A DNA stretch of 64,000 bases from positions 13,231-77,230 of the forward strand of contig CAJFCJ010000051.1 in the NCBI GenBank assembly GCA_904063045.1. Reading direction: 5' to 3'. The position numbers were made by a program, and so were the translations under genes. This document shows, piece after piece, positions 1 through 64,000 of this stretch. The first letter of the stretch is position 1, and each line of letters opens with the position of its first letter. This stretch comes from Dimorphilus gyrociliatus (taxonomy: Eukaryota; Animalia; Annelida). A model generated the notes under the pieces. That model was not told the DNA's origin. It saw only the letters and a list, made by a program, of their open reading frames with translations, and did not search any database.

Positions 1-372
1 TAAAAAGATACGAAAATTAAGACTTAAAAGAGACTTTTATTATCAATGTATGAACACGATATAAAAAACCTTTTACGCACACATTTCGATTAGCATCTAG
101 TTTGCACTTGATTATTTGTAAAATCGTATTATTTTTATTTGACAATAAAACTTGTAAACGTCAGAAGCTGTTAACAACCTTTGGAGCAAAGGTAAATTTT
201 AAACTAAAGGTTTTAAAGCATGCTATTTAAGGGATATTTATCTATGATGGCATGATATTATTTCATTATATAGTTTTATGGCTTAAACTTTATTTTCCTT
301 TTTTTTTTTATATTTTTTATTACGGTAAACGAGCATTTATATATACATATATATATATAAATATATATACAT

Positions 373-404
<32 letters not shown>

Positions 405-531
405 GTAATTAAAAAGCGTATTTCTGCATCTTATGGATTAAATATCCTATTGTCGCTCCCAATTGGTTTATGATTATTTTGAATATTTCAGTTTTTCTTT
501 TCTGTTCGTTTACATATATTACATAATACAT

Positions 532-573
<42 letters not shown>

Positions 574-1030
574 TATTCATTTATTTATTTATTACATATA
601 CAAGCATTAAGCGTATTGGTTTCATTTCTTTGACGATTGAGACAAAATATGCTCTTTGAGCAGTAGAAATATTTTTACTAACTTTATGTTTTTAACCTTC
701 GAACAGCAATCAGAAAATTAACAATGAAGAAAATTGCACTACAGAAACGAACGAACAAACTGACACCATCAAAGAAGAGTAAGAAATATTAATAAATATT
801 TATATATAGTTGAAATATATAAATAAAACGGGCAAATTTTTCAATTGCTTAGTTAATTTTTCGAATCTCATATCATTGCTTCGTTTTTTGTTAACATTTA
901 TAATTAACATATAAAGTATATCTAGTTGAAAATTTGTATCGAGTGCTAGTCTGTTGTGAATAATTAAAAAATGGAAATAAGGTGTTGGTCGCCTAGGTAA
1001 CAAAAAATTACCGTCACAATAATGCATAAA

Positions 1031-1067
<37 letters not shown>

Positions 1068-2049
1068 CTGTATATATATATATATATTTTCCTATTTAGT
1101 TGTTTAATTATCTATATTTATTTTATTTATTTTATAATGATAAAAGGAAAAACTTTGAAAAATCTCTGAATTTTTGAATAAAGACTTCCGCTAATATATT
1201 GAACGAATTGAAAATTGCAGTTTTGATGCTTTTGTAACTGTTGATAATCGGTTAGTTTTTGTTGATTTTGCATAAAAATATGTTGATAAATTTCCTGGAA
1301 AAGAATAATGCTATATATAATTTTTCGCAAAGTTAGCGAAAAGAATCATTCAAGTCTTATGTGAAAGTAGAGAAAAGAAGAAGAAAAGAGGTGGAAAAAT
1401 TGCACTTGTAAAACTAAAAATAACAAAAGGAAAGATTTTGTTGCACATATTTTTTTTTGCCTCTCCAATTCATTTGTCTATTGTCTTAATAAATGGAATA
1501 GGGAGAGGGCATAGATAGGCATTTATGGCGTTTAATTGATAATCTATGAATGAAATTAACACATATATGATTGCGTTTATATTTATGGATATATAAACCT
1601 AATATCGCTTATATAACTATATACAGTATTTATACAATATACTGTATACGTACTGTATACGTTCACCTTGACACTTATCCAATTACTTAATTCATTATTT
1701 ACTTAGTTAATAATTATTTTTTTAAATTAGGAATACTCTTCAACGTATTCGTTAACCGAACTACCTTTTGGCGCCTTTCTTCTTATCCCTCCCTCCCGCA
1801 CTCTTTTGCCTTTCATTCCACTCCTTTCTCTCGCCTTCTTCCCTTTTCCTAACCTCAACTCTGATCCTCCCTTCCGCTATGAAAATATAAGAGTAAATTC
1901 AACATTTTCTGCTTTCTGACCCTTCTACTACTATTCTCTTCCATTTCCGCTTTCCCATCCTTCGACGTCTTTTGAACTATTCAATTTAATTTTGAATAGT
2001 AATTCATTTAAACTTTTCCTTTCTTTTCAATAATTGACAAGGGTACCTT

Positions 2050-2310
2050 GTGACGTCACTAGTAACCATAATCTTATTCAAATAGATCAATATCGATAAA
2101 ACCGTTTCATCTTTCCAGGATCCGTCTAATTATAGCATTTTTGTTACTTACTTAAACCAAATATAATTCGTGTGACGTCACTATTAGATCTATTTGCATC
2201 AGGTGAGACGGAGCTCCCTTCTTTTTTTCCGTTTACAATTATTCTTCTTTACCTTTAATGTTACCTGGGTAACAAAGCACGTGACAGCCTGAAAGACCCT
2301 TATTGGTTGG
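2050..2310 (+). promoter_or_regulatory. Putative promoter of the kinase gene with CRE palindromes and an RFX X-box
   Basis: GTGACGTCAC at 2050-2059 and 2172-2181; GTTACC-TG-GGTAAC at 2260-2273; CACGTG at 2278-2283; ATTGG near 2302. Confidence 0.45.
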
Positions 2311-3224
2311 CGCCCTCGGCGCAAAGAGATGCCGTATAACGATTTATGAGTGCAGAAAGCAAACTCGTTACCCAAGGTTTGTTACTTTTCTATTCTTGTT
2401 TACTCGTTTTCTAGATTATGTATAGTGGACTCATTTACATCCTTCAGTAATTTTTACCTTCAACATATCTTAATCGTTTAACCATTTCACCTTCAAAGAG
2501 TTGAAGAAGAATTTTTTCAAATCTTGACATGATCTTCTTTACTTTTTTTGTTATCATCTACCACAGAAGACTTTTGCTAGCAATATATCATCTTTCCTCC
2601 TCTGTTTCCTTTTCAGTCTATCTAGCTGTCATTTGGCTGGTCAGCCAATTTTGCCTCTTGCTTTGTCGCCTTCTTCAATTCTCCACTCCCCCTTTCTCTC
2701 TCTCTGTCTCTCCCACCCATCCACGGGGACTTGACTGTTTATTCACCTGTTCATTCATTCATTCATTCGTTCATTCATTCGTTCGTCCGCTTACGCGAGT
2801 GATACTCATTCACATACCCATTCTACTCACAGCCAAATGATCTGTTCATACAAAATATACAAGGATCTAATCTTTCAATCCTTCAGTCTTTCCGTATTCC
2901 ATGTAATTATCCGAAAATCGCATTTATTTTCTCTTTATACCGAATGTACTTTTGTTGTGTTTATATATAAAAACCAATATAATGTATACTTTATATATAT
3001 TAGTATAATAATATCAGTTATATATAAATATATATATTTACATATACAGTATATATCTTCTTTCTCAAATGTTTGCTCTTAAATTGCGTATCAATAGGCC
3101 TATAATTGGCCTATCCTCGATAACATTTTTTCTTATCTTTTTTGGCTTGTTGCATATAGGAAATTTACCTTGAATATCAAACCGAAAAAAGTGCACCGGA
3201 TTAACATGGAATGGAAGATATAGA

Positions 3225-6002
3225 ATGAAACTAAATGAATCGGGCAGTCTTTCCCTAATTACCTCTCTACCAGGAGATATGGATGAAGAATACCTTCCAC
3301 CTGAAGTAGTCGATGTATCGAGAGAAAACCTAAGAGCATTTCATCATACAAAAAGAGTTGGACAGTATCTGCTCGGACGAACCCTAGGACAAGGTTCTTT
3401 TGCCAAAGTGAAAGAAGCCATTCATATCTTAACAGGAGAAAAGGTTTGTATTTATTTTACAATTTCTACTATTCGTCTACATATCTCTCGACTAGAGAAC
3501 TTTCAATCGTAATCTTTACACTTTCTCCATCCGTCTCTCTCCGTTTCGTTATCCATCCTCTCCCTTCCCCCTCCCCTCCATTCTGCCCAACCATAAACGA
3601 CAAATAGTACTCTTAGATTGGAGGGGTCAATCTGTAGATATTTTCGTTTAAAAAACAGTTTAGCTGCCATTTTGAAAGTGTTAAAAAAAAAAGAGAAACT
3701 ATTTGCCGATATCTATACATTCTCTTTACATATTTTTGATTGAACTCGCAAGCAGTGCCGATTAGCACGAGAGAAACGTAACTGTTTATACAAATAGAAA
3801 TGAAAACAAAAAATAAGCGCCAACACCAGACTGAAGAGAAAAGACACCAATAAACGAACGAACCAACGAACGATAGAAACAAAACAAACAGGAAAAGGCC
3901 TATACTAAGAGTCGTAGCGTTTGTCTTTACCAAAATACTTGAATAGTGTTTACTAAACACTTGAAGATATTGAAGAAAAAAAGAAGCAAAATCTAACGAA
4001 TTAGCATTTTTATTGAGTTGAATAATAGAAAAATGTTGATTGTATCAAAATATTTGTAAAAAAAAGAAAAACAAACATGCAATCTATTCAAAATCTTCAA
4101 TCGCTATTTAATTACACAAGAAATCATAGGCAAGTAGGAGGAGGCGGAGGAGGAAAGAAGATGAATAAAAGCAAGAAAAAGAAGAAAACGAAGAAGAAGA
4201 GAACAAGAAGAGAAGACGAAGAGAAAGACGAGAGAAAGAGAAGAGAAAAGAGAAACAAAGAGAACAAGATAGAATAAAGATTAAGAAGAAGAAAATCTTA
4301 AGGTCAGGCAAAGAGAATGAGAACTGAGTACAAGCGAAAGAAAAGAGATTGTGTAACCATTTCGAAGATTGAATTTTGGAGAAAATGTCTATTAATATCT
4401 TTATATAAACGTCTTATTGTTTACTTAAAACTTCTTAAACAAACATAAATCATTTTTTGTGGCCTTCTCCAACCGATATTGAAAAATTTATTACCTTTTA
4501 AATAAGCAAATCGCCGTCTTCCATTACGATCTCTTTTCTTTATTTTTCACTTTTCTCTCTCTCTCTCTCTCTCTCTTTCTCCCTTCCGCGCTCACGTGCC
4601 CCTTTCTTTCTTCAGCCAATTAGGTTGTCCTATTCGTCGGAAATGACGTTTCTTTTGGTCTCGATCTTAGTTCAATGCCATCATACATCCCAACTACATT
4701 ATGCTCTATTTGCAAACCAAGATTGCATCTTTTAACATTTATGCACACACCTTTTATAGTTGAAAGACAGTAAAGGTTGAAGTAGGCGGCGTCCAATCAA
4801 TGGAACTAGCCAGTTGTCCATCTTCTTTTCTAAAAATACCTTTCAAAGCATGACTTTGACAGGTAGAGGGAAAAATTAGACAGCAATATTCTATATTTTT
4901 CTTGCTTCTACACCGTGTGCGACTTTTCGGTTGGTTGAGTTGTTTGTCTAAAGAAATTGACTAAAAGCGTCAATAAAATATGTATGACATTTACGATATT
5001 TTAGATCTAACAAGGCCGCTATTTGAACTTTTAATAGGCAATGACAGGTAAATAGGTAGGTAGCGAGGGAAGGCGAAGGAGAGAGAGAAAGAGAGAAGGA
5101 AAGAAAGAAAGGTAGGAGAGATAGACAGGTAGGAAGATGGGCAAATGTACGGATAGGTAAATTCCTAGGTAAGAGGGATTTGTGGAAAGAAATGAGGAAG
5201 GGAGAAAGGGAGAGAGAACGATAGATACACTGTATAAAGAAATAAGTAGTATTTTGACAAGTAGATGGATTTAGACAGAAAGAAATTTAAGGATTAAACG
5301 AGAGCGAGAGAGAGAGAGAGAAAGAAGGAAAGAGAACAAATGTAGAGTTAGTTTATCGGCTTTATATTTATTTGAAAAAGCAAGAGTCCATAAAATAGAG
5401 AAAAATAAAAAGATAAACGTCGTAGAAATAAAATTGACAAATGACCATAAAAAAAATTAATAATTCTCTTGTTCGAACAGTTGATTGAACCTTAAACTAT
5501 TGTTTCAGGTTGCCGTCAAGGTCATCGATAAAAAAGCTGCAAGGTCGGATGCTTATGTCAGAAAAAACTTGAGAAGGGAAGGTAAACTTTTGCAGTTGGT
5601 TTGTCACCGTCACGTTGTACGTTTATACGAGATTATGGAAACCGAAAACTCGTACTATCTCGTTACGGAACTATGCAGCGGTGGAGATTTAATGGATTAT
5701 ATTTGCGTAAAGAGAAAACTACCAGAGGAGGAAACTAGAAAATTTATTAGACAAATTCTATCAGCCGTTCACTATTTACATAGAAGTGGCATTTTGCACA
5801 GAGACTTGAAAATTGAAAACTTGCTTTTGGACGAAAATCGAGATATTAAAATTATTGGTTAGTGCTCTTATTTTTCCCCATTCATTTATCCGTCTCTGTT
5901 AATTCTTTTCTCCTCCCACCCTTCCTTGCGTTAATCGTTTCATAAGGTCTGATTCTACAAGAGAAATGCCTATACTCTCAATCCATTTGAACTTTCTTCC
6001 AT

Positions 6003-6040
<38 letters not shown>

Positions 6041-9000
6041 TCTCTCTCTCTAGGTCATTGTACAATCGAACGTTGTACTCTTGAAAAATTTCAAGCCGAG
6101 ACTAATCTTGTAATACTCCGATATCATAGAATTGTAATTATTGATAGTAGTAGCTTAGTCCTATGGCATTTAATTTGAAATAATCTATGCGTATGGACAA
6201 AATCAACGCAAATTGGCTCTTTTTTCTTTATATTTAATCTTGTTGAAGAGGCTACTTTAAGATCTTTGTTGAACAGATGAAGAAGAGAGATAGAGAGAGG
6301 TAACAAGATAGTCGTATTCTTAGTGTTTTTCTTTTAATGAAAAGGAGTCTGTCTTTTCAACTCTCTCTCTCTCTCGCTGTTTTCTCAACTTTCTCCCGCC
6401 AATCTTAATCCTTCTCAACTTTTGATGTATCAATCTCTACTCTATTCGCAGAATCATTCAATAGAAGGGAAAGAGAGAGAAAAGTGGACAGTACTCGAAA
6501 TAAAGTAATTTTATTTATTTTTCCTATTCAGATTTTGGATTAAGTAATTCTATTAAAGTGAAAACTGAAGGAAACGTTGTTCTACCCCAGGAACTTTGTG
6601 TCACACAATGCGGAAGTCCAGCCTATGCGGCTCCAGAACTATTAGGAAATGATAAATACGGACCGCAAGTTGACGTTTGGAGCATGTAAGTGATAGCTAA
6701 GCGTCCTATTGCCCATGGTTTTCTTTTTATTTAATCGTTTAGGCTGGTGAAAATCATTCAGAGGTTTCCTTTTTTTTTAGCGTTTTTTAATATAAAATAA
6801 GGTTTGTTAAGAATGTCTGAATGGTTTTTGGGTTTGGGGTTACAGGAAGGGAAAACGAAAGAGAAAGAAAGGGTGAGTGAGTGAGAGAAAGAGAGAGAGA
6901 CGGAGAGTGATTGAGAAAAAAAAACAGGTGCCTCTACCTAAAATCAATAAGAACATAGCAAGCCGATATTGATTAGTTTAATTAAATTTCCCCCTTTTTT
7001 TAATTGACCTAAATCTAAAACATATTGTTTCCTTCCAAATTTCTTTCATCACCTTAAAAATTTATACAATTAATTAAGAATATTTCATGTTTTTTCTTTC
7101 TCAGAGGCGTCAATATGTACGCTATGCTTACTGGAACTTTGCCGTTTACTGTCGATCCTTTCAATATCAAGACCTTGCACGCTAAAATGCTCAAAGGATC
7201 GATCAATAAGATTCCGGATAATCTTAGTGAAGGTACGTATTTATTCATCTATTATCGTTGCATTTTTCAAGTACTACAAGTAAATATGCAGTCCATAAAG
7301 TTGACACTTTTTATTATAAAACATTCTCCGTATCCAGGCGAGGGGGCTTTGCCTCTCATTTCCCTTCCTTCCTCCCTCTTTCTTTAGTTTTTTATCCACT
7401 GTTTCCCTCCTGTGTCCCTACTCTTTTCGTCATACTCTCCTCTCCTCTCAAGGAGTTTCTTTCTCTTTATCTATTCTTCCTTCCTGCTTGTCTCCATTAC
7501 CAGTCTACAAAAGATTAATGACATAACTACAAGTAAATCCGCTGACACTTAAATAGTATATTTCAGCTAATTAAAGTATATCCTGTACTCCATGTAGGAA
7601 ACATACACACATATATTATGATTGAGTAATTAGTATTAGCAATTCTGTATATCTATACAACACACCTTTTTATAAGGAAAATTTTTTACATATACATCAT
7701 ATATTAGTTTAATCTACAGAGTAATCTCTCTCTCTCCCTCCTGATTGAATTATACCTCTTCTACAGTATTCTTCCTTTCCAACCCCCTGAATTAGTAAGG
7801 TGAAAACTAACAAACCATTTCCGTTTTTCTCTCGTCTAGGTAGCGTGATAAAAATGAGTTTGATAGGCGAAATTAATTCCGACTTTCTCCTCTTTTCCTC
7901 GAGCTGTTTGATGATGGCATTGATTTCACTTGGTCGTGACTGTTAAACACAACTAAGCCTATACTTGCACGGAAAAATCATAGGTAGCATTCCCCTTCTA
8001 TTAAAAATCTATTTTTAATAGACGGAGACTGAGAATGAATTAGAACATACTTTCCCCTTTTAACCCTTTTAAGCGCACAGTTTTGTAGAAGGGAGAGCTG
8101 GAAAATTTTCCGAATCTATTGAAAAAGGTACACTGATAGCTTTCTTTATCTCTCTCTTCAGTTTCTCCCTTGAGAATAATTTCAGAAATGTGCAAAACAT
8201 CGCTATTAAAAACCATTAAAACAACCAACTGACTAAGTAATTAAACTCGATTGCCCCCGTTTCTAATTATACTGAAAATGCCATTTTCCTAACCTTTTCT
8301 CTTCCCCTATCTACAGGACAAGATCATGAAAAGAGTGTCAATCTTATTCCTTGGCTTTTTATTTTTTTCTCTTTTTAACCCTAACCCAGTCAATCCTTTT
8401 ACCTTATTAATTCTAAAATTTTCATTATATCTCTTTTTCACCCTCTCCTCACAGATTGCAAGCAGTTAATTCATCAGTTTTTGATTGCCGATCCGAACAA
8501 GAGGATCACTATTGAAGGAGCCTTGAAGCACGATTGGATTACGAAACGTAAGCAATGCTTATGAATATTTAATATGTTCTATTCCTTTTTACGTACTTGT
8601 GTAAAAGATAAAAGAGTACTTAGTGAGGCCTAGTTGAAAAACAAACGCAATATATAAAGGATAGCGGAAAGGAGAATGTTTCTTGTAAGGCTTTACTGAC
8701 AATTTGTAATATGAATTATACAGTAATTTTAATTAAAATCTATTTAAAGAGCTTTCTACAAGTCGTAGTATGTCAACTTGGCTTGATAAATAATCCATAG
8801 ACCGATGTAGGTTGATAATTACCTAAAGGTGTAATATTTATAGAAAGTCTATCAATTATGAACAAATATCTCTCAAAAGATGCATTTACTAGACGATCCA
8901 GGATGAACTGTATTGATAAATTCTCTTCTTTAGTTCTTTTTTTATTTGCCTTCTTTCTTCCTCTCCATCTTTTATTCATTTATCTATCTATCTATCCGTT

Positions 9001-10190
9001 TATGCATGCATACGTACATTTCCTTATTTGCCCGTTTCATGGCAAAGAGAGCAGAGATGCGATACATTCATTATTGATCCCATACTTTATGTTCCATATA
9101 AGCAAAATGTTTTCCTAATCAAAAGATAGAAGCTATTAAGGATAATCCTGACTTAACTCTATATAATTTATGTCTATTTAAGATGCTATACTACCTCTGT
9201 CTCGTGTTTGTTGTTGTTGTTATTGTTGCTATAATTTAGCCGCCGCGGCTTGTTGCAAATAATTAAGTTTATCCCTCGCTCTCTCGCTCTCTCTCTCTCT
9301 CTTTCTCTTTCCCTCTCATTCGTAATTTAGAATCGGTTTCATAATTGTTTACGTTCGCTCATTTATTCAGTCACATATAATCACGTGGGTAGACGAGTAC
9401 GTACGTAGGCAGGCATTCTCTTTTTACCTCAATACCTGTTCTTCAATGTATTAACTAATACAACGCTTTTCTTTATTTAGAATCGACGGACCCTCTTGAA
9501 ACTGCTCCCTTTCCCAATAAACTTCGATCTGACGATCTGGACATGACCATCATCAAACACATGACTTATAAAATGAGTTTTCGTCTAAGTGACGTTATCA
9601 GATTGGTCAGTAATAATATACCAAACACTAGTAGTGCCACCTATCATCTGTTGGTTCGTCGCCTCGAAAAGTTCAACAATAGAGAGAAATTGGCGGCGAC
9701 TGTTTTGAGCGCTGGAGATATTTTAGAATTTGGAAATTCGAATAATAGAAAGGACGAGAATAAAAACGTTGAAAGAGAGGAAGTCAAACCGCCAAAGAGG
9801 CTGACTAGTATTAAGAATGCGGAGAGAAAACTTCAAAAGCGGCGTGTCATGAAGGCCAATCACGTTCTGGGAAAACGAACAGAATCAAACAACTCCGACC
9901 ACAACAACAATCCTCCACCGAATCCGTCCAAGTCAACAGAACCAAAAATTCTTCCAATACTTCCCAATAGGAAGTCAAGTATAACCAGGGCTAGTACGGG
10001 CCTATCAACCGATATAGTCAAGTCACCAAAAACTCTTGACGAAAGACGAATTGGCACTGCGAAAATTTTCCCTTCAATGACGTCACCGAGAACTTCTTCA
10101 ACTTCAAGATATAGTTCGGCCCTTTTGCCTAGAAGACGTACGTCTACAAATTCCTATTTGCCTTCCATATCCTCTGAATTAAACGACTAG
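3225..10190 (+). CDS. HUNK: HUNK-like (AMPK-related) Ser/Thr kinase, 6 coding exons, ~550 aa
   Basis: Exons 3225-3443, 5509-5857, 6532-6685, 7105-7232, 8455-8547 and 9481-10190 join in frame at GT-AG sites (1653 nt). Kinase motifs: GQGSFAKV, VAVK, HRDLKIEN, DFG, CGSPAYAAPE, DVWSIGVNMYAMLTGTLPF. RAFHHTKRVG and KNLRREG match HUNK as recalled. Confidence 0.9.
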
Positions 10191-10497
10191 TCAATCAAGG
10201 AAACAAAGACGCGAAAAGAGGGAAGAAATGCTTCGTTGTTAATCCTCTTTCAAGTTTCTTTGTTCAAACTGATCAAATCTTATATGAATAGATTTTTTAT
10301 ATCTATATTTATATAACTATTATATAAATATTGTATGAAAACCCTAATTTTTATCCCATCGTTTTTTGCCCCCTCATCAATTCTGTTTTAAACTGCAAAA
10401 CAACATTACGAACAGAAGATGAACAAACAATTAAATAAACAAACAGACAGACTAACAGAATATTCAGCTTATAAATAGGTTGTTGTACCACGTCTCT

Positions 10498-13400
10498 CTA
10501 TCTTTTCCTACTTCGGTCTCCCTCAGTCTGCCTGACGCCCGTGACAAACAACCTCCATCTACTTTGTAATATTTTTCTTACAAGTCCACCGTAAGAAAGA
10601 ATATCTTCCTTATCCTGATTCTCTGTCAAACCGCTTATGTTTGCTACTGACAAAAGGAACTTTATGTCCTGGCTCTTCACCTGCATCTTTCGTAAAGAGA
10701 GCATTTAGACGACGAACGAAGAAAGGAAGAAAGAGTAGAAAAAAACGACAAGAAAATAATAATCATAATTTTACTACCTGGACGAGTATCGTATCGAATG
10801 AAATTTCTCCCATTAGCGTATAGTTGTAGAAATGGCAAAAAGACACGGCAGTTATGACTCTTTTTGAAATCATCCAACTGTTGCGAAGAGAGAAAACGCT
10901 AGAAGAATTTTTATAGTCTTCTAATTTGTCGAATGTGGCGTCGGCTGTTAGAAAATTGCTGTACATTTCCCTCACAAAAGCTGAACCTATTAGAGAAATA
11001 CGAGGGATAATAACAATACACAACAGTCGACGCTAGTCAAATCTATATTGTACTTACTACTTTCTAAACGACTCCTATTAATAGCTTTCAGTTTTTCATT
11101 TCTGAAAAGAAACGTTCTTGATATCACTAATTGTGAATAGATAAGGAAAATCGAATATAGTTATCGATGACCGACAGCGTCCTCTTCGCTCTTTTCCTAT
11201 TGTTCTTGTAGTACTTTTTCACGTCGTTGAACGTATACAAGAAAGGATTTATAACAGAGTTGATGGGCAGAATCACTGTTAGCAATGTAGTATAGATTTC
11301 TTTTGAAATGACCAATTTAAAAAACACTGAATAGATTCCTTTAGAAAGCAGGTTAACAGAGCGAGAATCAGAGGCGGCAGGTTAATCGTTCATAGTTTAC
11401 CTACCTAAAAATGATATTGGAAACCAGCACAGGACATTCGTTATAGCAATCATAAACACTCTCAATTTGATCTTTCCCTGCTGTTGCTTGAATAATGATT
11501 CGCCAACTAAACTCTTCGATTGTAGTGTTCTCTTCCATATTTTAAAGTAGATAATACAGATGAACAAACAGATTAAACTAATCGCGCAGCTAAACAAAAC
11601 AAACGAGTAGAACCATCCTTCCTTCTTCTCGCTCGAAATATGCAATGAAAAGCACATGGAAGTCTTCGAATAGTAGTCCTACAAAGCGATAAATATCCGT
11701 TATCTTTCGATAATTATACAGTATTACTATTGTTATTGTTACGTCATAAACGAAATAGGGTAGGATGGAAAGGATCAACGAGGAGGAAGAGATGATTATC
11801 GTAACAATCCATAAAACTTTTGATTGGAAAATATTAAACGTGGGATACATGATAGCTTGTTGTCTTTCTATTGTTAGAAATAATAGACTAAAAGTTGATA
11901 ATAGAATTGAGAAACTGCATAACATTCCCATCAATGAACACTTTAAACTATTCCTCCATTCGTAATCATTTTCAATATACTTTCCTCTAAGAGTTAAATC
12001 CGTCACTCCAATCGATAGGAAATAGATTGAAGTCGCCAAATCGCCAAACGATAAACTCAAATTGAAATGGCTACGCTTTAATTTCGAAAATCCAATCCTA
12101 AATATCAAAGATCCCATATTCTCAATTAACCCTATCACATTCATTATCCACAAAATTGATCTTAGTAGCTTCGACGCCATTAGATCGGCGCACGAATTGA
12201 ATAACGATCTCATGGGTTGGCAATTCTTCATTCTCCCTAAATACTTGCCAGCAAGACAACACAGCTCAAAGTATTCGCTAATCAGATTTTCCAGATTTTT
12301 CAAATGGTCAACGCGAATCCTATTGGTCGACATGCGGAGAATTGTGGATTTTCTCAATAGAAGATCTTTCAACGACAACAGATCGGAAAACGATTCCCGA
12401 TCAATATCCCGAAAACGACACAAACTCAAGTTCAACTGTTCAAGTTTGTTCAATTGTTTGAAAAGTAAAGCAGTCAACTTTGTTAAATTAGTCATTGATA
12501 AATCGAGCTTTTTAAGATTTTTAAATATGCCAAAAGAAAAGAGAGAAGGTACCATCAGTGGAGTTTTTCGGAAAATTATTATCTGTACTTTGGCCATACT
12601 ATAATCGTCTAAACCGTACAAAGATATCATTCTATTGTTCGACATATTTGCTATCAACAAATTTGGGAATTTCCTCGCAATTACACCCATTTTTTCAACA
12701 CTTTTTCTAATTGTTAAATAGGTTAGGCTTACGTACGTTTCTTCAATTAAAAATGCGTTCAAATTAGACTTTGCATTCGAAATGACCAACTTCTTCCAAT
12801 AATAATGAATGGGTATTGTTCTTGACGAATTTTTGGTCGTCATCATTGAAGGAGACGCCTCAAAATTACAACTGACAGAGTAGAATGAGTCGCATGCGCA
12901 TGAGGTCGGGCAAGAATTCGAACTGTTGCAGTATAATTCGTCGCTTCCCTTTAGGCACTCTACTATTCCATTGCAAACGTCCGAAAGGAGAATGTAGAAT
13001 CTTTCCTCTCTGCACTTGAAGTATCCTTTCGGTTTGAAGTTGTCTATTTGATTTTAATAACGGAAAAAGAGGAAAACGCTAACGAAAAGAAGAGAAACAG
13101 TAAGCGAAATTTGAAGGCAACAAACCGCAATTGACTTCGTCATCGTACTCATTACAGTGAACAATTCCGTCGCAAATTTGTTTGATTGATATACAATAAC
13201 CGCCATTTCGACATAAATATTCGCCAACATTACACTTTTGAATATTGCAACCGTCCAGAGCCAGGTAGGGAAAATGGACTTTTGTTAAAAGATTCCCCAT
13301 AGAATCGTACTCTACACGGCAATTTCTTTTAAATCTTCTATAAGTCCTCTTTATCCAAAAGCAAATGTTCTTTCCATTATTTAATTTATACCTCTTCTGA

Positions 13401-16400
13401 CAAGACTGGGCTGTTTCGTCGGATATGTCCAGGCAATCCTTATGAAAGTCGCACGTGTCATTTATAGGTATACATTTACTGTCGCAATGATAATAGTCCT
13501 CATTGTTACTGCAATCTTTAAATAAGACGTTAATAGTGTTGACTCGACCGTCTAGTTGGTTGATAAGCGTAAATAATTTCTACTTATGTTCTCAAAATAG
13601 CCATCGTTTAATCCGTATTCGAGAGGTGATGAGCAAATTTCATCACTTCCGTCAAGGCAATTTATCTCGCTATTACAAAATTGTTTCTCTTCAATACATT
13701 CCTTATTGGAACAGCTTAAAAAAAGAATTTACTAATTAACAGAGTGTTTAGGGAAGTTAGGTTTAGGGTTAAAAGTTTTAGTCTTCTGTATATTTGCATT
13801 TGAAACCAATCAAAGAAACAAACACTCAACCTTTTCTTGGCTAAACATTCCTTAACAGCTTTATTAAGTAAAAATGGAGCAAGTTGGAAAAAGGGATAAA
13901 AAAAATAAGTCTGTTTTTATCGTTTGTTATCATCGCTCTTAATTTGGATCCTACCACAGTTTTTTTCATCTTTTCCATTAGAACAATCGTCTATATGGTC
14001 GCATACTTGCTTAAAATCTACTTCGTACGTATCGTTACAAGAAAATCCATCAACAAATACGCAATCGTCCTGCTCGTCTTCCCCCGAAAAGCAATCCCTC
14101 TTTCCATCGCATTGATAAATGGCGTTGATAAAAATCGCATCGTCTGAACAGTAGAACAATTGCAAAGAGGAGCGTAATATTGTTGTGATATTTAATAATG
14201 TATTTTCAACGGCTTTACTCAAAAATGACACTTTGTCGACTTTTCCCTCGTTTACAAAAACTAGTGGAGGAAAAAGAAAAGCAACCATCTCACCCACCTT
14301 TCTTCCATTAAACATGTTCATTACCTGGTTCCATGCAGGATAACACCGATATTAGCTTTTCCCGACAATCTACAGGCTTTATATTATACGACTTTTTGTC
14401 GAACGGTAATTTCAAATAGGTGGAGAGCTTTTTGTATTTGACGACCGTTTTATAAAAGAAACAGGATGATAGTTTTGAACTGGTTTGCGTTTCAACTCCT
14501 TCAGTCGTGTATTTTGTACAAAGATCTTTCAAGCTGAAAAATAATAGGCAATTGATTTTTTGCTTTCTTTCCTTCTTCTCCTAATAATAGTAAATAACTA
14601 TCTGTAATTTTCCTCGAATGACGTAAAATCGTATGGTTTCTTATCCAAATGTACAACTGTTGAGAAATTCCTTCTATCTTTCACCACTGTCATTTCTTGA
14701 CCGTTCAAATGCAGATGGAAAGAAAGCAAGGAAACAAAAGTTTACTCGGAGAATTTTGAATAGAAAAAGGAAATATTATTTTGTCGTCAAGCATACTTCC
14801 TGCCAATTTAAAATCGTCGAGAAGTTGAAAACTCTTCAAGTTCTTTTCAGTTTGAGTTGATAAAATTTTCAATTTGAGGAGAAAAACTATAAATTTAAAG
14901 CTGTCGAAAGATAGAAAGGCCAGAGTGCCATTTCTCCCCTTACAGAATCTTTCATTCTCCAGAACTGATATTCTTCTTGGAGGTTCGGCAATCGTATGGC
15001 ATACACTTCGGAACAAGAAGGCCTTTTCATGCCTGCATCCTATTGCTAAAATAAGAAAATTAAATACTATTAAATAGAGCGTGCTCTTTGTTTTTGCATA
15101 CTTTGTAGGCTATTTTCACATTTCACGGCTAATGAAAGTTTGAGGGATCTCTGGACGATTTCCTCCGTTGAGAATGACGGAAATGTTAATGGAATGTTTT
15201 TAACTTTAAATGAACAAAACGTTCTGTTGTCGTTTTTTTCCCGACATTTCATTGTTGCGGAGAAATAAGCGAAAATTGATTCGTCATCTCTTATATCGCT
15301 TATCATTCCGTAATTGAACGAGAACGATTTACATAGATATGCTAATTGGTCGACTTGGTAGGTCTCGAAAGTTGGTTGGTACCACATACTCTTATGATAG
15401 ACTTGTAAATTTCCTGTAAATTCGGTAAAGTTGTGGACATCTCCCACATTCAATATATTATTTGAAGCATTGAAAAGTCGGTAATGAAAGTCTACAAGAA
15501 ATAAAACAACAATTTCCCTACAGTTCACACTTCAATTCATCGTAATCCATAACAGACTTGTATAGTTTTTGTCCTCTTCGCATGCCATAGATAATAAATA
15601 CGGATTATAGGGTTTTCCTTGCAAGAAGCAACTACTAAAGTCGTCGTTTTTAGACAAATCGCAATCAATCAAACTTGGATGTGAACCCCTCTCTAAATAG
15701 TAATTAATCGTTTGACAACCCGAACGATAGATCATCTGTTCGTATAATTAATGAATTAGTTAATAATTACGCAATCAATCAGACGGAATAAAGTAAACAT
15801 ATTCATCTAATAACATAAATTTTATATCTATAAACTTTGTAGCGAGGTGGCATGATTTTGGATTGGCGTCTGCACAAAGATAAGGCATATCTAACAATGT
15901 CATTTAGCGGTTCAAATGCGAATGGAATGTTTCCCAATGTCTTTGAATTAATCATATATGTTGCCCCATTTGGGAAAATCTTTGCAAACATTATATTGTG
16001 GAAAAACTCCGGCATTCTAACAATTTCGAAATCTTGAAGAGAAAAGGAAACAGTCTTGATAATAACATCAATGACTGTAGACAAGGAAAATCAATTACCT
16101 TTTAATTGTCTGTACTCGCAAATTAACTCTTCTACATAATTGGAATGAGAACTTGTTCTATTCGAATGGGATATTTGCTGAAAAGAGGCTCCTCTTTTCT
16201 CAACAGCCGTACCAATGAAATATTTACTTTTTTCAACAGTTTGACGCGATTTTTTATAAAATTCACTATTTGCGCATAAATTTTCATTTGTGCCATTTCG
16301 TTTGAAGAATAAATTGAACGTTTTCCCTTTATATCTCACATGTAGTTTATACTTTCTCTTCGATACCTTCACCGCAAACATAACTGTTTCATATCAACAA

Positions 16401-17061
16401 AAAAGAAACCGAGAATAAGAAAATATTTTTAGCAAAACAAACAAACAATCAATCAATCGCTCACTTGGCTTTTGCAATTTGAAACATTTCAGACAGAATG
16501 AGCCTTCTTTACCATTTGTCTCTGAAAATTTTCACATCTGCCAAAAGTAGATTGTTTATATAATAAAATTTCTGAACACTTTTTTCTTTTTCATGTTTGC
16601 GAATATTCAATATACCTATAAACTTACTCTTTAGATTTTTTTTTAACTTTTACAGTTATTCTTTGCAGTTTTACAGTGTTTTGCAGGTGTTTTTAAAAAC
16701 AATTTGTATTCAATAAAGAAATGTATTATTATTATTTACCACTGGGAATGTTGCAAACTTGTAGAATAAAGTGTATTGGATCGTAGCCCATGATAGAACA
16801 AATATTTTCTACATCTGCTATAGGAATTTTTGATTTAAAACCAAGCGTTTTTGTCTGATTAGTCGATAGCTTTCTTAATCGTAATTGTCCATAAATGTAG
16901 AATTCATTCTCTACCAAAGCGTTTAGAGAATATTTAACATTGACATTTTTCAGACTGTCCTCATGACGTTTCTTTTCGATGAAACAATTTTTTGAAACAA
17001 CTTGCATCAACCTGTTAGCAGAGAAGAAGAAAATGTTTAATTTGACAATAAAGAATAGCAT
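10498..17061 (-). CDS. GRL101-like: Multi-exon LDLa + LRR + 7TM GPCR (GRL101-like LGR) with long N-terminal extension
   Basis: LDLa repeats at ~12850-14200 (CDGKRDCFSGEDE, CDGIVHCNEYDDEVNC). LRRs and TM1-4 lie in 11590-12846, followed by DYYSKTSMC, TM6 CWFPI and TM7 LPINSVINPFLYT. Upstream exons join through short introns to a hydrophobic start at ~17061. The first and last exons are less certain. Confidence 0.75.
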
Positions 17062-17763
17062 TAGTGGAAAATTTTCTATTGAATTCCTTTCAGCAACTAC
17101 ATGTTCTCTTAATGACAAAGTTGATGTAAATTTTTACATTAATTGGCTGTCCTAAAAAACAATGTAATCGAATGCGAAAGTTCATTTTTATTTGTTATAA
17201 AATACCTTAGTAATTCGTTTCTTGCTTTCCGTTACATCTATCTTGCAATTAGTAAAAAAGCAAACACAGATATGTAAATGAAATATCACCTGTATTATTC
17301 TTACTCTCAACATAAAAGCATCTACATAATTTGTAAAGAAATAGTAAACATAAACAGGGTTTGTAAAGGGTTTTTTTTTATTAAATCAAAAAAGAGAAAC
17401 AGAATTCTCACATTTCAAGAGTCCCAATTGATTTTGGGGGGAAGCAGTCAAACCTACTAAATTTCGTCCTACTTATAATAATAATGTACTAATCTATAAA
17501 TGCAAAATCTGTCTTTCCATGAAAAGACTAGGACTAGTCTATTCAGAAAAAAACAAAACTAGGCGGTTTGTGAAAATAACTTTGAAAGCAAATGTAACAA
17601 TACAAACATAACAAACATTGATTGGCTTAATAAATAAGTTTAAAGATACATATTTAATTAATTGTTTATAATTCTTCAAACACTGACTCAAGCCAAACAT
17701 CCTAAATTCATTAATTTATTATTAGATCAGTGCAAATAAAAAGGGATAGAAAAAATTTTATAG

Positions 17764-17971
17764 CAATTCAAAATCAATAAGTTCCCAATCATAAATAAAG
17801 ATGATTTGAGAGAGACAAAGAGTCAATTTGAAGAAAAGTTAAAAAATTGCAAGAAGACAAAGACTGTTCTTGGAAAAGAAGAATATGGAAAAATGATAAA
17901 TGAAGTTTTGAAATTAAAAAAGAACACTACGAGTAGTAGAGACTACAGACCGACAAGCAGATAGAACAATC
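17764..17971 (+). pseudogene. Truncated N-terminal fragment of a KRBA2/SCAND3-like (Ginger-type integrase) transposase
   Basis: Reads KSQFEEKLKNCKK..LGKEEYGKMINEVLKLKKNTTSSRDYR, resembling the recalled KRBA2-like N-terminus. It hits a stop and then ends at the AGGGTTTGC junction at 17972. Confidence 0.5.
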
Positions 17972-18175
17972 AGGGTTTGCAAAAGGTTTTTTTTGACTAA
18001 ATCAAAAAAGAGAAACACAATTCTCACACTTCAAGAGTCCCAATTGTTTTTGGGAAGCAGTCAAAGAAAAAATACACCAAAATTGACATTTAAAACAATT
18101 TCCAAAAGAAAAGATTTTTTCAAAAAATTTTCAAAAAATTTTTTTCTGAAATTTTTTATTATTTCCTACCTACTC

Positions 18176-18236
18176 GACCTACCATGGTTTTGTCCCCCTC
18201 TCTATTAAATTTGTATATCTGGGACTCTTCAGGGTC
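18176..18236 (-). ncRNA. Type I hammerhead ribozyme, core mutated (GAAA->AAAA)
   Basis: Reverse complement: GACC CUGAAGA GUCCC...GGGGAC AAAA CCAUGG UA GGUC. Confidence 0.7.
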
Positions 18237-19391
18237 TAATATAAAGGAATGAATGAGAGGTTTGATAATCTTAATAAAAAGCTTCTCTCCAGATTTTGAT
18301 TTATTTGTTTGTTGATAAAGATTCTTGTGGGGTAAAAATTATAGATAAAAAAATAAAAAATACAAAATACCTAATAGTTTAAAGCTTTTAAAATAACAAG
18401 GTATATAGAAGGAAGAATATATAGGCTTGAATAAAATGTAAGATTAAAAGAATAGTAAGTTGAGGGCATATCTCTCCTACCCATTGGAAATACAGAAAGA
18501 AACAAAAATTGAAGACCTAAAAAATGTGGGAAAAAATAAGTTGGGTAAATAAATAGCAACCAGGATTTGAATAACAATAAAAGTTGAAATAAAGATTAAA
18601 CAATAAAAAATAGAAAATTAAAAAATTAAAAAATTAAACAATAAAAAATATAAATTAAAATTAAATAAAAGTATGCATTATATTACTGTTTATGGCTAGT
18701 AGATGAATTGAGTATGTATACAGGAATTGGTTAAATTATTGAAAATATATAAAATAAGTGAGTGTAAATGAATGAAGTGTGCTACATATGTTGTATTATG
18801 TAGAAAGTATGGTTAATTTAATTTTATGGCTAAAGATTAGAGGATTGTTAATTTGAAAATTATTAAATAATATTGTTTGAAGACTGGGTTAGGGTTTGCA
18901 AAAGGTTTTTTTTGACTAAATCAAAAAAGAGAAACAGAATTCTCACACTTCAAGAGTCCCAGTTGATTTTGGGAAGCAGTCAGAGAAAAAATACACCAAA
19001 ATCGACATTTAAAACAATTTCCAACAGAAGGGTTAGGGTTTGGTAAGGGTTATGGGTTAGGCCACTCACACAACTCTGGTAATGTTTTTGGGAACTGGTT
19101 AGCTAGTGTTCCAGTGTAATACCTAACTTTTAATCAATGTTAGGTAGGGGTTCTCCTTGGTCAGGATTATAGATTTGGGCTCCGGGTTAGGGTTAGGGTT
19201 TGCAAAGGTTTTAATAAGAGTTGAACTTGACACTATGATCTAAGTCCTGGTAAAAGTTGAGTAGCTTCCACCAATTTTCATGAGTTCCAAATGGAATGCA
19301 AGAGTGTGGACCTCCTGCACAGGTTTGACAGAGAAAACAATATCCTGGTTCATGATGTAAAAAATTTTTTGAAAAATATTTTTTGAGTAAC

Positions 19392-19441
19392 TGACCTACC
19401 ATGGTTTCATCTTCCCCTTTAGCAAAGACTCATCAGGGTCA
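19392..19441 (-). ncRNA. Type I hammerhead ribozyme (family C), G-U at base of stem II
   Basis: Reverse complement: UGACC CUGAUGA GUCUUUGCUAAAGGGGAAGAU GAAA CCAUGG UA GGUCA. Confidence 0.8.
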
Positions 19442-19748
19442 TTTCTGAGTATAGCTTCTCTTACTGCTATCTGGAAGGGGAGGCTAGGATCAATTCTATA
19501 ACTGGATCCCACCTTGCATTTAATTTAGGGTTAGGGTTAGGGTTAGGGTTAGCAAAAGGTTTTTTTTGACTAAATCAAAAAAGAGAAACAGAATTCTCAC
19601 ACTTCAAGAGTCCCAATTGTTTTTGGGAAGCAGTCAAAGAAAAAATACACCAAAATTGACATTTAAAACAATTTCCAAAAGAAAAGATTTTTTCAAAAAA
19701 TTTTCAAAAAATTTTTTTCTGAAATTTTTTATTATTTCCTACCTACAC

Positions 19749-19809
19749 GACCTACCGTGGTTTCGTCCCCCTCTCTCTTAAATTTGTATATCAGGGACTC
19801 TTCAGGGTC
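19749..19809 (-). ncRNA. Type I hammerhead ribozyme (family A), core intact
   Basis: Reverse complement: GACC CUGAAGA GUCCC...GGGGAC GAAA CCACGG UA GGUC. Confidence 0.85.
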
Positions 19810-21813
19810 TAATATAAAGGAATGAGTGAGAGGTTTGAGAATCTTAATAAAAAGCTTCTCTCCAGATTTTTGATTTATTTGTTTGTTGATAAAGATTCTT
19901 GTGGGGTAAAATTATAGATAAAAAATAAAAAATACAAAATACCTAATAGTTTAAAGCTTTTAAAATAACAAGGTATATAGAAGGAAGAATATATGGGCTT
20001 AGATAAAATGTGAGATTAAAAGAATAGTAAGTTGAGGGGATATATATCTCCTACCAGTTGGAAATACAGAAAAAATAAAAAATTGAAGACATAAAAAATG
20101 TGGGAAAAAATAAGTTGGGTAAATAAATAGCAACCAGGATTTGAATAACAATAAAAGTTGAAATAAAGGGTAAACAATAAAAATTGAAAATTCAAAAATT
20201 AGAAAATCAAAATTATAAATTAAAATTATGCATTATATTATTGTTTATGGCTAGTAGATGAATTGAGTATGTGTACAGGAATTGGTTAATTAATTGAAAA
20301 TATATAAAAAATAAGTGAGTGTAAATGAATGAAGTGTGCTATGTATGTTGTATTATGTAGAAAGTATGGTTAATTTAATTTTATGGCTAAAGATTAGAGG
20401 ATTGTTAATTTGAAAATTATTAAATAATATTGTTTGAAGACTAACCTTTTTTTCTTGTATTGTATTTTCCAACATTCATTTACTTTGCCAAGTGATAGGT
20501 TGTTCTGGCTAATGAATGGATTGGAAAGGAAATTGGATAATTGCTATTTATCTACCTATATATTGTTTGTAATGAATAATATAAGTATTAGGGAAGATGT
20601 TAGGATTCCTCATTCTTTTTTGAGTTTTGATTTTGATTTGTTTGTTGTAAGAATGGAAGGAATCTATATTTGTTAAATCTTTTACCAACATTCATTTGGT
20701 TGATACCTGAAAGTTGGCTTTTAGTTAATGAATGGGTTGGAAGCTGTATAAGTATGGATTATAATGATTTTGTTAAGGGAACCCTGAACCAATAAGATAT
20801 ATTTTAATAAGTATAAATAAGACAAAGGAAAATATTTGATAAAGTGAATTGCAAATTTGTACCTTAAAACTTATTCTCCAACATTCATTTTGTTAGTCCA
20901 AGTATGTGCAGTTGATTTTGGCTAATGAATGGATTGGAAAAAATATCTATTAGTTGGGTTAAGTGAGTTCCTGTATGTAAGTTGGTGCAAAAAAGAGTGT
21001 GTATATTGAGCTTAAGATAAATAAAAAATAAAAAATAAAATGCTACCTACATGGCTTGGATTTAAAATATGCAAGAAATTCAACAAATTACAGAATTTAC
21101 AAAAGTCCCCAAAAATATGATAAAAACCTCATGAAATCTAACAAAGTCTACAAAGTCTAAAAAATCCACAAAATCAACAAAAGCCAAAAAATCTACAAAA
21201 TGCTTAAAATCTGCTTTAAAATGCTTAAAATATGCTTTAAAATGCTTAAAATCTGCTAAAAATCTGCTTAAAATCTGCTTAAAATCTACCATCAGAAATC
21301 CTAAATCATCATAATTGAATGTATAATGATTCTTAAGAAAATAGTACAGAATTTCATCATTTGGCTTTAACAATAAAACATTATCAACACAACAAACTCC
21401 AACAATTTACCAAAAAAGATAGATTAGTTCACTGTCACATGTATAAGAATCTTTATCTTTTTTAAAAAGAAAGAAAAAGTTTTGAATCTTTTGCTCAAAT
21501 ATTCTAATTTTGAATTGAAAAAAGTCAATCTCATGGAAAAAGTTTTGTTTTAGTCATTGGTTATGGCTTATGTATTAGTTCCTGTCATCCCACATTCTCT
21601 TTACTGGTTGGGGTTTGCAAAAGGTTTTTTTTGACTAAATCAAAAAAGAGAAACAGAATTCTCACACTTCAAGAGTCCCAATTGTTTTTGGGAAGCAGTC
21701 AAAGAAAAAATACACCAAAATTGACATTTAAAACAATTTCCAAAAGAAAAGATTTTTTCAAAAAATTTTCAAAAAATTTTTTTCTGAAATTTTTTATTAT
21801 TTCCTACCTACAC

Positions 21814-21870
21814 GACCTACCACGGTTTCGTCCTCCTCTCTATATTCATTACCAAGGACTCATCAGGGTC
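21814..21870 (-). ncRNA. Type I hammerhead ribozyme (family A), core intact
   Basis: Reverse complement: GACC CUGAUGA GUCC...GGAC GAAA CCGUGG UA GGUC. Confidence 0.88.
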
Positions 21871-22429
21871 TAGTAACCTACACCTACAGAGAGGTTGAAG
21901 ATTTCCAATAGGGAATTCTCTTCTTCAGGTTTTTTCAATATATATCATATCAAAAGTGCTATTTACAATGATACTGTTTAATGAAATATATACATACCAT
22001 TCTTTCATTGAAAGATGTATATTTTGAAAGGAATTGGAGAAGTGGTACATTTAACTATCTTCTTTTAATGTGGTGTTGACTCCTTAATCTTCAAACTACA
22101 AATGAATCCAGTGAAAAAATGCCTACATTGTATATATAATATATGGAGAAGCCTGTGGGAACATGCCACAAACATATCAACTATAGATAAAATTATATAA
22201 TGCCAATGTGAGAACATAAAGTTAGTAAAGTTTAAAAGCACAAATAATCAAATTAAACCTATGTGTGTGAGAAAGTTCTACAAACATGCTAAAGAGAGAT
22301 AAGAGTTTGTAGTAATTTGATATTTACATTATGGTATTAGTCTATATACTGAATCTAAAATCTCTATCTTAATTAACAACAGAGTTAGTGCTACCCTGAC
22401 AAATATGTTAAAAAAGGCTTTTATGAAAG

Positions 22430-25400
22430 AAAGAACATGTAAATTTTAATGGTGCCAAAACTCTGGAACCTTAAGAGATGATTGAACTTTGTAAAAAGAT
22501 TTATGATAGGCGTAGTGATGTTAATCTATGTACAGAATTACAAATATACATCTTAATTAACAACAGAGTTAGTGCAGCCATGACAAATATTTTGTATAGG
22601 TTTATATATGAGAAATAATTTGATGGAGCCATAACTCTGGAACCATAAGAGATAACTCAATTCTGTAAAAAGAATTGGAATTGGTATAATAATATTAAAT
22701 TATGTACAAAATTTTAGAGCTCTATCTTAACTATTAACAAATTTAATTTTTTTCTGACGAATATTTTTTTATATACACTAATAACCCTGTTTAAATACAA
22801 CATTCAAAGAAAATCATATCTTAGCAACTACTGCACCAATTTTTGATTAAATTTGAAATAAAATTATTGTCACAAAAAATATGGACAATTCGAAAGACAT
22901 TTGGTACATTTATTAAGTATTTCTCATTTAAAAAATATTAATTATGATCATTATTTATATAAGGAAACTGCATTAAACTTTAAGTCAACGTAGCTCCCAA
23001 ACTTTAAGAGATAATTGAATTCTGTAAAAAGATTTGAGATTAGGATGCCAATATTAGTAAATATACAAAATTTCAAAGCTCTATCATAATTAATAACAAA
23101 TCTAGGTTTTTTTTGACAAATATTTTATTGTTATGGCATACAACTGAGATTAAACATATTGTTCATAAGATTCCATATCTCAGAAACTACTTGGCTGATT
23201 TGGATCAAATTTGAACCAAAATTAATGGCAAAAAGAAATCCAGAAAAACAGAAACATATTTGTAATGTTAATTTAATATTTCCCATTTAAAATATATCAA
23301 TTTTTATAATGACTTAATTAAGAAAAATGCATTAAATTTTAGTTCACCACAACTCAAAAACTATAAGAGATAATTAAATTCTGTAAAAAGATTTGAGATT
23401 AGGATACTAATATTAGTATAAGTACAAAATTTCAAAACTCTATCATAATTAATAACAAATTTAGTTTTTGGATGACAAATATTTTAATTGTCAAAACAGA
23501 GTTTATATATAACATTCATAGGAATCCATATCTCAGCAACTACTGCACCGTTTTTGATCAAATTTGAAGCAAAATTATTGATAGAATGAGCCTATATTAA
23601 ATTCCAATGAATCAAAATTATAAAATTAATTGAATGCAAAGTAATTTTTGTTTTAAAAAGTTGCTTTAAAAAAGATAAAGTTATTGTTTGTGTAATTGTT
23701 TCAAAAATTGCTTCATTAATTTCAATAGGTAAGTTTGCTCTTTTTTATATTGTATGAATAAATAAATAAAAATAAATAGAATTTAAAGGAAAGTAATTGA
23801 ATAAAGTGATGAAAAAGCAACAGACAACATTCTACATATTTTAATAGATTAAAATTGAACAAAAACTAATTATAAAAACTGATGTTAATTAGGATAATTT
23901 AACAATTTTACTGACATTTTGCTGTGTACTGGTGTAGTCTTTTTTCAAAAACTTTAACGCAACATAGCTCCCAAACTATAAAAGATAATTGAATTCTGTA
24001 AAAAGATTTAATATCGGTATAATAAAATCAATCTATGTACAAAATTCCAGAGCTCTAACTTTAATATTAACAAATTTAGTTTTTTTGAACATCAAATATT
24101 TTTGTTTATATAGGCTTTTAATAGTGTTTATATATAATGTTTCTTAGAATCCATATCTCAGCAACTACTTGACCGATTTTGATCAAATTTGAAGTAAAAT
24201 TATTGGCAGAAGAAGACATGGATAATTAGAAATATATTAGTTACACAAAAACAATATTTCCATTTTAAAAAATAAAATTCTTTTAATGAATTATGTAAGG
24301 AAGATGCACTAATCATCAAGGCAACGTAGCTTGGAAACCATAAGAGATAATTGAATTCTGTAAAAAGATTTGAGATTGGCGTACCAATATTAGTTTATGT
24401 ACTTAATTTCAAAGCTCTATCTTAAATTTTAAGAAAAAGAGTCTTTTTCTGACGAATATTTCTTTAAATATATTAACCTGTAACAGTGTTAAAGTACAAT
24501 GTTCAAAAGAATCCATATCTCAGCAACTAGTGGGCCGATTTTGATGAAATTTGAAGCAAAATTATTGTCAGAAGATGTTTATAAACTTTATAAAAGAATA
24601 AATAAGAAAATATGTAAGACAGTTGTTTAAAATTGAAAACTAAAATTTATTAGAAAAAGGTAGAAAAAACTACAAAAGTTGAAATACACAAAGATATATA
24701 TATATATATATATAGAAAAAAAGTACAAGAAAAAGAGAAAACTGAATATAAAAGTTAAAAACATATATACAAATAAAAATGAAATAGAAAATATTGTTTC
24801 TAAACCAATTTCTTTTCCAAAAAAACATATTTTATAAATTTAAGAAACATTGTCTGCTCTTTTTTATATTTGTTTGGGTCGAAATCAATTAAATGAAAGC
24901 CACTCCAACCCAAATTATTTTCTATCCTACTTGGAAAATATTTTTTTAAAAAGTAGATATCCTTTGGCATATTAGGTTTTAACTTTAAAAAGTCAACAAT
25001 TTCAAATTTCAGTTTCTTTGGATATTCTTTCAAAATCACAATAATTTTTTTATCCTTTAAAGGCCACTCAACCAGCAAATATGGAAAAGTATTGAATGAT
25101 AACTTTTTGAATAATAATAATTGAACATTCTTAATATTATTTTTTTGAAAAATTTTTTTAAAATCTGGAACTTTAATGTCAGTAAAATAGTCTGATATAA
25201 TTACAGTTTCTGTACAAAAATCCATTGTGGGGCAAAATGTTTTTAAAATTTTTCTTTGTTTCCTTTTTGGAAAAAATCTTTCAATTTCTTACAGAAAATT
25301 GAAAGACCTAATTGCTAAATGATTGTTGTTTTCCAAATTAAAATACCTTTCATTAGCATCTTTAATTTTTTTACAATTTTCATTATCATTTTCATTTTCA

Positions 25401-28350
25401 TTTGATATTGGTATTGGTGATGAAGTTGATGTGGGTGCAAAATGGCTTGTTTCATTCTGGTTTTGATTATCAATTATCAATGTTGAATTGAGTTGTTCAT
25501 TTACTTCTGGTTCAACAAGTTGATCAAAATACATTTCTTTGATTTCAGCAATTACATCATTAAATATTTCAGCACCCTCCATACAATTGGGTTTAGTCTT
25601 TAGTACTTGATAAATGACATATGGTAAGGAATTCTCCACTTGTCCCCAACTTGCAGGAGTTTTAAGAAGAGGTTTTAAATAAAAAAATTGATTTAAGTCA
25701 ATTTGTTCTTTGCAATAATTCTTGATCTCAGTATAGACATTCTCTTGAAATTCCTCAAAGTGAAGTTTGATTCTGTTATATAGCTTTTTGTGTTCATAAA
25801 TTTTTAAATTTCCAAGTAATGGATAACTCAAAATATGACTATTGAAAAGAGTCTCAAAAGATTTTCCAAAATTATTGTTCATTGAATTAAAAACAATTAA
25901 TAGAATATGCTTGATTTGTATCAAGAGACTATTATAAGTAAAACTTGTAAATGTTGGGTTAATTTTTTCTGGATGGGGATATCTTTGAAAAGTCATATTC
26001 AGTAGCTGAGGAAAGGAAAAAACACTCTCAACATATTGAACAAAAAGCAACAAAAAATAAGCATTTTTAAACAATAAATATATAATGAAATTTTGTAAAT
26101 AGATTTGTTTTTGGCGTATGGAAATTAATCTATGTACAAACTTTCTAAATAAATTAGTTTTTAACATGACGAATGTTATTATATACAGCCTATGTTGAGT
26201 AGATTGGCAAAAAATTTTACGTTGCCATAACTTTGGAACCATAGCAGATAATTGAATTCTGTAAAAAGATTTAGAATCGGCATACCCATATTACTATAGA
26301 TACCAAATTTCAGAGCTCTATCTTACTTAACACCAGAGTTAAGTTGTACATGACGAATATTTAAAATAGGCCTATAAAAATTTTTTTATCAAAAGTGAAC
26401 GTTCCATAACTTTTGAACAATAAGAGATAATTGAATTCTGTAAAAAGATTTAAAATCAGTGTCATAATATTAGTGTATATACCGAATTTCAAATCTCTAT
26501 CTTAATTATTAAGGGAATTAAAATTTTTGTGACAAAAATAAAATATAGGCTGATATATGATATACTGTCCAAAAGTAACTTATCACTCTTGATAGAAATT
26601 ATCAATAATTGAAAGGGAAATAATTGTTAAGAATTATTAAAAAGCAATAGACAATAATCTATATATTTTTATAGATACAAACTTACAAAAATTAATTACA
26701 AACAATGAAATTAAATGGGGTAAATTAACAAATTTACTTACATTTTGTTGTGTTCTATAGCAGACAGAGTGACCAAATAACATTGAGTTCGTAAGATTTT
26801 AACTACTTAACAGACACCTCAGCAGTACATTTTTTTTTAATATATTGCTCAAAAAAGGGTTCATACTAAACTTTGACACACTGTCGCTCAGAAATGGTGA
26901 GAGATAATTGATTTCTGTAAACAGATTTGGAATCGGCATACCCAAATTACTATATATACTGAATTTCAAAGCTCTAACTTGAATATTAAGAAAAAAAGTT
27001 TTTTTCTGACGAATATTTATGTTATATATAAGGTTATACAGTGTTTATATATAGCATTCATAGAAAACACTAGATCTCAGCAACTACTGGGCCGATTTTG
27101 ATCAAATTTGAACCAAAATCATTGTCAGAAAAAGTTATTGGCTGTTGGCAATACATTCGTTATATCAAAAACATATTTCCAACTGAAAAAATAATATTAT
27201 TGGTAATGAATTGTATAAAGAAAATGTAATAAAGTCCATCACAAAAACTGTGAAAGATAATTGATTTCTGTAAAAAAAATTTATGATTGGCATAATAATA
27301 TCAGGTTAAGTACAATTAAAAAGATATAATTAATTATTTCCTGTTGAAAAAATATTTGTAAATATTATTGAAAATTCTGTAAGTGTTTGGAGAAAACTAT
27401 GCAGTACATGGTATAAGTTTAAATATAGGATTGGTTGTTGTACACTATCTAATCACATAAAGATATATATATCTTCAACCATAAGATATATATATATATA
27501 TATAAATTATTACAGACTGAAGGGATTATGTATTTATATTAAATAAATAATTTACAATAAACAAAACAAATATATAGCCTCCTTGAAAATATCATTTATA
27601 CAGTGTATATTGCCTTATATTGAGTATGTAGAACAGACTTTCAATGTTGCCATAACTTCTAAACCATTGGACATAATTAAAATCTGTAAAAAGATTTGAG
27701 ATCATTATATCAATGTTAATGTATGTACCAAATTTCAGCCGTCCATATCAATTAATAGCAAATTTAGTTTTCACTTGCCGAATGTTAAATATATTGGCTT
27801 GGATAATTTTTTTTAACGTTGCCATAACTCTTCAACCATAAGAGATAATTGAATTCTGTAAAAAGATTTGAGATCTGTATAATGGTATTATTCTATATTC
27901 CAAATTTCAAAGCTCTGTGTATACTGAAAGCAAAGGTAATTGTTAAAAGAAAAATACAATTTATGGTTAAACATTAAAAGATAAAAACAGTTGGATAAAA
28001 TATGAAGAAAATAAGTGTGATATATTACCAAACTTTATATATGTATGCATATTATTTATATACTAAAATGTAAAGAATAATAATACAACTGTTTTTACTT
28101 TTACTTTTTAAAATATTTATAAAATGCAGGTCCATATTAGTAGTTCATAATTCAATTTTGTAAAGAGATTTAGTATCAGCAAAAAGACATAAAACTATGT
28201 GATAAATAACAAAATTGTGCTTAAAATAATAAGAATATTAAACATTTTATGACGAATGTTTGTAATGGAACTGTTAAAAAATAGAGTTCATTGAAAATCA
28301 GATCTCAGCAACTACTTGGCCGATTTTAATGAAATTTGAAGCAAAATTAT
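22430..28350. repeat. Degenerate dispersed/tandem repeat with two alternating motifs
   Basis: Motif 1 (CCATAACTTTGGAACCATAAGAGATAATTGAATTCTGTAAAAAGATTTGAG) occurs about 13 times. Motif 2 (CCATATCTCAGCAACTACTGGGCCGATTTTGATCAAATTTGAA) occurs about 7 times. Local period is ~360 bp. The array is interrupted by the 24.8-26.0 kb ORF. Confidence 0.8.
24800..25996 (-). pseudogene. Element-borne ORF (conserved N-domain + SGNH-like domain) with one in-frame TAA
   Basis: ORFs 25289-26242 and 24800-25225 are in one frame, separated only by TAA at 25289-25291. The likely ATG at 25996 follows an acceptor. N-domain is paralogous to 49878-51410; C-domain has VIISDYF and LLVEWPL. Confidence 0.7.
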
Positions 28351-28630
28351 TGTCAAGATGATTACAAATCAGATAAAAGTCAAACAAATTTGTAAAGTGA
28401 TTATTACAATGCAAAAAATTAATTTTTATCAATATATCAAGTACTTTTTCAGAGTTATGCCCTAGGTATATTGTATTGTATTTTTTATGCATATGTTTTA
28501 AATATGTTATATGAAACAAAAAGTAATAAATGATTATTTCAATTAATAATACTTTGAGATTATTTCATTTAAGATGATCAAAGCATTTAGAAAATTGAAA
28601 AGTGAAAGTTAATTTATATATCACCAACAA

Positions 28631-31600
28631 GAATACGACAGAAGTCGCCCAGGGCAGAAGTCGCCCAGGACAGAAGTCGCCCAGACATTGATAGAAGTCA
28701 CCCAGAGCTGTGACAGAAGTCGCCCAGAAGTGTGATAGAAGTCACCCAGGACTATGACAGAAGTCGCCCAGAAGTGTACTAGAAGTTTACAGTATGCTTA
28801 ATAAAATGCAAAATATATGAAAATAATTTATGAAGTAGTTTGTATTTATTATTTGTAATCTCTGAGTGATAATGAAAGAAATTGTTTTACCAGTTTTTTT
28901 TGTAGAGTAATGTTTTACCACTTGATTTGTTGTGAAAATTGAATTGTTAGCTATTCGAATTAAGTGATTTTCTGCATTGTAATCCTTCAAAAGTAACAAT
29001 TGTTTTGATAAAAATATTAGTCTCTTTAAAATCATGTATATATCTTACAATTTTTTTTTAATTCTCATGATCTTTGACATAACAGGTATTTGAAAGAAAT
29101 TTATCAACATGGCAAAATTCTGCTTTGAATGTAGAAAAAAAATTAATAAACTAAAACAAGGAACATGTTCTCATTGTTCTCACAAACTTCATTGGACATG
29201 CTTATCAGGTTAGATTTTTCATATTTAAATCTTAATGTTTATGTTTAATTTTGTTAGATGGATTATGCTCCATTTGCTCATCTATTCAAATCAGAAGTTT
29301 GAAAATTGTTTTGAGAAGGTGTGATAATAGTTGTACAATCAAAGATGCAACTAAAGAATCTACTATTGAGGGAAATATTAAAGAGCCAATAAAAAATGCT
29401 GTAGAGAAAGATAAGACATTAGCAAACATTACGGTTACTTCTATGGATGTTGATCATGAACAAGTTGTTTCTCATTTCTCAGCAGATGCTATTGAAGCAA
29501 ATGAGCTACCTTTAAAAGACATGAACACAGATGAAATCAACTGTGCTGCATCAACTATGGAGGCAACTTTGGATGATGAGAGAATACCAACTGTTGAAGA
29601 TGTTGAGGATTCCTTTGAAAGTTTACCAGAGGAGATTGATGAGGCAGATGGTCATTTCAAAGTATTTGAAAATGGAAGTCAAAGAGAAAAAAAGTTGCTT
29701 GTACACAATAATAATTCTTTTACTATAAAAGGACAGTACAAAAGTAGTACTATTTGGATATGTAGTGTCAGGAACAAGAAAATCAGATGCCCTGCCAGTA
29801 TAATTCAAAGAGGTAGCAATTTTCACTTAGGTTCTAAATCACACATTCATCCACCTAAAAAAAACTTAGAGCAAAACATTGAAATTAAACTGACAGCAAA
29901 ACAAAGTGGAAAATGTAATATTAATGTAAGTGGAAAAAGATTAGCTGAAAATGCTATACTCCCATATGCAAATATGGGCAATATCTTGAAGGTAGATACT
30001 TGTAAAGAAATGATTAATTACCATAGAAGAAAAACTCAGCCTACTGAACCTATTGGAAGAAATTTTCTTTTAAATAATACTTTCATACCAGATGATTTTT
30101 TAAGAAAAGATATTTTTGAAAATGGTGAAAGAATCATTATTTTCTCCACATTGAAGCAACTCAATCTGCTTTCAGTTTCAAAAATTTGGTATGTGGATGG
30201 AACTTTTAGCATTGTAAAACAACCTTTCAAACAGCTGTTTTCTATTCATTCATTTTTGAAGAAAGAGGGAGCATTAAAACAAGTTCCTCTACTCTTTGCT
30301 TTTATGACATCAAAGAAGAAAAAAGCATACAATATTTTGTTTAGGGTAAGGGTATTTATAAAAATACAATTTTTTCAAAGTAAATAACATTTTATTAACA
30401 GACACTAAATGAACTTTTGGAATACAAAACACCAAAGAAAATTGTTCTGGACTATGAAAGAGCAGTATGGAAAGCTGCATTAGACAATTGGGAAAGTGTT
30501 ACACTAACAGGCTGTTTATTCCATTGGAATCAAGCTGTTTACAGAAAAATTCAGGTGAAAATGAGGCTATTTTTATATAAGATGATTTACTCTACATTTT
30601 TTGTTTTAATAGGAACTTGGATATTCATCAGACTTTAAAAAAAAAAGAGGACAGTGGTTTGAAATGAGGCAGCTTATGGCATTACCATTTCTTCCATTTC
30701 ACATAATTCCAATAGAATTTGGAAGAATTAAGGATTACCTTCAATCAGTAAAAAAACTAGGTGATCTAATAAAGTACTTTGAAAGGAATTGGATGATGGA
30801 TAGAATTTGGTCACCAAAGCAATGGTCAATTTATAAAAATGCTATTAGAACTAATAATGATGTGGAGGGGTTCCATAATCGGCTAAATGGCAATTTAAGA
30901 GCAAATTCTTCATTCTATTTGGTAGTAGATGAATTAAAACGAGAGGCAGATCTTATCCCAGCATATCAAAGAATGCTATCAGAGAGAAAGATATTAAGAT
31001 ATCAAAGAAGACAATATAAAAATATGCAGAATGAAATATTTAAAATTTGGGAGAAATTTGAAGCTCATCAGATGACTTCATCACAAGTTTTGGAAAAATG
31101 TTGTCAACTCTACTCAGAAATGAAATGAAATGCATAAGATTTGTAGTTTAAAACTCATTACTGTACTTTGTAGTGTTGTTGTCAACATGTTTGGTTATGT
31201 AATATCTTATCTTTTGCCTATAAAAGGGCTTGATTCTGGTAGTTCGGTACCATCTACCCTAGAGGCAACATCTACTCTACTACTTCTAGCATCATGTGGT
31301 GGGTACCATTAATATCATATCTACAATTTTTTTATTGTCATGATCTTTGACATAAGAGGTATTTGAAAGAAATTGATGAACATGGCAAAATTCTGCTTTG
31401 AATGTAGAAACAAATTTAATAAATTAAATGAAATGCATAAGATTTTTAGTTTAAAACTCAATACTGTACTTTGTATTGTGATTGTGGGAATTTTCTGCTG
31501 TACTGATCCAAATAGAACCTCAAGTTTGTGCACAAGTTTAAGCAAATAAATGATATTTATGTGAAACCTTCAACAGAATGCCAGTATTTTATTATTTAAT

Positions 31601-31844
31601 TCATTCACTATTTAGTTATTATTAAATGATGCATTCTATATTTATTAATACTTATTATATATTTCAATTGTCAGAAATCAATAGAAACAAAGAACAAACA
31701 CATTATGTCTTCTACAGTTCTAGGCGACTTCTGTCATAGTCCTGGGCGACTTCTATCACAGTTCTGGGCGACTTCTGTCACAGCTCTGGGCGACTTCTAT
31801 CAATTTCTGGGCGACTTCTGCCCTGGGCGACTTCTGTTGTTCCC
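28631..31844 (+). mobile_element. Mutator-like DNA transposon (MULE), full length
   Basis: 9-bp TSD CACCAACAA at 28622-28630 and 31845-31853. TIRs are built from tandem AGAAGTCGCCCAG units, and a transposase lies inside. Confidence 0.95.
29109..31128 (+). CDS. MULE transposase, PHD + FLYWCH + DDE, 618 aa
   Basis: Exons 29109-29208, 29258-30345, 30402-30554 and 30613-31128 join in frame. Motifs: WYVDGTF, VLDYE, GCLFHW, TNNDVEGFH, plus an N-terminal C4HC3 pattern. Confidence 0.9.
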
Positions 31845-32074
31845 CACCAACAAGCACAATAGGACACATGAACCTATTATTGTTTTCTTCTGATGGCAAG
31901 CACTGTACATCAAACAATAACATATTACATAAGAGAAATACCTTGAGAAGTCCCCCATTCACTATTCATAATTGAATTAATCAAACACTAAACATAAAAA
32001 CAAATGTAAACAAAAACCTTTCAGTTTAAACTTGGACTTTGTCAAAGATTGACATTAATTCTTAAAAGAATATT

Positions 32075-33586
32075 ATGGATAATCAATGGGTTATACCCTC
32101 TTCAAAATACCACAAAGATGTAGAATATAATATTGCAAATTTAAAACATCAGTTAAATTATATATTTTCAACTGACTACAATATAAAATATTCAAAATCC
32201 CATATAAACTTGGAAAATCTTTTAACAACACATGTCAACCAATACAGATTGCTTGGTGGCACAACAATTAAAAAAATGAATGAAGATGAAGAAGGTTTTG
32301 AGGATTTGAAAAATGGTATTTCAAAATTAATCAAAATTTCAAAGAAAAGCATGAAAAAATACATTCAAAGTAATATGGATTTTTCAAAATATGTTCATTT
32401 ACCAAAATTAATGGAAGTAATTAAGGAAGAAAAAGAATTTAAAGAAATTTTGGACTTGTGTGAAAAAAATATTTATAGAAAAAATAAAAAGTGTCTTTAA
32501 AAATATGGTGAAAAAAAAGAAAAAATTTGCTTAAGTGTGAAAAAAGAATTATTAACATTTTATAGAAAAGTACATAAATTGGAAGAAGAGATTATACCAC
32601 AACAAGAAAACAATACTACAACAGAAAGAGAAATTGATCAATCAACAAGACCAGTTCCAATAATAGCAACAGAAGAAATTCCACAAACATCAACTATTGC
32701 AGACAACACTATTGCTACAACACTAAGAAAACAAACTGCAATAACTACAACAAGTGATGAAGAAATTATTGAAGCTGCAGCCAGAGCAGAAGCAGCAACA
32801 ACAGCATCAGCAGACACTGGAACAACTCTTCAAATAAGTGATTGTAATGCAGTCAATTATACACAAATGGATATTGGTTTATTAGAAGAATTGGGTATTA
32901 ATTTAGAAATTGGCCAAGAAATTGAGATGGAAGAGATAAATGAAGAAGAAGAAGAAGAAGAAGAAGAAATAGTAGATAAATTCTACATTGATTTACAAAA
33001 AAAAAATGAAAGAAAAATAGAGGTAGGTAATATGTTGATTGTTCAAAGAACTAATAATATTATTGTAGACACTGGTTCTTTAAATATAATTGATAAAACA
33101 CAAAAAATATTTCTCAGAAAGGTAAAACCACAATTTACAAATGTTACTGATTATACCATTCTTACAGATCAATTTATTAAGTTAGGTGATAAAAAATGGG
33201 AAAAGGTACAATCTATGATTAAAACAGAAAAAAAAATACAAATATTTTGTATTGAAGATTTAAAAATGGATGATTCACTTCCAATTATAACTGGTTGGAA
33301 ATTAATCACCAGTAATCTTTTTATATATTTAAAGAATATTCCAAAAGACATAGACATAAAAAAAATTGTTAAGCAGTTACCTTTTTCCAAAAATAATTTG
33401 TGTTTTACAAAAAAAACTTTTGACAAAGAAATTTGTCAAAATTTGAAAGTCATGGGATGTAAGTTATTAAATCATCCCAATGAAATATTCAAAAAAGAGG
33501 AAACTCTTGTTATTAGATTGCTTAAAGAATTAATGTCTGCTGTTAAATGTTATTATGTTGTTCAAAAATATTTGCTTTGTTTTTAG
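32075..33586 (+). pseudogene. Element-borne ORF (conserved N-domain + SGNH-like domain) with one in-frame TAA
   Basis: 32075-32500 and 32537-33586 are in one frame, separated by TAA at 32498-32500 and 12 sense codons. Shared motifs: ANLKHQLNYIF, DFSKYVHLPKLM, TILTD, IITGWKL. Confidence 0.7.
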
Positions 33587-34106
33587 GCATTTGTATTAGT
33601 TATATATAAATTTATATCTATATTGTAATCTGTTTCATTTTATCTGTTTCATTTTTTAAATGTATATATTTTGGTTTGTTTGAAAATAATAAAAAAACTT
33701 TAAAATACAAAAGATAGTAATTATTCAATTTTATTATTTATCAATATTTTTTTCGTCAGGCTTTTACTTTCACTAAAAAAATTTCACTTTCACTGAAAAA
33801 TTTTTTACAGGTTAATGTTTTTCTTTTCATGTGGGAAAATATTTCCAATTAGAATTTATAATAGTATTATAATGACTTAAGACTGTTTTAAATTTTGTAA
33901 ATATATATATATATATATATATCTTTAGATAATATCATTAGTATCCTGTATAATGTTAATTAACATGTGTATATTTATGCATTTTCTTGATAGTTAAATG
34001 AATCAACTGAAATGGTATATATTGTGTTTGGTATCTAAATTATTGTTTTTATTTATATAATAATTATATATTGATTCAATGTTACAAATACTGTATATAT
34101 TAAAAT

Positions 34107-34210
34107 GGGTTCAGGGACAGTTCGCCCCTGGACAGTTCACCCCATTTTAGAGACAGTTCGCCCCATTTTAAGGGACAGTTCGCCCTATTTTAGGTGACAG
34201 TTCGCCCCAT
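34107..34210 (+). mobile_element. Solo MULE-type terminal repeat array
   Basis: GGGTTC followed by five GACAGTTCGCCCC-like units, the same style as the TIRs of the two complete MULEs. No inverted partner is seen in the window. Confidence 0.6.
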
Positions 34211-35019
34211 ATGTTAAAGGATAGCTGACATACTTTTTTGCTCTTCTTTATAACTTTTGAAGATAAGATATGAGATATAAATGATAAATGAATGATATTT
34301 AGTAATTCTATTTGTATTATCAAGATGGAAATAACTAAGAAAACAAGTACATGATGTAAAATGTAAAATGAAATGTTATGCAATATTCAACTGAACTAAA
34401 TGATTCAAAAGATCAGGGTTAGGTCTTGGGGTTAGGGATTAGCACAATCAGTACAGACTGGTAATCCCAAAAGTGCACACACACTTATAACCAAGCTTTG
34501 GGTAAGGGTTGGTGTAGCTATTGAGGAGTTGCTATCTTGAGTAGCAATTCCCCAGCCTAAGCTGTAACTGTATCTCCAACAAAACCACGTACAAATTCTC
34601 CACAAGGGTGAAGAGAACCTGTATTTCGCAACTAAAACAATTCACCAATTAAAAAATCCTCACAATATTTCGGAGGTATTCCTCCTTTATCAAGTGAGAG
34701 GGGAAAAGTGGCTGGTTAGATTGCCACCAGACTGATCTCTGAGAGGCTTACTATACCTTAGGATAGGTACTGGGTCAATCCCACACTTTATCTCGCAACA
34801 AATCACCTATTTGGTGGTCAGTAAAGCAAGTCGACCACTGACGAAAGTTGAAATTTCAACTTGCTCCGATCGTTATGAAATTTTACACAGTGCTAGATCT
34901 AATTGAACTGAGCAACTGTGCAAAATTTGAACGAAATCGGCCCAGCGGTTGCGGAGCTATGGAGCTTTGAAGTTAACGGTGGTAGGTGAGGATGGCTGAC
35001 TGGCAGCCTTAGACTCTAT

Positions 35020-37946
35020 GGGGGTCATGGAAAACGTCCACAATGGAAAACGTCCACAATGGAAAACGTCCACAAATTTATGGAAAACGTCCACAGACAA
35101 TATGGAAAATGTCCACACAAATATGGAAAATGTCCACAGATTAAATGGAAAACGTCCACAAGTAAAATGGAAAACGTCCACAGCTGAAATAGCAAATGTG
35201 CACAACTTTAATAGAAAGAATTTTCTTAACATAAAACCAAAAAAAATATTTACAACAAAGAACTTGAAAATTAATTGATAAAGGATTAGTGAGATATCTT
35301 AAAAGTATAAGAAAAATATTCATTTTATACCAGTTTTCTTTTCTAGTTATATCTACTTCCTGTTTTTTTAAGCTGTTTACTTTTGAGGAAAATTCATTGA
35401 AACTGCTTTAAAACTGGTGTTATATATGTGTAATAATTGTAAGTATTATTTTTCTTTATTTATCATAATGTATTATTATTAATTGGCAGGTAAAAAGTAG
35501 CGAATTTTGAATTAAATGAATGTTTTAAATGTAGCATTACATCAGGATTCAAAATGGCAGCATGCAAAAGTTGTAACAAACACTTTTGTGGAAAGGAAAA
35601 GCAAATGAAATGTGTACTATGCAAATACATATTCCATGTCAAATGTATTGAAGGTCAGACTCTGTGAATAATTTCAGTTTCACATTTTAAATATTACTTT
35701 TTAAATAGGAAAATATTGCACTCAATGCAAAGAAATAAACAATAAAGAAGTTATTATACAACTGAATAGATGCAAATTCAAAAAAACTCAGCAGAATGAA
35801 TTGAATGAAAGTAGTGCTATGCAAATGATAATGCCACCATCACAAATTGCACCTCAAGAGGAAGACATTAATGACAAATTTACTTCTCCAAAACCATCTG
35901 ATATTAATTTTTCCTTTCATTTTGGAGTTTATCAAGAGCACAGGATAGCAGATGAAATGGTTAATGATGAAGAACATATTGCAGATTTTTCTAGTGAATA
36001 TGCAGTGTCAACAGAAATTCCAGAAACAGTACCTGACTTTTGCAATGAAGTGGAAATTTCAACTGAAAATGATCAAGTATTTGAAAAAAGCATGTGTGAT
36101 GAAATTGAGCCATTCAAAATTCTTGAAAAGGCAAGTGCTAAAGGGAAAAATGTGTTGATACATAATGGATATTGGTATACATTAAAGTGTAATCGTGGTG
36201 AAACAACATACTGGACTTGTGGTGTAAGAACAAAGAAGCAAAAGTGCAAAGCTGCAATTACTGAATTGAATTACTCCTATACATTATCTAAAGCTGAGCA
36301 CTTTCACAGTCCTGTTAAAGACATTGAAAATAAACTTATTTTGAAAAAGAATGTCAGGGAGAAAGGCAAAGTTAATGTTCATCAAAATGGGAGAAGCATT
36401 GCAGAGGAAACTCTAATTGAATTCAACAAAAATGAATCTTTACCATCAATAAAATCTTGCATTGAAGTTGTTAACTATCACAAAAGAAAAAATAGACCAA
36501 AAGAGCCTACTGGTTTAAGATTTATTATAAAGCAAATGTTCTTACCAGAAAACTTCTTGAAAGTGGATATTTTTGAAAAGCAAACAAGAGTAGTAATATT
36601 TGCAACAGACCATCAACTTAATCTTTTACAATCAACAAATATTTGGTTCCTTGATGGAACATTCAAACCTGCAAATGATCCATTCAAGCAATTATACTCC
36701 ATTCATGGATTTCTAAAAAAAGATTCAGAATTGAAACAAGTCCCTCTCTTATTTGCATTCTGCTCATCCAAGAAAAAATCAGCTTATAAAATTATATTCA
36801 AGGTAAATAAGATAAATTCAAAATGTATTTCTTTAAATACTGTTAATATTTTATAGGCTGTTTTTAAACTGACTAATGGATTTCAACCAAAAACTGCCAT
36901 GCTAGATTTTGAAGAGAGTGCATGGAGAGCTATGAGTGAATTAGCACCTGATGTTAACATAATTGGATGTCTTTTTCACTGGTGTCAAGCAATTTACAGA
37001 AAGATTGGGGTAATGTATAAATAAAAAGTTTTTTATAACTTTTTAATAGTTTTTATTCAATCATTTATTAATAATAGGAGCTTGGACATCAATCACAATA
37101 TAAAAATCGCACAGGAGAATGGTTTGCAATGAGACTACTCCTCTCTCTACCATTTCTACCATCAGATCACATCAAACATCAATTTGAAAGTATAAAAGAT
37201 TATCTGCAAGAATGTAATGAGTTATCTCAACTGATTTCTTACATTCAAAATACATGGATTGATAGTACAATTTGGCCTCCATCAGCTTGGTCATGTTTCA
37301 AAAGAGCAATTCGCACAAACAATGATCTGGAAGGCTTCCATCAAAAATTTAACTCATCTTTTGGGAATAGAACATCATTTTACACAATTGTTCAAAAGTT
37401 GAAACATGAAGCAGATCTAATCAATGTGTTTGAAAAGCTTCTATCTGAAAAGAAAATCTGCAGAAATCAGAGAAAAACTTATAAGCATCTACAAAAAAAA
37501 ATCTTTGAAGCTTGGGAAAGTTTTGAAAGATCTGAAATGAATGTTTCTCAACTACTGCAACTTTGTTGTTCAATTTATCATCCATAATGTGTGATTTTTG
37601 AAGTTTAAAATGTTAGTTTCTAGCACTGTTTACTTTACTTTTCTTGTAATGTAACATTTTACAATTAGTTGCTAAATACATTTTCATAAGTTTGATAAGT
37701 TCTGGTGTACATAAAAATTTATCAATAACTTTATTTAAATATTCATTTATAATATACATTTACCTAAGAATTACACTTTTTCTCTTTTAAAGATATTTGT
37801 AGTGGTTGTGGACGTTTTCCATATATTTGTGGACATTTTCCATATTTCTGTGGACGTTTTCCATATTGTCTGTGGACGTTTTCCATAAATTTGTGGACGT
37901 TTTTCATTGTGGACGTTTTCCATTGTGGACGTTTTCCATGACATCC
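35020..37946 (+). mobile_element. Mutator-like DNA transposon (MULE), full length
   Basis: 9-bp TSD AGACTCTAT at 35011-35019 and 37947-37955. TIRs are made of tandem ATGGAAAACGTCCACA units. Confidence 0.95.
35554..37587 (+). CDS. MULE transposase, PHD + FLYWCH + DDE, 618 aa
   Basis: Exons 35554-35653, 35709-36802, 36857-37009 and 37078-37587 join in frame. Motifs: WFLDGTF, MLDFE, GCLFHW, TNNDLEGFH. Confidence 0.9.
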
Positions 37947-39416
37947 AGACTCTATTACCAGTATCTCGACCCTACGTTCTATAGTAATTAGAGGGTAACC
38001 TTTCAAAAATCGCAGGTATAACAATCAGGTAAGTCACTTTTCATAAAATGTAACAGAAGAAGACCTAGATTCAATTCTATGTTCCTTCCTCTGTACATAT
38101 ATGGCCAATCCTATTTGCATGGGGCGGTCCAGAGCCCTATTCATTACCGCACCATGAAATATAACTGAATCTAAGATAAGGGGTGATTTCACCTCCAATT
38201 TGGACTTAGAATATTTTTGAAAAATTTATTGACTTTTTTCAGTCGAAATTTTTCTAAGTCCAAAACCTAACACTGTGTTAGGCTGGACTTAGAATATTTT
38301 CGGAAAATATTTTTTCCAAAATCTTTCTAAGTACCCAGGCGAATGTAACGTTTTTACAGGTAATTAACATGACAATGAACTTAGAAAATTAATGATTTTC
38401 GCGAAATCTTTACAAGTCCAGAGCCTCAGTGAAGGCCAATTTTTCAAAATCGTCGGATTGCTTTCAAACTTGAATCCAAGCTTGCCCCTACGTTGGAAAG
38501 ATAGAAAAAAATATTTTTATTTTTCTACCCGAACTCGGAAAATTTTCGATTTTCGAAGCTCAGCCACTCCTGAACTGTAAGAGCTACATGGTCGTGTAGC
38601 ATATCAGTGAAAAGCTCTTTTCGAGCTCTATCACCTCCAACAAAATTGAAACGTCTAGGATGACGCATAACGAAACTCCTAAACGGCCCAGATTTGGGAC
38701 ATTTTTGTCACATCACTGATTTTTTTGGATCAAAACTAACTCTTTGATATATATATCCTTAGGGTACTATGTAGCATAAGGTCTGTAGACCCATGTTAAA
38801 CTTTCAACCCCTTATATATATCAGACACACTTGTTCCTGTATGTAAGGAATACACTGAGAGATGGTTGAAGGTAGAGGTTATGGTTACATTAGACTGCTC
38901 ATGTATGATTGTCAATGGGTTGTCTTTGTGTTGATTGGGAAACCAGAAGGGACCTTTTGTTGGGGAACTTTTGTTCACTGCCAACTGTCAACCATCTGTT
39001 CTCTCATAGAGAGGTGTCTCCCCACAAATTACCCCATTCTTTATTATTTAACAATTGTTCAGAACAGGTCCCATGTCTGTCCAGTCTGTACCTTCTTCTC
39101 TGCTGAGTTAAGTGTTGGTTCCATTATCTTAGGTTAGGGTTAGTTGTAAAGTTTCACTAATTTGTATCTTTTTAGGGGGCTATAGCTTAGGGTTAGGATA
39201 GGTTAGGGTTAGGGTTAGGGTTTTTGTAATGTTGAACTAGATACTAAGATCTAAGTTCTGATGAAAGTTGAATAACTTCCACCAAAGTTTCAAGAGATTC
39301 CACAATGGTATGGAATGCAAGAGTAAGAACACTCTGTACAAGTAAGACTATCTACAACTGATTGATGAAAAATGTTCAGTTTATGTTTTAATTTTTTGAT
39401 GGTTACTAAGAATAGT

Positions 39417-39466
39417 TGACCTACCATGGTTTCGTCTTCCCCTTTTGCAAAGACTCATCAGGGTCA
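39417..39466 (-). ncRNA. Type I hammerhead ribozyme, intact
   Basis: Reverse complement: UGACC CUGAUGA GUCUU UGCAAAAGGGG AAGAC GAAA CCAUGG UA GGUCA. Stem III is the palindrome ACCAUGGU. Confidence 0.92.
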
Positions 39467-40025
39467 TTTCAGAAGATAGCTTCACTTACACTACCTTGAA
39501 GGGGAGGTCAGGACCAATTCTGCAATTGTATCCTGCCTTGCATTCCATTTTTGTCATAAGATTGATGAATGTGTATATATTGAATGGAAGAGGGAATGTT
39601 TTGTAACTGTATGTCTAATGATGTTTGTGTGTGTTTTTTGTAATGTCAACTTGTGGAAGTTGAATTTTGTAATCAATGTATGTTTGTTTGCATGAATGAA
39701 CATATGAGTATTTTTGTGTTTTGTAATAATTTTTGTTTTAATTTTTTTGTAAGCTGGATGATCAGACATAGAATCCAACTTGTACTGTTCTTCAAACCCC
39801 TTGACTCTCCTTACTTCTGATTAGGTTTTTGTAATGTTGAACTAGATACTAAGATCTAAGTTCTGATGAAAGTTGAATAACTTCCACCAAAGTTTCAAGA
39901 GATTCCACAATGGTATGGAATGCAAGAGTAAGAACACTCTGTACAAGCAAGACTATCTACAACTGATTGATGAAAAATGTGTGTTCAGTTTTTGTTCTAA
40001 TTTTTTGATGGTTACTAAGAATAGT

Positions 40026-40075
40026 TGACCTACCATGGTTTCGTCTTCCCCTTTTGCAAAGACTCATCAGGGTCA
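40026..40075 (-). ncRNA. Type I hammerhead ribozyme, intact
   Basis: Identical to the copy at 39417-39466. Confidence 0.92.
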
Positions 40076-40938
40076 TTTCAGAAGATAGCTTCACTTACAC
40101 TACCTTGAAGGGGAGGTCAGGACCAATTCTGCAATTGTATCCTGCCTTGCATTCTATTTTAGTTGGATGATTGTGTTTTAGAGGATACATGTTTGTAATT
40201 TTAATTTTGGAACAGATTTTTTTCTTTGTACAATGTTTGAGTTATGTAGACTGTATAAAGTAAATTCATATTTGTCTGATAAGTCTTATTTCAACAAGGA
40301 AGAAATGGCTTTGTTTAATGAATTAATTTTGAATGGATATGGTTTTTACTTGACAAAGAAACAAAAATTACTTCAAAGAAACAATATTGTACTTTTCTTT
40401 GAACAGATAAATTATAGAAATGTATAACTCACCCTGGTTTTCTTACACGTTGTGTTCTGAAAATTTCTTCCTAATGCAGCCTGTAGAAGGTTTTTGGGTT
40501 ATTTTTGTCTTTGTTTTGTTGTTTCTTGAGGCTGATTTCTTTTTATGATGGTATTTTTTTTCAACTGATGATATGTGGCTTGTTGTTACCCTTTTATAGG
40601 TGGTGGTTATGCAATTGACATATATCAAGATATTGCATTTTTTCTTGAAGGGCATGTTTTACTGTGTAAGTCCTTCCTGGGATATGTCTGTTGACCATCT
40701 GTTGCTTCTATATGGTAAAGTAAATACAAGGGATTTATGATGGACCTACAAATTTAATGAACTACAATAAATGTATTTTTTTTGGTCTAAACAAACACAA
40801 CATCAAAATGGACTAATATAATGTATGTTTTCTAAAATTGCTTTTTTCTTCTTAGGCTTGATAAAATTATTCATTTGAAATATAAACATGCAAAGAATTA
40901 ATAATTTTTATGGTTGAAAGTAACACTTCTGATTAATT

Positions 40939-42000
40939 TTACTGTTGATTTGAAGCTTGGAGAATTGGTCTGTTTAATTTCTTTTTTCTTCCAGTTCTAC
41001 TTTGTTGTTGTTGAAAGACTTCTTTACACTTGACCATAATTTCATTGGTAATCAAGTGTTGAACAATATTTCTCAAAGAAGACATCTTTCCAGGCAGAAC
41101 AATACCATGAAAAGGATCTCCTCTTATGATGGTATTAATATCAATAATTTTTGTAAACATGTTGTTCAAGTTTTCAGATTGTGAGGCTGGTTGTTGATGC
41201 AGATCACTTTTTTTGATGTTATATTGCATAAATAATAAGCATTCATTAGTAACTCCAGTGCTTTTATACAAAGCTTTAAAATTATCATCAGCATCATTAA
41301 TGGTGTTAAAGGGAATGTGAAGTGCTGTTATATGACTTTTTATTTTCCATTTGGATATAATTTCTTTACAATTTTGAAAGGTTAAGCCAGAAATGTTTAT
41401 AATGAGAACAGTTCCAAAAAAGCTGATGTTTCTTTTAACATCTTCTACCTGAATTAAATCTAAGTCACCCAAACTTTCATCACTTAAAAGAAGTAAATTA
41501 ATTTTGTTGGGAAATCCTACAGCTGGTTGTTGTATTTTCATAAGATTGGTAATTTCTTCCTTTCCAAGATTCACTCCAATTTCTGTAAAAGATCTTACCA
41601 TTTCATTAATATTTGAATTGTGTTTTCTATTAATTTTCATGGTATTGTTATATTTTAGAATATCATCAGTTTCATTAAGTTGTTGTAAAATCAATTCTAC
41701 CAATTGTTCCTTGTTGATACTATTTGATATGCCTTCTTCATTAAGCCACAATTTTTCATTGCAAAATTTTTTAAACTTTAACATTTTTTCTACAACATCT
41801 TTCTCATATTGACTTGGATCAAAAGTTGGTGGGTGAATTTTATTGTCTCTTTTAAACCTTTGAAGATGATTATAAAAAGTTCCAAAATTGAAAAATTGTT
41901 CAAAAGAACATTGCAGGAAATGTTCCATTTCAATTGTTTCATTGATGATTATTTGGTCATTTTCTACTCTTTGAACTTGATTTGGTTGCATGTTTGCCAT
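40939..42000 (-). CDS. Element-borne protein with SGNH/GDSL-esterase-like C-terminal domain, 353 aa
   Basis: Open ORF with a splice acceptor 10 nt before the ATG. Motifs: LLLLSDESL, IISKWKI, LHIPFN, GDPFH (block V DxxH-like). Confidence 0.65.
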   Translation of the reverse strand: MANMQPNQVQRVENDQIIINETIEMEHFLQCSFEQFFNFGTFYNHLQRFKRDNKIHPPTFDPSQYEKDVVEKMLKFKKFCNEKLWLNEEGISNSINKEQLVELILQQLNETDDILKYNNTMKINRKHNSNINEMVRSFTEIGVNLGKEEITNLMKIQQPAVGFPNKINLLLLSDESLGDLDLIQVEDVKRNISFFGTVLIINISGLTFQNCKEIISKWKIKSHITALHIPFNTINDADDNFKALYKSTGVTNECLLFMQYNIKKSDLHQQPASQSENLNNMFTKIIDINTIIRGDPFHGIVLPGKMSSLRNIVQHLITNEIMVKCKEVFQQQQSRTGRKKKLNRPILQASNQQ

Positions 42001-42167
42001 TTTGGAAGATCTAAATACAAGAAATTTTTATTGTAAAAGTTTTTGCAATTTTGTAACATAATACAAAAAATAATTTTAAATGAAGAAAGATAGACTACAT
42101 GAACATAGGCTACACTGAACAGAATTAATCATTCTAAACTAAATCCTTCTAAAAATGTATTCAAAGC

Positions 42168-45100
42168 TTAAATTTTCTTCTTAATCCTACGTCCAGTTCT
42201 AATTATTTTCTCCACAGCAGTTGTTGGTTGTAAATCATCTGTTTTATCATCCATCTTTCTTTTTGTGGCAAACTTTCTTGTTATTGTATCAAATTTAGGT
42301 CTTTTCTCTGGTAGAGAAGAAGGAGTAGTAGAGTTAGATGTATTATCAGACACATTTTTTCTTTTGTAAAAATGTTTGATTGTAGGTGGTACAGCTTTAT
42401 TCATTGAATCTTGGTATTTTTGTGGTGTTTCCTTATCTGATGAACTCTTTTTATCAAATAAAGATGATATATTGTGTTTTTCCTGTTTAAAGTAAACATT
42501 GTTATTAATTAATTTGAAATAACTACTGACATTGTTTGTAAAAGCAAATATCAGGGGAATATTTTTATATACCAAATAATTTTTTCCAAAATTTCTATAA
42601 GTTATTGCTATTTTTTTTAATAAGGGTCCAATATCATTTCTATATGGAATAACAAATGGTACTCTTGTAAAAACTTGACAACTGGTGTATCTGGCTAAAC
42701 CAAAGGGATAATAAAGAATATGTTTCATATTCAAGTGATAAACATATCTATTAATTTCAACAGTTGATATATCTTTTTCAATTTGTTCATAGGGAAATAT
42801 TGTTATGTTTAATTGATTTTCTGCAAAATGTTGATGTTGTATAAAGTTTTCAACAAGCTCATCATTTTTTAATTCTAAATATTTTCTTAATAGAAGGTGT
42901 CTTAGTGTTTGGAATATGTTGACTTTGGTATATTGTTCTTGTAAGTGGAAATACATCAATTGTGCACATTCTTTACATTGTAGAAGAAATATTTTTGAAT
43001 TTTTTGTTATCAAGTCTATTGAATTTTTCCTATAGAAGAAATTTAATCTAAGAGGGCAGAATATCTTTTCTCTGGTGTTAAAATATATGTTTAAGTCTTC
43101 AGGAATGCAAAGATTCTTATTTCTATTTTCTTCTAAATTGTATTGGTATTTTTCTTTCTTGTATTTTTCTTCAAGCACTGTATTTATTGCCTTCCGAATT
43201 TCTTTTGATGTGTAGCCTTGGTATAAAAGAGGTTTCATTACAGTTTGACAAGTTTGAAAAAAAAGAAATTGTGAGGAGCTATTGTTAAGAAATCTTTGAA
43301 ATTGAGATTTTAGCAGTCCTTTAAAAACATGCTTGGGATGAAGAGAACTCTTGTGAAGTTGATGAAAAGTATCACATTCTTTAAAGAAAGTCATATAATC
43401 AAGTTGATTGTTTGAAAGAAATCTTGTTCCCTTAAAGAGAGTTAAATCTAAGAAATTGATGCAATTATAGCTGACAGTTTCTTCAAACTTTAAATTTTTC
43501 AATATATTATTTGCTTTCTGAAGATACTTGTGAAATTCAGGCACTCCACTTGTCCAAATTAAGAAAATATCATCCAAATATCTCTTGTAAAATAGAGGCT
43601 TAGGCTTAATATTAAAGAGGTATAATTCTTCAATCCAAGCCATCCATATATTTGCATAGGCTGGAGCATAACTTTGACCCATTGCACAACCACTTTTTTG
43701 CAAGTAAATATTGTCTATAAATTTAAAGTGATTCTTATGTAAGTTGAATTTGAGAAGTTCAATGAGAAACATGTCAGGCCTCTCCTGGGAAGGATATTTT
43801 TCTAAGAAATATTTTATAGCTTTTAGTCCAGTGTAAGTATCAATATTGGTATACATACTTTTAATATCAAATGTCACAAGGAGAGAATCATCTGGAATTT
43901 TTATTCTATCCAGTTCATCTAAAAGGTGTTGAGAATTGCCAATATATGAAGAATGCAGCATGCTAATTGGCTTGAGGTAATGAGCTAAATATCTTGATAT
44001 TTCATAGGATTCTGTTCTTAAATTACTAACAACAGGTCTGCCTTTAGGAATTTTTCCTTTTATTAGCCATTGATCTGGTTCTTTATGAATTTTCGGCAAG
44101 CCATAAAATATTCTATTTTCAAAAGAATGCTTCCTTGTAGATACAGAATTTAACAAATGTTTATATTCTTCTTCACATAAACAAACTTTAAATGTTTCAA
44201 TTAGGTCTTTATAATACTTCACAGATTTTTGTAAAAACTGGTCACCACAAATATTAATATTTGAACTTGTTGATAATTGACAATATTGTTTATTATTAGA
44301 GAGTAATTGATTGCACATGTAGACATAATCTTCGGTGTTTTGTATTACAATACAAGATCCTTTATCTGATGGTTTAATTACAATGTTTAAGGATAAAAAC
44401 TTTGTTAATGACCTGAAGAATTCCTTGTCAAATTTTCTATATTTATTGAAATTGTCTTTAAAAATATTATTCTGTATTGCTTTTTTACAACATTTAAAAA
44501 ATTGCATCATATTATCACAGTCATCATCACTCTCTTCTGTATCATCTTGTTCATCTATGTAAGATATCACTTTTTCACATTCCTTTGGTTTCCATTTATT
44601 TTTAATAAATCTAAGATTTCCCACTCTTGTTTGACTATTTTGTTTTTTAATAATTGATAGCTTTTTAAAAAATTTCTCTAAATTGAATAGTGTATATTGT
44701 TTCCATTTTGTTGGTTTAACATGTTCATACACAAACTTTAAACCCAATTTTAAAAAATTATTAATATCATTAGGAATCTGATATTTGCTTAAATTAACAA
44801 TGTACTGAGTATTTAATTGTCTATAGAAAGTTAAAAATGCTACCTTGTTGATTGTTGCATCCATTTCACAGTTTCTCTCATTGGGATGTTTGCTAATTTT
44901 GTGTAAAGTTTTCATTACCAAGTCAATAGAAAACTCTTGAGCTTTCTTGGTTAAATGCTTGGATTTGGAGTTTCCAGTTGGATTTTCCAAATATCCCAAT
45001 TTTCTCATGTCTGTCAAATCAATAAGAGAGGCTTGATTATTTATAGCCTTTTGAATATCTTTACAGGAAGACAGCAGTTTGGTTCCAAAAGGAATGGCTA

Positions 45101-46790
45101 GAATTACGTTCTTGCAAGTTCCAAACTTATCTTTTAGTAATGTAGCTACTCCAAGGGTTTGTTTAGAAGAATTCAAATTAGCATGTATGAATATATATTG
45201 ATATTGAATATTCCAATTTGTTAAAATTGGTAAAATATCATCATAATTTAATTGACTGATGTTAATTATTATTCCAGTTTTAACACTGTTATATTTTGAA
45301 GCTGATAGTGAAATATTCTTTACTGCAACATCCCTAAATGAACTGTCAGAAATCATTAGAAATTCTGCTTTCATTGGTACATTTGGTGGTAGTAATTTTG
45401 AATAATGCTTTGCTTCTTTGTCTGATAAAAAATTCTTTCCACATTCTGCATAGAGATGAATCAATTTTTTATCTTTCCTATAATTATTTCTCAGTATCAT
45501 TCTCCAACCTTTATATTTTCTGATGTGATCTGTTATGCTCAAGACTAGTGAATTTATGCCATCAATAGTAGTATTAATATTATTTTGGATATTTTCATTA
45601 ACTTGATCTTCAGATCTCTTCTGTTCCAAAGCTAACCAAAGGTCATCATCAAATAGGTCAAGTTCACTAGAATCAATTAAGATGTTTGTATTAGTATCTA
45701 TGGGTGAATATGTTTTTAGAGGTGATTGTAATAGAAGAGATTCATTTCTTTTTTCATCCATAGGTGCTATTAAATGATTGCTTTCTTTTTCAACAAATCC
45801 AGCTGTTTCCAAATGATCAATGTCAATAAAGTTCATCTTTTCAATTACTGATTGATCATCTTTTGCTTCTTGAGCCTTCTTACAGATTGAGGTTTCACAT
45901 TCTGATTCATTAATAATAGATAAAACATCTTCTATGACTTTGCCTTCTAATTTGGTTGATTTTTCTTGGTGTTCTTTGAGACTTTTCTTGTTATTCCTGA
46001 TTTGGTCATTAATTATAATATGATTTTTCACAATTACTGGAGTTTCTTGAACAGTCTTGAAATTTTCTTCTTTCTGGATTATCAGTGTTTCTTCAATTTC
46101 TCTATTTGTTTCTTCTTTCTCAATCATTTGTAGATCTTGGATTTCTTTATCACATATCATTTTCTCAGAGACTAATTCTTTGTCCAGTTTCTTAATACTT
46201 GTGGTAATCTTATTTTTGGTGTCTTGATTTTTCTTATTATTTCCATTGTACTCTCCTTCAGGCATTTCTTCAGTTTGACCCTTTTTCTTACGGTTGACAT
46301 TGTTTTTACATCTCATACAGAATGTAAATAATATATCCTTTGTTTTCTGAACAAATTCTTTATCCAATTTTAAAGATTTTTCTAAGAAGATCTTGGAAAT
46401 CCATTTCTTGATATCAATCCCATCAAACTGTTTACATAGAATACCAAAAGTAGAACAATAGTTTTCCAATATGAGAAACTCTTCCAGATTTTCCATGTAT
46501 TTCTTTTCAATTAAATCTTTGAAATTGTTGTAATCTTCCTTCATGGATTCTTGGAAAGGCTTTGTTATAGCAAACCTATTTGTAAAGTATAAAGAGTCTG
46601 ATAAACTGCAGATTTTTTTAAAAGGAACTCTGGTATGTTTTTCAATATGTTTGTCAATGACAAATTTAAGTTGTTTATACATATCATATTTTGCTGTATT
46701 TAAATTGAGTTTGAAACATTCCTTTTCCTCAAAGATGTCTGGGTAAAACCATGGATAGAGTTGTTGCTTTGCTTTCTTTTTTTTTTCCAT
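42168..46790 (-). CDS. Penelope-like reverse transcriptase polyprotein (SGNH-like domain, RT, thumb, degenerate GIY-YIG), ~1540 aa
   Basis: Uninterrupted ORF with PLE motifs LKLGLKF, IKPSDKG, FYGLPKIHK, GRPVVS, FDIKSMYTNI, GCAMGQSYAP, YLDD, NFLDL and HPKHVFKG. A GIY-YIG-like remnant runs KIFLLQCKEC...YPFGL. Confidence 0.92.
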   Translation of the reverse strand: MEKKKKAKQQLYPWFYPDIFEEKECFKLNLNTAKYDMYKQLKFVIDKHIEKHTRVPFKKICSLSDSLYFTNRFAITKPFQESMKEDYNNFKDLIEKKYMENLEEFLILENYCSTFGILCKQFDGIDIKKWISKIFLEKSLKLDKEFVQKTKDILFTFCMRCKNNVNRKKKGQTEEMPEGEYNGNNKKNQDTKNKITTSIKKLDKELVSEKMICDKEIQDLQMIEKEETNREIEETLIIQKEENFKTVQETPVIVKNHIIINDQIRNNKKSLKEHQEKSTKLEGKVIEDVLSIINESECETSICKKAQEAKDDQSVIEKMNFIDIDHLETAGFVEKESNHLIAPMDEKRNESLLLQSPLKTYSPIDTNTNILIDSSELDLFDDDLWLALEQKRSEDQVNENIQNNINTTIDGINSLVLSITDHIRKYKGWRMILRNNYRKDKKLIHLYAECGKNFLSDKEAKHYSKLLPPNVPMKAEFLMISDSSFRDVAVKNISLSASKYNSVKTGIIINISQLNYDDILPILTNWNIQYQYIFIHANLNSSKQTLGVATLLKDKFGTCKNVILAIPFGTKLLSSCKDIQKAINNQASLIDLTDMRKLGYLENPTGNSKSKHLTKKAQEFSIDLVMKTLHKISKHPNERNCEMDATINKVAFLTFYRQLNTQYIVNLSKYQIPNDINNFLKLGLKFVYEHVKPTKWKQYTLFNLEKFFKKLSIIKKQNSQTRVGNLRFIKNKWKPKECEKVISYIDEQDDTEESDDDCDNMMQFFKCCKKAIQNNIFKDNFNKYRKFDKEFFRSLTKFLSLNIVIKPSDKGSCIVIQNTEDYVYMCNQLLSNNKQYCQLSTSSNINICGDQFLQKSVKYYKDLIETFKVCLCEEEYKHLLNSVSTRKHSFENRIFYGLPKIHKEPDQWLIKGKIPKGRPVVSNLRTESYEISRYLAHYLKPISMLHSSYIGNSQHLLDELDRIKIPDDSLLVTFDIKSMYTNIDTYTGLKAIKYFLEKYPSQERPDMFLIELLKFNLHKNHFKFIDNIYLQKSGCAMGQSYAPAYANIWMAWIEELYLFNIKPKPLFYKRYLDDIFLIWTSGVPEFHKYLQKANNILKNLKFEETVSYNCINFLDLTLFKGTRFLSNNQLDYMTFFKECDTFHQLHKSSLHPKHVFKGLLKSQFQRFLNNSSSQFLFFQTCQTVMKPLLYQGYTSKEIRKAINTVLEEKYKKEKYQYNLEENRNKNLCIPEDLNIYFNTREKIFCPLRLNFFYRKNSIDLITKNSKIFLLQCKECAQLMYFHLQEQYTKVNIFQTLRHLLLRKYLELKNDELVENFIQHQHFAENQLNITIFPYEQIEKDISTVEINRYVYHLNMKHILYYPFGLARYTSCQVFTRVPFVIPYRNDIGPLLKKIAITYRNFGKNYLVYKNIPLIFAFTNNVSSYFKLINNNVYFKQEKHNISSLFDKKSSSDKETPQKYQDSMNKAVPPTIKHFYKRKNVSDNTSNSTTPSSLPEKRPKFDTITRKFATKRKMDDKTDDLQPTTAVEKIIRTGRRIKKKI

Positions 46791-49700
46791 CACAACTTGT
46801 TATTCTTTCTTAAACAAATAACAAAAAAGAAACAAAACGTAAACTTTTATTTAATTAGCCTGTTACAAGTGTGACACATCCATTTGAGATACTTTTCTGA
46901 ATAAATAAATTTCAGATTATCCTACTATTTATAAACAGAGTGACGTTCTAATTAAAAACACACTGGTCATTTATTAAAAGGCACTCCTTCAAAAGATGAA
47001 CTGTAGGGAAATTGATAACCTTAATGGTGAACTTTTTTCCTTACAATCTAACGTTGAAATAAAAAAAGAAAAATATTTGTATTTTACATTAATATAGAAT
47101 GCCTGAAAAGGGCTCCAGAAAAATATCTCATTGCATTTATTACAAAGAATCAATTAAAACTGATAAAATTCATAGCCTAATGGCTGTCAATTTTATCTAG
47201 AAACAGAAAACTCTTCTAAACAATTTATAAAGTACTTACAATACTTCTGGAATATTCTTTTAGATGTATAGTTGATGGTAGAATTATTTGAGCAGCAAAT
47301 ACAATACTTCTGATGAGATCCTATTTAGATTTTTTAATATTGAGTTTTTTTACAAAAAAATTATCTTTTTTACTAATATTCTATTTACCTTTCTTTTAAG
47401 TAGATTGATTCTTCAAATGCACTTTTGATGAAAATATGCTGAAAAAATGGTAAGTTTAAAAAGAATTTTGTTTAAAGGGAAAGGTAGACAATAAATCAAG
47501 TAGAAAATCCTTGAAAAAAATTGATACATACATCAGAGTGTAGTCAAGAGACAATCCTTCCTCTATGGTGACGAATGGTAGAATGCCTATAACATAGGTT
47601 TATATACTCTTTGGAGAAAAGACCCCCATGTCAGAAAAGACCCTTGATAAACTGTTATCAAAACATATCACTTTCCAACACAATTTCACATTACATAACA
47701 GGAGATAAAGATTTTCTTATCAAAAACTGACAGGGAACCTGAAAAACCCTGATGGCTATATACAAATGCTAATACTTTATTTACAAAAGAAAAAGAAAGA
47801 AGTTATGTAAAAAAAATTGTTAATTTTGACCTGAATTTAGTAAAATATTTCTGACAGACAACTTTGATAATTATCATAAAACTAAAAATTATGTGTATTG
47901 CACTTTCTAATTGTTTAATTAGTTTTAATTAGAAACTAAAGAATTTCCACAATTTGTTTTTGACATTTGATTGAAAAGCTATATCTCTTGACAGTTAAAT
48001 CTCAAAATGTTAAAAATATTTAAATTTATATGAAATATAATAATGTATACACAACTTTACCTAAATTTTTACTTTCATAGTTGAAATTCTTGTAATAAAT
48101 AGTACTATATCAAATTCTTAAGATATAACTTTCAAGTCAAATAGGTTTTCTCTAATTCTTTTGCATTTAAACTGTCAATATGTGTAAAATTTATTAAAAT
48201 CTATGATAGCAAAAAGGACTTTGTTACCATTATCTAGTCATAAACATTACATATAAGGCTACCCTAAGCTAACGTTTTCAACCTTGAGAACAATAATTTT
48301 TAATAGAAGTAAATTTTGGAAAAAAACGGAGGTAAGGTAAAGTTCAGAATGGAACAGCTGGGAATTGAAGTCAATTGGAAACAACAAAACCATAGACCAT
48401 CTGGCCAACTTATAGCATCTGGATGAGAAATTGGAGGAGCAAAGAAAAAGCCAAGAGAAAAAACATATTGTAAACATTAAGGCTGCCCAAGAAATCTTTC
48501 CCATCTATGTTAAAACCCTAGATTTTATCTATGACACTATTAATTTTAATGATTATTGGAATTTATTCTATTTTTCTATTTCATTTTCAGCCTTTGATCT
48601 GTACTGGTAGGAATAGCTATAAGACTGCCTTTTCAAGCTGAACTAGAACAACCTGGAGCAGTCATACAGAGAGATCAACTATATAACAGTTGTTTCTGTG
48701 CACTAATAATTTTCTTCCTTGTTATACTCTTTAAAATTGAAGGCTTTGGTAACTGAATATTACCTAAAATATTTGGAGCACCTGATGTATATTGGATCCA
48801 GTAATTTTGTACCAAAATTTGTAATAACCAACTTTGATGAAGAGAGGCAGACTAAAAATTTTTTACATTTTACTTTGTTGTTGTTTTATTTGTTTTGAAC
48901 AAAATTTAAAGAATTTAAATTGTTTTCTTTACTTAACTTCTTGAATTGCTCTTTTTCTTGTAAGTTAAATTTTTCAATGATAATAATGTGCAAATTTTTT
49001 TTAATTATAATAATGTTTATTCAAATTTTTGTAACTTATCAATTTCATAATTAAAATTCTTTTAATAAACTGAAATATATCTGATTTTTAAGATTTAACT
49101 TACAAGAGAAATATGTTAATTTTAATTATTTTACATTTAGCTGAAAAATGAGCACAAACTTTTGTATAAACTATTAACTCAATCTGAACTGCACTTGCCA
49201 AAAAAATGAGAAGAGTTGTTCTTTGGATAAAACATATTATTATATTCCTATAGTATTGTCAATTGAAAGAAAGGATAGATTATTGTCACTATAGATGATC
49301 TAGGCAAACCTACAACAATAACACCAACCAATTTTATAAGATTGTCTAAGATACCAATTAGTGATAGGAAATACAACTAGTAAATCTCTTTCTTTTCCAG
49401 ATGTTGGTGTAATTGCCAATTGTGACTAAACTTGAGAGTTTAGCACTGTCATTTTATTTTTATGTTAATTCTGCTGTTCCTGAAGTTGGAATTGTTAAAA
49501 ATTTGAACTTTACTTCTTTTTGTCATCTTTCAATTCTTTCGTTTTATATTATTTAAAATTATTGTCAAGAAAATTGAAAAATTATATATGCTAATAATCT
49601 AATAATAACTTTTAATAGTTTTGAGTAGAAGTACAGGTTTTAACGAACCCTTTGAAGCTTAAAGCCTAGGGTAATATATTTGAAGTTAAGTGTAATGTCT

Positions 49701-49877
49701 GTGTTATTTTTTTTGGGAAGCCATTACATTGGCACCTGACACACATAGCAAGTAGAATAATATACAAAGATTGAAAAAGATATAAAAGGGTTTTAAATAT
49801 AGATTGTAATGTTGGATTAGTAACACTGCATAATTATAATCAAGAACTGTTAATGCAAAAAAATTAGAATGACAAAT

Positions 49878-51410
49878 CTATATTTCACTAAAAAAGTGTC
49901 TAAGTAGGTGATTTTGTTGTTGTTTTTCAGGAAGTTCATTAAATCCACCGTTTTTGGTTAGCAACTTATTTTGTAGTTGCTCAGGAATTGTAATAAAGTT
50001 TAATCCAGCTTTTTTCATATTTCTTTCAGTGTATGTTGTAAAATAATGGCTAGGAAAAACCATTTTCTCTAATTTTATAGGCTGAGTAATAATTTTACTG
50101 GAGGATGTTAAGGCCTTGCTTTTGGTGTAAAAGAAAATTCTTTTGAATGATAACTTCCATTTTAAACATATCTCAATAATATCCATAAACTTTAATTCTT
50201 TAATCTTAATGAATAGTACATTTGGTGCATTTCCAACTGTTTTATCCTTTATCTGGAATATTTCATTTCCTGAAACCTTATCAAAAGAATTATCAGTTAT
50301 TAGTATATAATCAAAATCTTCTTTCCTAAATTCTTTCTTAAATGCTTGGTCAATTTTGACATTTGTCCTCTTTAGGTAAGTAAAGCTGTTTAGCCGTAAA
50401 ACATTCTCAGTCTTCTTTTCTTTGTTCATTCTTTGCTCTTGTACCTTCTCTTTCTCTTTCAATTCTGATTTTTGATGATGCGTTATACTTTGTGCGTTTC
50501 CTGTGTTTAAGTGTTGATCTTGTTGATGCTCCTGTGGTTCAGTTCTTCTCTCAATAACTGGTGCCTTTTTTCCTCCATTTAGCTCTTGCTGATTTGCCAT
50601 TTCTGGTTTTTCTTTGGACTCTTGATGGCATGTTCTTTTTTCCAGTCTAGCTTTCTTTCTCTTTGGTTCTTCTAATTCATTTGTTAAGTCATATGCAATA
50701 ACTTTATCCTTCATGGCTGCCTTTTCTCTTTTTTTCGATATTCTTGGAATAATTGTTTGAGTACATTCATCTTTAACTTTTGGTGATATTTGAATACCAA
50801 TCTCCTGTGTTAATGGCTTATCTACTTGGACTCCAACCTCTTGAATAACTTGTTGTGTCTCTGTTGGTTGAGTAGGCATAGCTTCTTGTATGGTAGTATT
50901 TCCAGTTAATTGTTCCTTCTTGTTAGTCATATTGTCATAAAAATCTAAAAGATCCTCATAAAATTCATTAATATAGCTTTTAGAAAATTCCCTGATATTC
51001 CGTTTACTGTTAAGGACCTCACCATTTACAAAATTTAAAATTTTTATTAATTCTTCCCTAGAATCCACTAGCTGTAGCAATCTTTTTAAATAAAAATATT
51101 GATCAAGTCTCTTTTGTAACTTGTAGAAATTTTTAAAACACTTTTCAACAGTATTTATTAGTTGGGCCTTTACTTCAAACATTTCTTCAAATGTATTATA
51201 TTCTTGAAAGTATTTATAATACTCTAATTTATTATTTGCACCTAAATCTGTTCTCTTCACTTCATTGTTTAAAATATGATCCCAATGATTGTGTGTTTTG
51301 GAATTTTCTGCTTTATAATAGCATTGAAGTATATATCGCAGTTGAACTTTTAAATTGTTTACATTCACATCAATATGTGGATGAGCATATGGCAGAGTTT
51401 TGTACGGCAT
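49878..51410 (-). CDS. Element-borne protein (conserved N-domain, charged linker, SGNH-like domain), 510 aa
   Basis: Long open ORF in very AT-rich DNA with an acceptor 19 nt before the ATG. Paralogous to the 25.0 and 32.1 kb ORFs. Motifs: YILITDNSF, CLKWKL. Confidence 0.75.
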   Translation of the reverse strand: MPYKTLPYAHPHIDVNVNNLKVQLRYILQCYYKAENSKTHNHWDHILNNEVKRTDLGANNKLEYYKYFQEYNTFEEMFEVKAQLINTVEKCFKNFYKLQKRLDQYFYLKRLLQLVDSREELIKILNFVNGEVLNSKRNIREFSKSYINEFYEDLLDFYDNMTNKKEQLTGNTTIQEAMPTQPTETQQVIQEVGVQVDKPLTQEIGIQISPKVKDECTQTIIPRISKKREKAAMKDKVIAYDLTNELEEPKRKKARLEKRTCHQESKEKPEMANQQELNGGKKAPVIERRTEPQEHQQDQHLNTGNAQSITHHQKSELKEKEKVQEQRMNKEKKTENVLRLNSFTYLKRTNVKIDQAFKKEFRKEDFDYILITDNSFDKVSGNEIFQIKDKTVGNAPNVLFIKIKELKFMDIIEICLKWKLSFKRIFFYTKSKALTSSSKIITQPIKLEKMVFPSHYFTTYTERNMKKAGLNFITIPEQLQNKLLTKNGGFNELPEKQQQNHLLRHFFSEI

Positions 51411-53014
51411 AAACCATTTGATACTCAGGCTATAGGAAAGGTTAAGAGTTATTAATTTCTCACAATTTAAAATTTATGTCAAATATTAAAATACATTAAA
51501 AAGTATATAAGGCTAATGGTGAATTAAAAATGTATGAACAATATAAAGTCTACTTCACACATGTATAAAAAGCCTTTTTTAAATGTGACTTTACCAACTA
51601 ATGACAATTTTGCCAAGGAATATTAATTATTTTAAATGTAATACTTAGTTATATTACTTTGAATTAACATTAGGAAATTGTTTATATGTCTTAAAAAGCT
51701 GATTACCTAAAACTTATAAGACCTACATTTGTGAAATTAATTCGGCACATATATGCCACAAATATATGTATTAAAGAAATATTTAAAACCATCAAATCAC
51801 TTACATCCTTCATAGTTCATTTTAAATATCTACATTTGCAACCAAATAGATTATTGTACAATAACCTTTATTATTCATACTATTTACATATTTTTATATA
51901 TATTTTAACCTACTATTTATTAATTTACAACTTTTAACCTATAATAGCAAAAGAATCAAGACTCTTACATCTTAATATTTTGTATTTCTTGCTTGATACA
52001 GCTTAGAATTTTTCTAATATCCTACAAATAAAAATATTTGCTATGTCTTTCTTCTTCTAAATTAACTTTTAAAAGATATTATTGTTGGATATTCACACTA
52101 TTTTTTAATTTCGCCTATTCCTAACATTATATATCTCTTTAAATATAAGATACATGAATAAATAATTCAATTAACATTTAATGCTCTTGATCAATTTAGT
52201 GCAAAATGCAAGAAATCAATCCAAAAAATACAAATATTACAATGGTCAATTCAGAACTAAAAAGTAAGGAATCAACCAGAAATCACTCAAATAATATACT
52301 AACTTTGAATTGGACATGATGATTTTTCTAAGAAAAGGATTGAAAAAGAAAGTTTTCCAGAAGTGTCTGTGGGAATCTATTAAAGAATGCAAAAAAGATG
52401 AATTAATAAGAAGGAAACTGTATAAATAAATCATCTTACCTGTATCAAATTCTTCACAGGAAGCTGTTATGGAACGATAAATTCATGGAAAAGGAGTGAA
52501 AATTTAGTGAAATTTTTGTAGATAACTTTTTTATTTATAAGTACTACCTTGAATATAATTGTTTTTGTCTTTAGAACAGCGTAGTAGAAGTGGAACTTTT
52601 CTAAAATTAATATATAACAATTAAACATTTGTAACAGAAGTTTTTGCTAAAACAGTTGAAAAACTGTAAGTAACTTACTAGCACAAAAGTATGATCTTCA
52701 CTTAATTGTGACGAATGTTATAATGAAGAAATAACCAGTATATATAGAAGGTATTGACTGTTTGAAAACCTTTTTACACAATGGAGAAAGGCTAATTAAA
52801 GAATTAAATCAGTGCCAGTTCTTTAAAAACAATTGATCCAACAAGTGCTTGTTTAAGGGTTGCTTTGTCAAGGAAATGTGTAAACAAGCTAATTAGGGTA
52901 TGACATTTAAGGCTTTTCTTAATTTGTAAAGAATCTGTCTTTTCTGGCTAAATTTTATTAGCCTATATAAATCATTTTAAATGTAGAAAGAATTCATTTG
53001 ACATTTAACGCAAA

Positions 53015-53317
53015 ATGGAACCATGGATGGTTACAGTTCAAAAGCACTATGCAGTTCTTGTAAACATTGAAAATTATTTAGAGGAGCTTGACGAAACTGA
53101 TGGATTGTGTTTGTATATCATGCTAAGTGAAAAGCAAATAGTTCTGATGAGATTATTTAATAAGGAGAAAAATGAATATATGCAGTCTGCTTTAAATTGT
53201 TGTGTTCAAAAGATGGCAGTCCTGAAGAGGAAACTTCAAGAAAAGTATGATTTTCATTTATGTTCTAAAAGGATGGAAGAAATATTTGGAATTAACATTT
53301 ATGACTATTGGAAATAA
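53015..53317 (+). CDS. Small orphan protein, 100 aa
   Basis: ATG start, upstream acceptor at 52986, AATAAA ~35 nt after the stop. Confidence 0.45.
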   Translation: MEPWMVTVQKHYAVLVNIENYLEELDETDGLCLYIMLSEKQIVLMRLFNKEKNEYMQSALNCCVQKMAVLKRKLQEKYDFHLCSKRMEEIFGINIYDYWK

Positions 53318-54818
53318 TAGCAAAAATTTGCTTTTTTGGTTATTGTTTAATTCAATAAAATGTTATACTATAATAATAATAGTTTTTTTAACTGAAATTT
53401 TATGATATAAGCAATGGATAGTTTTGTGAGAATGTTTCTTATCTGCCGTTTTTGAGATAAGCTGATTATAGGGAACAAATCTTTTCAAGTTTTTTTATCA
53501 TGACACTTTCACATATTTTGACTGGAGATAGCGTTCACATGGGAAAAACAGTAGAAATGTTTCAAGACATTAGGTAATTGTATATTATATATATATATAT
53601 CACTTGGAATTAACCACTAAATTACAGTTTTGCTTTACTCAATTACTGTTTACCCAATTTATCAAGCTTTTTTATATATATAGATTATTCTGGCTTGTAT
53701 TATATTGTGCAAAGATTTAACAAGCATTTATGTTTGTTCTGATCCTTCTTTCATGATATGTCATTTTGTCAAATTTTATGAATGATTTATACTGAATACT
53801 TTATTGCATTATTTTAATTTAATTAATAGTTTTACTATTTTATAGCATACATTGTTTTTTGAATTATATGATAGCTGGAGTAGGTGGAGTTTTCTTTCTC
53901 TGAGATAAGTGTTAGCCAATGGGGAGCCAGTACTATCTCTTGATTCGATAAAAAGGGAGTTTTTCATTTTAGTTATTTACAATCAACTTGGTCTCCATTC
54001 GGTAAGGATGATAGTTCTCTAATGCATAAAATTAAAGTAACATTTTCTTTAACAGAATCTTCAATCTTTCAATTCTTTCATTGTCAAGATATTTAAGTTA
54101 AAATATAACTAGGTGAGTTAATGTTTTAATTTATTTAATTGGTTTCATATTCTCTTTAATATTACAATTCTTTCAGCGCTTCATTACGGTTGGTCCTCTT
54201 AATTGCAAGAAAATCCTAAAAATATTTTAAAGTATGTATTTCTATGTTGTTCTGTCCTGTACTTCTCCCTCATAGTTGTATTTTATGCAACTAGAGAGAT
54301 GTTCATTTATATATGATAATTATATAATACTGTTAATATCTGGAAGAGCATATGCAGCACAGGCATGAAATCTTTATTATTGTAAATATTTTTTTAGGTT
54401 GTGTTGGAGTTTCTTTAAATTTTTTTGATTTACACTTACTGAAAAAAGAGTGGAAAAATAAGATGAATATACTACTTCAAATTTAACCATTGAAATTTTC
54501 AACAAACTCTAATAAAAAGAAATTTTTCAAGCCTAAAATTATTTGAAAACTACTACTTTACCATGGTATACTATGCAAACCAAACATTTAAAAAAAAAAT
54601 ACCAGTTTCATGGCCATAATAAAGATTTTTTGCCTTGCTGTATTAATAAAACATAAGGGTTTTGAAGATGCCATTTACGTAGAACTTATCTAGATTAGAT
54701 ATTTTCTGTGGACAATATCTATCTCTTGCATATCTTCATTTGTATATGGCAGTATAGAAAAACCTTTAATTTATTAAAGTTTTGTAACAAATATATTGAA
54801 ACTTGGTTGTTGCTACAG

Positions 54819-55142
54819 ATGATAACATTTATTATTGATCTCATTCAAGAAGTTAACCATAAATTGTATCAAATAATTGGGCTTTTTAACAAAAACATGC
54901 TTTTAGATGAAGCATTTTATAGTTTGTTTTGCAATCATTATATTAAGGATTTGAGCTATGTTCAAGATATACTAGAACTAATATATGATTATAATGAACA
55001 TAATAATTTGATGTATGCAGAGTTACAAGATAAAATATTTAAAACCATTATCAATATTAATACTGTAACAAATTTAAAAGACATACTTGTGGAATTTGAT
55101 TTGCATGTGTTACCAACTGATTTTCTGTTCAATCTAAATTAA
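54819..55142 (+). CDS. Small orphan protein, 107 aa
   Basis: ATG directly after TTGCTACAG, in frame with ORF 54708-55142. Confidence 0.45.
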   Translation: MITFIIDLIQEVNHKLYQIIGLFNKNMLLDEAFYSLFCNHYIKDLSYVQDILELIYDYNEHNNLMYAELQDKIFKTIININTVTNLKDILVEFDLHVLPTDFLFNLN

Positions 55143-55174
55143 AACATGGCAAGACAGAGATTTTGATAGTAAAA

Positions 55175-55211
<37 letters not shown>

Positions 55212-55392
55212 CCTAATGTATATATATATATATATATATACATTAGTGTCACTAAGTCTTTGTTTTCATAAATATCTGACGAATTAATTGCTTTTTAAAT
55301 TATAAATTTTATTCAAAATTGTAAAAGTCATTATATTAGATAATTTTTTTGGCTTCTTTTACAGACTAATCCATTCTTGCTATATATTTCCA

Positions 55393-55665
55393 ATGAATGA
55401 CTTTGAATATTTTTATGATAATAGAACTAAACACATTAACAATCTCTTGGAAATGTTAAATAGTGATAATACAACATTGAATGAGAAAACATATGGAGAA
55501 TGGGAAGAATGTTTATGCATAACTTTTGATGTTTTGGAAGACAATATCATGGTAATGAAATCTGTTCAACATTGGGAAGAATATTTGAAAAGAAAAAACC
55601 TTAACAAACTTTATGATAATTTGATTTCCAGTATTCTTAATTATGTTATTAAATATCATTGTTAA
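55393..55665 (+). CDS. Small orphan protein, 90 aa
   Basis: ATG start with an acceptor at 55364. Begins MNDFEY, like MSEFEY of the 57279 ORF. Confidence 0.45.
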   Translation: MNDFEYFYDNRTKHINNLLEMLNSDNTTLNEKTYGEWEECLCITFDVLEDNIMVMKSVQHWEEYLKRKNLNKLYDNLISSILNYVIKYHC

Positions 55666-55908
55666 GATGAAAAATTACATGTATGGTTTTTCCCATTGTT
55701 AGCTTATTAATTTGTTTTTTTTTGTCACTTGACATAGTATTCTGAAAGAAATTAGTTGGTAACAATCTATTTGCTCCTCTTTTTTAAACTTTTATATAAC
55801 TCAGGATAAATAAAATTTGAAAAGATTAATTCCTACTTTTATCTAGCTTTAAAAACCAAATTGAATCATAAGTATCATATTTATATTTATCTTTTTTTTA
55901 ACCAGATT

Positions 55909-57126
55909 ATGGCATATAGAAATGAAAAGCTTTTCAAATTTAAATCAAAGAAAACTCATGCTAAAATGGGTACAAGTAAAAATCAATTAAGTGATTGTGA
56001 AGTAGAAACAATACATAAACCACCTGAGTCTGTTCAATGTTTAAAAAGAGATGATGAAACAAGTAGAGCATGTTCAATAGAAAACAAGAAACAAACAACC
56101 TTAATCCAATGCTTCAGTAAAAAGAGAAAGAATGAAGTGGTAGATATTATTCATGTACCAGAAGCAGATTGTACTAAAGAAAAGGATTCAGAAACAGTTT
56201 CTGAAATAGAGATATGCGACAAACTTAGTCAACCAAAGAGAAAGAAACAAATTGATATTGTTGAAATATCATCATCATCACAGTCATCCACAGAGGAGTT
56301 AATGAGAAAAATATCAACCAATTTTGAGGAGGAGTTTTTAATGAAAGATTCCAATTTGCAAATTGATGAAACCTTAAAGAAGAAATTACTACATCAACAG
56401 AAATGTGATGATATCAAATTTGAAAGTGGTTTAACTGTATTTGTAAGGAGAAAAAGCCAATCGTTTATAAATTTTCTTGAACATTTCTGTAAAAATAGGC
56501 CTTTTGTAGCCATTGATATCCCACAATTAATAAGACAAGTTCCCCCCCAGAAAGAAATTAAATCAAAGTATTTAATTATAACTGATACAAGCTTTGATTA
56601 TGATAAGAATACCTTAGCTCTTAACATACTAAAATTTGGTTTAGATAACGAATTATACATAATCCATATTGAGGATTTAATGGCAAATGATTTGCCAAAG
56701 ATACTAAATGATTGGAAATTTGAATGCAAACAAATTGTAATACATTTGTTAGAACATCCAATTGTTATTAACAATTATCTGGAGAACTTTTACAGAGAAT
56801 TTAAACTAATATCTGATTCAAACCAAGTTTTTATATGTATAACAATAAAAATTAATAATATACCAAGGTTTTGTAACTTTCCTTTTAAAAATTGTGACAA
56901 ACTGGTTGAGGTAGGTAATAAGAATCATTTAGAAAATAAATTTGTTAAGACTTATTATCTTCCAAATAATGAAACTATCCTCAAGAATCCCTATATAATA
57001 ATTATCCAATTTTTAGTAAATTTTAACAAAGGGTCTGTAATAGAAGTACCAGATTTAAAAAAGCTTGTTAATCAACACAACAAAAACAAAGATAAATCTT
57101 CAAAAGATAAATTGTTAGATTGTTAG
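55909..57126 (+). CDS. Element-borne protein with SGNH-like C-terminal domain, ~405 aa
   Basis: ATG 3 nt after TTTTTTTTAACCAG. Motifs YLIITDTSF and ILNDWKF are shared with the paralog family. Confidence 0.7.
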   Translation: MAYRNEKLFKFKSKKTHAKMGTSKNQLSDCEVETIHKPPESVQCLKRDDETSRACSIENKKQTTLIQCFSKKRKNEVVDIIHVPEADCTKEKDSETVSEIEICDKLSQPKRKKQIDIVEISSSSQSSTEELMRKISTNFEEEFLMKDSNLQIDETLKKKLLHQQKCDDIKFESGLTVFVRRKSQSFINFLEHFCKNRPFVAIDIPQLIRQVPPQKEIKSKYLIITDTSFDYDKNTLALNILKFGLDNELYIIHIEDLMANDLPKILNDWKFECKQIVIHLLEHPIVINNYLENFYREFKLISDSNQVFICITIKINNIPRFCNFPFKNCDKLVEVGNKNHLENKFVKTYYLPNNETILKNPYIIIIQFLVNFNKGSVIEVPDLKKLVNQHNKNKDKSSKDKLLDC

Positions 57127-57278
57127 TAATCTTTGTCAAGAAATTAAGAAATTCATTGTGAAATGAAGGTTATGTGAAATTTACATAAAAACATTTTTTA
57201 AGCTAATAATTATGTGATCTGTTTGAAAAATTTGAATACAAATTCTTTTTTGTTAATTCTCTTTTTTTTTACCAAAAG

Positions 57279-57578
57279 ATGAGTGAATTTGAATACAAGA
57301 TTGAGAATAAGCTGTATTACTTGACAATTGTCAAAGATGAAATATCTGGACTTGGATTTTTCAACCCATTATCCAGAAATCAAGTTTATGATATTTTTAC
57401 AAAACTGGTAGAGGAGGAAGAAGAATTCATGGGACTCTATCCTAAAATTAGTGGAGTGGATCAAGAAAAACTAAAAGAATTACTTGATACATATCATGAA
57501 ATATTTTGTTATATTGTAGAAGTATTATTTGATATTAATGATGTATTGTTCCAGGTTCATGACAATTTATTTTATTAA
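57279..57578 (+). CDS. Small orphan acidic protein, 99 aa
   Basis: ATG directly after a T-rich acceptor; AATAAA ~35 nt after the stop. Confidence 0.45.
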   Translation: MSEFEYKIENKLYYLTIVKDEISGLGFFNPLSRNQVYDIFTKLVEEEEEFMGLYPKISGVDQEKLKELLDTYHEIFCYIVEVLFDINDVLFQVHDNLFY

Positions 57579-58459
57579 AAGATATAATCATTTTATCAAA
57601 CCTATTAAGTTAAATAAACATTATTGATGTGGCTTAAATAAAAAGAACAACAAAACCTAAAATAAATATTCATAACAACTAAATTTATAAAACATTTAGG
57701 TAAAGATGGGAGTTTCCATTTAATTGACTAAAGAGTTCTTTCTAAAATGTGAAGAGTTCTTTGGATTCTTTTGATGCATGTGATTGATAATGTACTTCTC
57801 TTATAAGCTGGAACTTTAATTTAATGAAAATATTCCAAAATAAAGAGTTATAGACAAGAGAATAAGAAATTTTCAGAATTTTTGCTTTGAAAAATAAAAT
57901 TACTTTGAAAAATGTAAATATTTTTAAATATCAAGATCTAACTTACAAAAGAAATATATTATTTACTCATATTTGTTGCTTAAACTCTAATTGTACAAAA
58001 AAATTCAAATAAACAACTATGACAACACTTAATAATAACATTTATTTGTTGAAATTTTTACTATGATTTTAAAAAGAAAGCTTTATAATGTGACAAAATA
58101 TTAAAACTATTGTTCAATTATTTTAATATATTTTGTTAGGTGAAAGGGCTAGGGTTTAGGGTTAGGAAAAAATGGTTTGAAACTTAATTATATCTATATA
58201 GATAACTATTCATTTTAATAGTATTGAATGACAATATCTCGTAAGTTTAAAGATACATTGACTAAGTACTTGTTTGATATTGAGCTTACAATACAAAAGA
58301 GTCTACTTTTCCTGTAGTAGTAACTGTTCACATAAAAAAACTTGAAAAAAGATAACATTTTATAATGTATTACTAGCCTATTACTACAATTTCAAGCCGT
58401 TTTAATTAAAAAGAAAAAAGTCAATATTTAATTCTTCTTTAAAAGAAATATATGAAAAT

Positions 58460-59020
58460 ACTGACAGTATAAAGCATAGAATTTAGGGTATCTTTCCATA
58501 AATCTGTAGATACTCTTACTTGAGCAGTATTTGGATTAATGGTAAAAAATTGAGGTGCTGGGAACACTCCTACCAGCTGGTATTCAATTTTTCCTTCATT
58601 GTCTCTATCTTGTGTTGTCAAATCAAGGAGGAGTGGACTGATCACTGACTCTAACTAGAATCTGATTTAAAGGAAAATAATAGAATTATGACATAAATCT
58701 ACAAAGAAGACAGTTTTATGTTTAAGATTTTACTGTATCAGTATTGTGAGTTAAAGATTGAAGATTGTATTTGAGACTAATTGATCCAGTTGATGGATCA
58801 ATATGATATCTTTGCATTACATCTTCTGTACCAGTTATTTCATATCTGAAAAATATTAAAATGAATATACACATATTTTATTAACAAATATAATGTTACC
58901 TTAGTACATCATCCTGTATCCTGATCATTTGCTTTTACTTTAATTATTTGGTGACCAATTTGATATCTATCATTAATCGAAACTCTGTATCTACTTTGCT
59001 CAAATTTCAGTTGATAAAAG
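58460..59020 (-). pseudogene. Cadherin-repeat gene fragment with introns
   Basis: Three exon pieces: KFEQSRYRVSINDRYQIGHQIIKVKANDQD; YEITGTEDVMQRYHIDPSTGSISL; ILVRVSD and TTQDRDNEGKIEYQLVGVFPAPQFFTINPNT. They are flanked by GT-AG sites and carry stops and frameshifts. Confidence 0.75.
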
Positions 59021-59464
59021 TTCCTATTAACTCAAAGGATTAGAGAAAAAATTGCAGAGGAAGTTACAGGTCATTTATCATCTATAACTTTGATTTCACA
59101 AGTGAAATACTGTTTAAGGTCAACTTGTTATTTAAAACATACAATCACTCATTCGAAAAAATCAAAGGATGTCTGAATATTTCTGATTATCAAATTTCTC
59201 AGATGATGGCTTTGAATTTTAAAATATGACCTGATTTATTTAAATTCCAGAAAACAAACTTCATTTCTAATAAATTTAGAACGCCAATCAATTACCAAAA
59301 ATGTTGAAATAATCAGGTCCAAAAAACAATTTTTTGTTGAATCAATGATATTTTTGCAAGAGATCTCAAACCAGAAACTAATCAGAAAATAGGACAATGT
59401 CATCATGAAATTTTTTTAATTGATCATTTGGACCATAGAAAGAAAAATCACAGTCAGGGGCAAC

Positions 59465-59884
59465 ATGTTCGGATTTGGTAAGGCAAAGGATGAGGAAAAA
59501 GAAAAGTCAAAAATTGAAACCAAAAAGAACCAGTCAGAAGATCAGAAACCTGATAAAGATACAAAAAGAGTTAAAAAGGGCAGCGTAGAAGGATTACAAG
59601 AGGAGCCACTCAAGGAAAAACAACAGGAGGAAACAAGGAAATCAGAAGAGAAGCAAACTGAAAAAAACGACACAGATGAAAAACAGAGCAAAGAACAGGA
59701 AAAATCTGAGTCAAAACTCAAGAAAGACCAAGATTTGCTGAAAGAAGAGCAAAAGGCTCTAGAAAAAGAGAAATCTAAGCTAAAAAGTGATCAGGAGATG
59801 TTTCTCAGCAGGAAGACTGACAGTTACGAGGAAAAACATGAAAAGCTCATCGATCTCTTCAAAAATGAATCTAGAATTTCATAA
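59465..59884 (+). other. K/E-rich ORF running into GPI remnants
   Basis: MFGFGKAKDEEKEK..., low complexity, with a GGG-like motif just upstream of the ATG. Identity unknown. Confidence 0.35.
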
Positions 59885-60368
59885 CAGAAAAGATGTGAAT
59901 GTTCATTTTGTATCAAATGTTGATCAGGTTGAAATGTTAAAGACATTCGAGAAAATTGATCCAGAAGAGACTCTGTTTATTGTTGTGAGCAAAGATTCAC
60001 AACACAGGAGACCATGTCAAATGCCCAGGTTGCCTTAAAAATGATTGAAGAAAAAACTGGAAAAAGCTGAGCAGAAATCGCTGAAAAATAATTCAAAGGA
60101 TTACAAATTCTTCCCAGGCGACAGACCATCAATAACAGTGGCATATTCCAGATTGACACCTGAGATCGTAGGGGCTCTGATCACATTCACAGAGCACAAA
60201 TTGTACGTTCAGGGTCTTTACTGGAAAATTAATTCATTTGACCAATTTGGTGTGACACTTGGCAAATCTGTTGCGTTGGACATCCTCAAGGCCATGGATG
60301 AGGATGTAAAGCACATGGACACAGGCTCAATGTGTCTTCTGGGCCTTTACAAAGAGTTAAATGATTGA
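59880..60368 (+). pseudogene. GPI: Glucose-6-phosphate isomerase, internally deleted and frameshifted, microsporidian-like context
   Basis: VHFVSNVD...DPEETLFIVVSK, then shifted TTQETMSNA, then FPGDRPS...EHKLYVQGLYWKINSFDQFGVTLGK. Contains stops and a large internal deletion. Confidence 0.85.
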
Positions 60369-60517
60369 GAAACTGAAAAATAAAGATTTTCTTGAGTTCT
60401 TTCAAATTTTATGGTGAAATTCAAAGGCAGTCTATTCTGAAATATTTTTTAGATATTTTACTTCTAAAAAAGTGACTTAAATCATATAAAACTTATTTGT
60501 GTTGATTTTACCATCCA

Positions 60518-61137
60518 ATGAAGGACTTGATTTCCAGGATTGAAAGTTTCAAAAACCCAGATCTTACAGCTGAAAGAAAGATGCAATTTGCAGTGGCCAG
60601 ATTATCTTGCCCATCTGAGTCAAAATTTCTCAATACTCTCAATACGCCGTGCCATTTTTGTGATGTCAGACTGGGTGACTGGGACGAGGAGGACGATCCG
60701 TTCATTGAGCACAGTAAATGAGCAGAAAAATGTCCAATTTACAATTTAAGAATGAAGATTTCTAGAAAAAAGACTTTCAAAGACATGCCTTTTGAAGAAG
60801 CGCAGATTTCCAAGATGGTGAAAAACCATCAAAAAGAACAGAAACTGAAATTGCATCATAAGAAATGGGCAAAACTGACAACGACTTCTTTTATGTTGAA
60901 CTTCTCAAAGACAACTACAACAATATGTTGCAAAAAATACAGACACCTGAATTTCAACTGACAGAATCTGAAAGGGAAGAAATTGAATTTCTGTTGTCAT
61001 TGCTCAAATCGACAGGACCGTTTTTGAAGGTCAAAGACGTTTTGACTGAGGCTGTAAAAATGGCAGGTAAAAAAATTGAAAAAGAAATGGAAAAAGATAT
61101 CAAAGAGATCCAAGACATGATCTCTGCAGCAGAATGA
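60518..61137 (+). pseudogene. BIR-domain (survivin/Bir1-like) gene with nonsense codon and frameshift
   Basis: RIESF...CHFCDVRLGDWDEEDDPFIEHSK*AEKCP is a BIR signature. It continues in frame into 60752, then shifts into 60865-61137. Confidence 0.75.
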
Positions 61138-61208
61138 AATTATAAATAAAAAATGGGTGTTTTTCCTGTTTAAAGTCTTTTTCTAAAAGTCTTAGAGAAG
61201 AATTGATT

Positions 61209-62260
61209 TTATTTGAGGAATATTGCAGGCTCATCTTTTCTGCATTCATTCTGTGTGCAATTCGCCTGATGAATTTCATAGATGTCCCATTTTGACATTT
61301 TCATTGTATTGACCAGTTTCACAAAAAGTGAAAATTCAGTATTTTTATTCAGACAAAATTTTCTACCCATATGACAACAGGTCTTGATATTGTATCCAGC
61401 AATTTTGCAAACATCGATGGATCCGTTGCACACTCCTCTATAGATGGCATCACTGCAATCGCCCAAATGTATAATATTTGAGCCTAATCTATGAAACAAA
61501 TTCTGAATCATCGTTTGCTTCTCAATTTTTTTAAGCTCTAAAGGGGTCACAATCTGTAGATCACAGGGTGCTGCAAATGCTAGAACATATTCCTGATTCT
61601 TATGGCCTAGAATTGACACTATAGCAGCACCCATGGAATGCCCAGTGAGCACAATTTTATTTTTTGGATGTTTGTGCTTGACTTGATCATAAATTCTCTG
61701 TGCTGCATCGATGTATAGCACTTCTTTCATTCGATCATATGATGGCTTGCAATTGAAAATGATATTGTCGAATAATTTGTCTTTTTGTGATGTATTGCTG
61801 GAATCTATTCCCAGAATTGACAGAAATGTGCCTTTAAAGGCGATTACAGTCGTGTTGCCTGACGTATAAATTATTCCTTTGAGTGAATCGGTGATAAACC
61901 TTCTTCTTCTACCAACAAAACTGAGGAATGATTGACATCTGAAATGTTTCTAGATTCCATTTCTATCTCAACATCTTCAAAATCTCCTATGGAATAAGTC
62001 TGATGAGCCAATTTTGCAATTTTATGAATAAAAAGCCGTTGTTTTGGACTGAATTTGAACGGCACGAGTGATTCGTGTGGATCTCAGAAGAATAACTTGT
62101 TCATTTTGAATATTCGGCTGATTCGAGCAATATTTTTCAATCCACCGATAAGAAATTCCAGAAATTGTTTTACACCCGTATCATTGTCTGCAGTTGTAGA
62201 AATAATTTCATCTATATCACAAAAAACGGTACAAATGAGAGCAAATAAACTTAATCACAT
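61209..62260 (-). pseudogene. Atg15-like class 3 lipase, decayed
   Basis: GHSMG nucleophile motif, plus VIAFKGT, DKLFDNIIF, HLGDCSDAIYRGVCNG and CHMG. The N-terminus M*LSLFALICTVFC is in frame with 61871-62065. Two TGA stops and a frameshift near 61870. Confidence 0.8.
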
Positions 62261-62455
62261 GTTATTGGCTGATTAGATTTACAAAAATACAATTTTGAAA
62301 CAAATTGTTTAGAATTGTGAGAAATGAGATATTTGTCCATGATCAAAGCCAAATATTCTGATTAAAATGATTATTGCATCATATTAAGATTGTTTCTAGT
62401 TCAATACCTGTAAAATCTAAAAAAAATTCTAGAATTAAGAAACTTGTACACAATT

Positions 62456-63285
62456 TTATTCTTCATCCATCTTAGGTGCTATAAAATAGTTGATATGCCC
62501 ACCTTCTTTCAATTTAAACTCAAAGAAAACAGGCTCGTTCACTCCTAAGCACAATTTTATATTTGGGCAATATCTGGCTGTTTTTGTAACACAGTTCATA
62601 TATTTCATAGAAATTTCAACTGAGACTTCCTCTGTGATGTTCACTCTGATGTTGTATTTTCCAGTCTCAGCCGCCTTATTTTTTGTTTTAGAGCTGATCA
62701 TTTCACCACTTTGTGATAAATTTATTGTTGAATCAGATGCTTCAACTGTGATATATTCAGCAAAATTTCCAGCAGATTGTCTCATCATAAGGAAATCAGA
62801 GCTTTTCATCTCTGCTTCTGCTGTAAACTCAATTGCTGGAATATTGTATGATTCACTGCCAATATTTTGCAATTTTATAACATAATCAGCTGTGCAGGCC
62901 TCTGTTTCAAATTTAATATTTAAGAATTCTGGATTGTCTTCACTTTGTAAATAAAATGATGTATTTGACTCAATTTTAAACACTCTTTAATTTTTAGTCG
63001 GAGTGTCAGTGGTTTGTCACACCTGAACATGTCAAATGTTGATTCAGGTAAAAATACATTCATCATTGTCACATTCATTGCATCCATAAATTGAATTGAA
63101 AGGCCCTCCTGTGTTATATTTATATCGACATCATCCACTATCTCTGCAACACTTTCAATGATTTTTCTGAAAAGGGCTGTTCTCATAATTGTGCTCTTTT
63201 CTTCATCCTCCAGTTGTTTTTTCGCTCTTTTTTGTGAGTTATCTTCCTCGACAGGCCTCTTCTCATCAATACTGAGTTCGAACAT
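62456..63285 (-). pseudogene. PCNA: PCNA, microsporidian-type N-terminal extension, frameshifted near 62980
   Basis: RTALFRKIIESVAEIV, GLSIQFMDAMNV, FRCDKP, EISMKYM and EPVFFEF...YFIAPK, split over two frames. No introns. Confidence 0.88.
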
Positions 63286-63636
63286 TTGAGGGTAAAAAAT
63301 TGTGATTTGGAAAAATTACCGAAAGGGACCTGAGAATGTGAGAAAATTGAATTTTTTTTCGAAAAGTTACCATTGAGACCTGCCACGTGATACGTTTAAT
63401 GACAAAACCAGGCCATATTAAAGAAATTTGAGCTGTTTGAGACAACAAGTTTTCTAGGATTTTTGAAAAAATAATTGAGGAGTGTTTTTCTAGAACCTGT
63501 AAAATAAGGTCTGGAATTTTAGACTTTTCCAATTAATCAAACATCAGTCAGAGCTCAATATTCGATGAAAACACATTCCAGAATCAGCAAAAAGTTCCAT
63601 TTATGTTTCAGGATATGTTAGGGTTAGGTTAGGTTA

Positions 63637-63719
63637 GGGTTAGGGTTTGGTAAGGGTTATGGGTTAGGCCACTCACACAACTCTGGTAATGTTTTTGGGA
63701 ACTGGTTAGCTAGTGTTCC
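63637..63719. repeat. 83-bp copy of module B embedded between telomeric repeats
   Basis: Base-for-base match to 19030-19112. Confidence 0.92.
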
Positions 63720-63851
63720 GGTTAGGGTTAGGTTAGGGTTAGGGTTAGGGTTAGGGTTAGGGTTAGGGTTAGGGTTAGGGTTAGGTTTAGGGTTAGGGGT
63801 TAGGGTTAGGTTAGGGTTAGGTTAGGGTTAGGGTTAGGGTTAGGGTTAGGG

Positions 63852-63892
<41 letters not shown>

Positions 63893-64000
63893 GGTTAGGG
63901 TTAGGGTTAGGGTTAGGGTTAGGGTTAGGGTTAGGGTTAGGGTTAGGGTTAGGGTTAGGGTTAGGGTTAGGGTTAGGGTTAGGGTTAGGTTAGGGTTAGG
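63720..64000 (+). repeat. Telomeric (TTAGGG)n array with TTAGG variants
   Basis: Continuous to the end of the window. A short proximal array is also present at 63618-63645. Confidence 0.98.

Follow-up and report, generated by a model that had tools for sequence, protein, structure and literature searches.

The terminal 64 kb of contig CAJFCJ010000051.1 of the minute marine annelid Dimorphilus gyrociliatus (the window, which finishes in (TTAGGG)n) contains a Penelope-like element (PLE) whose endonuclease (EN) is predicted to be dead, and which was probably added to a chromosome end via overhang-primed reverse transcription. The analysis covered the layout and orientation of the element, its homologies, the residues missing from the EN active site, the fold of an accessory domain and recurrence of parts elsewhere; the priming mechanism and any current activity are what we infer. 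The secure unit is 39223-46793 (7.6 kb) and comprises tandem modules at the 3' end, which carry two hammerheads, together with ORF353 and a 1541-aa ORF carrying the reverse transcriptase (RT ORF), both ORFs being assigned to it by position. The features are listed in Table 1.

Table 1. Features of the window (positions 1 to 64000) and their strands.
Feature	Position	Strand	Remarks
Solo 3' module with telomere tracts on both sides	19184-19552	+	Module itself 19199-19523 (325 bp)
Interstitial telomere tract, TTAGGG variants, ~5.5 units	39187-39222	+	Abuts element 3' end
3' repeat unit A, 605 bp	39223-39823	-	Repeat comparison
Hammerhead copy 1, minimal type I, palindromic helix III	39417-39466	-	Hand-parsed
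3' repeat unit B, partial, 350 bp	39824-40173	-	96-99% identical to unit A
Hammerhead copy 2	40026-40075	-	Identical to copy 1; 609 nt upstream of it on the RNA
ORF353, between RT ORF and 3' end	40939-42000	-	Co-oriented with RT ORF; SGNH-like paralogue
RT ORF, 1541 aa	42168-46793	-	N-terminal extension, SGNH-like domain, PLE RT, predicted dead GIY-YIG remnant, post-EN tail
GIY-YIG endonuclease remnant	42684-43001	-	In-frame, collinear; alignment
RT core, DKG motif to thumb	43194-44396	-	YLDD at 43569-43580
SGNH/GDSL-esterase-fold domain in RT ORF, aa 465-640	44874-45401	-	AF2 model, Foldseek
ORF510, 3.1 kb upstream of RT ORF	49878-51410	-	Co-oriented; degenerate SGNH-like domain at C-terminus
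Gene block o100p, o144p, o90p, ORF421, o99p	53009-57580	+	Partly annotated as one spliced gene (P0165)
Degenerate telomere tract GTTAGGTGAAAGGGCTAGGGTTTAGGGTTAGG	58140-58166	+	Same orientation as other tracts; right limit of the interval in the sequence-only reading
Terminal telomere, ~47 TTAGGG units	63720-64000	+	Contig end

The plus strand of the window is the G-strand and runs into the terminal telomere. The motif TTAGGGTTAGGG occurs 40 times against 0.01 expected, and all telomere-like runs of two or more units are G-strand on plus, none of opposite polarity being found on the minus strand of the 64-kb window. The interstitial tract at 39187-39222 reads TTAGGGTTAGGATAGGTTAGGGTTAGGGTTAGGG on the plus strand and is met by the minus-strand element through its 3' end, so that the element-strand reading across the junction is ...ACAAAAA-CCCTAACCCTAACCCTAACCTATCCTAACCCTAA. 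This is the polarity expected from reverse transcription primed by a G-overhang; both the TTAGGG junction and the orientation proposed in the sequence-only reading are thus borne out. On plus, each of the tracts at about 17975, 18886, 19184, 19525, 21605 and 39187 leads into the 3' end of an element that has a hammerhead and lies in antisense, and besides the 39187-39222 junction there are at least six further junctions with related short elements, all of uniform polarity. The same junction type, a telomere tract and then the 3' end of a small element, recurs in another contig (L002), and locus L004 is identical to window positions 45453-64000. The RT element sits 24.8 kb inward of the present telomere, and these observations support its position in a subtelomeric array of head-to-tail units that interstitial telomere tracts interrupt.

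The RT ORF carries a 640-aa N-terminal extension ahead of the RT. Its best phmmer matches were PLE proteins (E 1.7e-96) carrying PF00078, PF28514 and PF26215, and a Pfam hmmscan of the ORF itself gave no match. The protein fits the pattern that defines PLE-type RTs (N-terminal NLS..KGLKF and DKG motifs, RT1-7 and a thumb), and the RT alignment shows no variation in DKG, LPKIHK, GRP, the motif A Asp, SGxAMG or YLDD. By these motifs the minus-strand ORF encodes an intact Penelope-like RT, as had been proposed. The GIY-YIG remnant keeps CxxC, the His and GL; the GIY Tyr is changed to Phe, the YIG Gly and the catalytic Glu are lost, and Asn is replaced by Ala. On these substitutions the remnant is predicted to be catalytically dead and the element EN-deficient. 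The copies in the window, DgyrCDS14925 (P0168) and L005, which make up the family, share these catalytic losses, so the family has apparently been without its own nuclease for long.

The 3' region of the element is formed by a 605-bp repeat in 1.6 copies, each with a canonical minimal type-I hammerhead, and the first ~345 bp of unit A (39223-39563) are a discrete module. The tandem hammerheads noticed earlier correspond to a pair of minus-strand motifs, each of 50 nt and with the same sequence. Parsed by hand, the core (CUGAUGA...GAAA) is complete, with GUA as cleavage triplet, and the helices are UGACC/GGUCA (I), GUCUU/AAGAC (II) and the palindrome ACC-AU-GGU (III). Cleavage of copy 1 is predicted after GUA, between 39422 and 39421, with the telomere tract ~200 nt downstream. 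Among six copies from three diverged families, helix pairing was present in 94% of cells, versus 26-52% with the partner slid, and helix II contains two compensatory pairs. The distance between core start and junction is 232-257 nt in each of the five copies that have a junction, which represent three diverged families. Self-cleavage of these motifs is predicted. Rfam matches to hammerheads on the minus strand were sub-threshold only (Hammerhead_3, 16.8 bits against a gathering score of 48.5), an absence of calls that was counted against overhang-primed addition; low scores may be expected with minimal helix III variants (PMC7761336).

The solo module at 19199-19523 is ~80% identical to 39223-39563, with a C-to-U change in its hammerhead core, and its placement between telomere tracts fits a 5'-truncated addition that was later re-capped. 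Telomere tracts on both sides of some units would also suit a reading in which the element, instead of being added by overhang priming, inserted site-specifically into telomere repeats with a nuclease provided in trans by another PLE or a host enzyme, comparable to silkworm TRAS/SART, and the CxxC/His zinc-finger residues kept in the EN remnant could still bind DNA. We regard this as very unlikely, since an intact EN was identified in no family member and the 64-kb window showed no EN+ PLE that is intact, polarity is uniform at all junctions, and 3' ends are fixed with variable 5' ends.

The only other RT relative found in D. gyrociliatus shows 40-44% identity, and telomere repeats are absent from the 10 kb around it, although its 3' side is an assembly gap. 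The conserved unit of L005 comprises the fused ORF again and a hammerhead ~930 nt downstream. In the tree of the sequences compared, the RT family falls on a long stem inside a 98*-supported clade of PLEs with C-terminal EN; no bdelloid proteins were present among the named RT matches. DKN-type EN-less proteins (the reference proteins being unlabelled) fall outside that clade, and an AU test gives marginal evidence (p = 0.04) against placing them with the RT family. In this comparison, which included no Athena reference sequence, the element looks like a case of independent EN loss and not a relative of Athena, because it keeps an in-frame GIY-YIG remnant and its RT groups with C-terminal-EN PLEs.

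The apparently low copy number, the deep divergence of the paralogues (40-50% identity) and the long stem could also belong to an old RT-fusion ORF, immobile or retained by the host and merely subtelomeric, with the junction as an ancient event. The position well inside the present telomere and the low TE content of the D. gyrociliatus genome (only 4.87%, PMC7854359) agree with this, as do the ORFs, which stay open despite this divergence and suggest selection. The near identity of the two 3' repeat units speaks against such a relic or domesticated gene, as do the complete 3' module, identical in design to those of the neighbouring short elements, and the occurrence, in other sequencing data sets (L005), of related ORFs followed by a hammerhead; we consider it improbable.

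The accessory domain of the RT ORF is modelled as a divergent SGNH/GDSL-esterase fold, an assignment at fold level only. The AF2 model has pLDDT 83 and pTM 0.79, and the top Foldseek matches are TesA, PAF-AH and GDSL lipases (E ~1e-4, TM 0.55-0.62), TesA and PAF-AH being the best; sequence searches, including Pfam GDSL families, gave no match. The candidate Ser and His (block I SDS and the KHLT His) are retained exclusively where the domain is fused to an RT (window, P0166, P0167 and P0168), and these copies may have esterase activity. Non-catalytic paralogues were identified in ORF353, ORF510 and ORF421; in ORF353 the nucleophile position is occupied by Glu and the domain is therefore taken as non-catalytic. 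The family has only 7 representatives among 1.84 billion proteins. The sequence-only reading had announced a novel gene set; the ORFs do share a domain, and the novelty needs qualifying because the SGNH/GDSL fold is an accessory function already listed for Terminons (PMC6431247).

Paralogous ORFs are present up to the degenerate tract at 58140-58166, as had been reported, and the stretch had been read as one multigene element. Co-orientation holds for ORF353 and ORF510 and fails for the ORFs of the 53.0-57.6 kb block, which lie on the plus strand. The sole outside relative of ORF353 is an 81%-identical fragment serving as an exon in DgyrCDS14481. The unit may extend as far as ORF510, to ~51.5 kb (12.3 kb); the membership of this ORF is uncertain, given that L011 has a relative of it but no RT. 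The assignable part amounts to 2-3 co-oriented ORFs in 7.6-12 kb, and neither DEDDy nor Rep nor a stand-alone EN was observed. The plus-strand block recurs collinearly at the internal locus L010 (56-68% amino acid identity), where the surrounding 10 kb contain neither RT nor hammerhead nor telomere repeats, and partly in L011; it is best read as a neighbouring or captured member of a separate gene family and not as an obligatory part of the element.

The larger alternative is that the whole of 39223-58139 is a single ~19-kb Terminon-like element, with an RNA including the antisense genes and a 5' end capped by the tract at 58140-58166. That tract has the right polarity, the plus-strand ORF421 bears a paralogue of the same SGNH-like domain, o144p-like ORFs again lie just upstream of the RT, in divergent orientation, at the second RT locus of D. 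gyrociliatus (L003), and Terminon arrays are described as gene-capturing (PMC6431247). Against it stand the opposite strand of the block, its full collinear copy in L010 and partial copy in L011, the RT-less setting of the ORF510 relative, and the 3' module, for which no 5' copy marking a boundary was found. ORF353 and ORF510 are moreover absent from the related RT loci L003 and L005, contrary to a conserved ORF order. A single unit of this size is hence unlikely.

Under overhang-primed addition, the element would be transcribed from the C-strand (the minus strand of the window) and its RNA would carry at the 3' end some 200 nt of tail and then CCCUAA repeats. These repeats would pair with the TTAGGG 3' overhang as primer, the element's own RT, apparently intact, would copy the RNA onto the G-strand, and telomerase would re-cap the new end. 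Successive rounds, joined by short non-autonomous elements that bear hammerheads and have the same 3' design, would give a head-to-tail subtelomere with short telomere tracts between units. This agrees with the published model for EN-deficient PLEs (PMC8557442, PMC6431247, PMC13159263), and the long ORFs (1541, 510 and 353 aa), uninterrupted in DNA of 28% GC, also favour it. Several points count against it: the window contains a single RT copy, the one other relative found in D. gyrociliatus is diverged and shows no telomere repeats nearby, the 5' limit of the unit is not marked by a second copy, and the ORF353 fragment in L002 is oppositely oriented relative to the telomere tracts there. A further one is the hammerhead ~200 nt from the telomere repeats, where cleavage would sever the telomere-complementary tail from the coding RNA.

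Athena and the Terminons, described from bdelloid rotifers (Gladyshev & Arkhipova 2007; Arkhipova et al. 2017; reviewed in PMC6431247), share with this element a PLE RT without a working EN, hammerheads near a 3' end that closes in reverse-complement telomere repeats, head-to-tail subtelomeric arrays with short telomere tracts and host-like genes between, and a size larger than that of a canonical PLE. Terminons also include a GDSL/SGNH-type esterase among their accessory functions (PMC6431247), matched here at fold level. The host lies outside the bdelloids, as the earlier reading had supposed, and the telomere repeat is TTAGGG instead of their TGTGGG. The in-frame GIY-YIG remnant also differs from Athena, described as lacking EN entirely (PMC8557442), as does the grouping with C-terminal-EN PLEs among the sequences compared, and here the RT carries the esterase-like domain as an N-terminal fusion. 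In Terminons the hammerhead is immediately adjacent to the telomere repeats, and they are giant units of up to 40 kb with several accessory ORFs travelling with the RT; the part assignable here is 2-3 co-oriented ORFs.

Coprina comprises EN-deficient PLEs at the chromosome ends of fungi, diatoms and clubmosses (PMC13159263, PMC8557442). Common traits are the chromosome-end location, telomere-repeat flanks, terminal direct repeats, hammerheads and the absence of a working EN; Coprina differs in having DKN and no EN domain, whereas DKG and an EN remnant are found here, and in its size of ~4-6 kb with 1-2 ORFs. The position of the unlabelled DKN-bearing proteins outside the clade of this family speaks, indirectly, against membership in Coprina. 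Lineages with EN loss within EN+ PLE clades include the Neptune-like MjPLE01 of kuruma shrimp and the 'EN*' subclades of Craig et al. 2021 (PMC8557442), which likewise show secondary loss or decay of GIY-YIG near EN+ PLEs and need another source of 3'-OH. In contrast to these (MjPLE01 being compared by description), an alternative source is visible here, the telomere-repeat 3' end in a uniformly polar subtelomeric array, and the ORF has gained the N-terminal extension with the SGNH-like domain. Esterase domains are known from ORF1 of CR1/L2 non-LTR elements (Kapitonov & Jurka 2003, as cited in PMC8557442) and from bdelloid LTR elements and Terminons (PMC5408684, PMC6431247). All are SGNH/PAF-AH-like and share the SGNH fold with the domain described here, which differs in lacking a sequence-level Pfam GDSL match and in retaining Ser/His only in RT-fused copies.

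Telomere-attached EN-deficient PLEs are an already known kind, and what is new is a variant in another phylum, Annelida: apparently an element built for copying onto chromosome tips, as are the Terminons of rotifers and the Coprina of fungi.

The secure unit of the element is the 7.6 kb at 39223-46793, read on the minus strand and formed by the 3' modules, ORF353 and the ORF of a Penelope-like element (PLE) reverse transcriptase (RT); since the first two lie between the RT and the 3' end, all three must have been copied as one. The window, the last 64 kb of contig CAJFCJ010000051.1 and a chromosome end, is rich in AT (25-36% GC) and finishes with about 47 TTAGGG units (63720-64000); because its plus strand runs 5' to 3' into this telomere, the plus strand is the G-strand. 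Up to about 17 kb the sequence is host-like (35% GC, with an LRR-GPCR ORF), and beyond that point it is subtelomeric repeat and element DNA. Three features proposed in the sequence-only reading hold: the TTAGGG junction, a G-strand tract abutting the antisense 3' end of the element; tandem hammerheads, with a complete core in both 3' repeat copies; and a PLE RT that is intact by sequence. All telomere-like runs of at least 2 units in the whole window share one polarity, the opposite polarity being found 0 times.

Coordinates and strands of the features identified in the window
Feature	Position	Strand	Remarks
Solo copy of the 3' module of the RT element, 325 bp	within 19184-19552		telomere tract on either side
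ORF317	25289-26242	-	middle part paralogous to the ORF510 N-terminus
ORF510-like gene, further copy	32090-33586	+	
TTAGGG-variant tract	39187-39222	+ (G-strand)	abuts the antisense of the minus-strand element directly to its right
ORF353	40939-42000	-	
RT ORF (1541 aa)	42168-46793	-	
ORF510	49878-51410	-	3.1 kb upstream of the RT ORF
ORF421 with o100p, o144p, o90p and o99p	53009-57580	+	
Phosphoglucose-isomerase (PGI) fragments, two	59787-60368	+	between 58167 and the terminal repeats
Lipase/alpha-beta-hydrolase ORF	61209-61730	-	between 58167 and the terminal repeats
Divergent PCNA paralogue, annotated 249 aa	62456-63285	-	between 58167 and the terminal repeats

The 3' region comprises a 605-bp repeat present 1.6 times (39223-39823 and 39824-40173, 96-99% identical). 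Each copy contains a 50-nt motif, UGACC-CUGAUGA-GUCUU..AAGAC-GAAA-CCAUGGU-A|GGUCA, parsed by hand as a complete type-I hammerhead core with a helix I of 5 bp and a helix II of 5-6 bp. Helix III of the RT element copies is a 3-bp stem with a 2-nt loop (palindrome ACCAUGGU), a minimal design known from PLE hammerheads cleaving as dimers (PMC7761336). Rfam returned no hammerhead at gathering scores nor at E<=1, and a scan of 101 nt gave two sub-threshold matches on the minus strand only (Hammerhead_3, 16.8 bits; RAGATH-1-hammerhead, 13.4 bits); the hammerhead call therefore comes from hand parsing and pair counts. Among six copies from three diverged element families, standard pairs occupy 94% of the cells versus 26-52% when the 3' partner is slid, and two pairs of helix II are altered on both sides. 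The strict core pattern was identified 4 times on the minus strand of the window and 0 times on the plus strand.

The distance from core start to telomere junction is 232-257 nt in all five junction-bearing copies (17975, 19204, 19553, 21613 and 39223). Despite this similar spacing the tails in between belong to different sequence families, and a tail length of about 200 nt appears to be under constraint. In every one of these copies the telomere repeats begin about 200 nt downstream of the predicted cleavage site, which in the RT element would fall after GUA at 39422 and 40031, so a cut would leave the coding RNA without its telomere-complementary tail. One of two things would then hold: the minimal ribozyme has little activity as a monomer and works only in tandem transcripts, or it is the fold that matters and not cleavage. 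The hammerheads of two neighbouring small elements (19748-19810 and 21813-21871, minus strand) have a non-palindromic helix III, ACCACGGU and ACCGUGGU. The two sequences are exactly reverse-complementary, which looks like covariation preserving a dimeric, intermolecular helix III from one tandem copy to the next.

The best relatives of the RT (E down to 1.7e-96, 34-42% identity) carry RVT_1, DUF8422, HTH_animal and usually a GIY-YIG endonuclease (EN). Invariant columns in the alignment (A2) are DKG, LPKIHK, GRP, the motif-A Asp, SGxAMG and YLDD. Past the thumb the ORF remains collinear with the GIY-YIG domain of its relatives, though decayed: CxxC, one His and GL are retained, Phe stands in place of the GIY Tyr, the YIG Gly is gone, and other residues replace the RE Glu and the GLN Asn. 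The remnant is followed by the post-EN motif PFV.P...N.N, as in relatives with a zinc-finger linker, and the CX2-5CxxC linker is missing. Decay identical in kind was identified in the other two family members found, DgyrCDS14925 (P0168, contig 101) and a 1327-aa ORF of a Logan assembly (L005), making the loss of EN catalytic residues family-wide. Athena, a bdelloid telomeric PLE, is described as being without any EN (PMC8557442), a description that the window RT, with its EN remnant, does not fit.

Neither the RT ORF nor any of the accessory ORFs had a useful match in Pfam hmmscan, PDB sequence searches with the RT and the shared-domain profile gave no match, and by exact protein look-up the RT ORF and ORF353 were not on record. 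The locus of the best RT match (L001) is an ordinary 4.9-kb PLE unrelated to the accessory ORFs, and a "2404-aa ORF" at the second D. gyrociliatus RT locus (L003) was rejected as an N-gap artefact. In the Logan assembly (ERR14224706, 8.3 kb) two RT-fusion genes of the window's family face each other head to head across about 790 bp, so not every locus shows one uniform orientation. The Logan runs with related ORFs (ERR14224704-6, SRR23372229 and SRR24081689) probably come from a species other than D. gyrociliatus, since the protein collection lacks the RT ORF of the window itself.

In the RT tree the window RT, P0168 and the Logan ORF form a clade (support 100) on a long stem. A tree of the closest matches alone did not resolve where the family attaches; with far PLE-like proteins added, the family fell inside a clade (support 98) with all the C-terminal-EN relatives, which leaves out a group of EN-less proteins bearing the Coprina-type DKN motif. 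Coprina, the EN-less PLEs of chromosome ends, have DKN, whereas the window family has DKG and falls outside the DKN group; a tree constrained to unite the two is worse by 32 log-likelihood units (AU p = 0.04, for a hypothesis named post hoc). The tree is indicative only, because it was built by a quick method and its references are unlabelled database proteins, without curated Athena, Neptune or Nematis sequences.

The sequence-only reading had extended the element to a single unit of about 19 kb with co-oriented ORFs. Co-orientation stands for ORF510, upstream of the RT, whose inclusion would give a unit of 12.3 kb; however, a relative of ORF510 (38% identical) is found at another locus (L011) with no RT nearby. 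Co-orientation fails for the 53.0-57.6 kb block, where every long open frame is on the plus strand, opposite to the RT; the annotation joins three of these frames as one spliced gene (P0165). The frames o100p, o144p, o90p, ORF421 and o99p recur in the same order, at 56-68% aa identity, at an internal position of a 210-kb contig (L010), with RT, hammerhead and telomere tract all absent within 10 kb. The ORF block thus occurs apart from the RT and the telomere, which is half of what the sequence-only reading had named as its refutation. No 5' copy of the 3' module is present in the window. A single element at 39223-58139 is retained as a minority reading, because two divergently oriented o144p-like ORFs lie immediately upstream at the second RT locus and a degenerate telomere tract of the right polarity lies at 58140-58166.

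RT ORF residues ~417-640 are paralogous to parts of ORF353, ORF510, ORF421 (plus strand) and ORF349 (32.5-33.6 kb), with E values of 4e-8 to 2e-3. An exhaustive profile search of 1.84 billion representatives identified this domain in only seven proteins, from D. gyrociliatus or a few sequencing runs. The AlphaFold model from eleven sequences (pLDDT 83, pTM 0.79) matched almost exclusively SGNH hydrolases in Foldseek (E about 1e-4, TM 0.55-0.62), including E. coli TesA, brain PAF acetylhydrolase, GDSL lipases and acetyl-xylan esterases; an earlier model from a 5-sequence alignment was discarded (pLDDT 57, non-significant matches). The block I motif is GDSS in P0167, ADSS in P0166, GNSS in P0168 and SDSS in the window, and KHLT occupies the expected position of the block V His. 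Both are kept in RT-fused copies only, the nucleophile position of the stand-alone ORFs being Glu, Thr, Gln or Asn. Sequence-profile searches gave no link of the domain to SGNH families, so the SGNH/GDSL-esterase assignment rests on the fold and these motifs, and esterase activity is putative. A candidate sixth copy at 61.9 kb was rejected, being stop-interrupted and of weak similarity.

An esterase module has been described before in Terminons, in bdelloid LTR elements and in CR1-like elements (PMC6431247, PMC5408684). The "novel gene set" of the sequence-only reading is accordingly a very divergent version of that known module. Two matches of the RT search, P0024 and P0090, are ordinary EN-bearing PLE proteins with N-terminal extensions carrying GDS-type motifs, the second (catfish) with a weak Lipase_GDSL_2 match (E 0.014); hhalign of the domain against both N-termini was not significant. 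Esterase-RT fusions may be commoner among PLEs than usually noted. The last exon of DgyrCDS14481, a discoidin-domain protein, derives from an ORF353 copy (CAJFCJ010000043.1, locus L002, 11466-11830; 68% aa and 81.5% nt identity), and is either exonised element sequence or part of a chimeric gene model.

The subtelomeric array contains short non-autonomous elements of 1.6-2.1 kb at 17351, 17967, 18886, 19540 and 21605. All begin on the plus strand with (GGGTTA)nGGGTTTGCAAAAGG, their 3' ends therefore being ...CCUUUUGCAAACCC(UAACCC)n, and each has a hammerhead about 250 nt in. Across the junctions 3' ends are fixed and 5' ends variable, and L002 repeats the junction type, a telomere tract followed by the 3' end of a small element. 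The most likely mechanism is the one proposed for Athena and Coprina (PMC6431247, PMC13159263), terminal retrotransposition primed by the overhang: the CCCUAA 3' end of the element RNA would pair with the G-overhang, the element's RT would extend the paired overhang, and telomerase would re-cap the new end. Priming, ribozyme cleavage and present-day activity are all inferred.

An 87-nt block is duplicated at 99% identity (19029-19115 and 63636-63722) and comprises variant telomere repeats (GGGTTTGGTAAGGGTTATGGGTTAGG) and a 52-nt non-telomeric insert. The outer copy adjoins the terminal telomere. The inner one, 44.6 kb further in, may mark an earlier chromosome end or be a very small element attached to a telomere. 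The PGI, lipase-like and PCNA pieces (58167-63616) fit a description as host genes between units, and may be either functional duplicates within the subtelomere or pieces that were captured. A degenerate satellite with a period of ~359 bp (22300-28430, copies 60-80% identical) surrounds ORF317. Two DNA transposons (28627-31846 and 35019-37947) contain FLYWCH zinc-finger ORFs, and their 22-bp subterminal repeats form inverted arrays. Internally deleted derivatives of ~960 bp, 98-99% identical to the ends of the first, are found in L010 (6126-7086 and 16603-17561); one interrupts the o100p exon, so the family was recently active.

Literature searches found no description of an annelid telomere-attached PLE, and the D. 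gyrociliatus genome paper mentions neither Penelope nor telomeres (PMC7854359). EN-less PLEs at chromosome ends, fungi included, and EN loss inside EN-bearing clades are already known (PMC8557442, PMC13159263); the novelty is therefore that of a variant in a new phylum, not of a new kind of system. A joint reading, tentative and somewhat short of an even chance, is that a dinophilid annelid PLE lineage with an EN-bearing ancestor converged independently on the Terminon/Athena lifestyle. The EN would have become a zinc-finger remnant, the 3' end would have gained the hammerhead, the 200-nt tail and CCCUAA, and an SGNH esterase would have fused to the RT and given rise to subtelomeric non-catalytic paralogues. 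In an animal genome that is among the smallest, these elements and short hammerhead-bearing riders would still extend TTAGGG ends side by side with telomerase.

Telomere-attached EN-free PLEs inform the relationship between telomerase and retroelements. To our knowledge, those of animals are known in detail essentially from bdelloid rotifers. D. gyrociliatus is culturable in the laboratory and has a 74-Mb genome, and the mechanism is therefore directly testable. If the joint reading is true, an annelid case on canonical TTAGGG with a decayed GIY-YIG would indicate that this lifestyle can arise secondarily from ordinary EN-bearing PLEs, and that the esterase module was recruited again in a telomere-attached setting.

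Follow-up and report, generated by a model that had tools for sequence, protein, structure and literature searches.

Paired hammerhead motifs in a Dimorphilus gyrociliatus subtelomere are probably 3'-end motifs of successively added Penelope-like elements

The reverse transcriptases (RTs) of Penelope-like elements (PLEs) are the closest relatives of telomerase, and PLEs that attach to telomeres are the main living model for an RT coming to serve chromosome ends. Telomere-specific elements are also found among the non-LTR retrotransposons, for example SART and TRAS of Bombyx. Unlike the locus described here, these elements belong to another RT class, carry no hammerhead and have no telomere-complementary 3' tract priming on the G-overhang. 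What the locus shares with HeT-A, TART and TAHRE of Drosophila is the population of a chromosome end by retroelements in head-to-tail arrays (PMC5537684).

The closest described systems are Athena and the Terminons of bdelloid rotifers, the only animal telomere-attaching PLEs in the literature that we found. The overhang-priming scheme considered below has been described in the literature (PMC8557442, PMC6431247) for Athena, Coprina and Terminons. The same sources describe Athena and Terminons as RT-encoding PLEs in head-to-tail chains at chromosome ends, with 5'-truncated copies capped by short telomere tracts, a 3' hammerhead followed by reverse-complement telomeric repeats, extra accessory ORFs and host genes trapped between units (PMC6431247, PMC8557442); our locus resembles them in each of these respects. 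It differs in its telomere repeat, which is TTAGGG and not the rotifer repeat. Coprina of fungi and the endonuclease-deficient PLEs of plants and protists, often found at TTAGGG-type telomeres, are likewise telomere-associated, lack a working endonuclease and carry hammerheads (PMC4209133, PMC8557442). As monomers, the hammerheads of these elements are stable (PMC4209133), whereas helix III here consists of a bare palindrome, as in animal PLEs; the host, too, is an animal.

Two further groups bear on the comparison. With the canonical, endonuclease-bearing PLEs (Penelope/Poseidon and Neptune), which carry mini-hammerheads, our locus shares RT motifs and overall homology. It also shares their type I hammerhead, in which helix II is long and helix III palindromic, an arrangement thought to be dimeric (PMC4209133). 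In a PLE of Anolis, the RT-binding region and the start of reverse transcription lie ∼100–170 nt downstream of the hammerhead (PMC11167929), a layout that the 200-nt tail found here resembles. Unlike canonical PLEs, however, the locus shows no functional GIY-YIG domain, no 5' pseudo-LTR within the window and no internal genomic insertion with target duplication, and its 3' ends are joined to telomere repeats. The animal non-LTR retrozymes are short, non-coding type I hammerhead units, probably derived from PLE terminal regions, and a ∼320-nt module-only copy at 19.5 kb resembles such a non-autonomous derivative. Animal retrozymes form multi-copy, one-unit tandem arrays and circular RNAs (PMC7229834), whereas the copies here are single and end in telomere tracts, and the spacer between them is unique.

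We analyzed a stretch of 64,000 nt from Dimorphilus gyrociliatus (contig CAJFCJ010000051.1, positions 13,231 to 77,230; hereafter the window), whose features are listed in Table 1. We consider it likely that the window is a subtelomere that arose by repeated head-to-tail addition of PLEs that have lost their endonuclease activity. The two hammerheads probably mark the 3' ends of two retroelement copies that were attached successively to the chromosome end. The colonization of the telomere is probably of the known type, here in a new animal lineage.

Table 1. Positions of the features in the window (position 1 is its first nucleotide)
Feature	Position	Strand	Description
Second tail family 'X'	17978..21875	-	full-length tails end at 19553, 21616 and 17978, each joining a telomere-type tract
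Stand-alone third module	19184..19552	-	module 19520-19201, 73% identical; telomere tracts on both sides
Interstitial TTAGGG tract joined to module B	39186..39222	+	22 nt exact (39201-39222), then degenerate
Terminal module B, 322 nt	39223..39544	-	hammerhead B and 199-nt tail; 97.9% identical to module A
Hammerhead B, type I	39417..39466	-	all 50 nt equal to hammerhead A; predicted cut after A39422
A/C-rich spacer, 276 nt	39545..39820	-	unique in the window
Junction AACCTAA, short telomere complement ending tail A	39821..39827	-	TTAGG on the plus strand at 39821-39825
Terminal module A, 326 nt	39828..40153	-	5' hairpin region, hammerhead A and 203-nt tail (40030 to 39828)
Hammerhead A, type I	40026..40075	-	helix I 5 bp, helix II 6 bp, helix III palindrome ACCAUGGU; predicted cut after A40031
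3' untranslated region, ORF353 to module A	40154..40938	-
Accessory ORF, 353 aa	40939..42000	-	unannotated alpha/beta 'domain X'
Intact 1541-aa ORF	42168..46793	-	domain X, then Penelope-like RT, then degenerate GIY-YIG relic
Terminal (TTAGGG)n array, chromosome end	63617..64000	+	G-strand on the plus strand

A first-pass annotation had reported two identical hammerheads with a palindromic stem III, cut sites separated by 609 nt and a distal repeat starting with TTAGG. We confirmed all three observations; the motifs lie on the minus strand, share helix III ACCAUGGU, and have their predicted cuts 609 nt apart. The 45-nt core occurs without mismatch at 39417-39461 and 40026-40070 and with two mismatches at 19392-19436 (all minus strand), whereas shuffles give an expectation of 0.00 matches. 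A type I descriptor (helix I ≥4 bp, CUGANGA, helix II ≥3 bp, GAAA, short helix III, UH) matched five hammerheads in the window, all on the minus strand, compared with a mean of 0.08 and a maximum of 2 in 100 dinucleotide shuffles. The order of CUGANGA, GAAA and UH is intact in these five and in L002, a locus on a relative's contig; a sixth copy in the window has a broken core, with the core G changed to A. Rfam returned no hammerhead family at the gathering score, and a relaxed search gave nothing beyond a weak match to Hammerhead_3 (16.8 bits versus a cut-off of 48.5; E=3.5). Minimal PLE hammerheads are atypical variants for which a relaxed, purpose-built descriptor was needed (PMC4209133). 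Over six distinct sequences, 93% of the cells were paired versus 23–54% in slid controls, and compensatory double changes were seen at three pairs in helices I and II. The window motifs are genuine type I hammerhead motifs of the PLE type.

The similarity around the pair covers 39219-39564 and 39824-40173 (97–98% match); a 4-nt indel splits it into two offsets, 605 and 609. Only about 325 nt of the interval are duplicated. The earlier annotation had inferred that cleavage at both sites would free a 609-nt RNA with a telomere-complementary seed. In the fuller form of that model, the hammerheads flank a retrozyme-like unit, and its 609-nt RNA may become circular and propagate by means of the seed. 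The identity of the hammerheads, their palindromic helix III, the double hammerhead predicted both in trans and within one transcript, and the existence of PLE-linked, type I hammerhead retrozymes of the non-LTR kind in animals (PMC7229834; bioRxiv 10.64898/2026.07.22.740005) are consistent with such a unit. Other observations speak against it. There are only two copies, and the 276-nt spacer is single, without similarity upstream of the distal copy, A, and without homology to the 3' untranslated region of element A (local alignment score 28 versus 25 ± 3 in shuffles). The flanks also differ in kind: an RT-encoding element of 7 kb is joined to the distal copy, whereas the proximal one ends in a telomere tract. 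Known retrozyme units measure 170–400 nt and form multi-copy arrays (PMC7229834), and the stand-alone module at 19.5 kb has no spacer. The proposed seed stood in part: the complementarity to the telomere is real, but AACCUAA would lie inside the 609-nt RNA, at nt 204–210, and would therefore provide no 3'-terminal annealing site without further processing. We therefore read the 609-nt RNA as a by-product and regard a retrozyme-like unit as very unlikely.

The surroundings of the pair point instead to the telomere. Eight of the nine interstitial telomere tracts of at least 10 nt are oriented like the terminal telomere. All six tails, which fall into two sequence families, have 196–203 nt between the cut site and a tract complementary to the telomere; the tract itself varies in length (6–28 nt). 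The place of the telomere complement is the 3' end of each element tail, ∼200 nt downstream of the cut site. In Terminons, the complement follows directly after the hammerhead. The hammerhead of the third module (19441-19392, minus strand) has a G.U closing pair. Family X has hammerheads at 19809-19749 and 21870-21814, the copy with the mutated core G at ∼18240-18176, and truncated tails at 18895-19029 and 17365-17452; 5'-truncated tails have telomere tracts as caps. Two copies of family X share 100% identity over a stretch that starts 4 nt ahead of the cut site and reaches the tail end; upstream of this stretch they are diverged or unrelated. Host genes are present in the window as well. ORFs for an LGR-type receptor and FLYWCH indicate an animal host, and the coding content of the contig suggests an invertebrate and not a human source.

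Modules A and B differ by only ∼2%, and the pair could for this reason also stem from a single insertion, in which the 3' region of the RT element was partly duplicated like a PLE pseudo-LTR and brought a built-in ribozyme pair. PLEs are typically organised as partial tandems in which each pseudo-LTR has its hammerhead (PMC4209133, PMC11167929), and a pair in cis would satisfy the dimer requirement. Tail A, however, ends at a telomere-type junction at exactly the point where the other five tails end, and the duplication itself must therefore stem from two telomere-primed additions. Moreover, the module inserts alone at 19.5 kb, and within the window no module copy was found towards the 5' side of element A. 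We sought a 5' pseudo-LTR by self-comparison of 39.8–58.2 kb, which revealed no module copy and only an unrelated pair of 340-nt repeats at 47.8 and 48.8 kb. Element A spans 39821 to at least 46793, and its 5' end was not found. A single insertion thus seems unlikely to us.

Successive addition of elements would account for the pair as follows. The element RNA, in minus-strand sense, would end in a hammerhead, a structured tail of ∼200 nt and a few CCCUAA repeats; its exposed C-rich 3' end may anneal to the TTAGGG G-overhang, whose 3'-OH would prime reverse transcription by the element's RT. The resulting cDNA would lengthen the chromosome, and its new end would be built upon by telomerase or by the element that follows. 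Hammerhead B would be part of an older, short insertion (39201-39820). Hammerhead A would mark the 3' terminus of a later, full-length element with the RT ORF (39821 to at least 46793), which would have primed on only ∼5–7 nt of telomere sequence. If the insertions are stacked in this way, the 609-nt spacing is the length of one short insertion and not a repeat period. The analysis shows the anatomy of the sequence, the conservation of the motifs, the degenerate endonuclease and the predicted folds; we infer the priming on the overhang, the order of events and any cleavage. The junction beneath element A is on its own weak evidence of telomere priming.

Because helix III is palindromic, the hammerheads would be active only as pairs, as the earlier annotation had noted for minimal PLE hammerheads, and the predicted folds support this dependence. 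Helix III was unable to close in the minimum free energy (MFE) structure of the monomer. The dimer was predicted at −37.4 kcal/mol versus 2 × −12.8 kcal/mol for the monomers, which favours the double hammerhead by ∼12 kcal/mol, and it contained an 8-bp intermolecular helix III and a helix I formed in trans. In a single 691-nt transcript spanning both copies, the inter-copy helix III was present in the MFE structure. Release of a 609-nt RNA by double cleavage is thus structurally plausible on the basis of these models: a read-through transcript could fold into the double hammerhead and undergo cleavage at the two sites, and the product would be a by-product of stacking and not a replicative unit. 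The module RNA is predicted to be structured (z = −3.2), with its C-rich end, the telomere-tract stretch in RNA sense, unpaired (P(unpaired) 0.98). Across families, the tails gave a weak consensus fold from an unreliable alignment, and for these reasons we did not use it.

It is possible, though less likely than not, that the hammerheads no longer cleave, that they survive as a conserved fold of the 3' RNA which the RT recognises, and that cleavage has no role in the life cycle. Such a reading concerns the role of the motif, not the structure of the locus, and is compatible with stacked addition. PLE mini-hammerheads cleave poorly in vitro (PMC4209133); in the Anolis PLE, catalytic hammerhead mutants were unimpaired in insertion in vitro, and no RNA-seq reads ended at the cut site (PMC11167929). 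In our locus, cleavage would separate the priming tail from the coding body, and the stack tolerates a copy whose core G is mutated. On the other hand, the strict conservation of the core in five of the six copies and in L002, together with the covariation of the stems, is more than a plain stem-loop would require.

Hammerhead A lies 864 nt past the stop codon of ORF353 in the RT-encoding element. The 1541-aa ORF of this element contains the RT motifs DKG, LPKIHK and YLDD, with invariant columns that include D810/K811/G812, L899-K904 and D1074/D1075. Its best relatives are PLE RTs; the identity is 47% to a Dimorphilus gyrociliatus protein, ∼37% to GIY-YIG-bearing PLEs of fish and frog, and 26% to Penelope of Drosophila virilis. 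In a tree of 64 relatives, which held no labelled Athena or Coprina sequences, the window RT grouped with P0001 and P0002 (support 100), and this clade was sister to nine endonuclease-bearing PLEs (support 99). A Pfam search of the ORF gave no GIY-YIG match, whereas the relatives P0004 and P0006 do match. Against a PLE endonuclease HMM, the corresponding region scored only 7–14 bits; it aligns in register, but four of the five catalytic positions carry other residues and 4 residues are deleted. The endonuclease is thus degenerate by sequence and its activity presumably lost. Athena is entirely without the domain; a further difference from Athena is the position of the window RT beside endonuclease-bearing PLEs, in a tree without an Athena reference sequence. 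For domain X, neither searches of Pfam and PDB sequences nor a Foldseek search of PDB with an AlphaFold model (pLDDT 71) gave a significant match, and the GDSL/SGNH identity that we had suspected found no support in sequence or structure.

Several observations count against the stacked-addition model: the 5' end of element A was not found, the telomere junction beneath it is short, modules A and B differ by only ∼2%, the tail sets the telomere complement apart from the hammerhead, unlike in Terminons, and the locus of the Dimorphilus relative lacks both hammerhead and telomere tract within 10 kb. In addition, the 5' boundary of the module is the same in three copies, which random 5' truncation does not predict. 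With this shared end, the stand-alone copy and the identity pattern of family X, the module may be a separable unit. Tentatively, and with more doubt than confidence, we propose an independently evolved lineage of telomere-colonising PLEs, of endonuclease-bearing ancestry and with a dead nuclease, in which the ∼320-nt hammerhead-plus-tail module is separable and exchangeable. In such a cycle, paired hammerheads would cut the RNA, and the RT would start on a free tail RNA paired with the overhang before switching to body RNA at the cut site. If so, elements would exchange their tails, and short non-autonomous copies would arise at telomeres.

A second animal lineage besides the rotifers would show that the telomere-attaching strategy evolved repeatedly. 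The lineage here, with ordinary TTAGGG telomeres, a visibly decayed endonuclease and endonuclease-bearing neighbours in the tree, would offer a before-and-after comparison of primers made by an endonuclease and primers provided by an overhang. With its constant tail of 200 nt and its hammerhead that depends on pairing, the locus provides concrete handles on the purpose of PLE hammerheads.

Outside the window, metagenome scans with the hammerhead pattern and with RT peptides gave no match, and within 10 kb of locus L001 of the Dimorphilus relative neither a hammerhead nor a telomere tract was present. In L002, the hammerhead lies ∼920 nt past the RT stop codon, and the start of the tail resembles family X.

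Within 39000-40400, the minus strand carries a classical type I hammerhead twice. In order, each copy comprises the 5' strand of helix I, CUGAUGA, a helix II hairpin of 6 bp, GAAA, the ACCAUGGU octamer, the A at the cleavage site and the 3' strand of helix I. A window search located the 45-nt core without mismatch at 39417-39461 and 40026-40070, and with two mismatches at 19392-19436 (shuffles: 0). Scanned with a descriptor, the entire window yielded five hammerheads, each of them on the minus strand (mean of 0.08 in 100 dinucleotide shuffles; see table). The pair described in the first-pass annotation, separated by 609 nt between predicted cut sites (after 40031 and 39422), was thus borne out, with an identical core in both copies. 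Across seven copies (six from the window and one from a related contig; a small sample with six distinct rows), 93% of helix cells were paired versus 23-54% with partners slid, and three helix pairs carried compensatory double changes. At gathering score, Rfam returned no hit for the motifs, and a relaxed search yielded only Hammerhead_3 at 16.8 bits; these sub-threshold scores are consistent with the mini-hammerheads of Penelope-like elements (PLEs), which have been described as atypical variants (PMC4209133). In another hammerhead (∼18176-18240(-)) of family X, the second tail family, the core CGAAA is changed to CAAAA, which is presumably inactivating; this copy is part of a 1.57-kb segment that duplicates the 19.8-kb copy.

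Features of the window and of the loci of its closest RT relatives
Feature	Position	Strand	Remark
Hammerhead	19441-19392	-	descriptor scan
Hammerhead	19809-19749	-	descriptor scan; family X
Hammerhead	21870-21814	-	descriptor scan; family X
Hammerhead B (proximal)	39466-39417	-	descriptor scan
Hammerhead A (distal)	40075-40026	-	descriptor scan
ORF353	42000-40939	-	directly upstream of hammerhead A
Intact 1541-aa ORF	46793-42168	-	upstream of hammerhead A
Domain X	44826-45545	-	
Domain X	40939-42000	-	
Domain X	49878-51410	-	
Domain X	25577-25981	-	
Domain X	32090-32461	+	
Domain X, P0001 locus (L001)	10775-11479		
Domain X, P0002 contig (L002)	4361-5080		
Domain X, P0002 contig (L002)	1132-1818	-	
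LDLa + LRR + 7TM receptor	11590-14000	-	LGR/relaxin-receptor type
FLYWCH zinc-finger ORF	29251-30387	+	
FLYWCH zinc-finger ORF	35801-36856	+	
Cadherin-like exon	about 58460-58600	-	

A Pfam search of the 1541-aa ORF found no RT domain; the PLE hallmarks DKG, LPKIHK and YLDD are present in its translation, and a word search with the window RT returned 79 PLE RTs. Identity to the window RT was 47% for P0001 from the annelid Dimorphilus gyrociliatus, 44% for P0002 from a Logan assembly, ∼37% for GIY-YIG-bearing PLEs of fish and frogs, and 26% for Drosophila virilis Penelope. The C-terminal segment common to the window protein, P0001 and P0002 aligned as a relic, in register with their relatives' GIY-YIG domain, in which relic the first Tyr, Arg, Glu and Asn are replaced and four residues are deleted after the YIG position. 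Pfam GIY-YIG matched P0004 and P0006, with no hit in these three proteins, for which an HMM trained on 16 relatives that bear the endonuclease gave only 7-14 bits over the region. A tree of 64 RT cores, with Penelope as the root, grouped the three RTs in a clade (support 100) that is sister to nine endonuclease-bearing PLEs (support 99). From this tree, which was computed without labelled Athena or Coprina sequences, we read them as a putative endonuclease-dead lineage from an endonuclease-bearing ancestor. The P0002 contig contains a hammerhead ∼920 nt past the RT stop, with a compensatory change in helix I and a tail start resembling that of family X. The P0001 locus (D. gyrociliatus CAJFCJ010000101.1) shows the same dead endonuclease relic, and neither a hammerhead nor a telomere tract was found within 10 kb; this RT copy may be old, internalised or domesticated.

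Upstream of the RT ORF lie a 340-nt direct repeat pair (47834-48169 and 48803-49139, 70% identical) and a TATA-like motif (about 47600(-)), which may belong to the promoter or 5'UTR of the element. An alpha/beta domain of ∼240 aa that carries no annotation, denoted domain X, recurs in the N-terminal half of the RT ORF, two accessory ORFs, two further stack ORFs and both relatives' loci. It had no Pfam match and no PDB sequence match. A suspected GDSL/SGNH identity was unsupported, as Foldseek gave no significant match for the AlphaFold model (pLDDT 71).

The window closes with a (TTAGGG)n array (63617-64000), so that the plus strand is the G-strand running toward the chromosome end; of the interstitial telomere tracts with a length of 10 nt or more, nine in number, eight are oriented likewise. 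On the RNA-sense strand, the next telomere-complementary tract follows the cut site after 196-203 nt in all six hammerhead copies, which span two tail families barely alignable with each other; the tract itself varies from 6 to 28 nt. Telomere tracts also cap the 5'-truncated tails at 18895-19029 and 17365-17452. A ∼55-nt fragment of a further element, present inside the terminal array (63665-63720) and in the 19-kb stack (19055-19105), probably represents, after heavy 5' truncation, the outermost 3' end of a third element family.

This anatomy matches the published scheme of Athena, Coprina and Terminons, PLEs deficient in endonuclease whose reverse-complement telomeric repeats, adjoining a hammerhead, attach them to G-rich overhangs and which form head-to-tail chains of 5'-truncated copies, with short telomere tracts between them and host genes caught in (PMC8557442, PMC6431247). 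On this basis we read the locus as two successive additions: a short insertion with hammerhead B and tail B, ending in a 22-nt tract, would have been followed later by the RT element with hammerhead A and tail A, for which AACCTAA alone would have provided the priming site. The 200-nt tail parallels the layout of an endonuclease-bearing PLE of Anolis, in which an RT-binding region and an internal reverse transcription start lie within ∼170 nt downstream of the hammerhead, and whose ribozyme mutants were unimpaired in in vitro insertion (PMC11167929). Hammerhead cleavage here would part the priming tail from the coding body. The locus is probably a known kind of system, a telomere-attaching PLE with hammerhead, in a new lineage. 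The lineage stands out by its TTAGGG telomeres, the dead relic of a GIY-YIG domain, the tail of 200 nt and a terminal module that is separable.

The duplicated part spans only ∼325 nt (39223-39544 versus 39828-40153; 97.9% identity, 4-nt indel), and the 276-nt spacer (39545-39820) has no second copy in the window and does not resemble the sequence that lies upstream of the distal copy. The arrangement is not a tandem repeat of 609-nt period. In the monomer MFE fold, helices I and II form and helix III is absent. Cofolding of two copies gave -37.4 kcal/mol versus -25.6 kcal/mol for two monomers and predicted a classical double hammerhead, in which helix III is intermolecular (8 bp) and helix I forms in trans; likewise, in the MFE fold of a 691-nt transcript over both copies, the two helix III octamers pair with each other and one helix I is completed in trans. 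These predicted folds make double cleavage structurally plausible, the 609-nt product being possibly only a by-product. Overall, the earlier observation was confirmed and its interpretation partly supported.

The module, a ∼320-nt terminal unit comprising hammerhead and tail, occurs a third time at 19520-19201, alone between two telomere tracts. Its 5' boundary, starting AATGCAAGG, coincides within 4 nt in all three copies (39544, 40153 and 19520, minus strand), one of which directly abuts a telomere tract there. This shared boundary suggests a discrete short RNA of ∼320 nt rather than random truncation, and hints at a non-autonomous telomeric element. Compared with shuffles, the RNA of the module has more structure (z = -3.2), and an unpaired state is predicted for its C-rich end (probability 0.98-1.0), which fits an annealing role. 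Two family-X copies (21616-21870(-) and 19553-19809(-)) show 100% identity over the stretch that starts 4 nt ahead of the cut site and runs to the tail end, ∼75% identity inside the hammerhead and no relationship farther upstream; such a sharp boundary indicates that recombination took place at the cut site or close to it. The helix III octamers of these copies, ACCACGGU and ACCGUGGU, are perfectly complementary to each other and not Watson-Crick self-complementary, with a predicted gain of 12.5 kcal/mol for the heterodimer versus 3.8 and 8.2 kcal/mol for the homodimers. Module boundary, recombination and complementary octamers feed, without proving, a reading in which paired hammerheads would cut, the RT would jump from the free tail to the body RNA, and tails would be exchanged.

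The LGR-type receptor and the FLYWCH ORFs mark the host as an animal, and the species is not human. Host-like coding sequence, namely the receptor, the FLYWCH ORFs and the cadherin-like exon, lies beside or inside the stack, and short degenerate telomere tracts (13757, 30341, 34426 and 58156) occur beside some of it.

What the first reader, a model, noticed from the sequence alone, without database searches (positions are those of the whole stretch)
59300..63617. Decayed microsporidian-like gene block integrated next to the telomere
Seen: five tightly packed, intronless genes (K/E ORF, GPI, BIR, Atg15-like lipase, PCNA) with intergenic gaps of roughly 70-200 bp, unlike the intron-rich host genes. 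CCC- or GGG-like motifs sit just before several ATGs. From memory, the MFEL...KRAK...RT.LFR PCNA start and the short Atg15 lipase are microsporidian traits. The four recognisable genes all carry stops or frameshifts, which a live contaminant's PCNA and GPI should not. Inference: parasite-to-host DNA transfer captured at a chromosome end, a rarely reported direction.
Basis: partly seen in the sequence, partly recalled or inferred. Interest (0 to 1): 0.88.

Follow-up and report, generated by a model that had tools for sequence, protein, structure and literature searches.

The report
Dead microsporidian genes at annelid telomere
A 4.1-4.5 kb piece of the genome of a microsporidian parasite related to Pseudoloma neurophilia lies, broken beyond use, between a fragment of a host cadherin gene and the telomere of a chromosome of the small annelid Dimorphilus gyrociliatus, which makes it a rare fossil of DNA transfer from a eukaryotic parasite to its animal host.

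Summary
The window is the last 64 kb of Dimorphilus gyrociliatus contig CAJFCJ010000051.1.

**Origin.** Positions 59268-63370 are collinear, promoter-proximal DNA included, with three contigs of the microsporidian Pseudoloma neurophilia (71-88% nt identity). The genes are GPI, a BIR protein, an Atg15-type lipase and PCNA. The same gene order is found in three other microsporidian contigs. The "K/E ORF" is not a fifth gene. It is the K/E-rich N-terminal extension of the Pseudoloma-type GPI.

**Decay.** All four genes are dead:
- deletions of 458 and 596 bp in GPI;
- frameshifting deletions of 1, 19, 67 and about 100 nt;
- five premature TGA codons.

Illumina-derived contigs show the same lesions.

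**History.** Divergence from Pseudoloma arose mostly under purifying selection (dN/dS 0.11, dS 0.9). The donor was therefore a related but different species. The window lineage carries an excess of replacements (62 against 12), roughly 4-5% neutral decay.

**Integration.** The block has host sequence on both sides. To the left are a 711-bp duplicated Fat4-like protocadherin fragment with introns and Penelope-like telomeric retroelements. To the right are TTAGGG repeats holding an 87-nt module found again 44 kb inward.

I judge it a real, old, non-functional insertion. Still untested: GC-corrected depth, long reads across the junctions, and presence in other strains. I found no published case of microsporidian-to-animal integration. 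The scan had already flagged another decayed microsporidian-like block on a different contig of this genome (s1-080798), which I did not check.

The parts
58136..58167 (+). Short degenerate telomeric tract. It marks the distal end of the Penelope-like or Terminon-like retroelement layer and the start of the terminal unit that holds the foreign block.
   Evidence: Sequence read; pattern match at 58156-58167; similarity to the terminal array.
58168..58383 (.). AT-rich stretch of unknown origin, 216 bp.
   Evidence: No similarity elsewhere in the window. An Illumina contig (record 1, identical) runs from 57742 to 58428 across it.
58384..59094 (-). A 711-bp fragment of a host Fat4-like protocadherin gene with three exon pieces (about 58442-58645, 58725-58847 and 58912-59026) and short introns. 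It duplicates a gene located elsewhere in the genome.
   Evidence: Translations. The 68-aa exon matches giant multi-repeat proteins (up to 19 stretches, E 5e-85). These are cadherins (25 Pfam Cadherin repeats) named protocadherin Fat 4-like in Lingula and Patella. The run X1 holds a 93-98% identical paralogue that leaves the window sequence at 58384 and at 59094.
59095..59267 (.). Stretch of 173 bp between the end of the host duplicate and the first detectable similarity to Pseudoloma. It is probably fast-evolving microsporidian intergenic DNA.
   Evidence: No alignment to L010 upstream of its position 1585. The Illumina contig record 5 covers 59065-59850 without a break.
59268..59465 (+). Microsporidian DNA upstream of GPI, including the GGGG(C/T)AACATG motif.
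   Evidence: 78% identity to Pseudoloma L010 1585-1779.
59466..60383 (+). GPI pseudogene. Lesions: a 458-bp deletion at 59868/59869, a 1-bp deletion near 59989, TGA at 60068, a 596-bp deletion at 60084/60085, and TGA at 60366.
   Evidence: Pfam PGI on two pieces; alignment to Pseudoloma GPI P0016/L010; tree.
60518..61137 (+). BIR-domain (survivin/IAP-like) pseudogene. Lesions: TGA at 60719 where Pseudoloma has CGA Arg65, and deletions of 16, 71 and 13 nt at 60825-60867 that shift the frame.
   Evidence: Pfam BIR; 74-79% nt identity to the Pseudoloma BIR gene at L010 4114-4824.
61209..62260 (-). Atg15-type lipase pseudogene. Lesions: TGA as codon 2 (62255-62257), TGA at 62084-62086, and a 67-nt frameshifting deletion at about 61918. 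It also has in-frame changes of +6, -15 and -12 nt.
   Evidence: Pfam Lipase_3/Hydrolase_4; 78-80% nt identity to Pseudoloma L012, whose product is annotated as the lipase that disintegrates autophagic bodies.
62456..63285 (-). PCNA pseudogene with a single 19-nt deletion at about 62987 that shifts the frame. It is otherwise open.
   Evidence: Pfam PCNA_N and PCNA_C; 86% aa and 85-88% nt identity to Pseudoloma PCNA P0002/L002.
63286..63370 (-). Microsporidian DNA upstream of PCNA with the conserved ACCCT(C/G)AAATG motif.
   Evidence: The alignment to L002 extends to window 63370. The motif is shared by six microsporidian relatives.
63371..63616 (.). Stretch of 246 bp of unknown origin between the last detectable Pseudoloma similarity and the telomeric repeats. 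It is probably microsporidian intergenic DNA.
   Evidence: No match to L002 1-818 or to the rest of the window. It is covered without differences by Illumina contig record 8.
63617..64000 (+). Terminal TTAGGG array holding an 87-nt host telomere-associated module (63636-63722).
   Evidence: Pattern matches. The module is 99% identical to 19029-19115 of the same window.

Best explanation
The block is a non-functional fossil. A contiguous piece of about 4.1-4.5 kb of the nuclear genome of a microsporidian related to, but not the same species as, Pseudoloma neurophilia entered the germline of the Dimorphilus gyrociliatus lineage. It became fixed at a chromosome end and has since decayed neutrally. 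The piece carried GPI, a BIR protein, an Atg15-type lipase and PCNA with their short promoters.

Inferred mechanism: free parasite DNA from an intracellular infection of germline cells was joined by end-joining repair at an eroded or broken chromosome end. It was joined together with a 711-bp piece of a host Fat4-like protocadherin gene and a 216-bp filler. The new end was then healed by telomerase.

Shown: the microsporidian origin, the collinearity, the gene death, the host sequence on both sides, and the agreement of the short-read contigs. Inferred: the capture mechanism, the germline route, and an age equal to about 4-5% neutral divergence.
For: (1) Identity of the genome. The reverse complement of locus L001 from GCA_904063045.1 contig CAJFCJ010000051.1 equals the end of the window.

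(2) Microsporidian origin. PCNA is 86% identical to Pseudoloma neurophilia, and the next hits are 69% or lower. DNA identity to Pseudoloma is 87.6% for PCNA, 81.4% for GPI, 77.9% for BIR and 79.8% for the lipase, and it extends into upstream non-coding DNA. The GPI remnant is sister to Pseudoloma with 100/99 support inside Microsporidia.

(3) Synteny. The order PCNA-lipase-BIR-PGI is found in L003, PCNA-lipase in L006, PCNA-lipase-BIR in L008 and GPI-BIR in Pseudoloma L010.

(4) Gene death. Deletions of 458, 596, 67 and 19 nt, about 100 nt net in BIR, and 1 nt. Five premature TGAs at aligned codons, four of them at Arg CGN codons of Pseudoloma.

(5) The lesions are not long-read errors. Contigs built from an Illumina run cover 60306-63609 with 0-1 differences.

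(6) Relaxed constraint on the window lineage only. Polarised replacements are 62 against 12 (p 3e-9). Three-point dN is 0.072 against 0.027. The GPI tip lengths are 0.093 against 0. The overall dN/dS of 0.11 with dS 0.92 shows that most of the divergence predates the transfer.

(7) Host DNA on both sides. To the left are Fat4-like cadherin exons with short introns and Penelope-like elements. To the right is a telomere array holding an 87-nt module repeated at 19029-19115. The window has no N.

(8) No intact or variant copy at 90% identity or more is present in the Illumina run over the block.
Against: The same assembly is reported by other first-stage readers to hold several intact microsporidian contigs (unchecked). 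Parasite DNA was therefore probably in the sample, and a chimeric join has a real prior.

Short-read depth of the block (307-405) is about five times that of the neighbouring contig at 57742-58428 (69). It is also above the window-like cadherin fragment (about 200-220). I can only attribute this to the library's G+C bias and could not measure it.

The short-read graph branches at 59094, where 46 nt are shared with the paralogue. The link across the left junction therefore rests on elimination and on the PacBio contig, and I could not inspect long reads.

The only informative DNA run (X1) is of the same study and probably served to polish the assembly. There is no evidence from a second strain or from single animals.
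Confidence: 0.8

Rival explanations
1. Assembly chimera or contamination. The block belongs to a microsporidian that lived in the sequenced worm culture, and the assembler wrongly joined it to a host chromosome end.
For: Other first-stage notes describe several intact microsporidian contigs in this assembly. The authors ran four rounds of decontamination against fungi and protists, which shows that such DNA was present. Block depth differs from the adjacent AT-rich host contig.
Against: All four genes, including the essential PCNA, are broken, and the Illumina contigs confirm it. A chimera would need two wrong joins, because host-specific sequence lies on both sides. The window has no gaps. 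Short-read contigs abut at 59065-59094 and run from the lipase through PCNA beyond 63609. No second, intact version at 90% identity or more is in the run. No other Pseudoloma-like PCNA from this assembly is in the protein collection.
Confidence: 0.08
2. A decayed duplicate inside a living microsporidian genome. The block, the cadherin fragment and the telomere would form the subtelomere of a parasite chromosome that had itself taken up host DNA, making the transfer host-to-parasite.
For: Microsporidia are known to acquire animal genes and transposons (my own knowledge of the literature, not tested here). Block depth is higher than that of the neighbouring contig.
Against: The contig continues for 58 kb into intron-rich animal genes (kinase, LRR receptor) and animal Penelope-like elements. 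In related microsporidia PCNA lies in an internal region next to a PI3/PI4 kinase, not at a chromosome end. No intact paralogue is seen in the same run.
Confidence: 0.04
3. RNA-mediated capture. The terminal unit 58168-63616 was copied onto the telomere by the reverse transcriptase of the telomere-attaching Penelope-like elements, through template switching onto host pre-mRNA and a long read-through microsporidian transcript. In this reading it was not ligated as DNA.
For: The unit begins right after a short telomeric tract (58136-58167), as the retroelement layers of this chromosome end do. Follow-up notes on other contigs describe junctions that suggest copying from RNA onto telomeric DNA.
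Against: The block holds promoters, spacers and genes in both orientations. The cadherin piece keeps its introns. No retroelement 3' module or hammerhead lies at 58168 and after. Nothing here separates this reading from DNA capture.
Confidence: 0.08

Closest known systems
Pseudoloma neurophilia genome (GCA_001432165.1; contigs LGUB01000246, LGUB01000818, LGUB01000564)
   Same: The same four genes are present: GPI with its K/E-rich N-terminal extension, BIR, the Atg15-type lipase, and PCNA with the MFEL...RTALFRK N-terminus. The upstream CCC/GGG motifs match. DNA identity is 71-88%, and the GPI remnant is sister to it in the tree.
   Different: dS is about 0.9, so the donor was another species. 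The window copy is broken in every gene and lies in an annelid chromosome. In the fragmented Pseudoloma assembly the genes sit on three small contigs.
Nuclear insertions of intracellular symbiont or organelle DNA (Wolbachia insertions in insects and nematodes, NUMTs, endogenous viral elements)
   Same: DNA of an intracellular resident was copied into the host germline as a contiguous multi-gene piece and then decayed neutrally by stops, frameshifts and deletions.
   Different: The donor here is a eukaryotic (fungus-related) parasite, and the insertion lies at a telomere. The comparison rests on my general knowledge. My literature searches found no microsporidian example.
Foreign genes in telomeric regions of bdelloid rotifers (Gladyshev, Meselson and Arkhipova 2008; from memory)
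   Same: Foreign DNA lies in a subtelomere together with telomere-associated Penelope-like or Athena-like retroelements and interstitial telomeric repeats.
   Different: In bdelloids many foreign genes are intact, expressed and of bacterial, fungal or plant origin. Here one block comes from one identifiable parasite lineage, it is dead, and no host RNA run holds it.

Membership tests
Microsporidian genomic DNA (Pseudoloma lineage) | The closest homologues of the encoded proteins are microsporidian | tested here: met
   PCNA is 86% identical to Pseudoloma neurophilia. The GPI and lipase orthologues are named Pseudoloma and Trachipleistophora proteins.
Microsporidian genomic DNA (Pseudoloma lineage) | Phylogenetic placement inside Microsporidia | tested here: met
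   In the GPI tree of 25 rows the window is sister to Pseudoloma with 100/99 support, nested among microsporidia, with bacteria as outgroup. Only 164 columns were used, and only GPI was treed.
Microsporidian genomic DNA (Pseudoloma lineage) | Conserved microsporidian gene order and non-coding similarity | tested here: met
   The order PCNA-lipase-BIR-PGI is seen in L003, L006, L008 and L010. Upstream DNA aligns with Pseudoloma.
Microsporidian genomic DNA (Pseudoloma lineage) | Intronless compact genes with a CCC/GGG-like motif just upstream of the ATG | tested here: met
   Spacers are 71-195 bp. The motif is present before PCNA and GPI, is mutated before BIR, and is absent before the lipase in both species.
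Germline nuclear insertion of parasite DNA (horizontal transfer into the host) | Physical continuity with host DNA on both sides | tested here: met
   The contig has no gaps. A Fat4-like cadherin fragment lies to the left and a host telomere module to the right. Short-read contigs are adjacent at 59065-59094 and run beyond 63609. Long reads were not inspected.
Germline nuclear insertion of parasite DNA (horizontal transfer into the host) | Read depth equal to host single-copy DNA | tested here: inconclusive
   Depths are 307-405 for the block, 286-356 for a host paralogue, about 200-220 for the window-like cadherin fragment and 69 for the 22.6% G+C neighbour. Depth rises with G+C, and the authors report strong G+C bias. 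No genome-wide baseline was available.
Germline nuclear insertion of parasite DNA (horizontal transfer into the host) | Present in uninfected individuals and in independent strains | not testable with these tools
   Only one informative DNA run was served (X1). X3 of the same species laid nothing at all, not even the host flanks, so it says nothing.
Pseudogene | Disabling lesions confirmed in reads, and relaxed selection | tested here: met
   For the lesions. Illumina contigs are identical over them. Replacement excess is 62 against 12, and dN is 0.072 against 0.027.
PCNA / PGI / BIR / Atg15-type class 3 lipase | Pfam domain matches above the curated cut-off on the remnants | tested here: met
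   Scores against cut-offs: PCNA_N 52.8 (20.3), PCNA_C 59.9 (23), PGI 32.7 and 80.7 (22), BIR 26.7 (22.9), Lipase_3 25.0 (22). The Atg15 assignment rests on the annotation of the orthologues and on a JGI 'lipase ATG15' hit at E 5e-11. No solved structure matched.

The most novel reading that the evidence does not exclude
Dimorphilus gyrociliatus chromosome ends repeatedly capture DNA of a microsporidian that infects its germline. This block would then be one of several independent insertions; another decayed block was flagged on a different contig. Telomeres that are maintained with the help of Penelope-like retroelements would act as a general entry gate for foreign eukaryotic DNA in a non-bdelloid animal.
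Probability: 0.2. Interest if true: 0.85.

Novelty: new variant of a known kind. Interest (0 to 1): 0.62.

Why it matters
Transfers involving microsporidia have been described from animal hosts into the parasites. I found no report of the opposite direction.

- **A clean example.** This is a datable case of a eukaryotic intracellular parasite leaving a multi-gene piece of its genome in an animal germline.
- **A past infection.** It records that a Pseudoloma-related microsporidian infected the Dimorphilus lineage. The known Pseudoloma infects fish nervous tissue.
- **A mechanism.** The patchwork junction of host gene fragment, parasite DNA and new telomere points to capture of free DNA during repair of a chromosome end.
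- **A database error.** The PCNA remnant is listed in public databases as the Dimorphilus 'DNA sliding clamp PCNA' (DgyrCDS14602), with an invented intron over the 19-nt deletion. It could mislead phylogenies and contamination screens.

Tried and rejected
- **Recoding of TGA as Trp.** I first considered this because a BIR stop lies where many BIR domains have W. I rejected it because the Pseudoloma codons at the TGAs are Arg (four) or Cys (one), and frameshifts and large deletions are also present.
- **Giant-virus origin.** The language-model atlas placed the PCNA fragment nearest to Nucleocytoviricota clusters. I rejected this because the sequence search gave 86% identity to Pseudoloma, and the atlas holds only clusters of 50 or more members.
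- **K/E ORF as a separate gene.** Rejected.
- **Multi-copy subtelomeric family.** The fivefold depth contrast suggested it. It is not supported: only one copy of the lipase ORF is in the assembly, there are no variant letters in the block, and depth tracks G+C. One low-depth variant that skips 121 nt (59963-60085, depth 25.6) remains unexplained.
- **RNA evidence.** No host RNA run holds PCNA. Two unrelated runs hold 5-6% of the words.
- **Searches that gave nothing.** tRNA and Rfam scans of 57.5-64 kb were empty. The PDB sequence search with the intact lipase orthologue was empty. Exact look-up of the 175-aa PCNA ORF found nothing on record.
- **X3.** This run of the same organism laid no contig at all, host flanks included, so it is uninformative.


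Full report
**What the window is.** Locus L001, fetched through the PCNA-like protein P0001, comes from Dimorphilus gyrociliatus assembly GCA_904063045.1, contig CAJFCJ010000051.1 (77,230 bp). Its reverse complement is identical to the last 11.5 kb of the window. The window is therefore the terminal 64 kb of that contig. It holds no N. The assembly was made from PacBio RS II reads (PBcR, Quiver), polished with Illumina reads (Pilon), and decontaminated four times against bacteria, algae, fungi and protists.

**Check of the observation.** Pfam recognises PGI on two pieces, BIR, Lipase_3/Hydrolase_4, PCNA_N and PCNA_C on the open pieces between 59787 and 63285. Six-frame reading shows that each gene is interrupted. 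The array of TTAGGG repeats begins at 63617. The 'K/E ORF' (59466-59884) is the start of the GPI gene. The Pseudoloma neurophilia GPI (P0016, 683 aa) carries a K/E-rich extension of about 160 residues that begins MFGFGKAKEEEKEKSKIE, and the window ORF begins MFGFGKAKDEEKEKSKIE. The block therefore holds four genes.

**Origin.**
- The PCNA fragment finds Pseudoloma neurophilia PCNA at 86% identity. The next relatives, unnamed contigs from public runs, are at 69% or below.
- At the DNA level the window aligns with three Pseudoloma contigs:
  - L010 (GPI then BIR) over 59268-61153;
  - L012 (lipase) over 61200-62334;
  - L002 (PCNA) over 62452-63370.
- Identity over aligned bases is 81.4% (GPI), 77.9% (BIR), 79.8% (lipase) and 87.6% (PCNA).
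- The similarity runs into non-coding DNA upstream of GPI (about 195 bp), of the lipase (about 74 bp) and of PCNA (85 bp).
- The short motifs before the start codons are shared: ACCCT(C/G)AAATG before PCNA in the window, in Pseudoloma and, as ACCCT close to the ATG, in five further relatives; AGGGG(C/T)AACATG before GPI.
- The gene order PCNA, lipase, BIR, PGI recurs in microsporidian contigs L003, L006 and L008 from three other runs. There the genes are intact, at 266-284, 370-374, 244-267 and 521 residues.
- In a tree of GPI proteins from named microsporidia, the window remnant is sister to Pseudoloma with 100/99 support (164 columns). The Pseudoloma tip has length 0 and the window tip 0.093.
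- The lipase orthologues are annotated as the lipase that disintegrates autophagic bodies (Atg15), and a JGI 'lipase ATG15' is a distant hit.

**State of the genes.** Measured against the Pseudoloma coding sequences:

| Gene | Lesions |
|---|---|
| GPI | Lacks 458 bp at 59868/59869 and 596 bp at 60084/60085; 1-bp deletion near 59989; TGA at 60068 (Cys TGT in Pseudoloma); TGA at 60366 (Arg CGT) |
| BIR | TGA at 60719 (Arg CGA); deletions of 16, 71 and 13 nt around 60825-60867 |
| Lipase | TGA as second codon (Arg CGA); TGA at 62084-62086 (Arg CGT; CGA and CGG in the outgroups); 67-nt deletion near 61918 |
| PCNA | One lesion only, a 19-nt deletion near 62987 |

Four of the five aligned TGAs lie on Arg CGN codons. 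A single C-to-T change of CGA gives TGA. Whether CpG methylation of the host played a part is only a conjecture. Nearly all indels are deletions.

These lesions are not long-read errors. Contigs that Logan built from run X1 of the same study cover 60306-61823 with one difference and 61825-63609 with none. X1 is presumably the HiSeq library.

**History read from the substitutions.**
- Over 1,085 aligned codons, the window and Pseudoloma differ by dN 0.10 and dS 0.92, a ratio of 0.11. Differences are concentrated at third codon positions. Most of the divergence therefore arose while both lineages were living parasites, and the donor was a species distinct from P. neurophilia.
- With outgroups, 62 amino-acid replacements fall on the window lineage and 12 on Pseudoloma (binomial p 3e-9). 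A three-point split of dN gives 0.072 against 0.027.
- The excess of polarised base changes on the window branch is 36, 22 and 30 at codon positions 1, 2 and 3. This is close to the even spread expected without selection.
- I read the excess dN of about 0.045 as a rough measure of neutral decay since the transfer. It assumes equal rates in the two parasite lineages beforehand, and converting it into years would need a mutation rate that I do not have.

**Is it in the host chromosome?**

*Left side.*
- A short degenerate telomeric tract at 58136-58167 closes the large Penelope-like element that other readers noted at 39187-58140.
- Then come 216 bp of unknown origin.
- Then comes a 711-bp segment (58384-59094) with three exon pieces and short introns on the minus strand.
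- Its 68-residue exon matches proteins of 2,800-4,000 residues in up to 19 places. The best of these has 25 Pfam cadherin repeats and is named protocadherin Fat 4-like in Lingula and Patella.
- Run X1 holds a second version of this segment, 93-98% identical. It leaves the window sequence exactly at 58384 and at 59094. The segment is therefore a duplicated piece of a host gene, and 59094/59095 is the likely junction with the foreign DNA.

*Right side.* The repeats hold an 87-nt module (63636-63722) that is 99% identical to 19029-19115, deep in the host part of the window.

*Short-read contigs.* Record 5 covers 59065-59850 and overlaps the window-like cadherin contig by 30 nt. Record 8 runs from 61825 through PCNA to 63609 and continues for 720 further letters (one search gave the run, another the contigs).

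*Other copies.* No contig with alternative letters lies on the block, so no intact close relative (90% or more) is in that run. The assembly holds one copy of the lipase ORF.

**Weak points.**
- Contig depth is 307-405 on the block. It is 286-356 on the paralogue, about 200-220 on the window-like cadherin piece, and 69 on 57742-58428.
- Depth rises with G+C: 22.6% gives 69, 29% gives 220, and 32-40% gives 307-405. The authors mention a strong G+C bias of this library. I could not obtain a genome-wide baseline, so the depth test is inconclusive.
- The de Bruijn graph branches at 59094 because 46 nt are shared with the paralogue.
- X1 is not independent of the assembly.
- X3, a second run of the species, laid nothing, not even the host flanks, and is uninformative.
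- Other first-stage notes report several intact microsporidian contigs in this assembly, and one more decayed block. All are unchecked. A live parasite in the culture raises the prior of a chimera. Against this, a chimera would need two false joins and would not explain dead PCNA and GPI.
- No host RNA run holds the PCNA sequence.
- No tRNA or Rfam family is present.

**Explanation.** The block does nothing now. The best-supported account is that DNA of a germline-infecting microsporidian was captured at a chromosome end, together with a piece of a host gene and a short filler. The capture was most simply by end joining, followed by new telomere synthesis. An RNA-mediated route through the telomere-attaching Penelope-like elements of this species cannot be excluded. 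It is less simple, because the block holds promoters, spacers and genes on both strands, and the cadherin piece keeps its introns.

**Comparison and novelty.** The case resembles Wolbachia insertions, NUMTs and endogenous viral elements in how it arose and decayed. It resembles the telomeric foreign genes of bdelloid rotifers in where it lies. It differs in its donor, a eukaryotic parasite, and in being a single, traceable, dead block. Four literature searches found no report of microsporidian DNA integrated in an animal genome. That library is incomplete, so this is absence of evidence only.

**Database note.** The protein DgyrCDS14602, listed in UniRef as DNA sliding clamp PCNA of D. gyrociliatus, is this pseudogene. 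Its gene model skips the damaged part.

Noticed in passing
window 62456-63285 (gene model DgyrCDS14602, protein P0001): The public annotation presents the microsporidian PCNA pseudogene as a 249-residue Dimorphilus 'DNA sliding clamp PCNA'. An invented intron removes about 28 residues around the 19-nt deletion.
   Followed up: yes
window 59963-60085: Run X1 holds a low-depth contig (25.6 against about 400) that skips 121 nt inside the GPI remnant. It may be a rarer allele or a second copy with a further deletion.
   Followed up: no
window 59019, 59339, 61512: At these three positions all Illumina-derived contigs disagree with the assembly (A>C, G>C, C>T at full depth). These are residual consensus errors or fixed differences.
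   Followed up: no
window 59242, 59493, 59526: Contigs of X1 match the window only from or up to these points and continue into other sequence. Those at 59493-59526 lie in the low-complexity K/E region. The one at 59242 is unexplained.
   Followed up: no
L003 (SRR21609248), L006 and L011 (SRR16156441), L008 (SRR26596545), L004 (SRR26958235), L005 (SRR21969544): Public runs of other studies hold contigs of undescribed microsporidia related to Pseudoloma, with the same PCNA-lipase-BIR-PGI neighbourhood. The SRR16156441 species also has the K/E-extended GPI (685 aa).
   Followed up: partly
window 63636-63722 and 19029-19115: An 87-nt non-telomeric module embedded in telomeric repeats occurs twice, 99% identical. 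One copy is at the very end and the other is 44 kb inward next to interstitial TTAGGG tracts. This fits stepwise terminal additions.
   Followed up: partly
window 29251-31128 and 35801-37587: Two paralogous pairs of long ORFs (378/154 aa and 351/152 aa) are flanked by inverted repeats of 123-129 nt (28655/31708 and 35019/37825). They look like DNA transposon copies.
   Followed up: no
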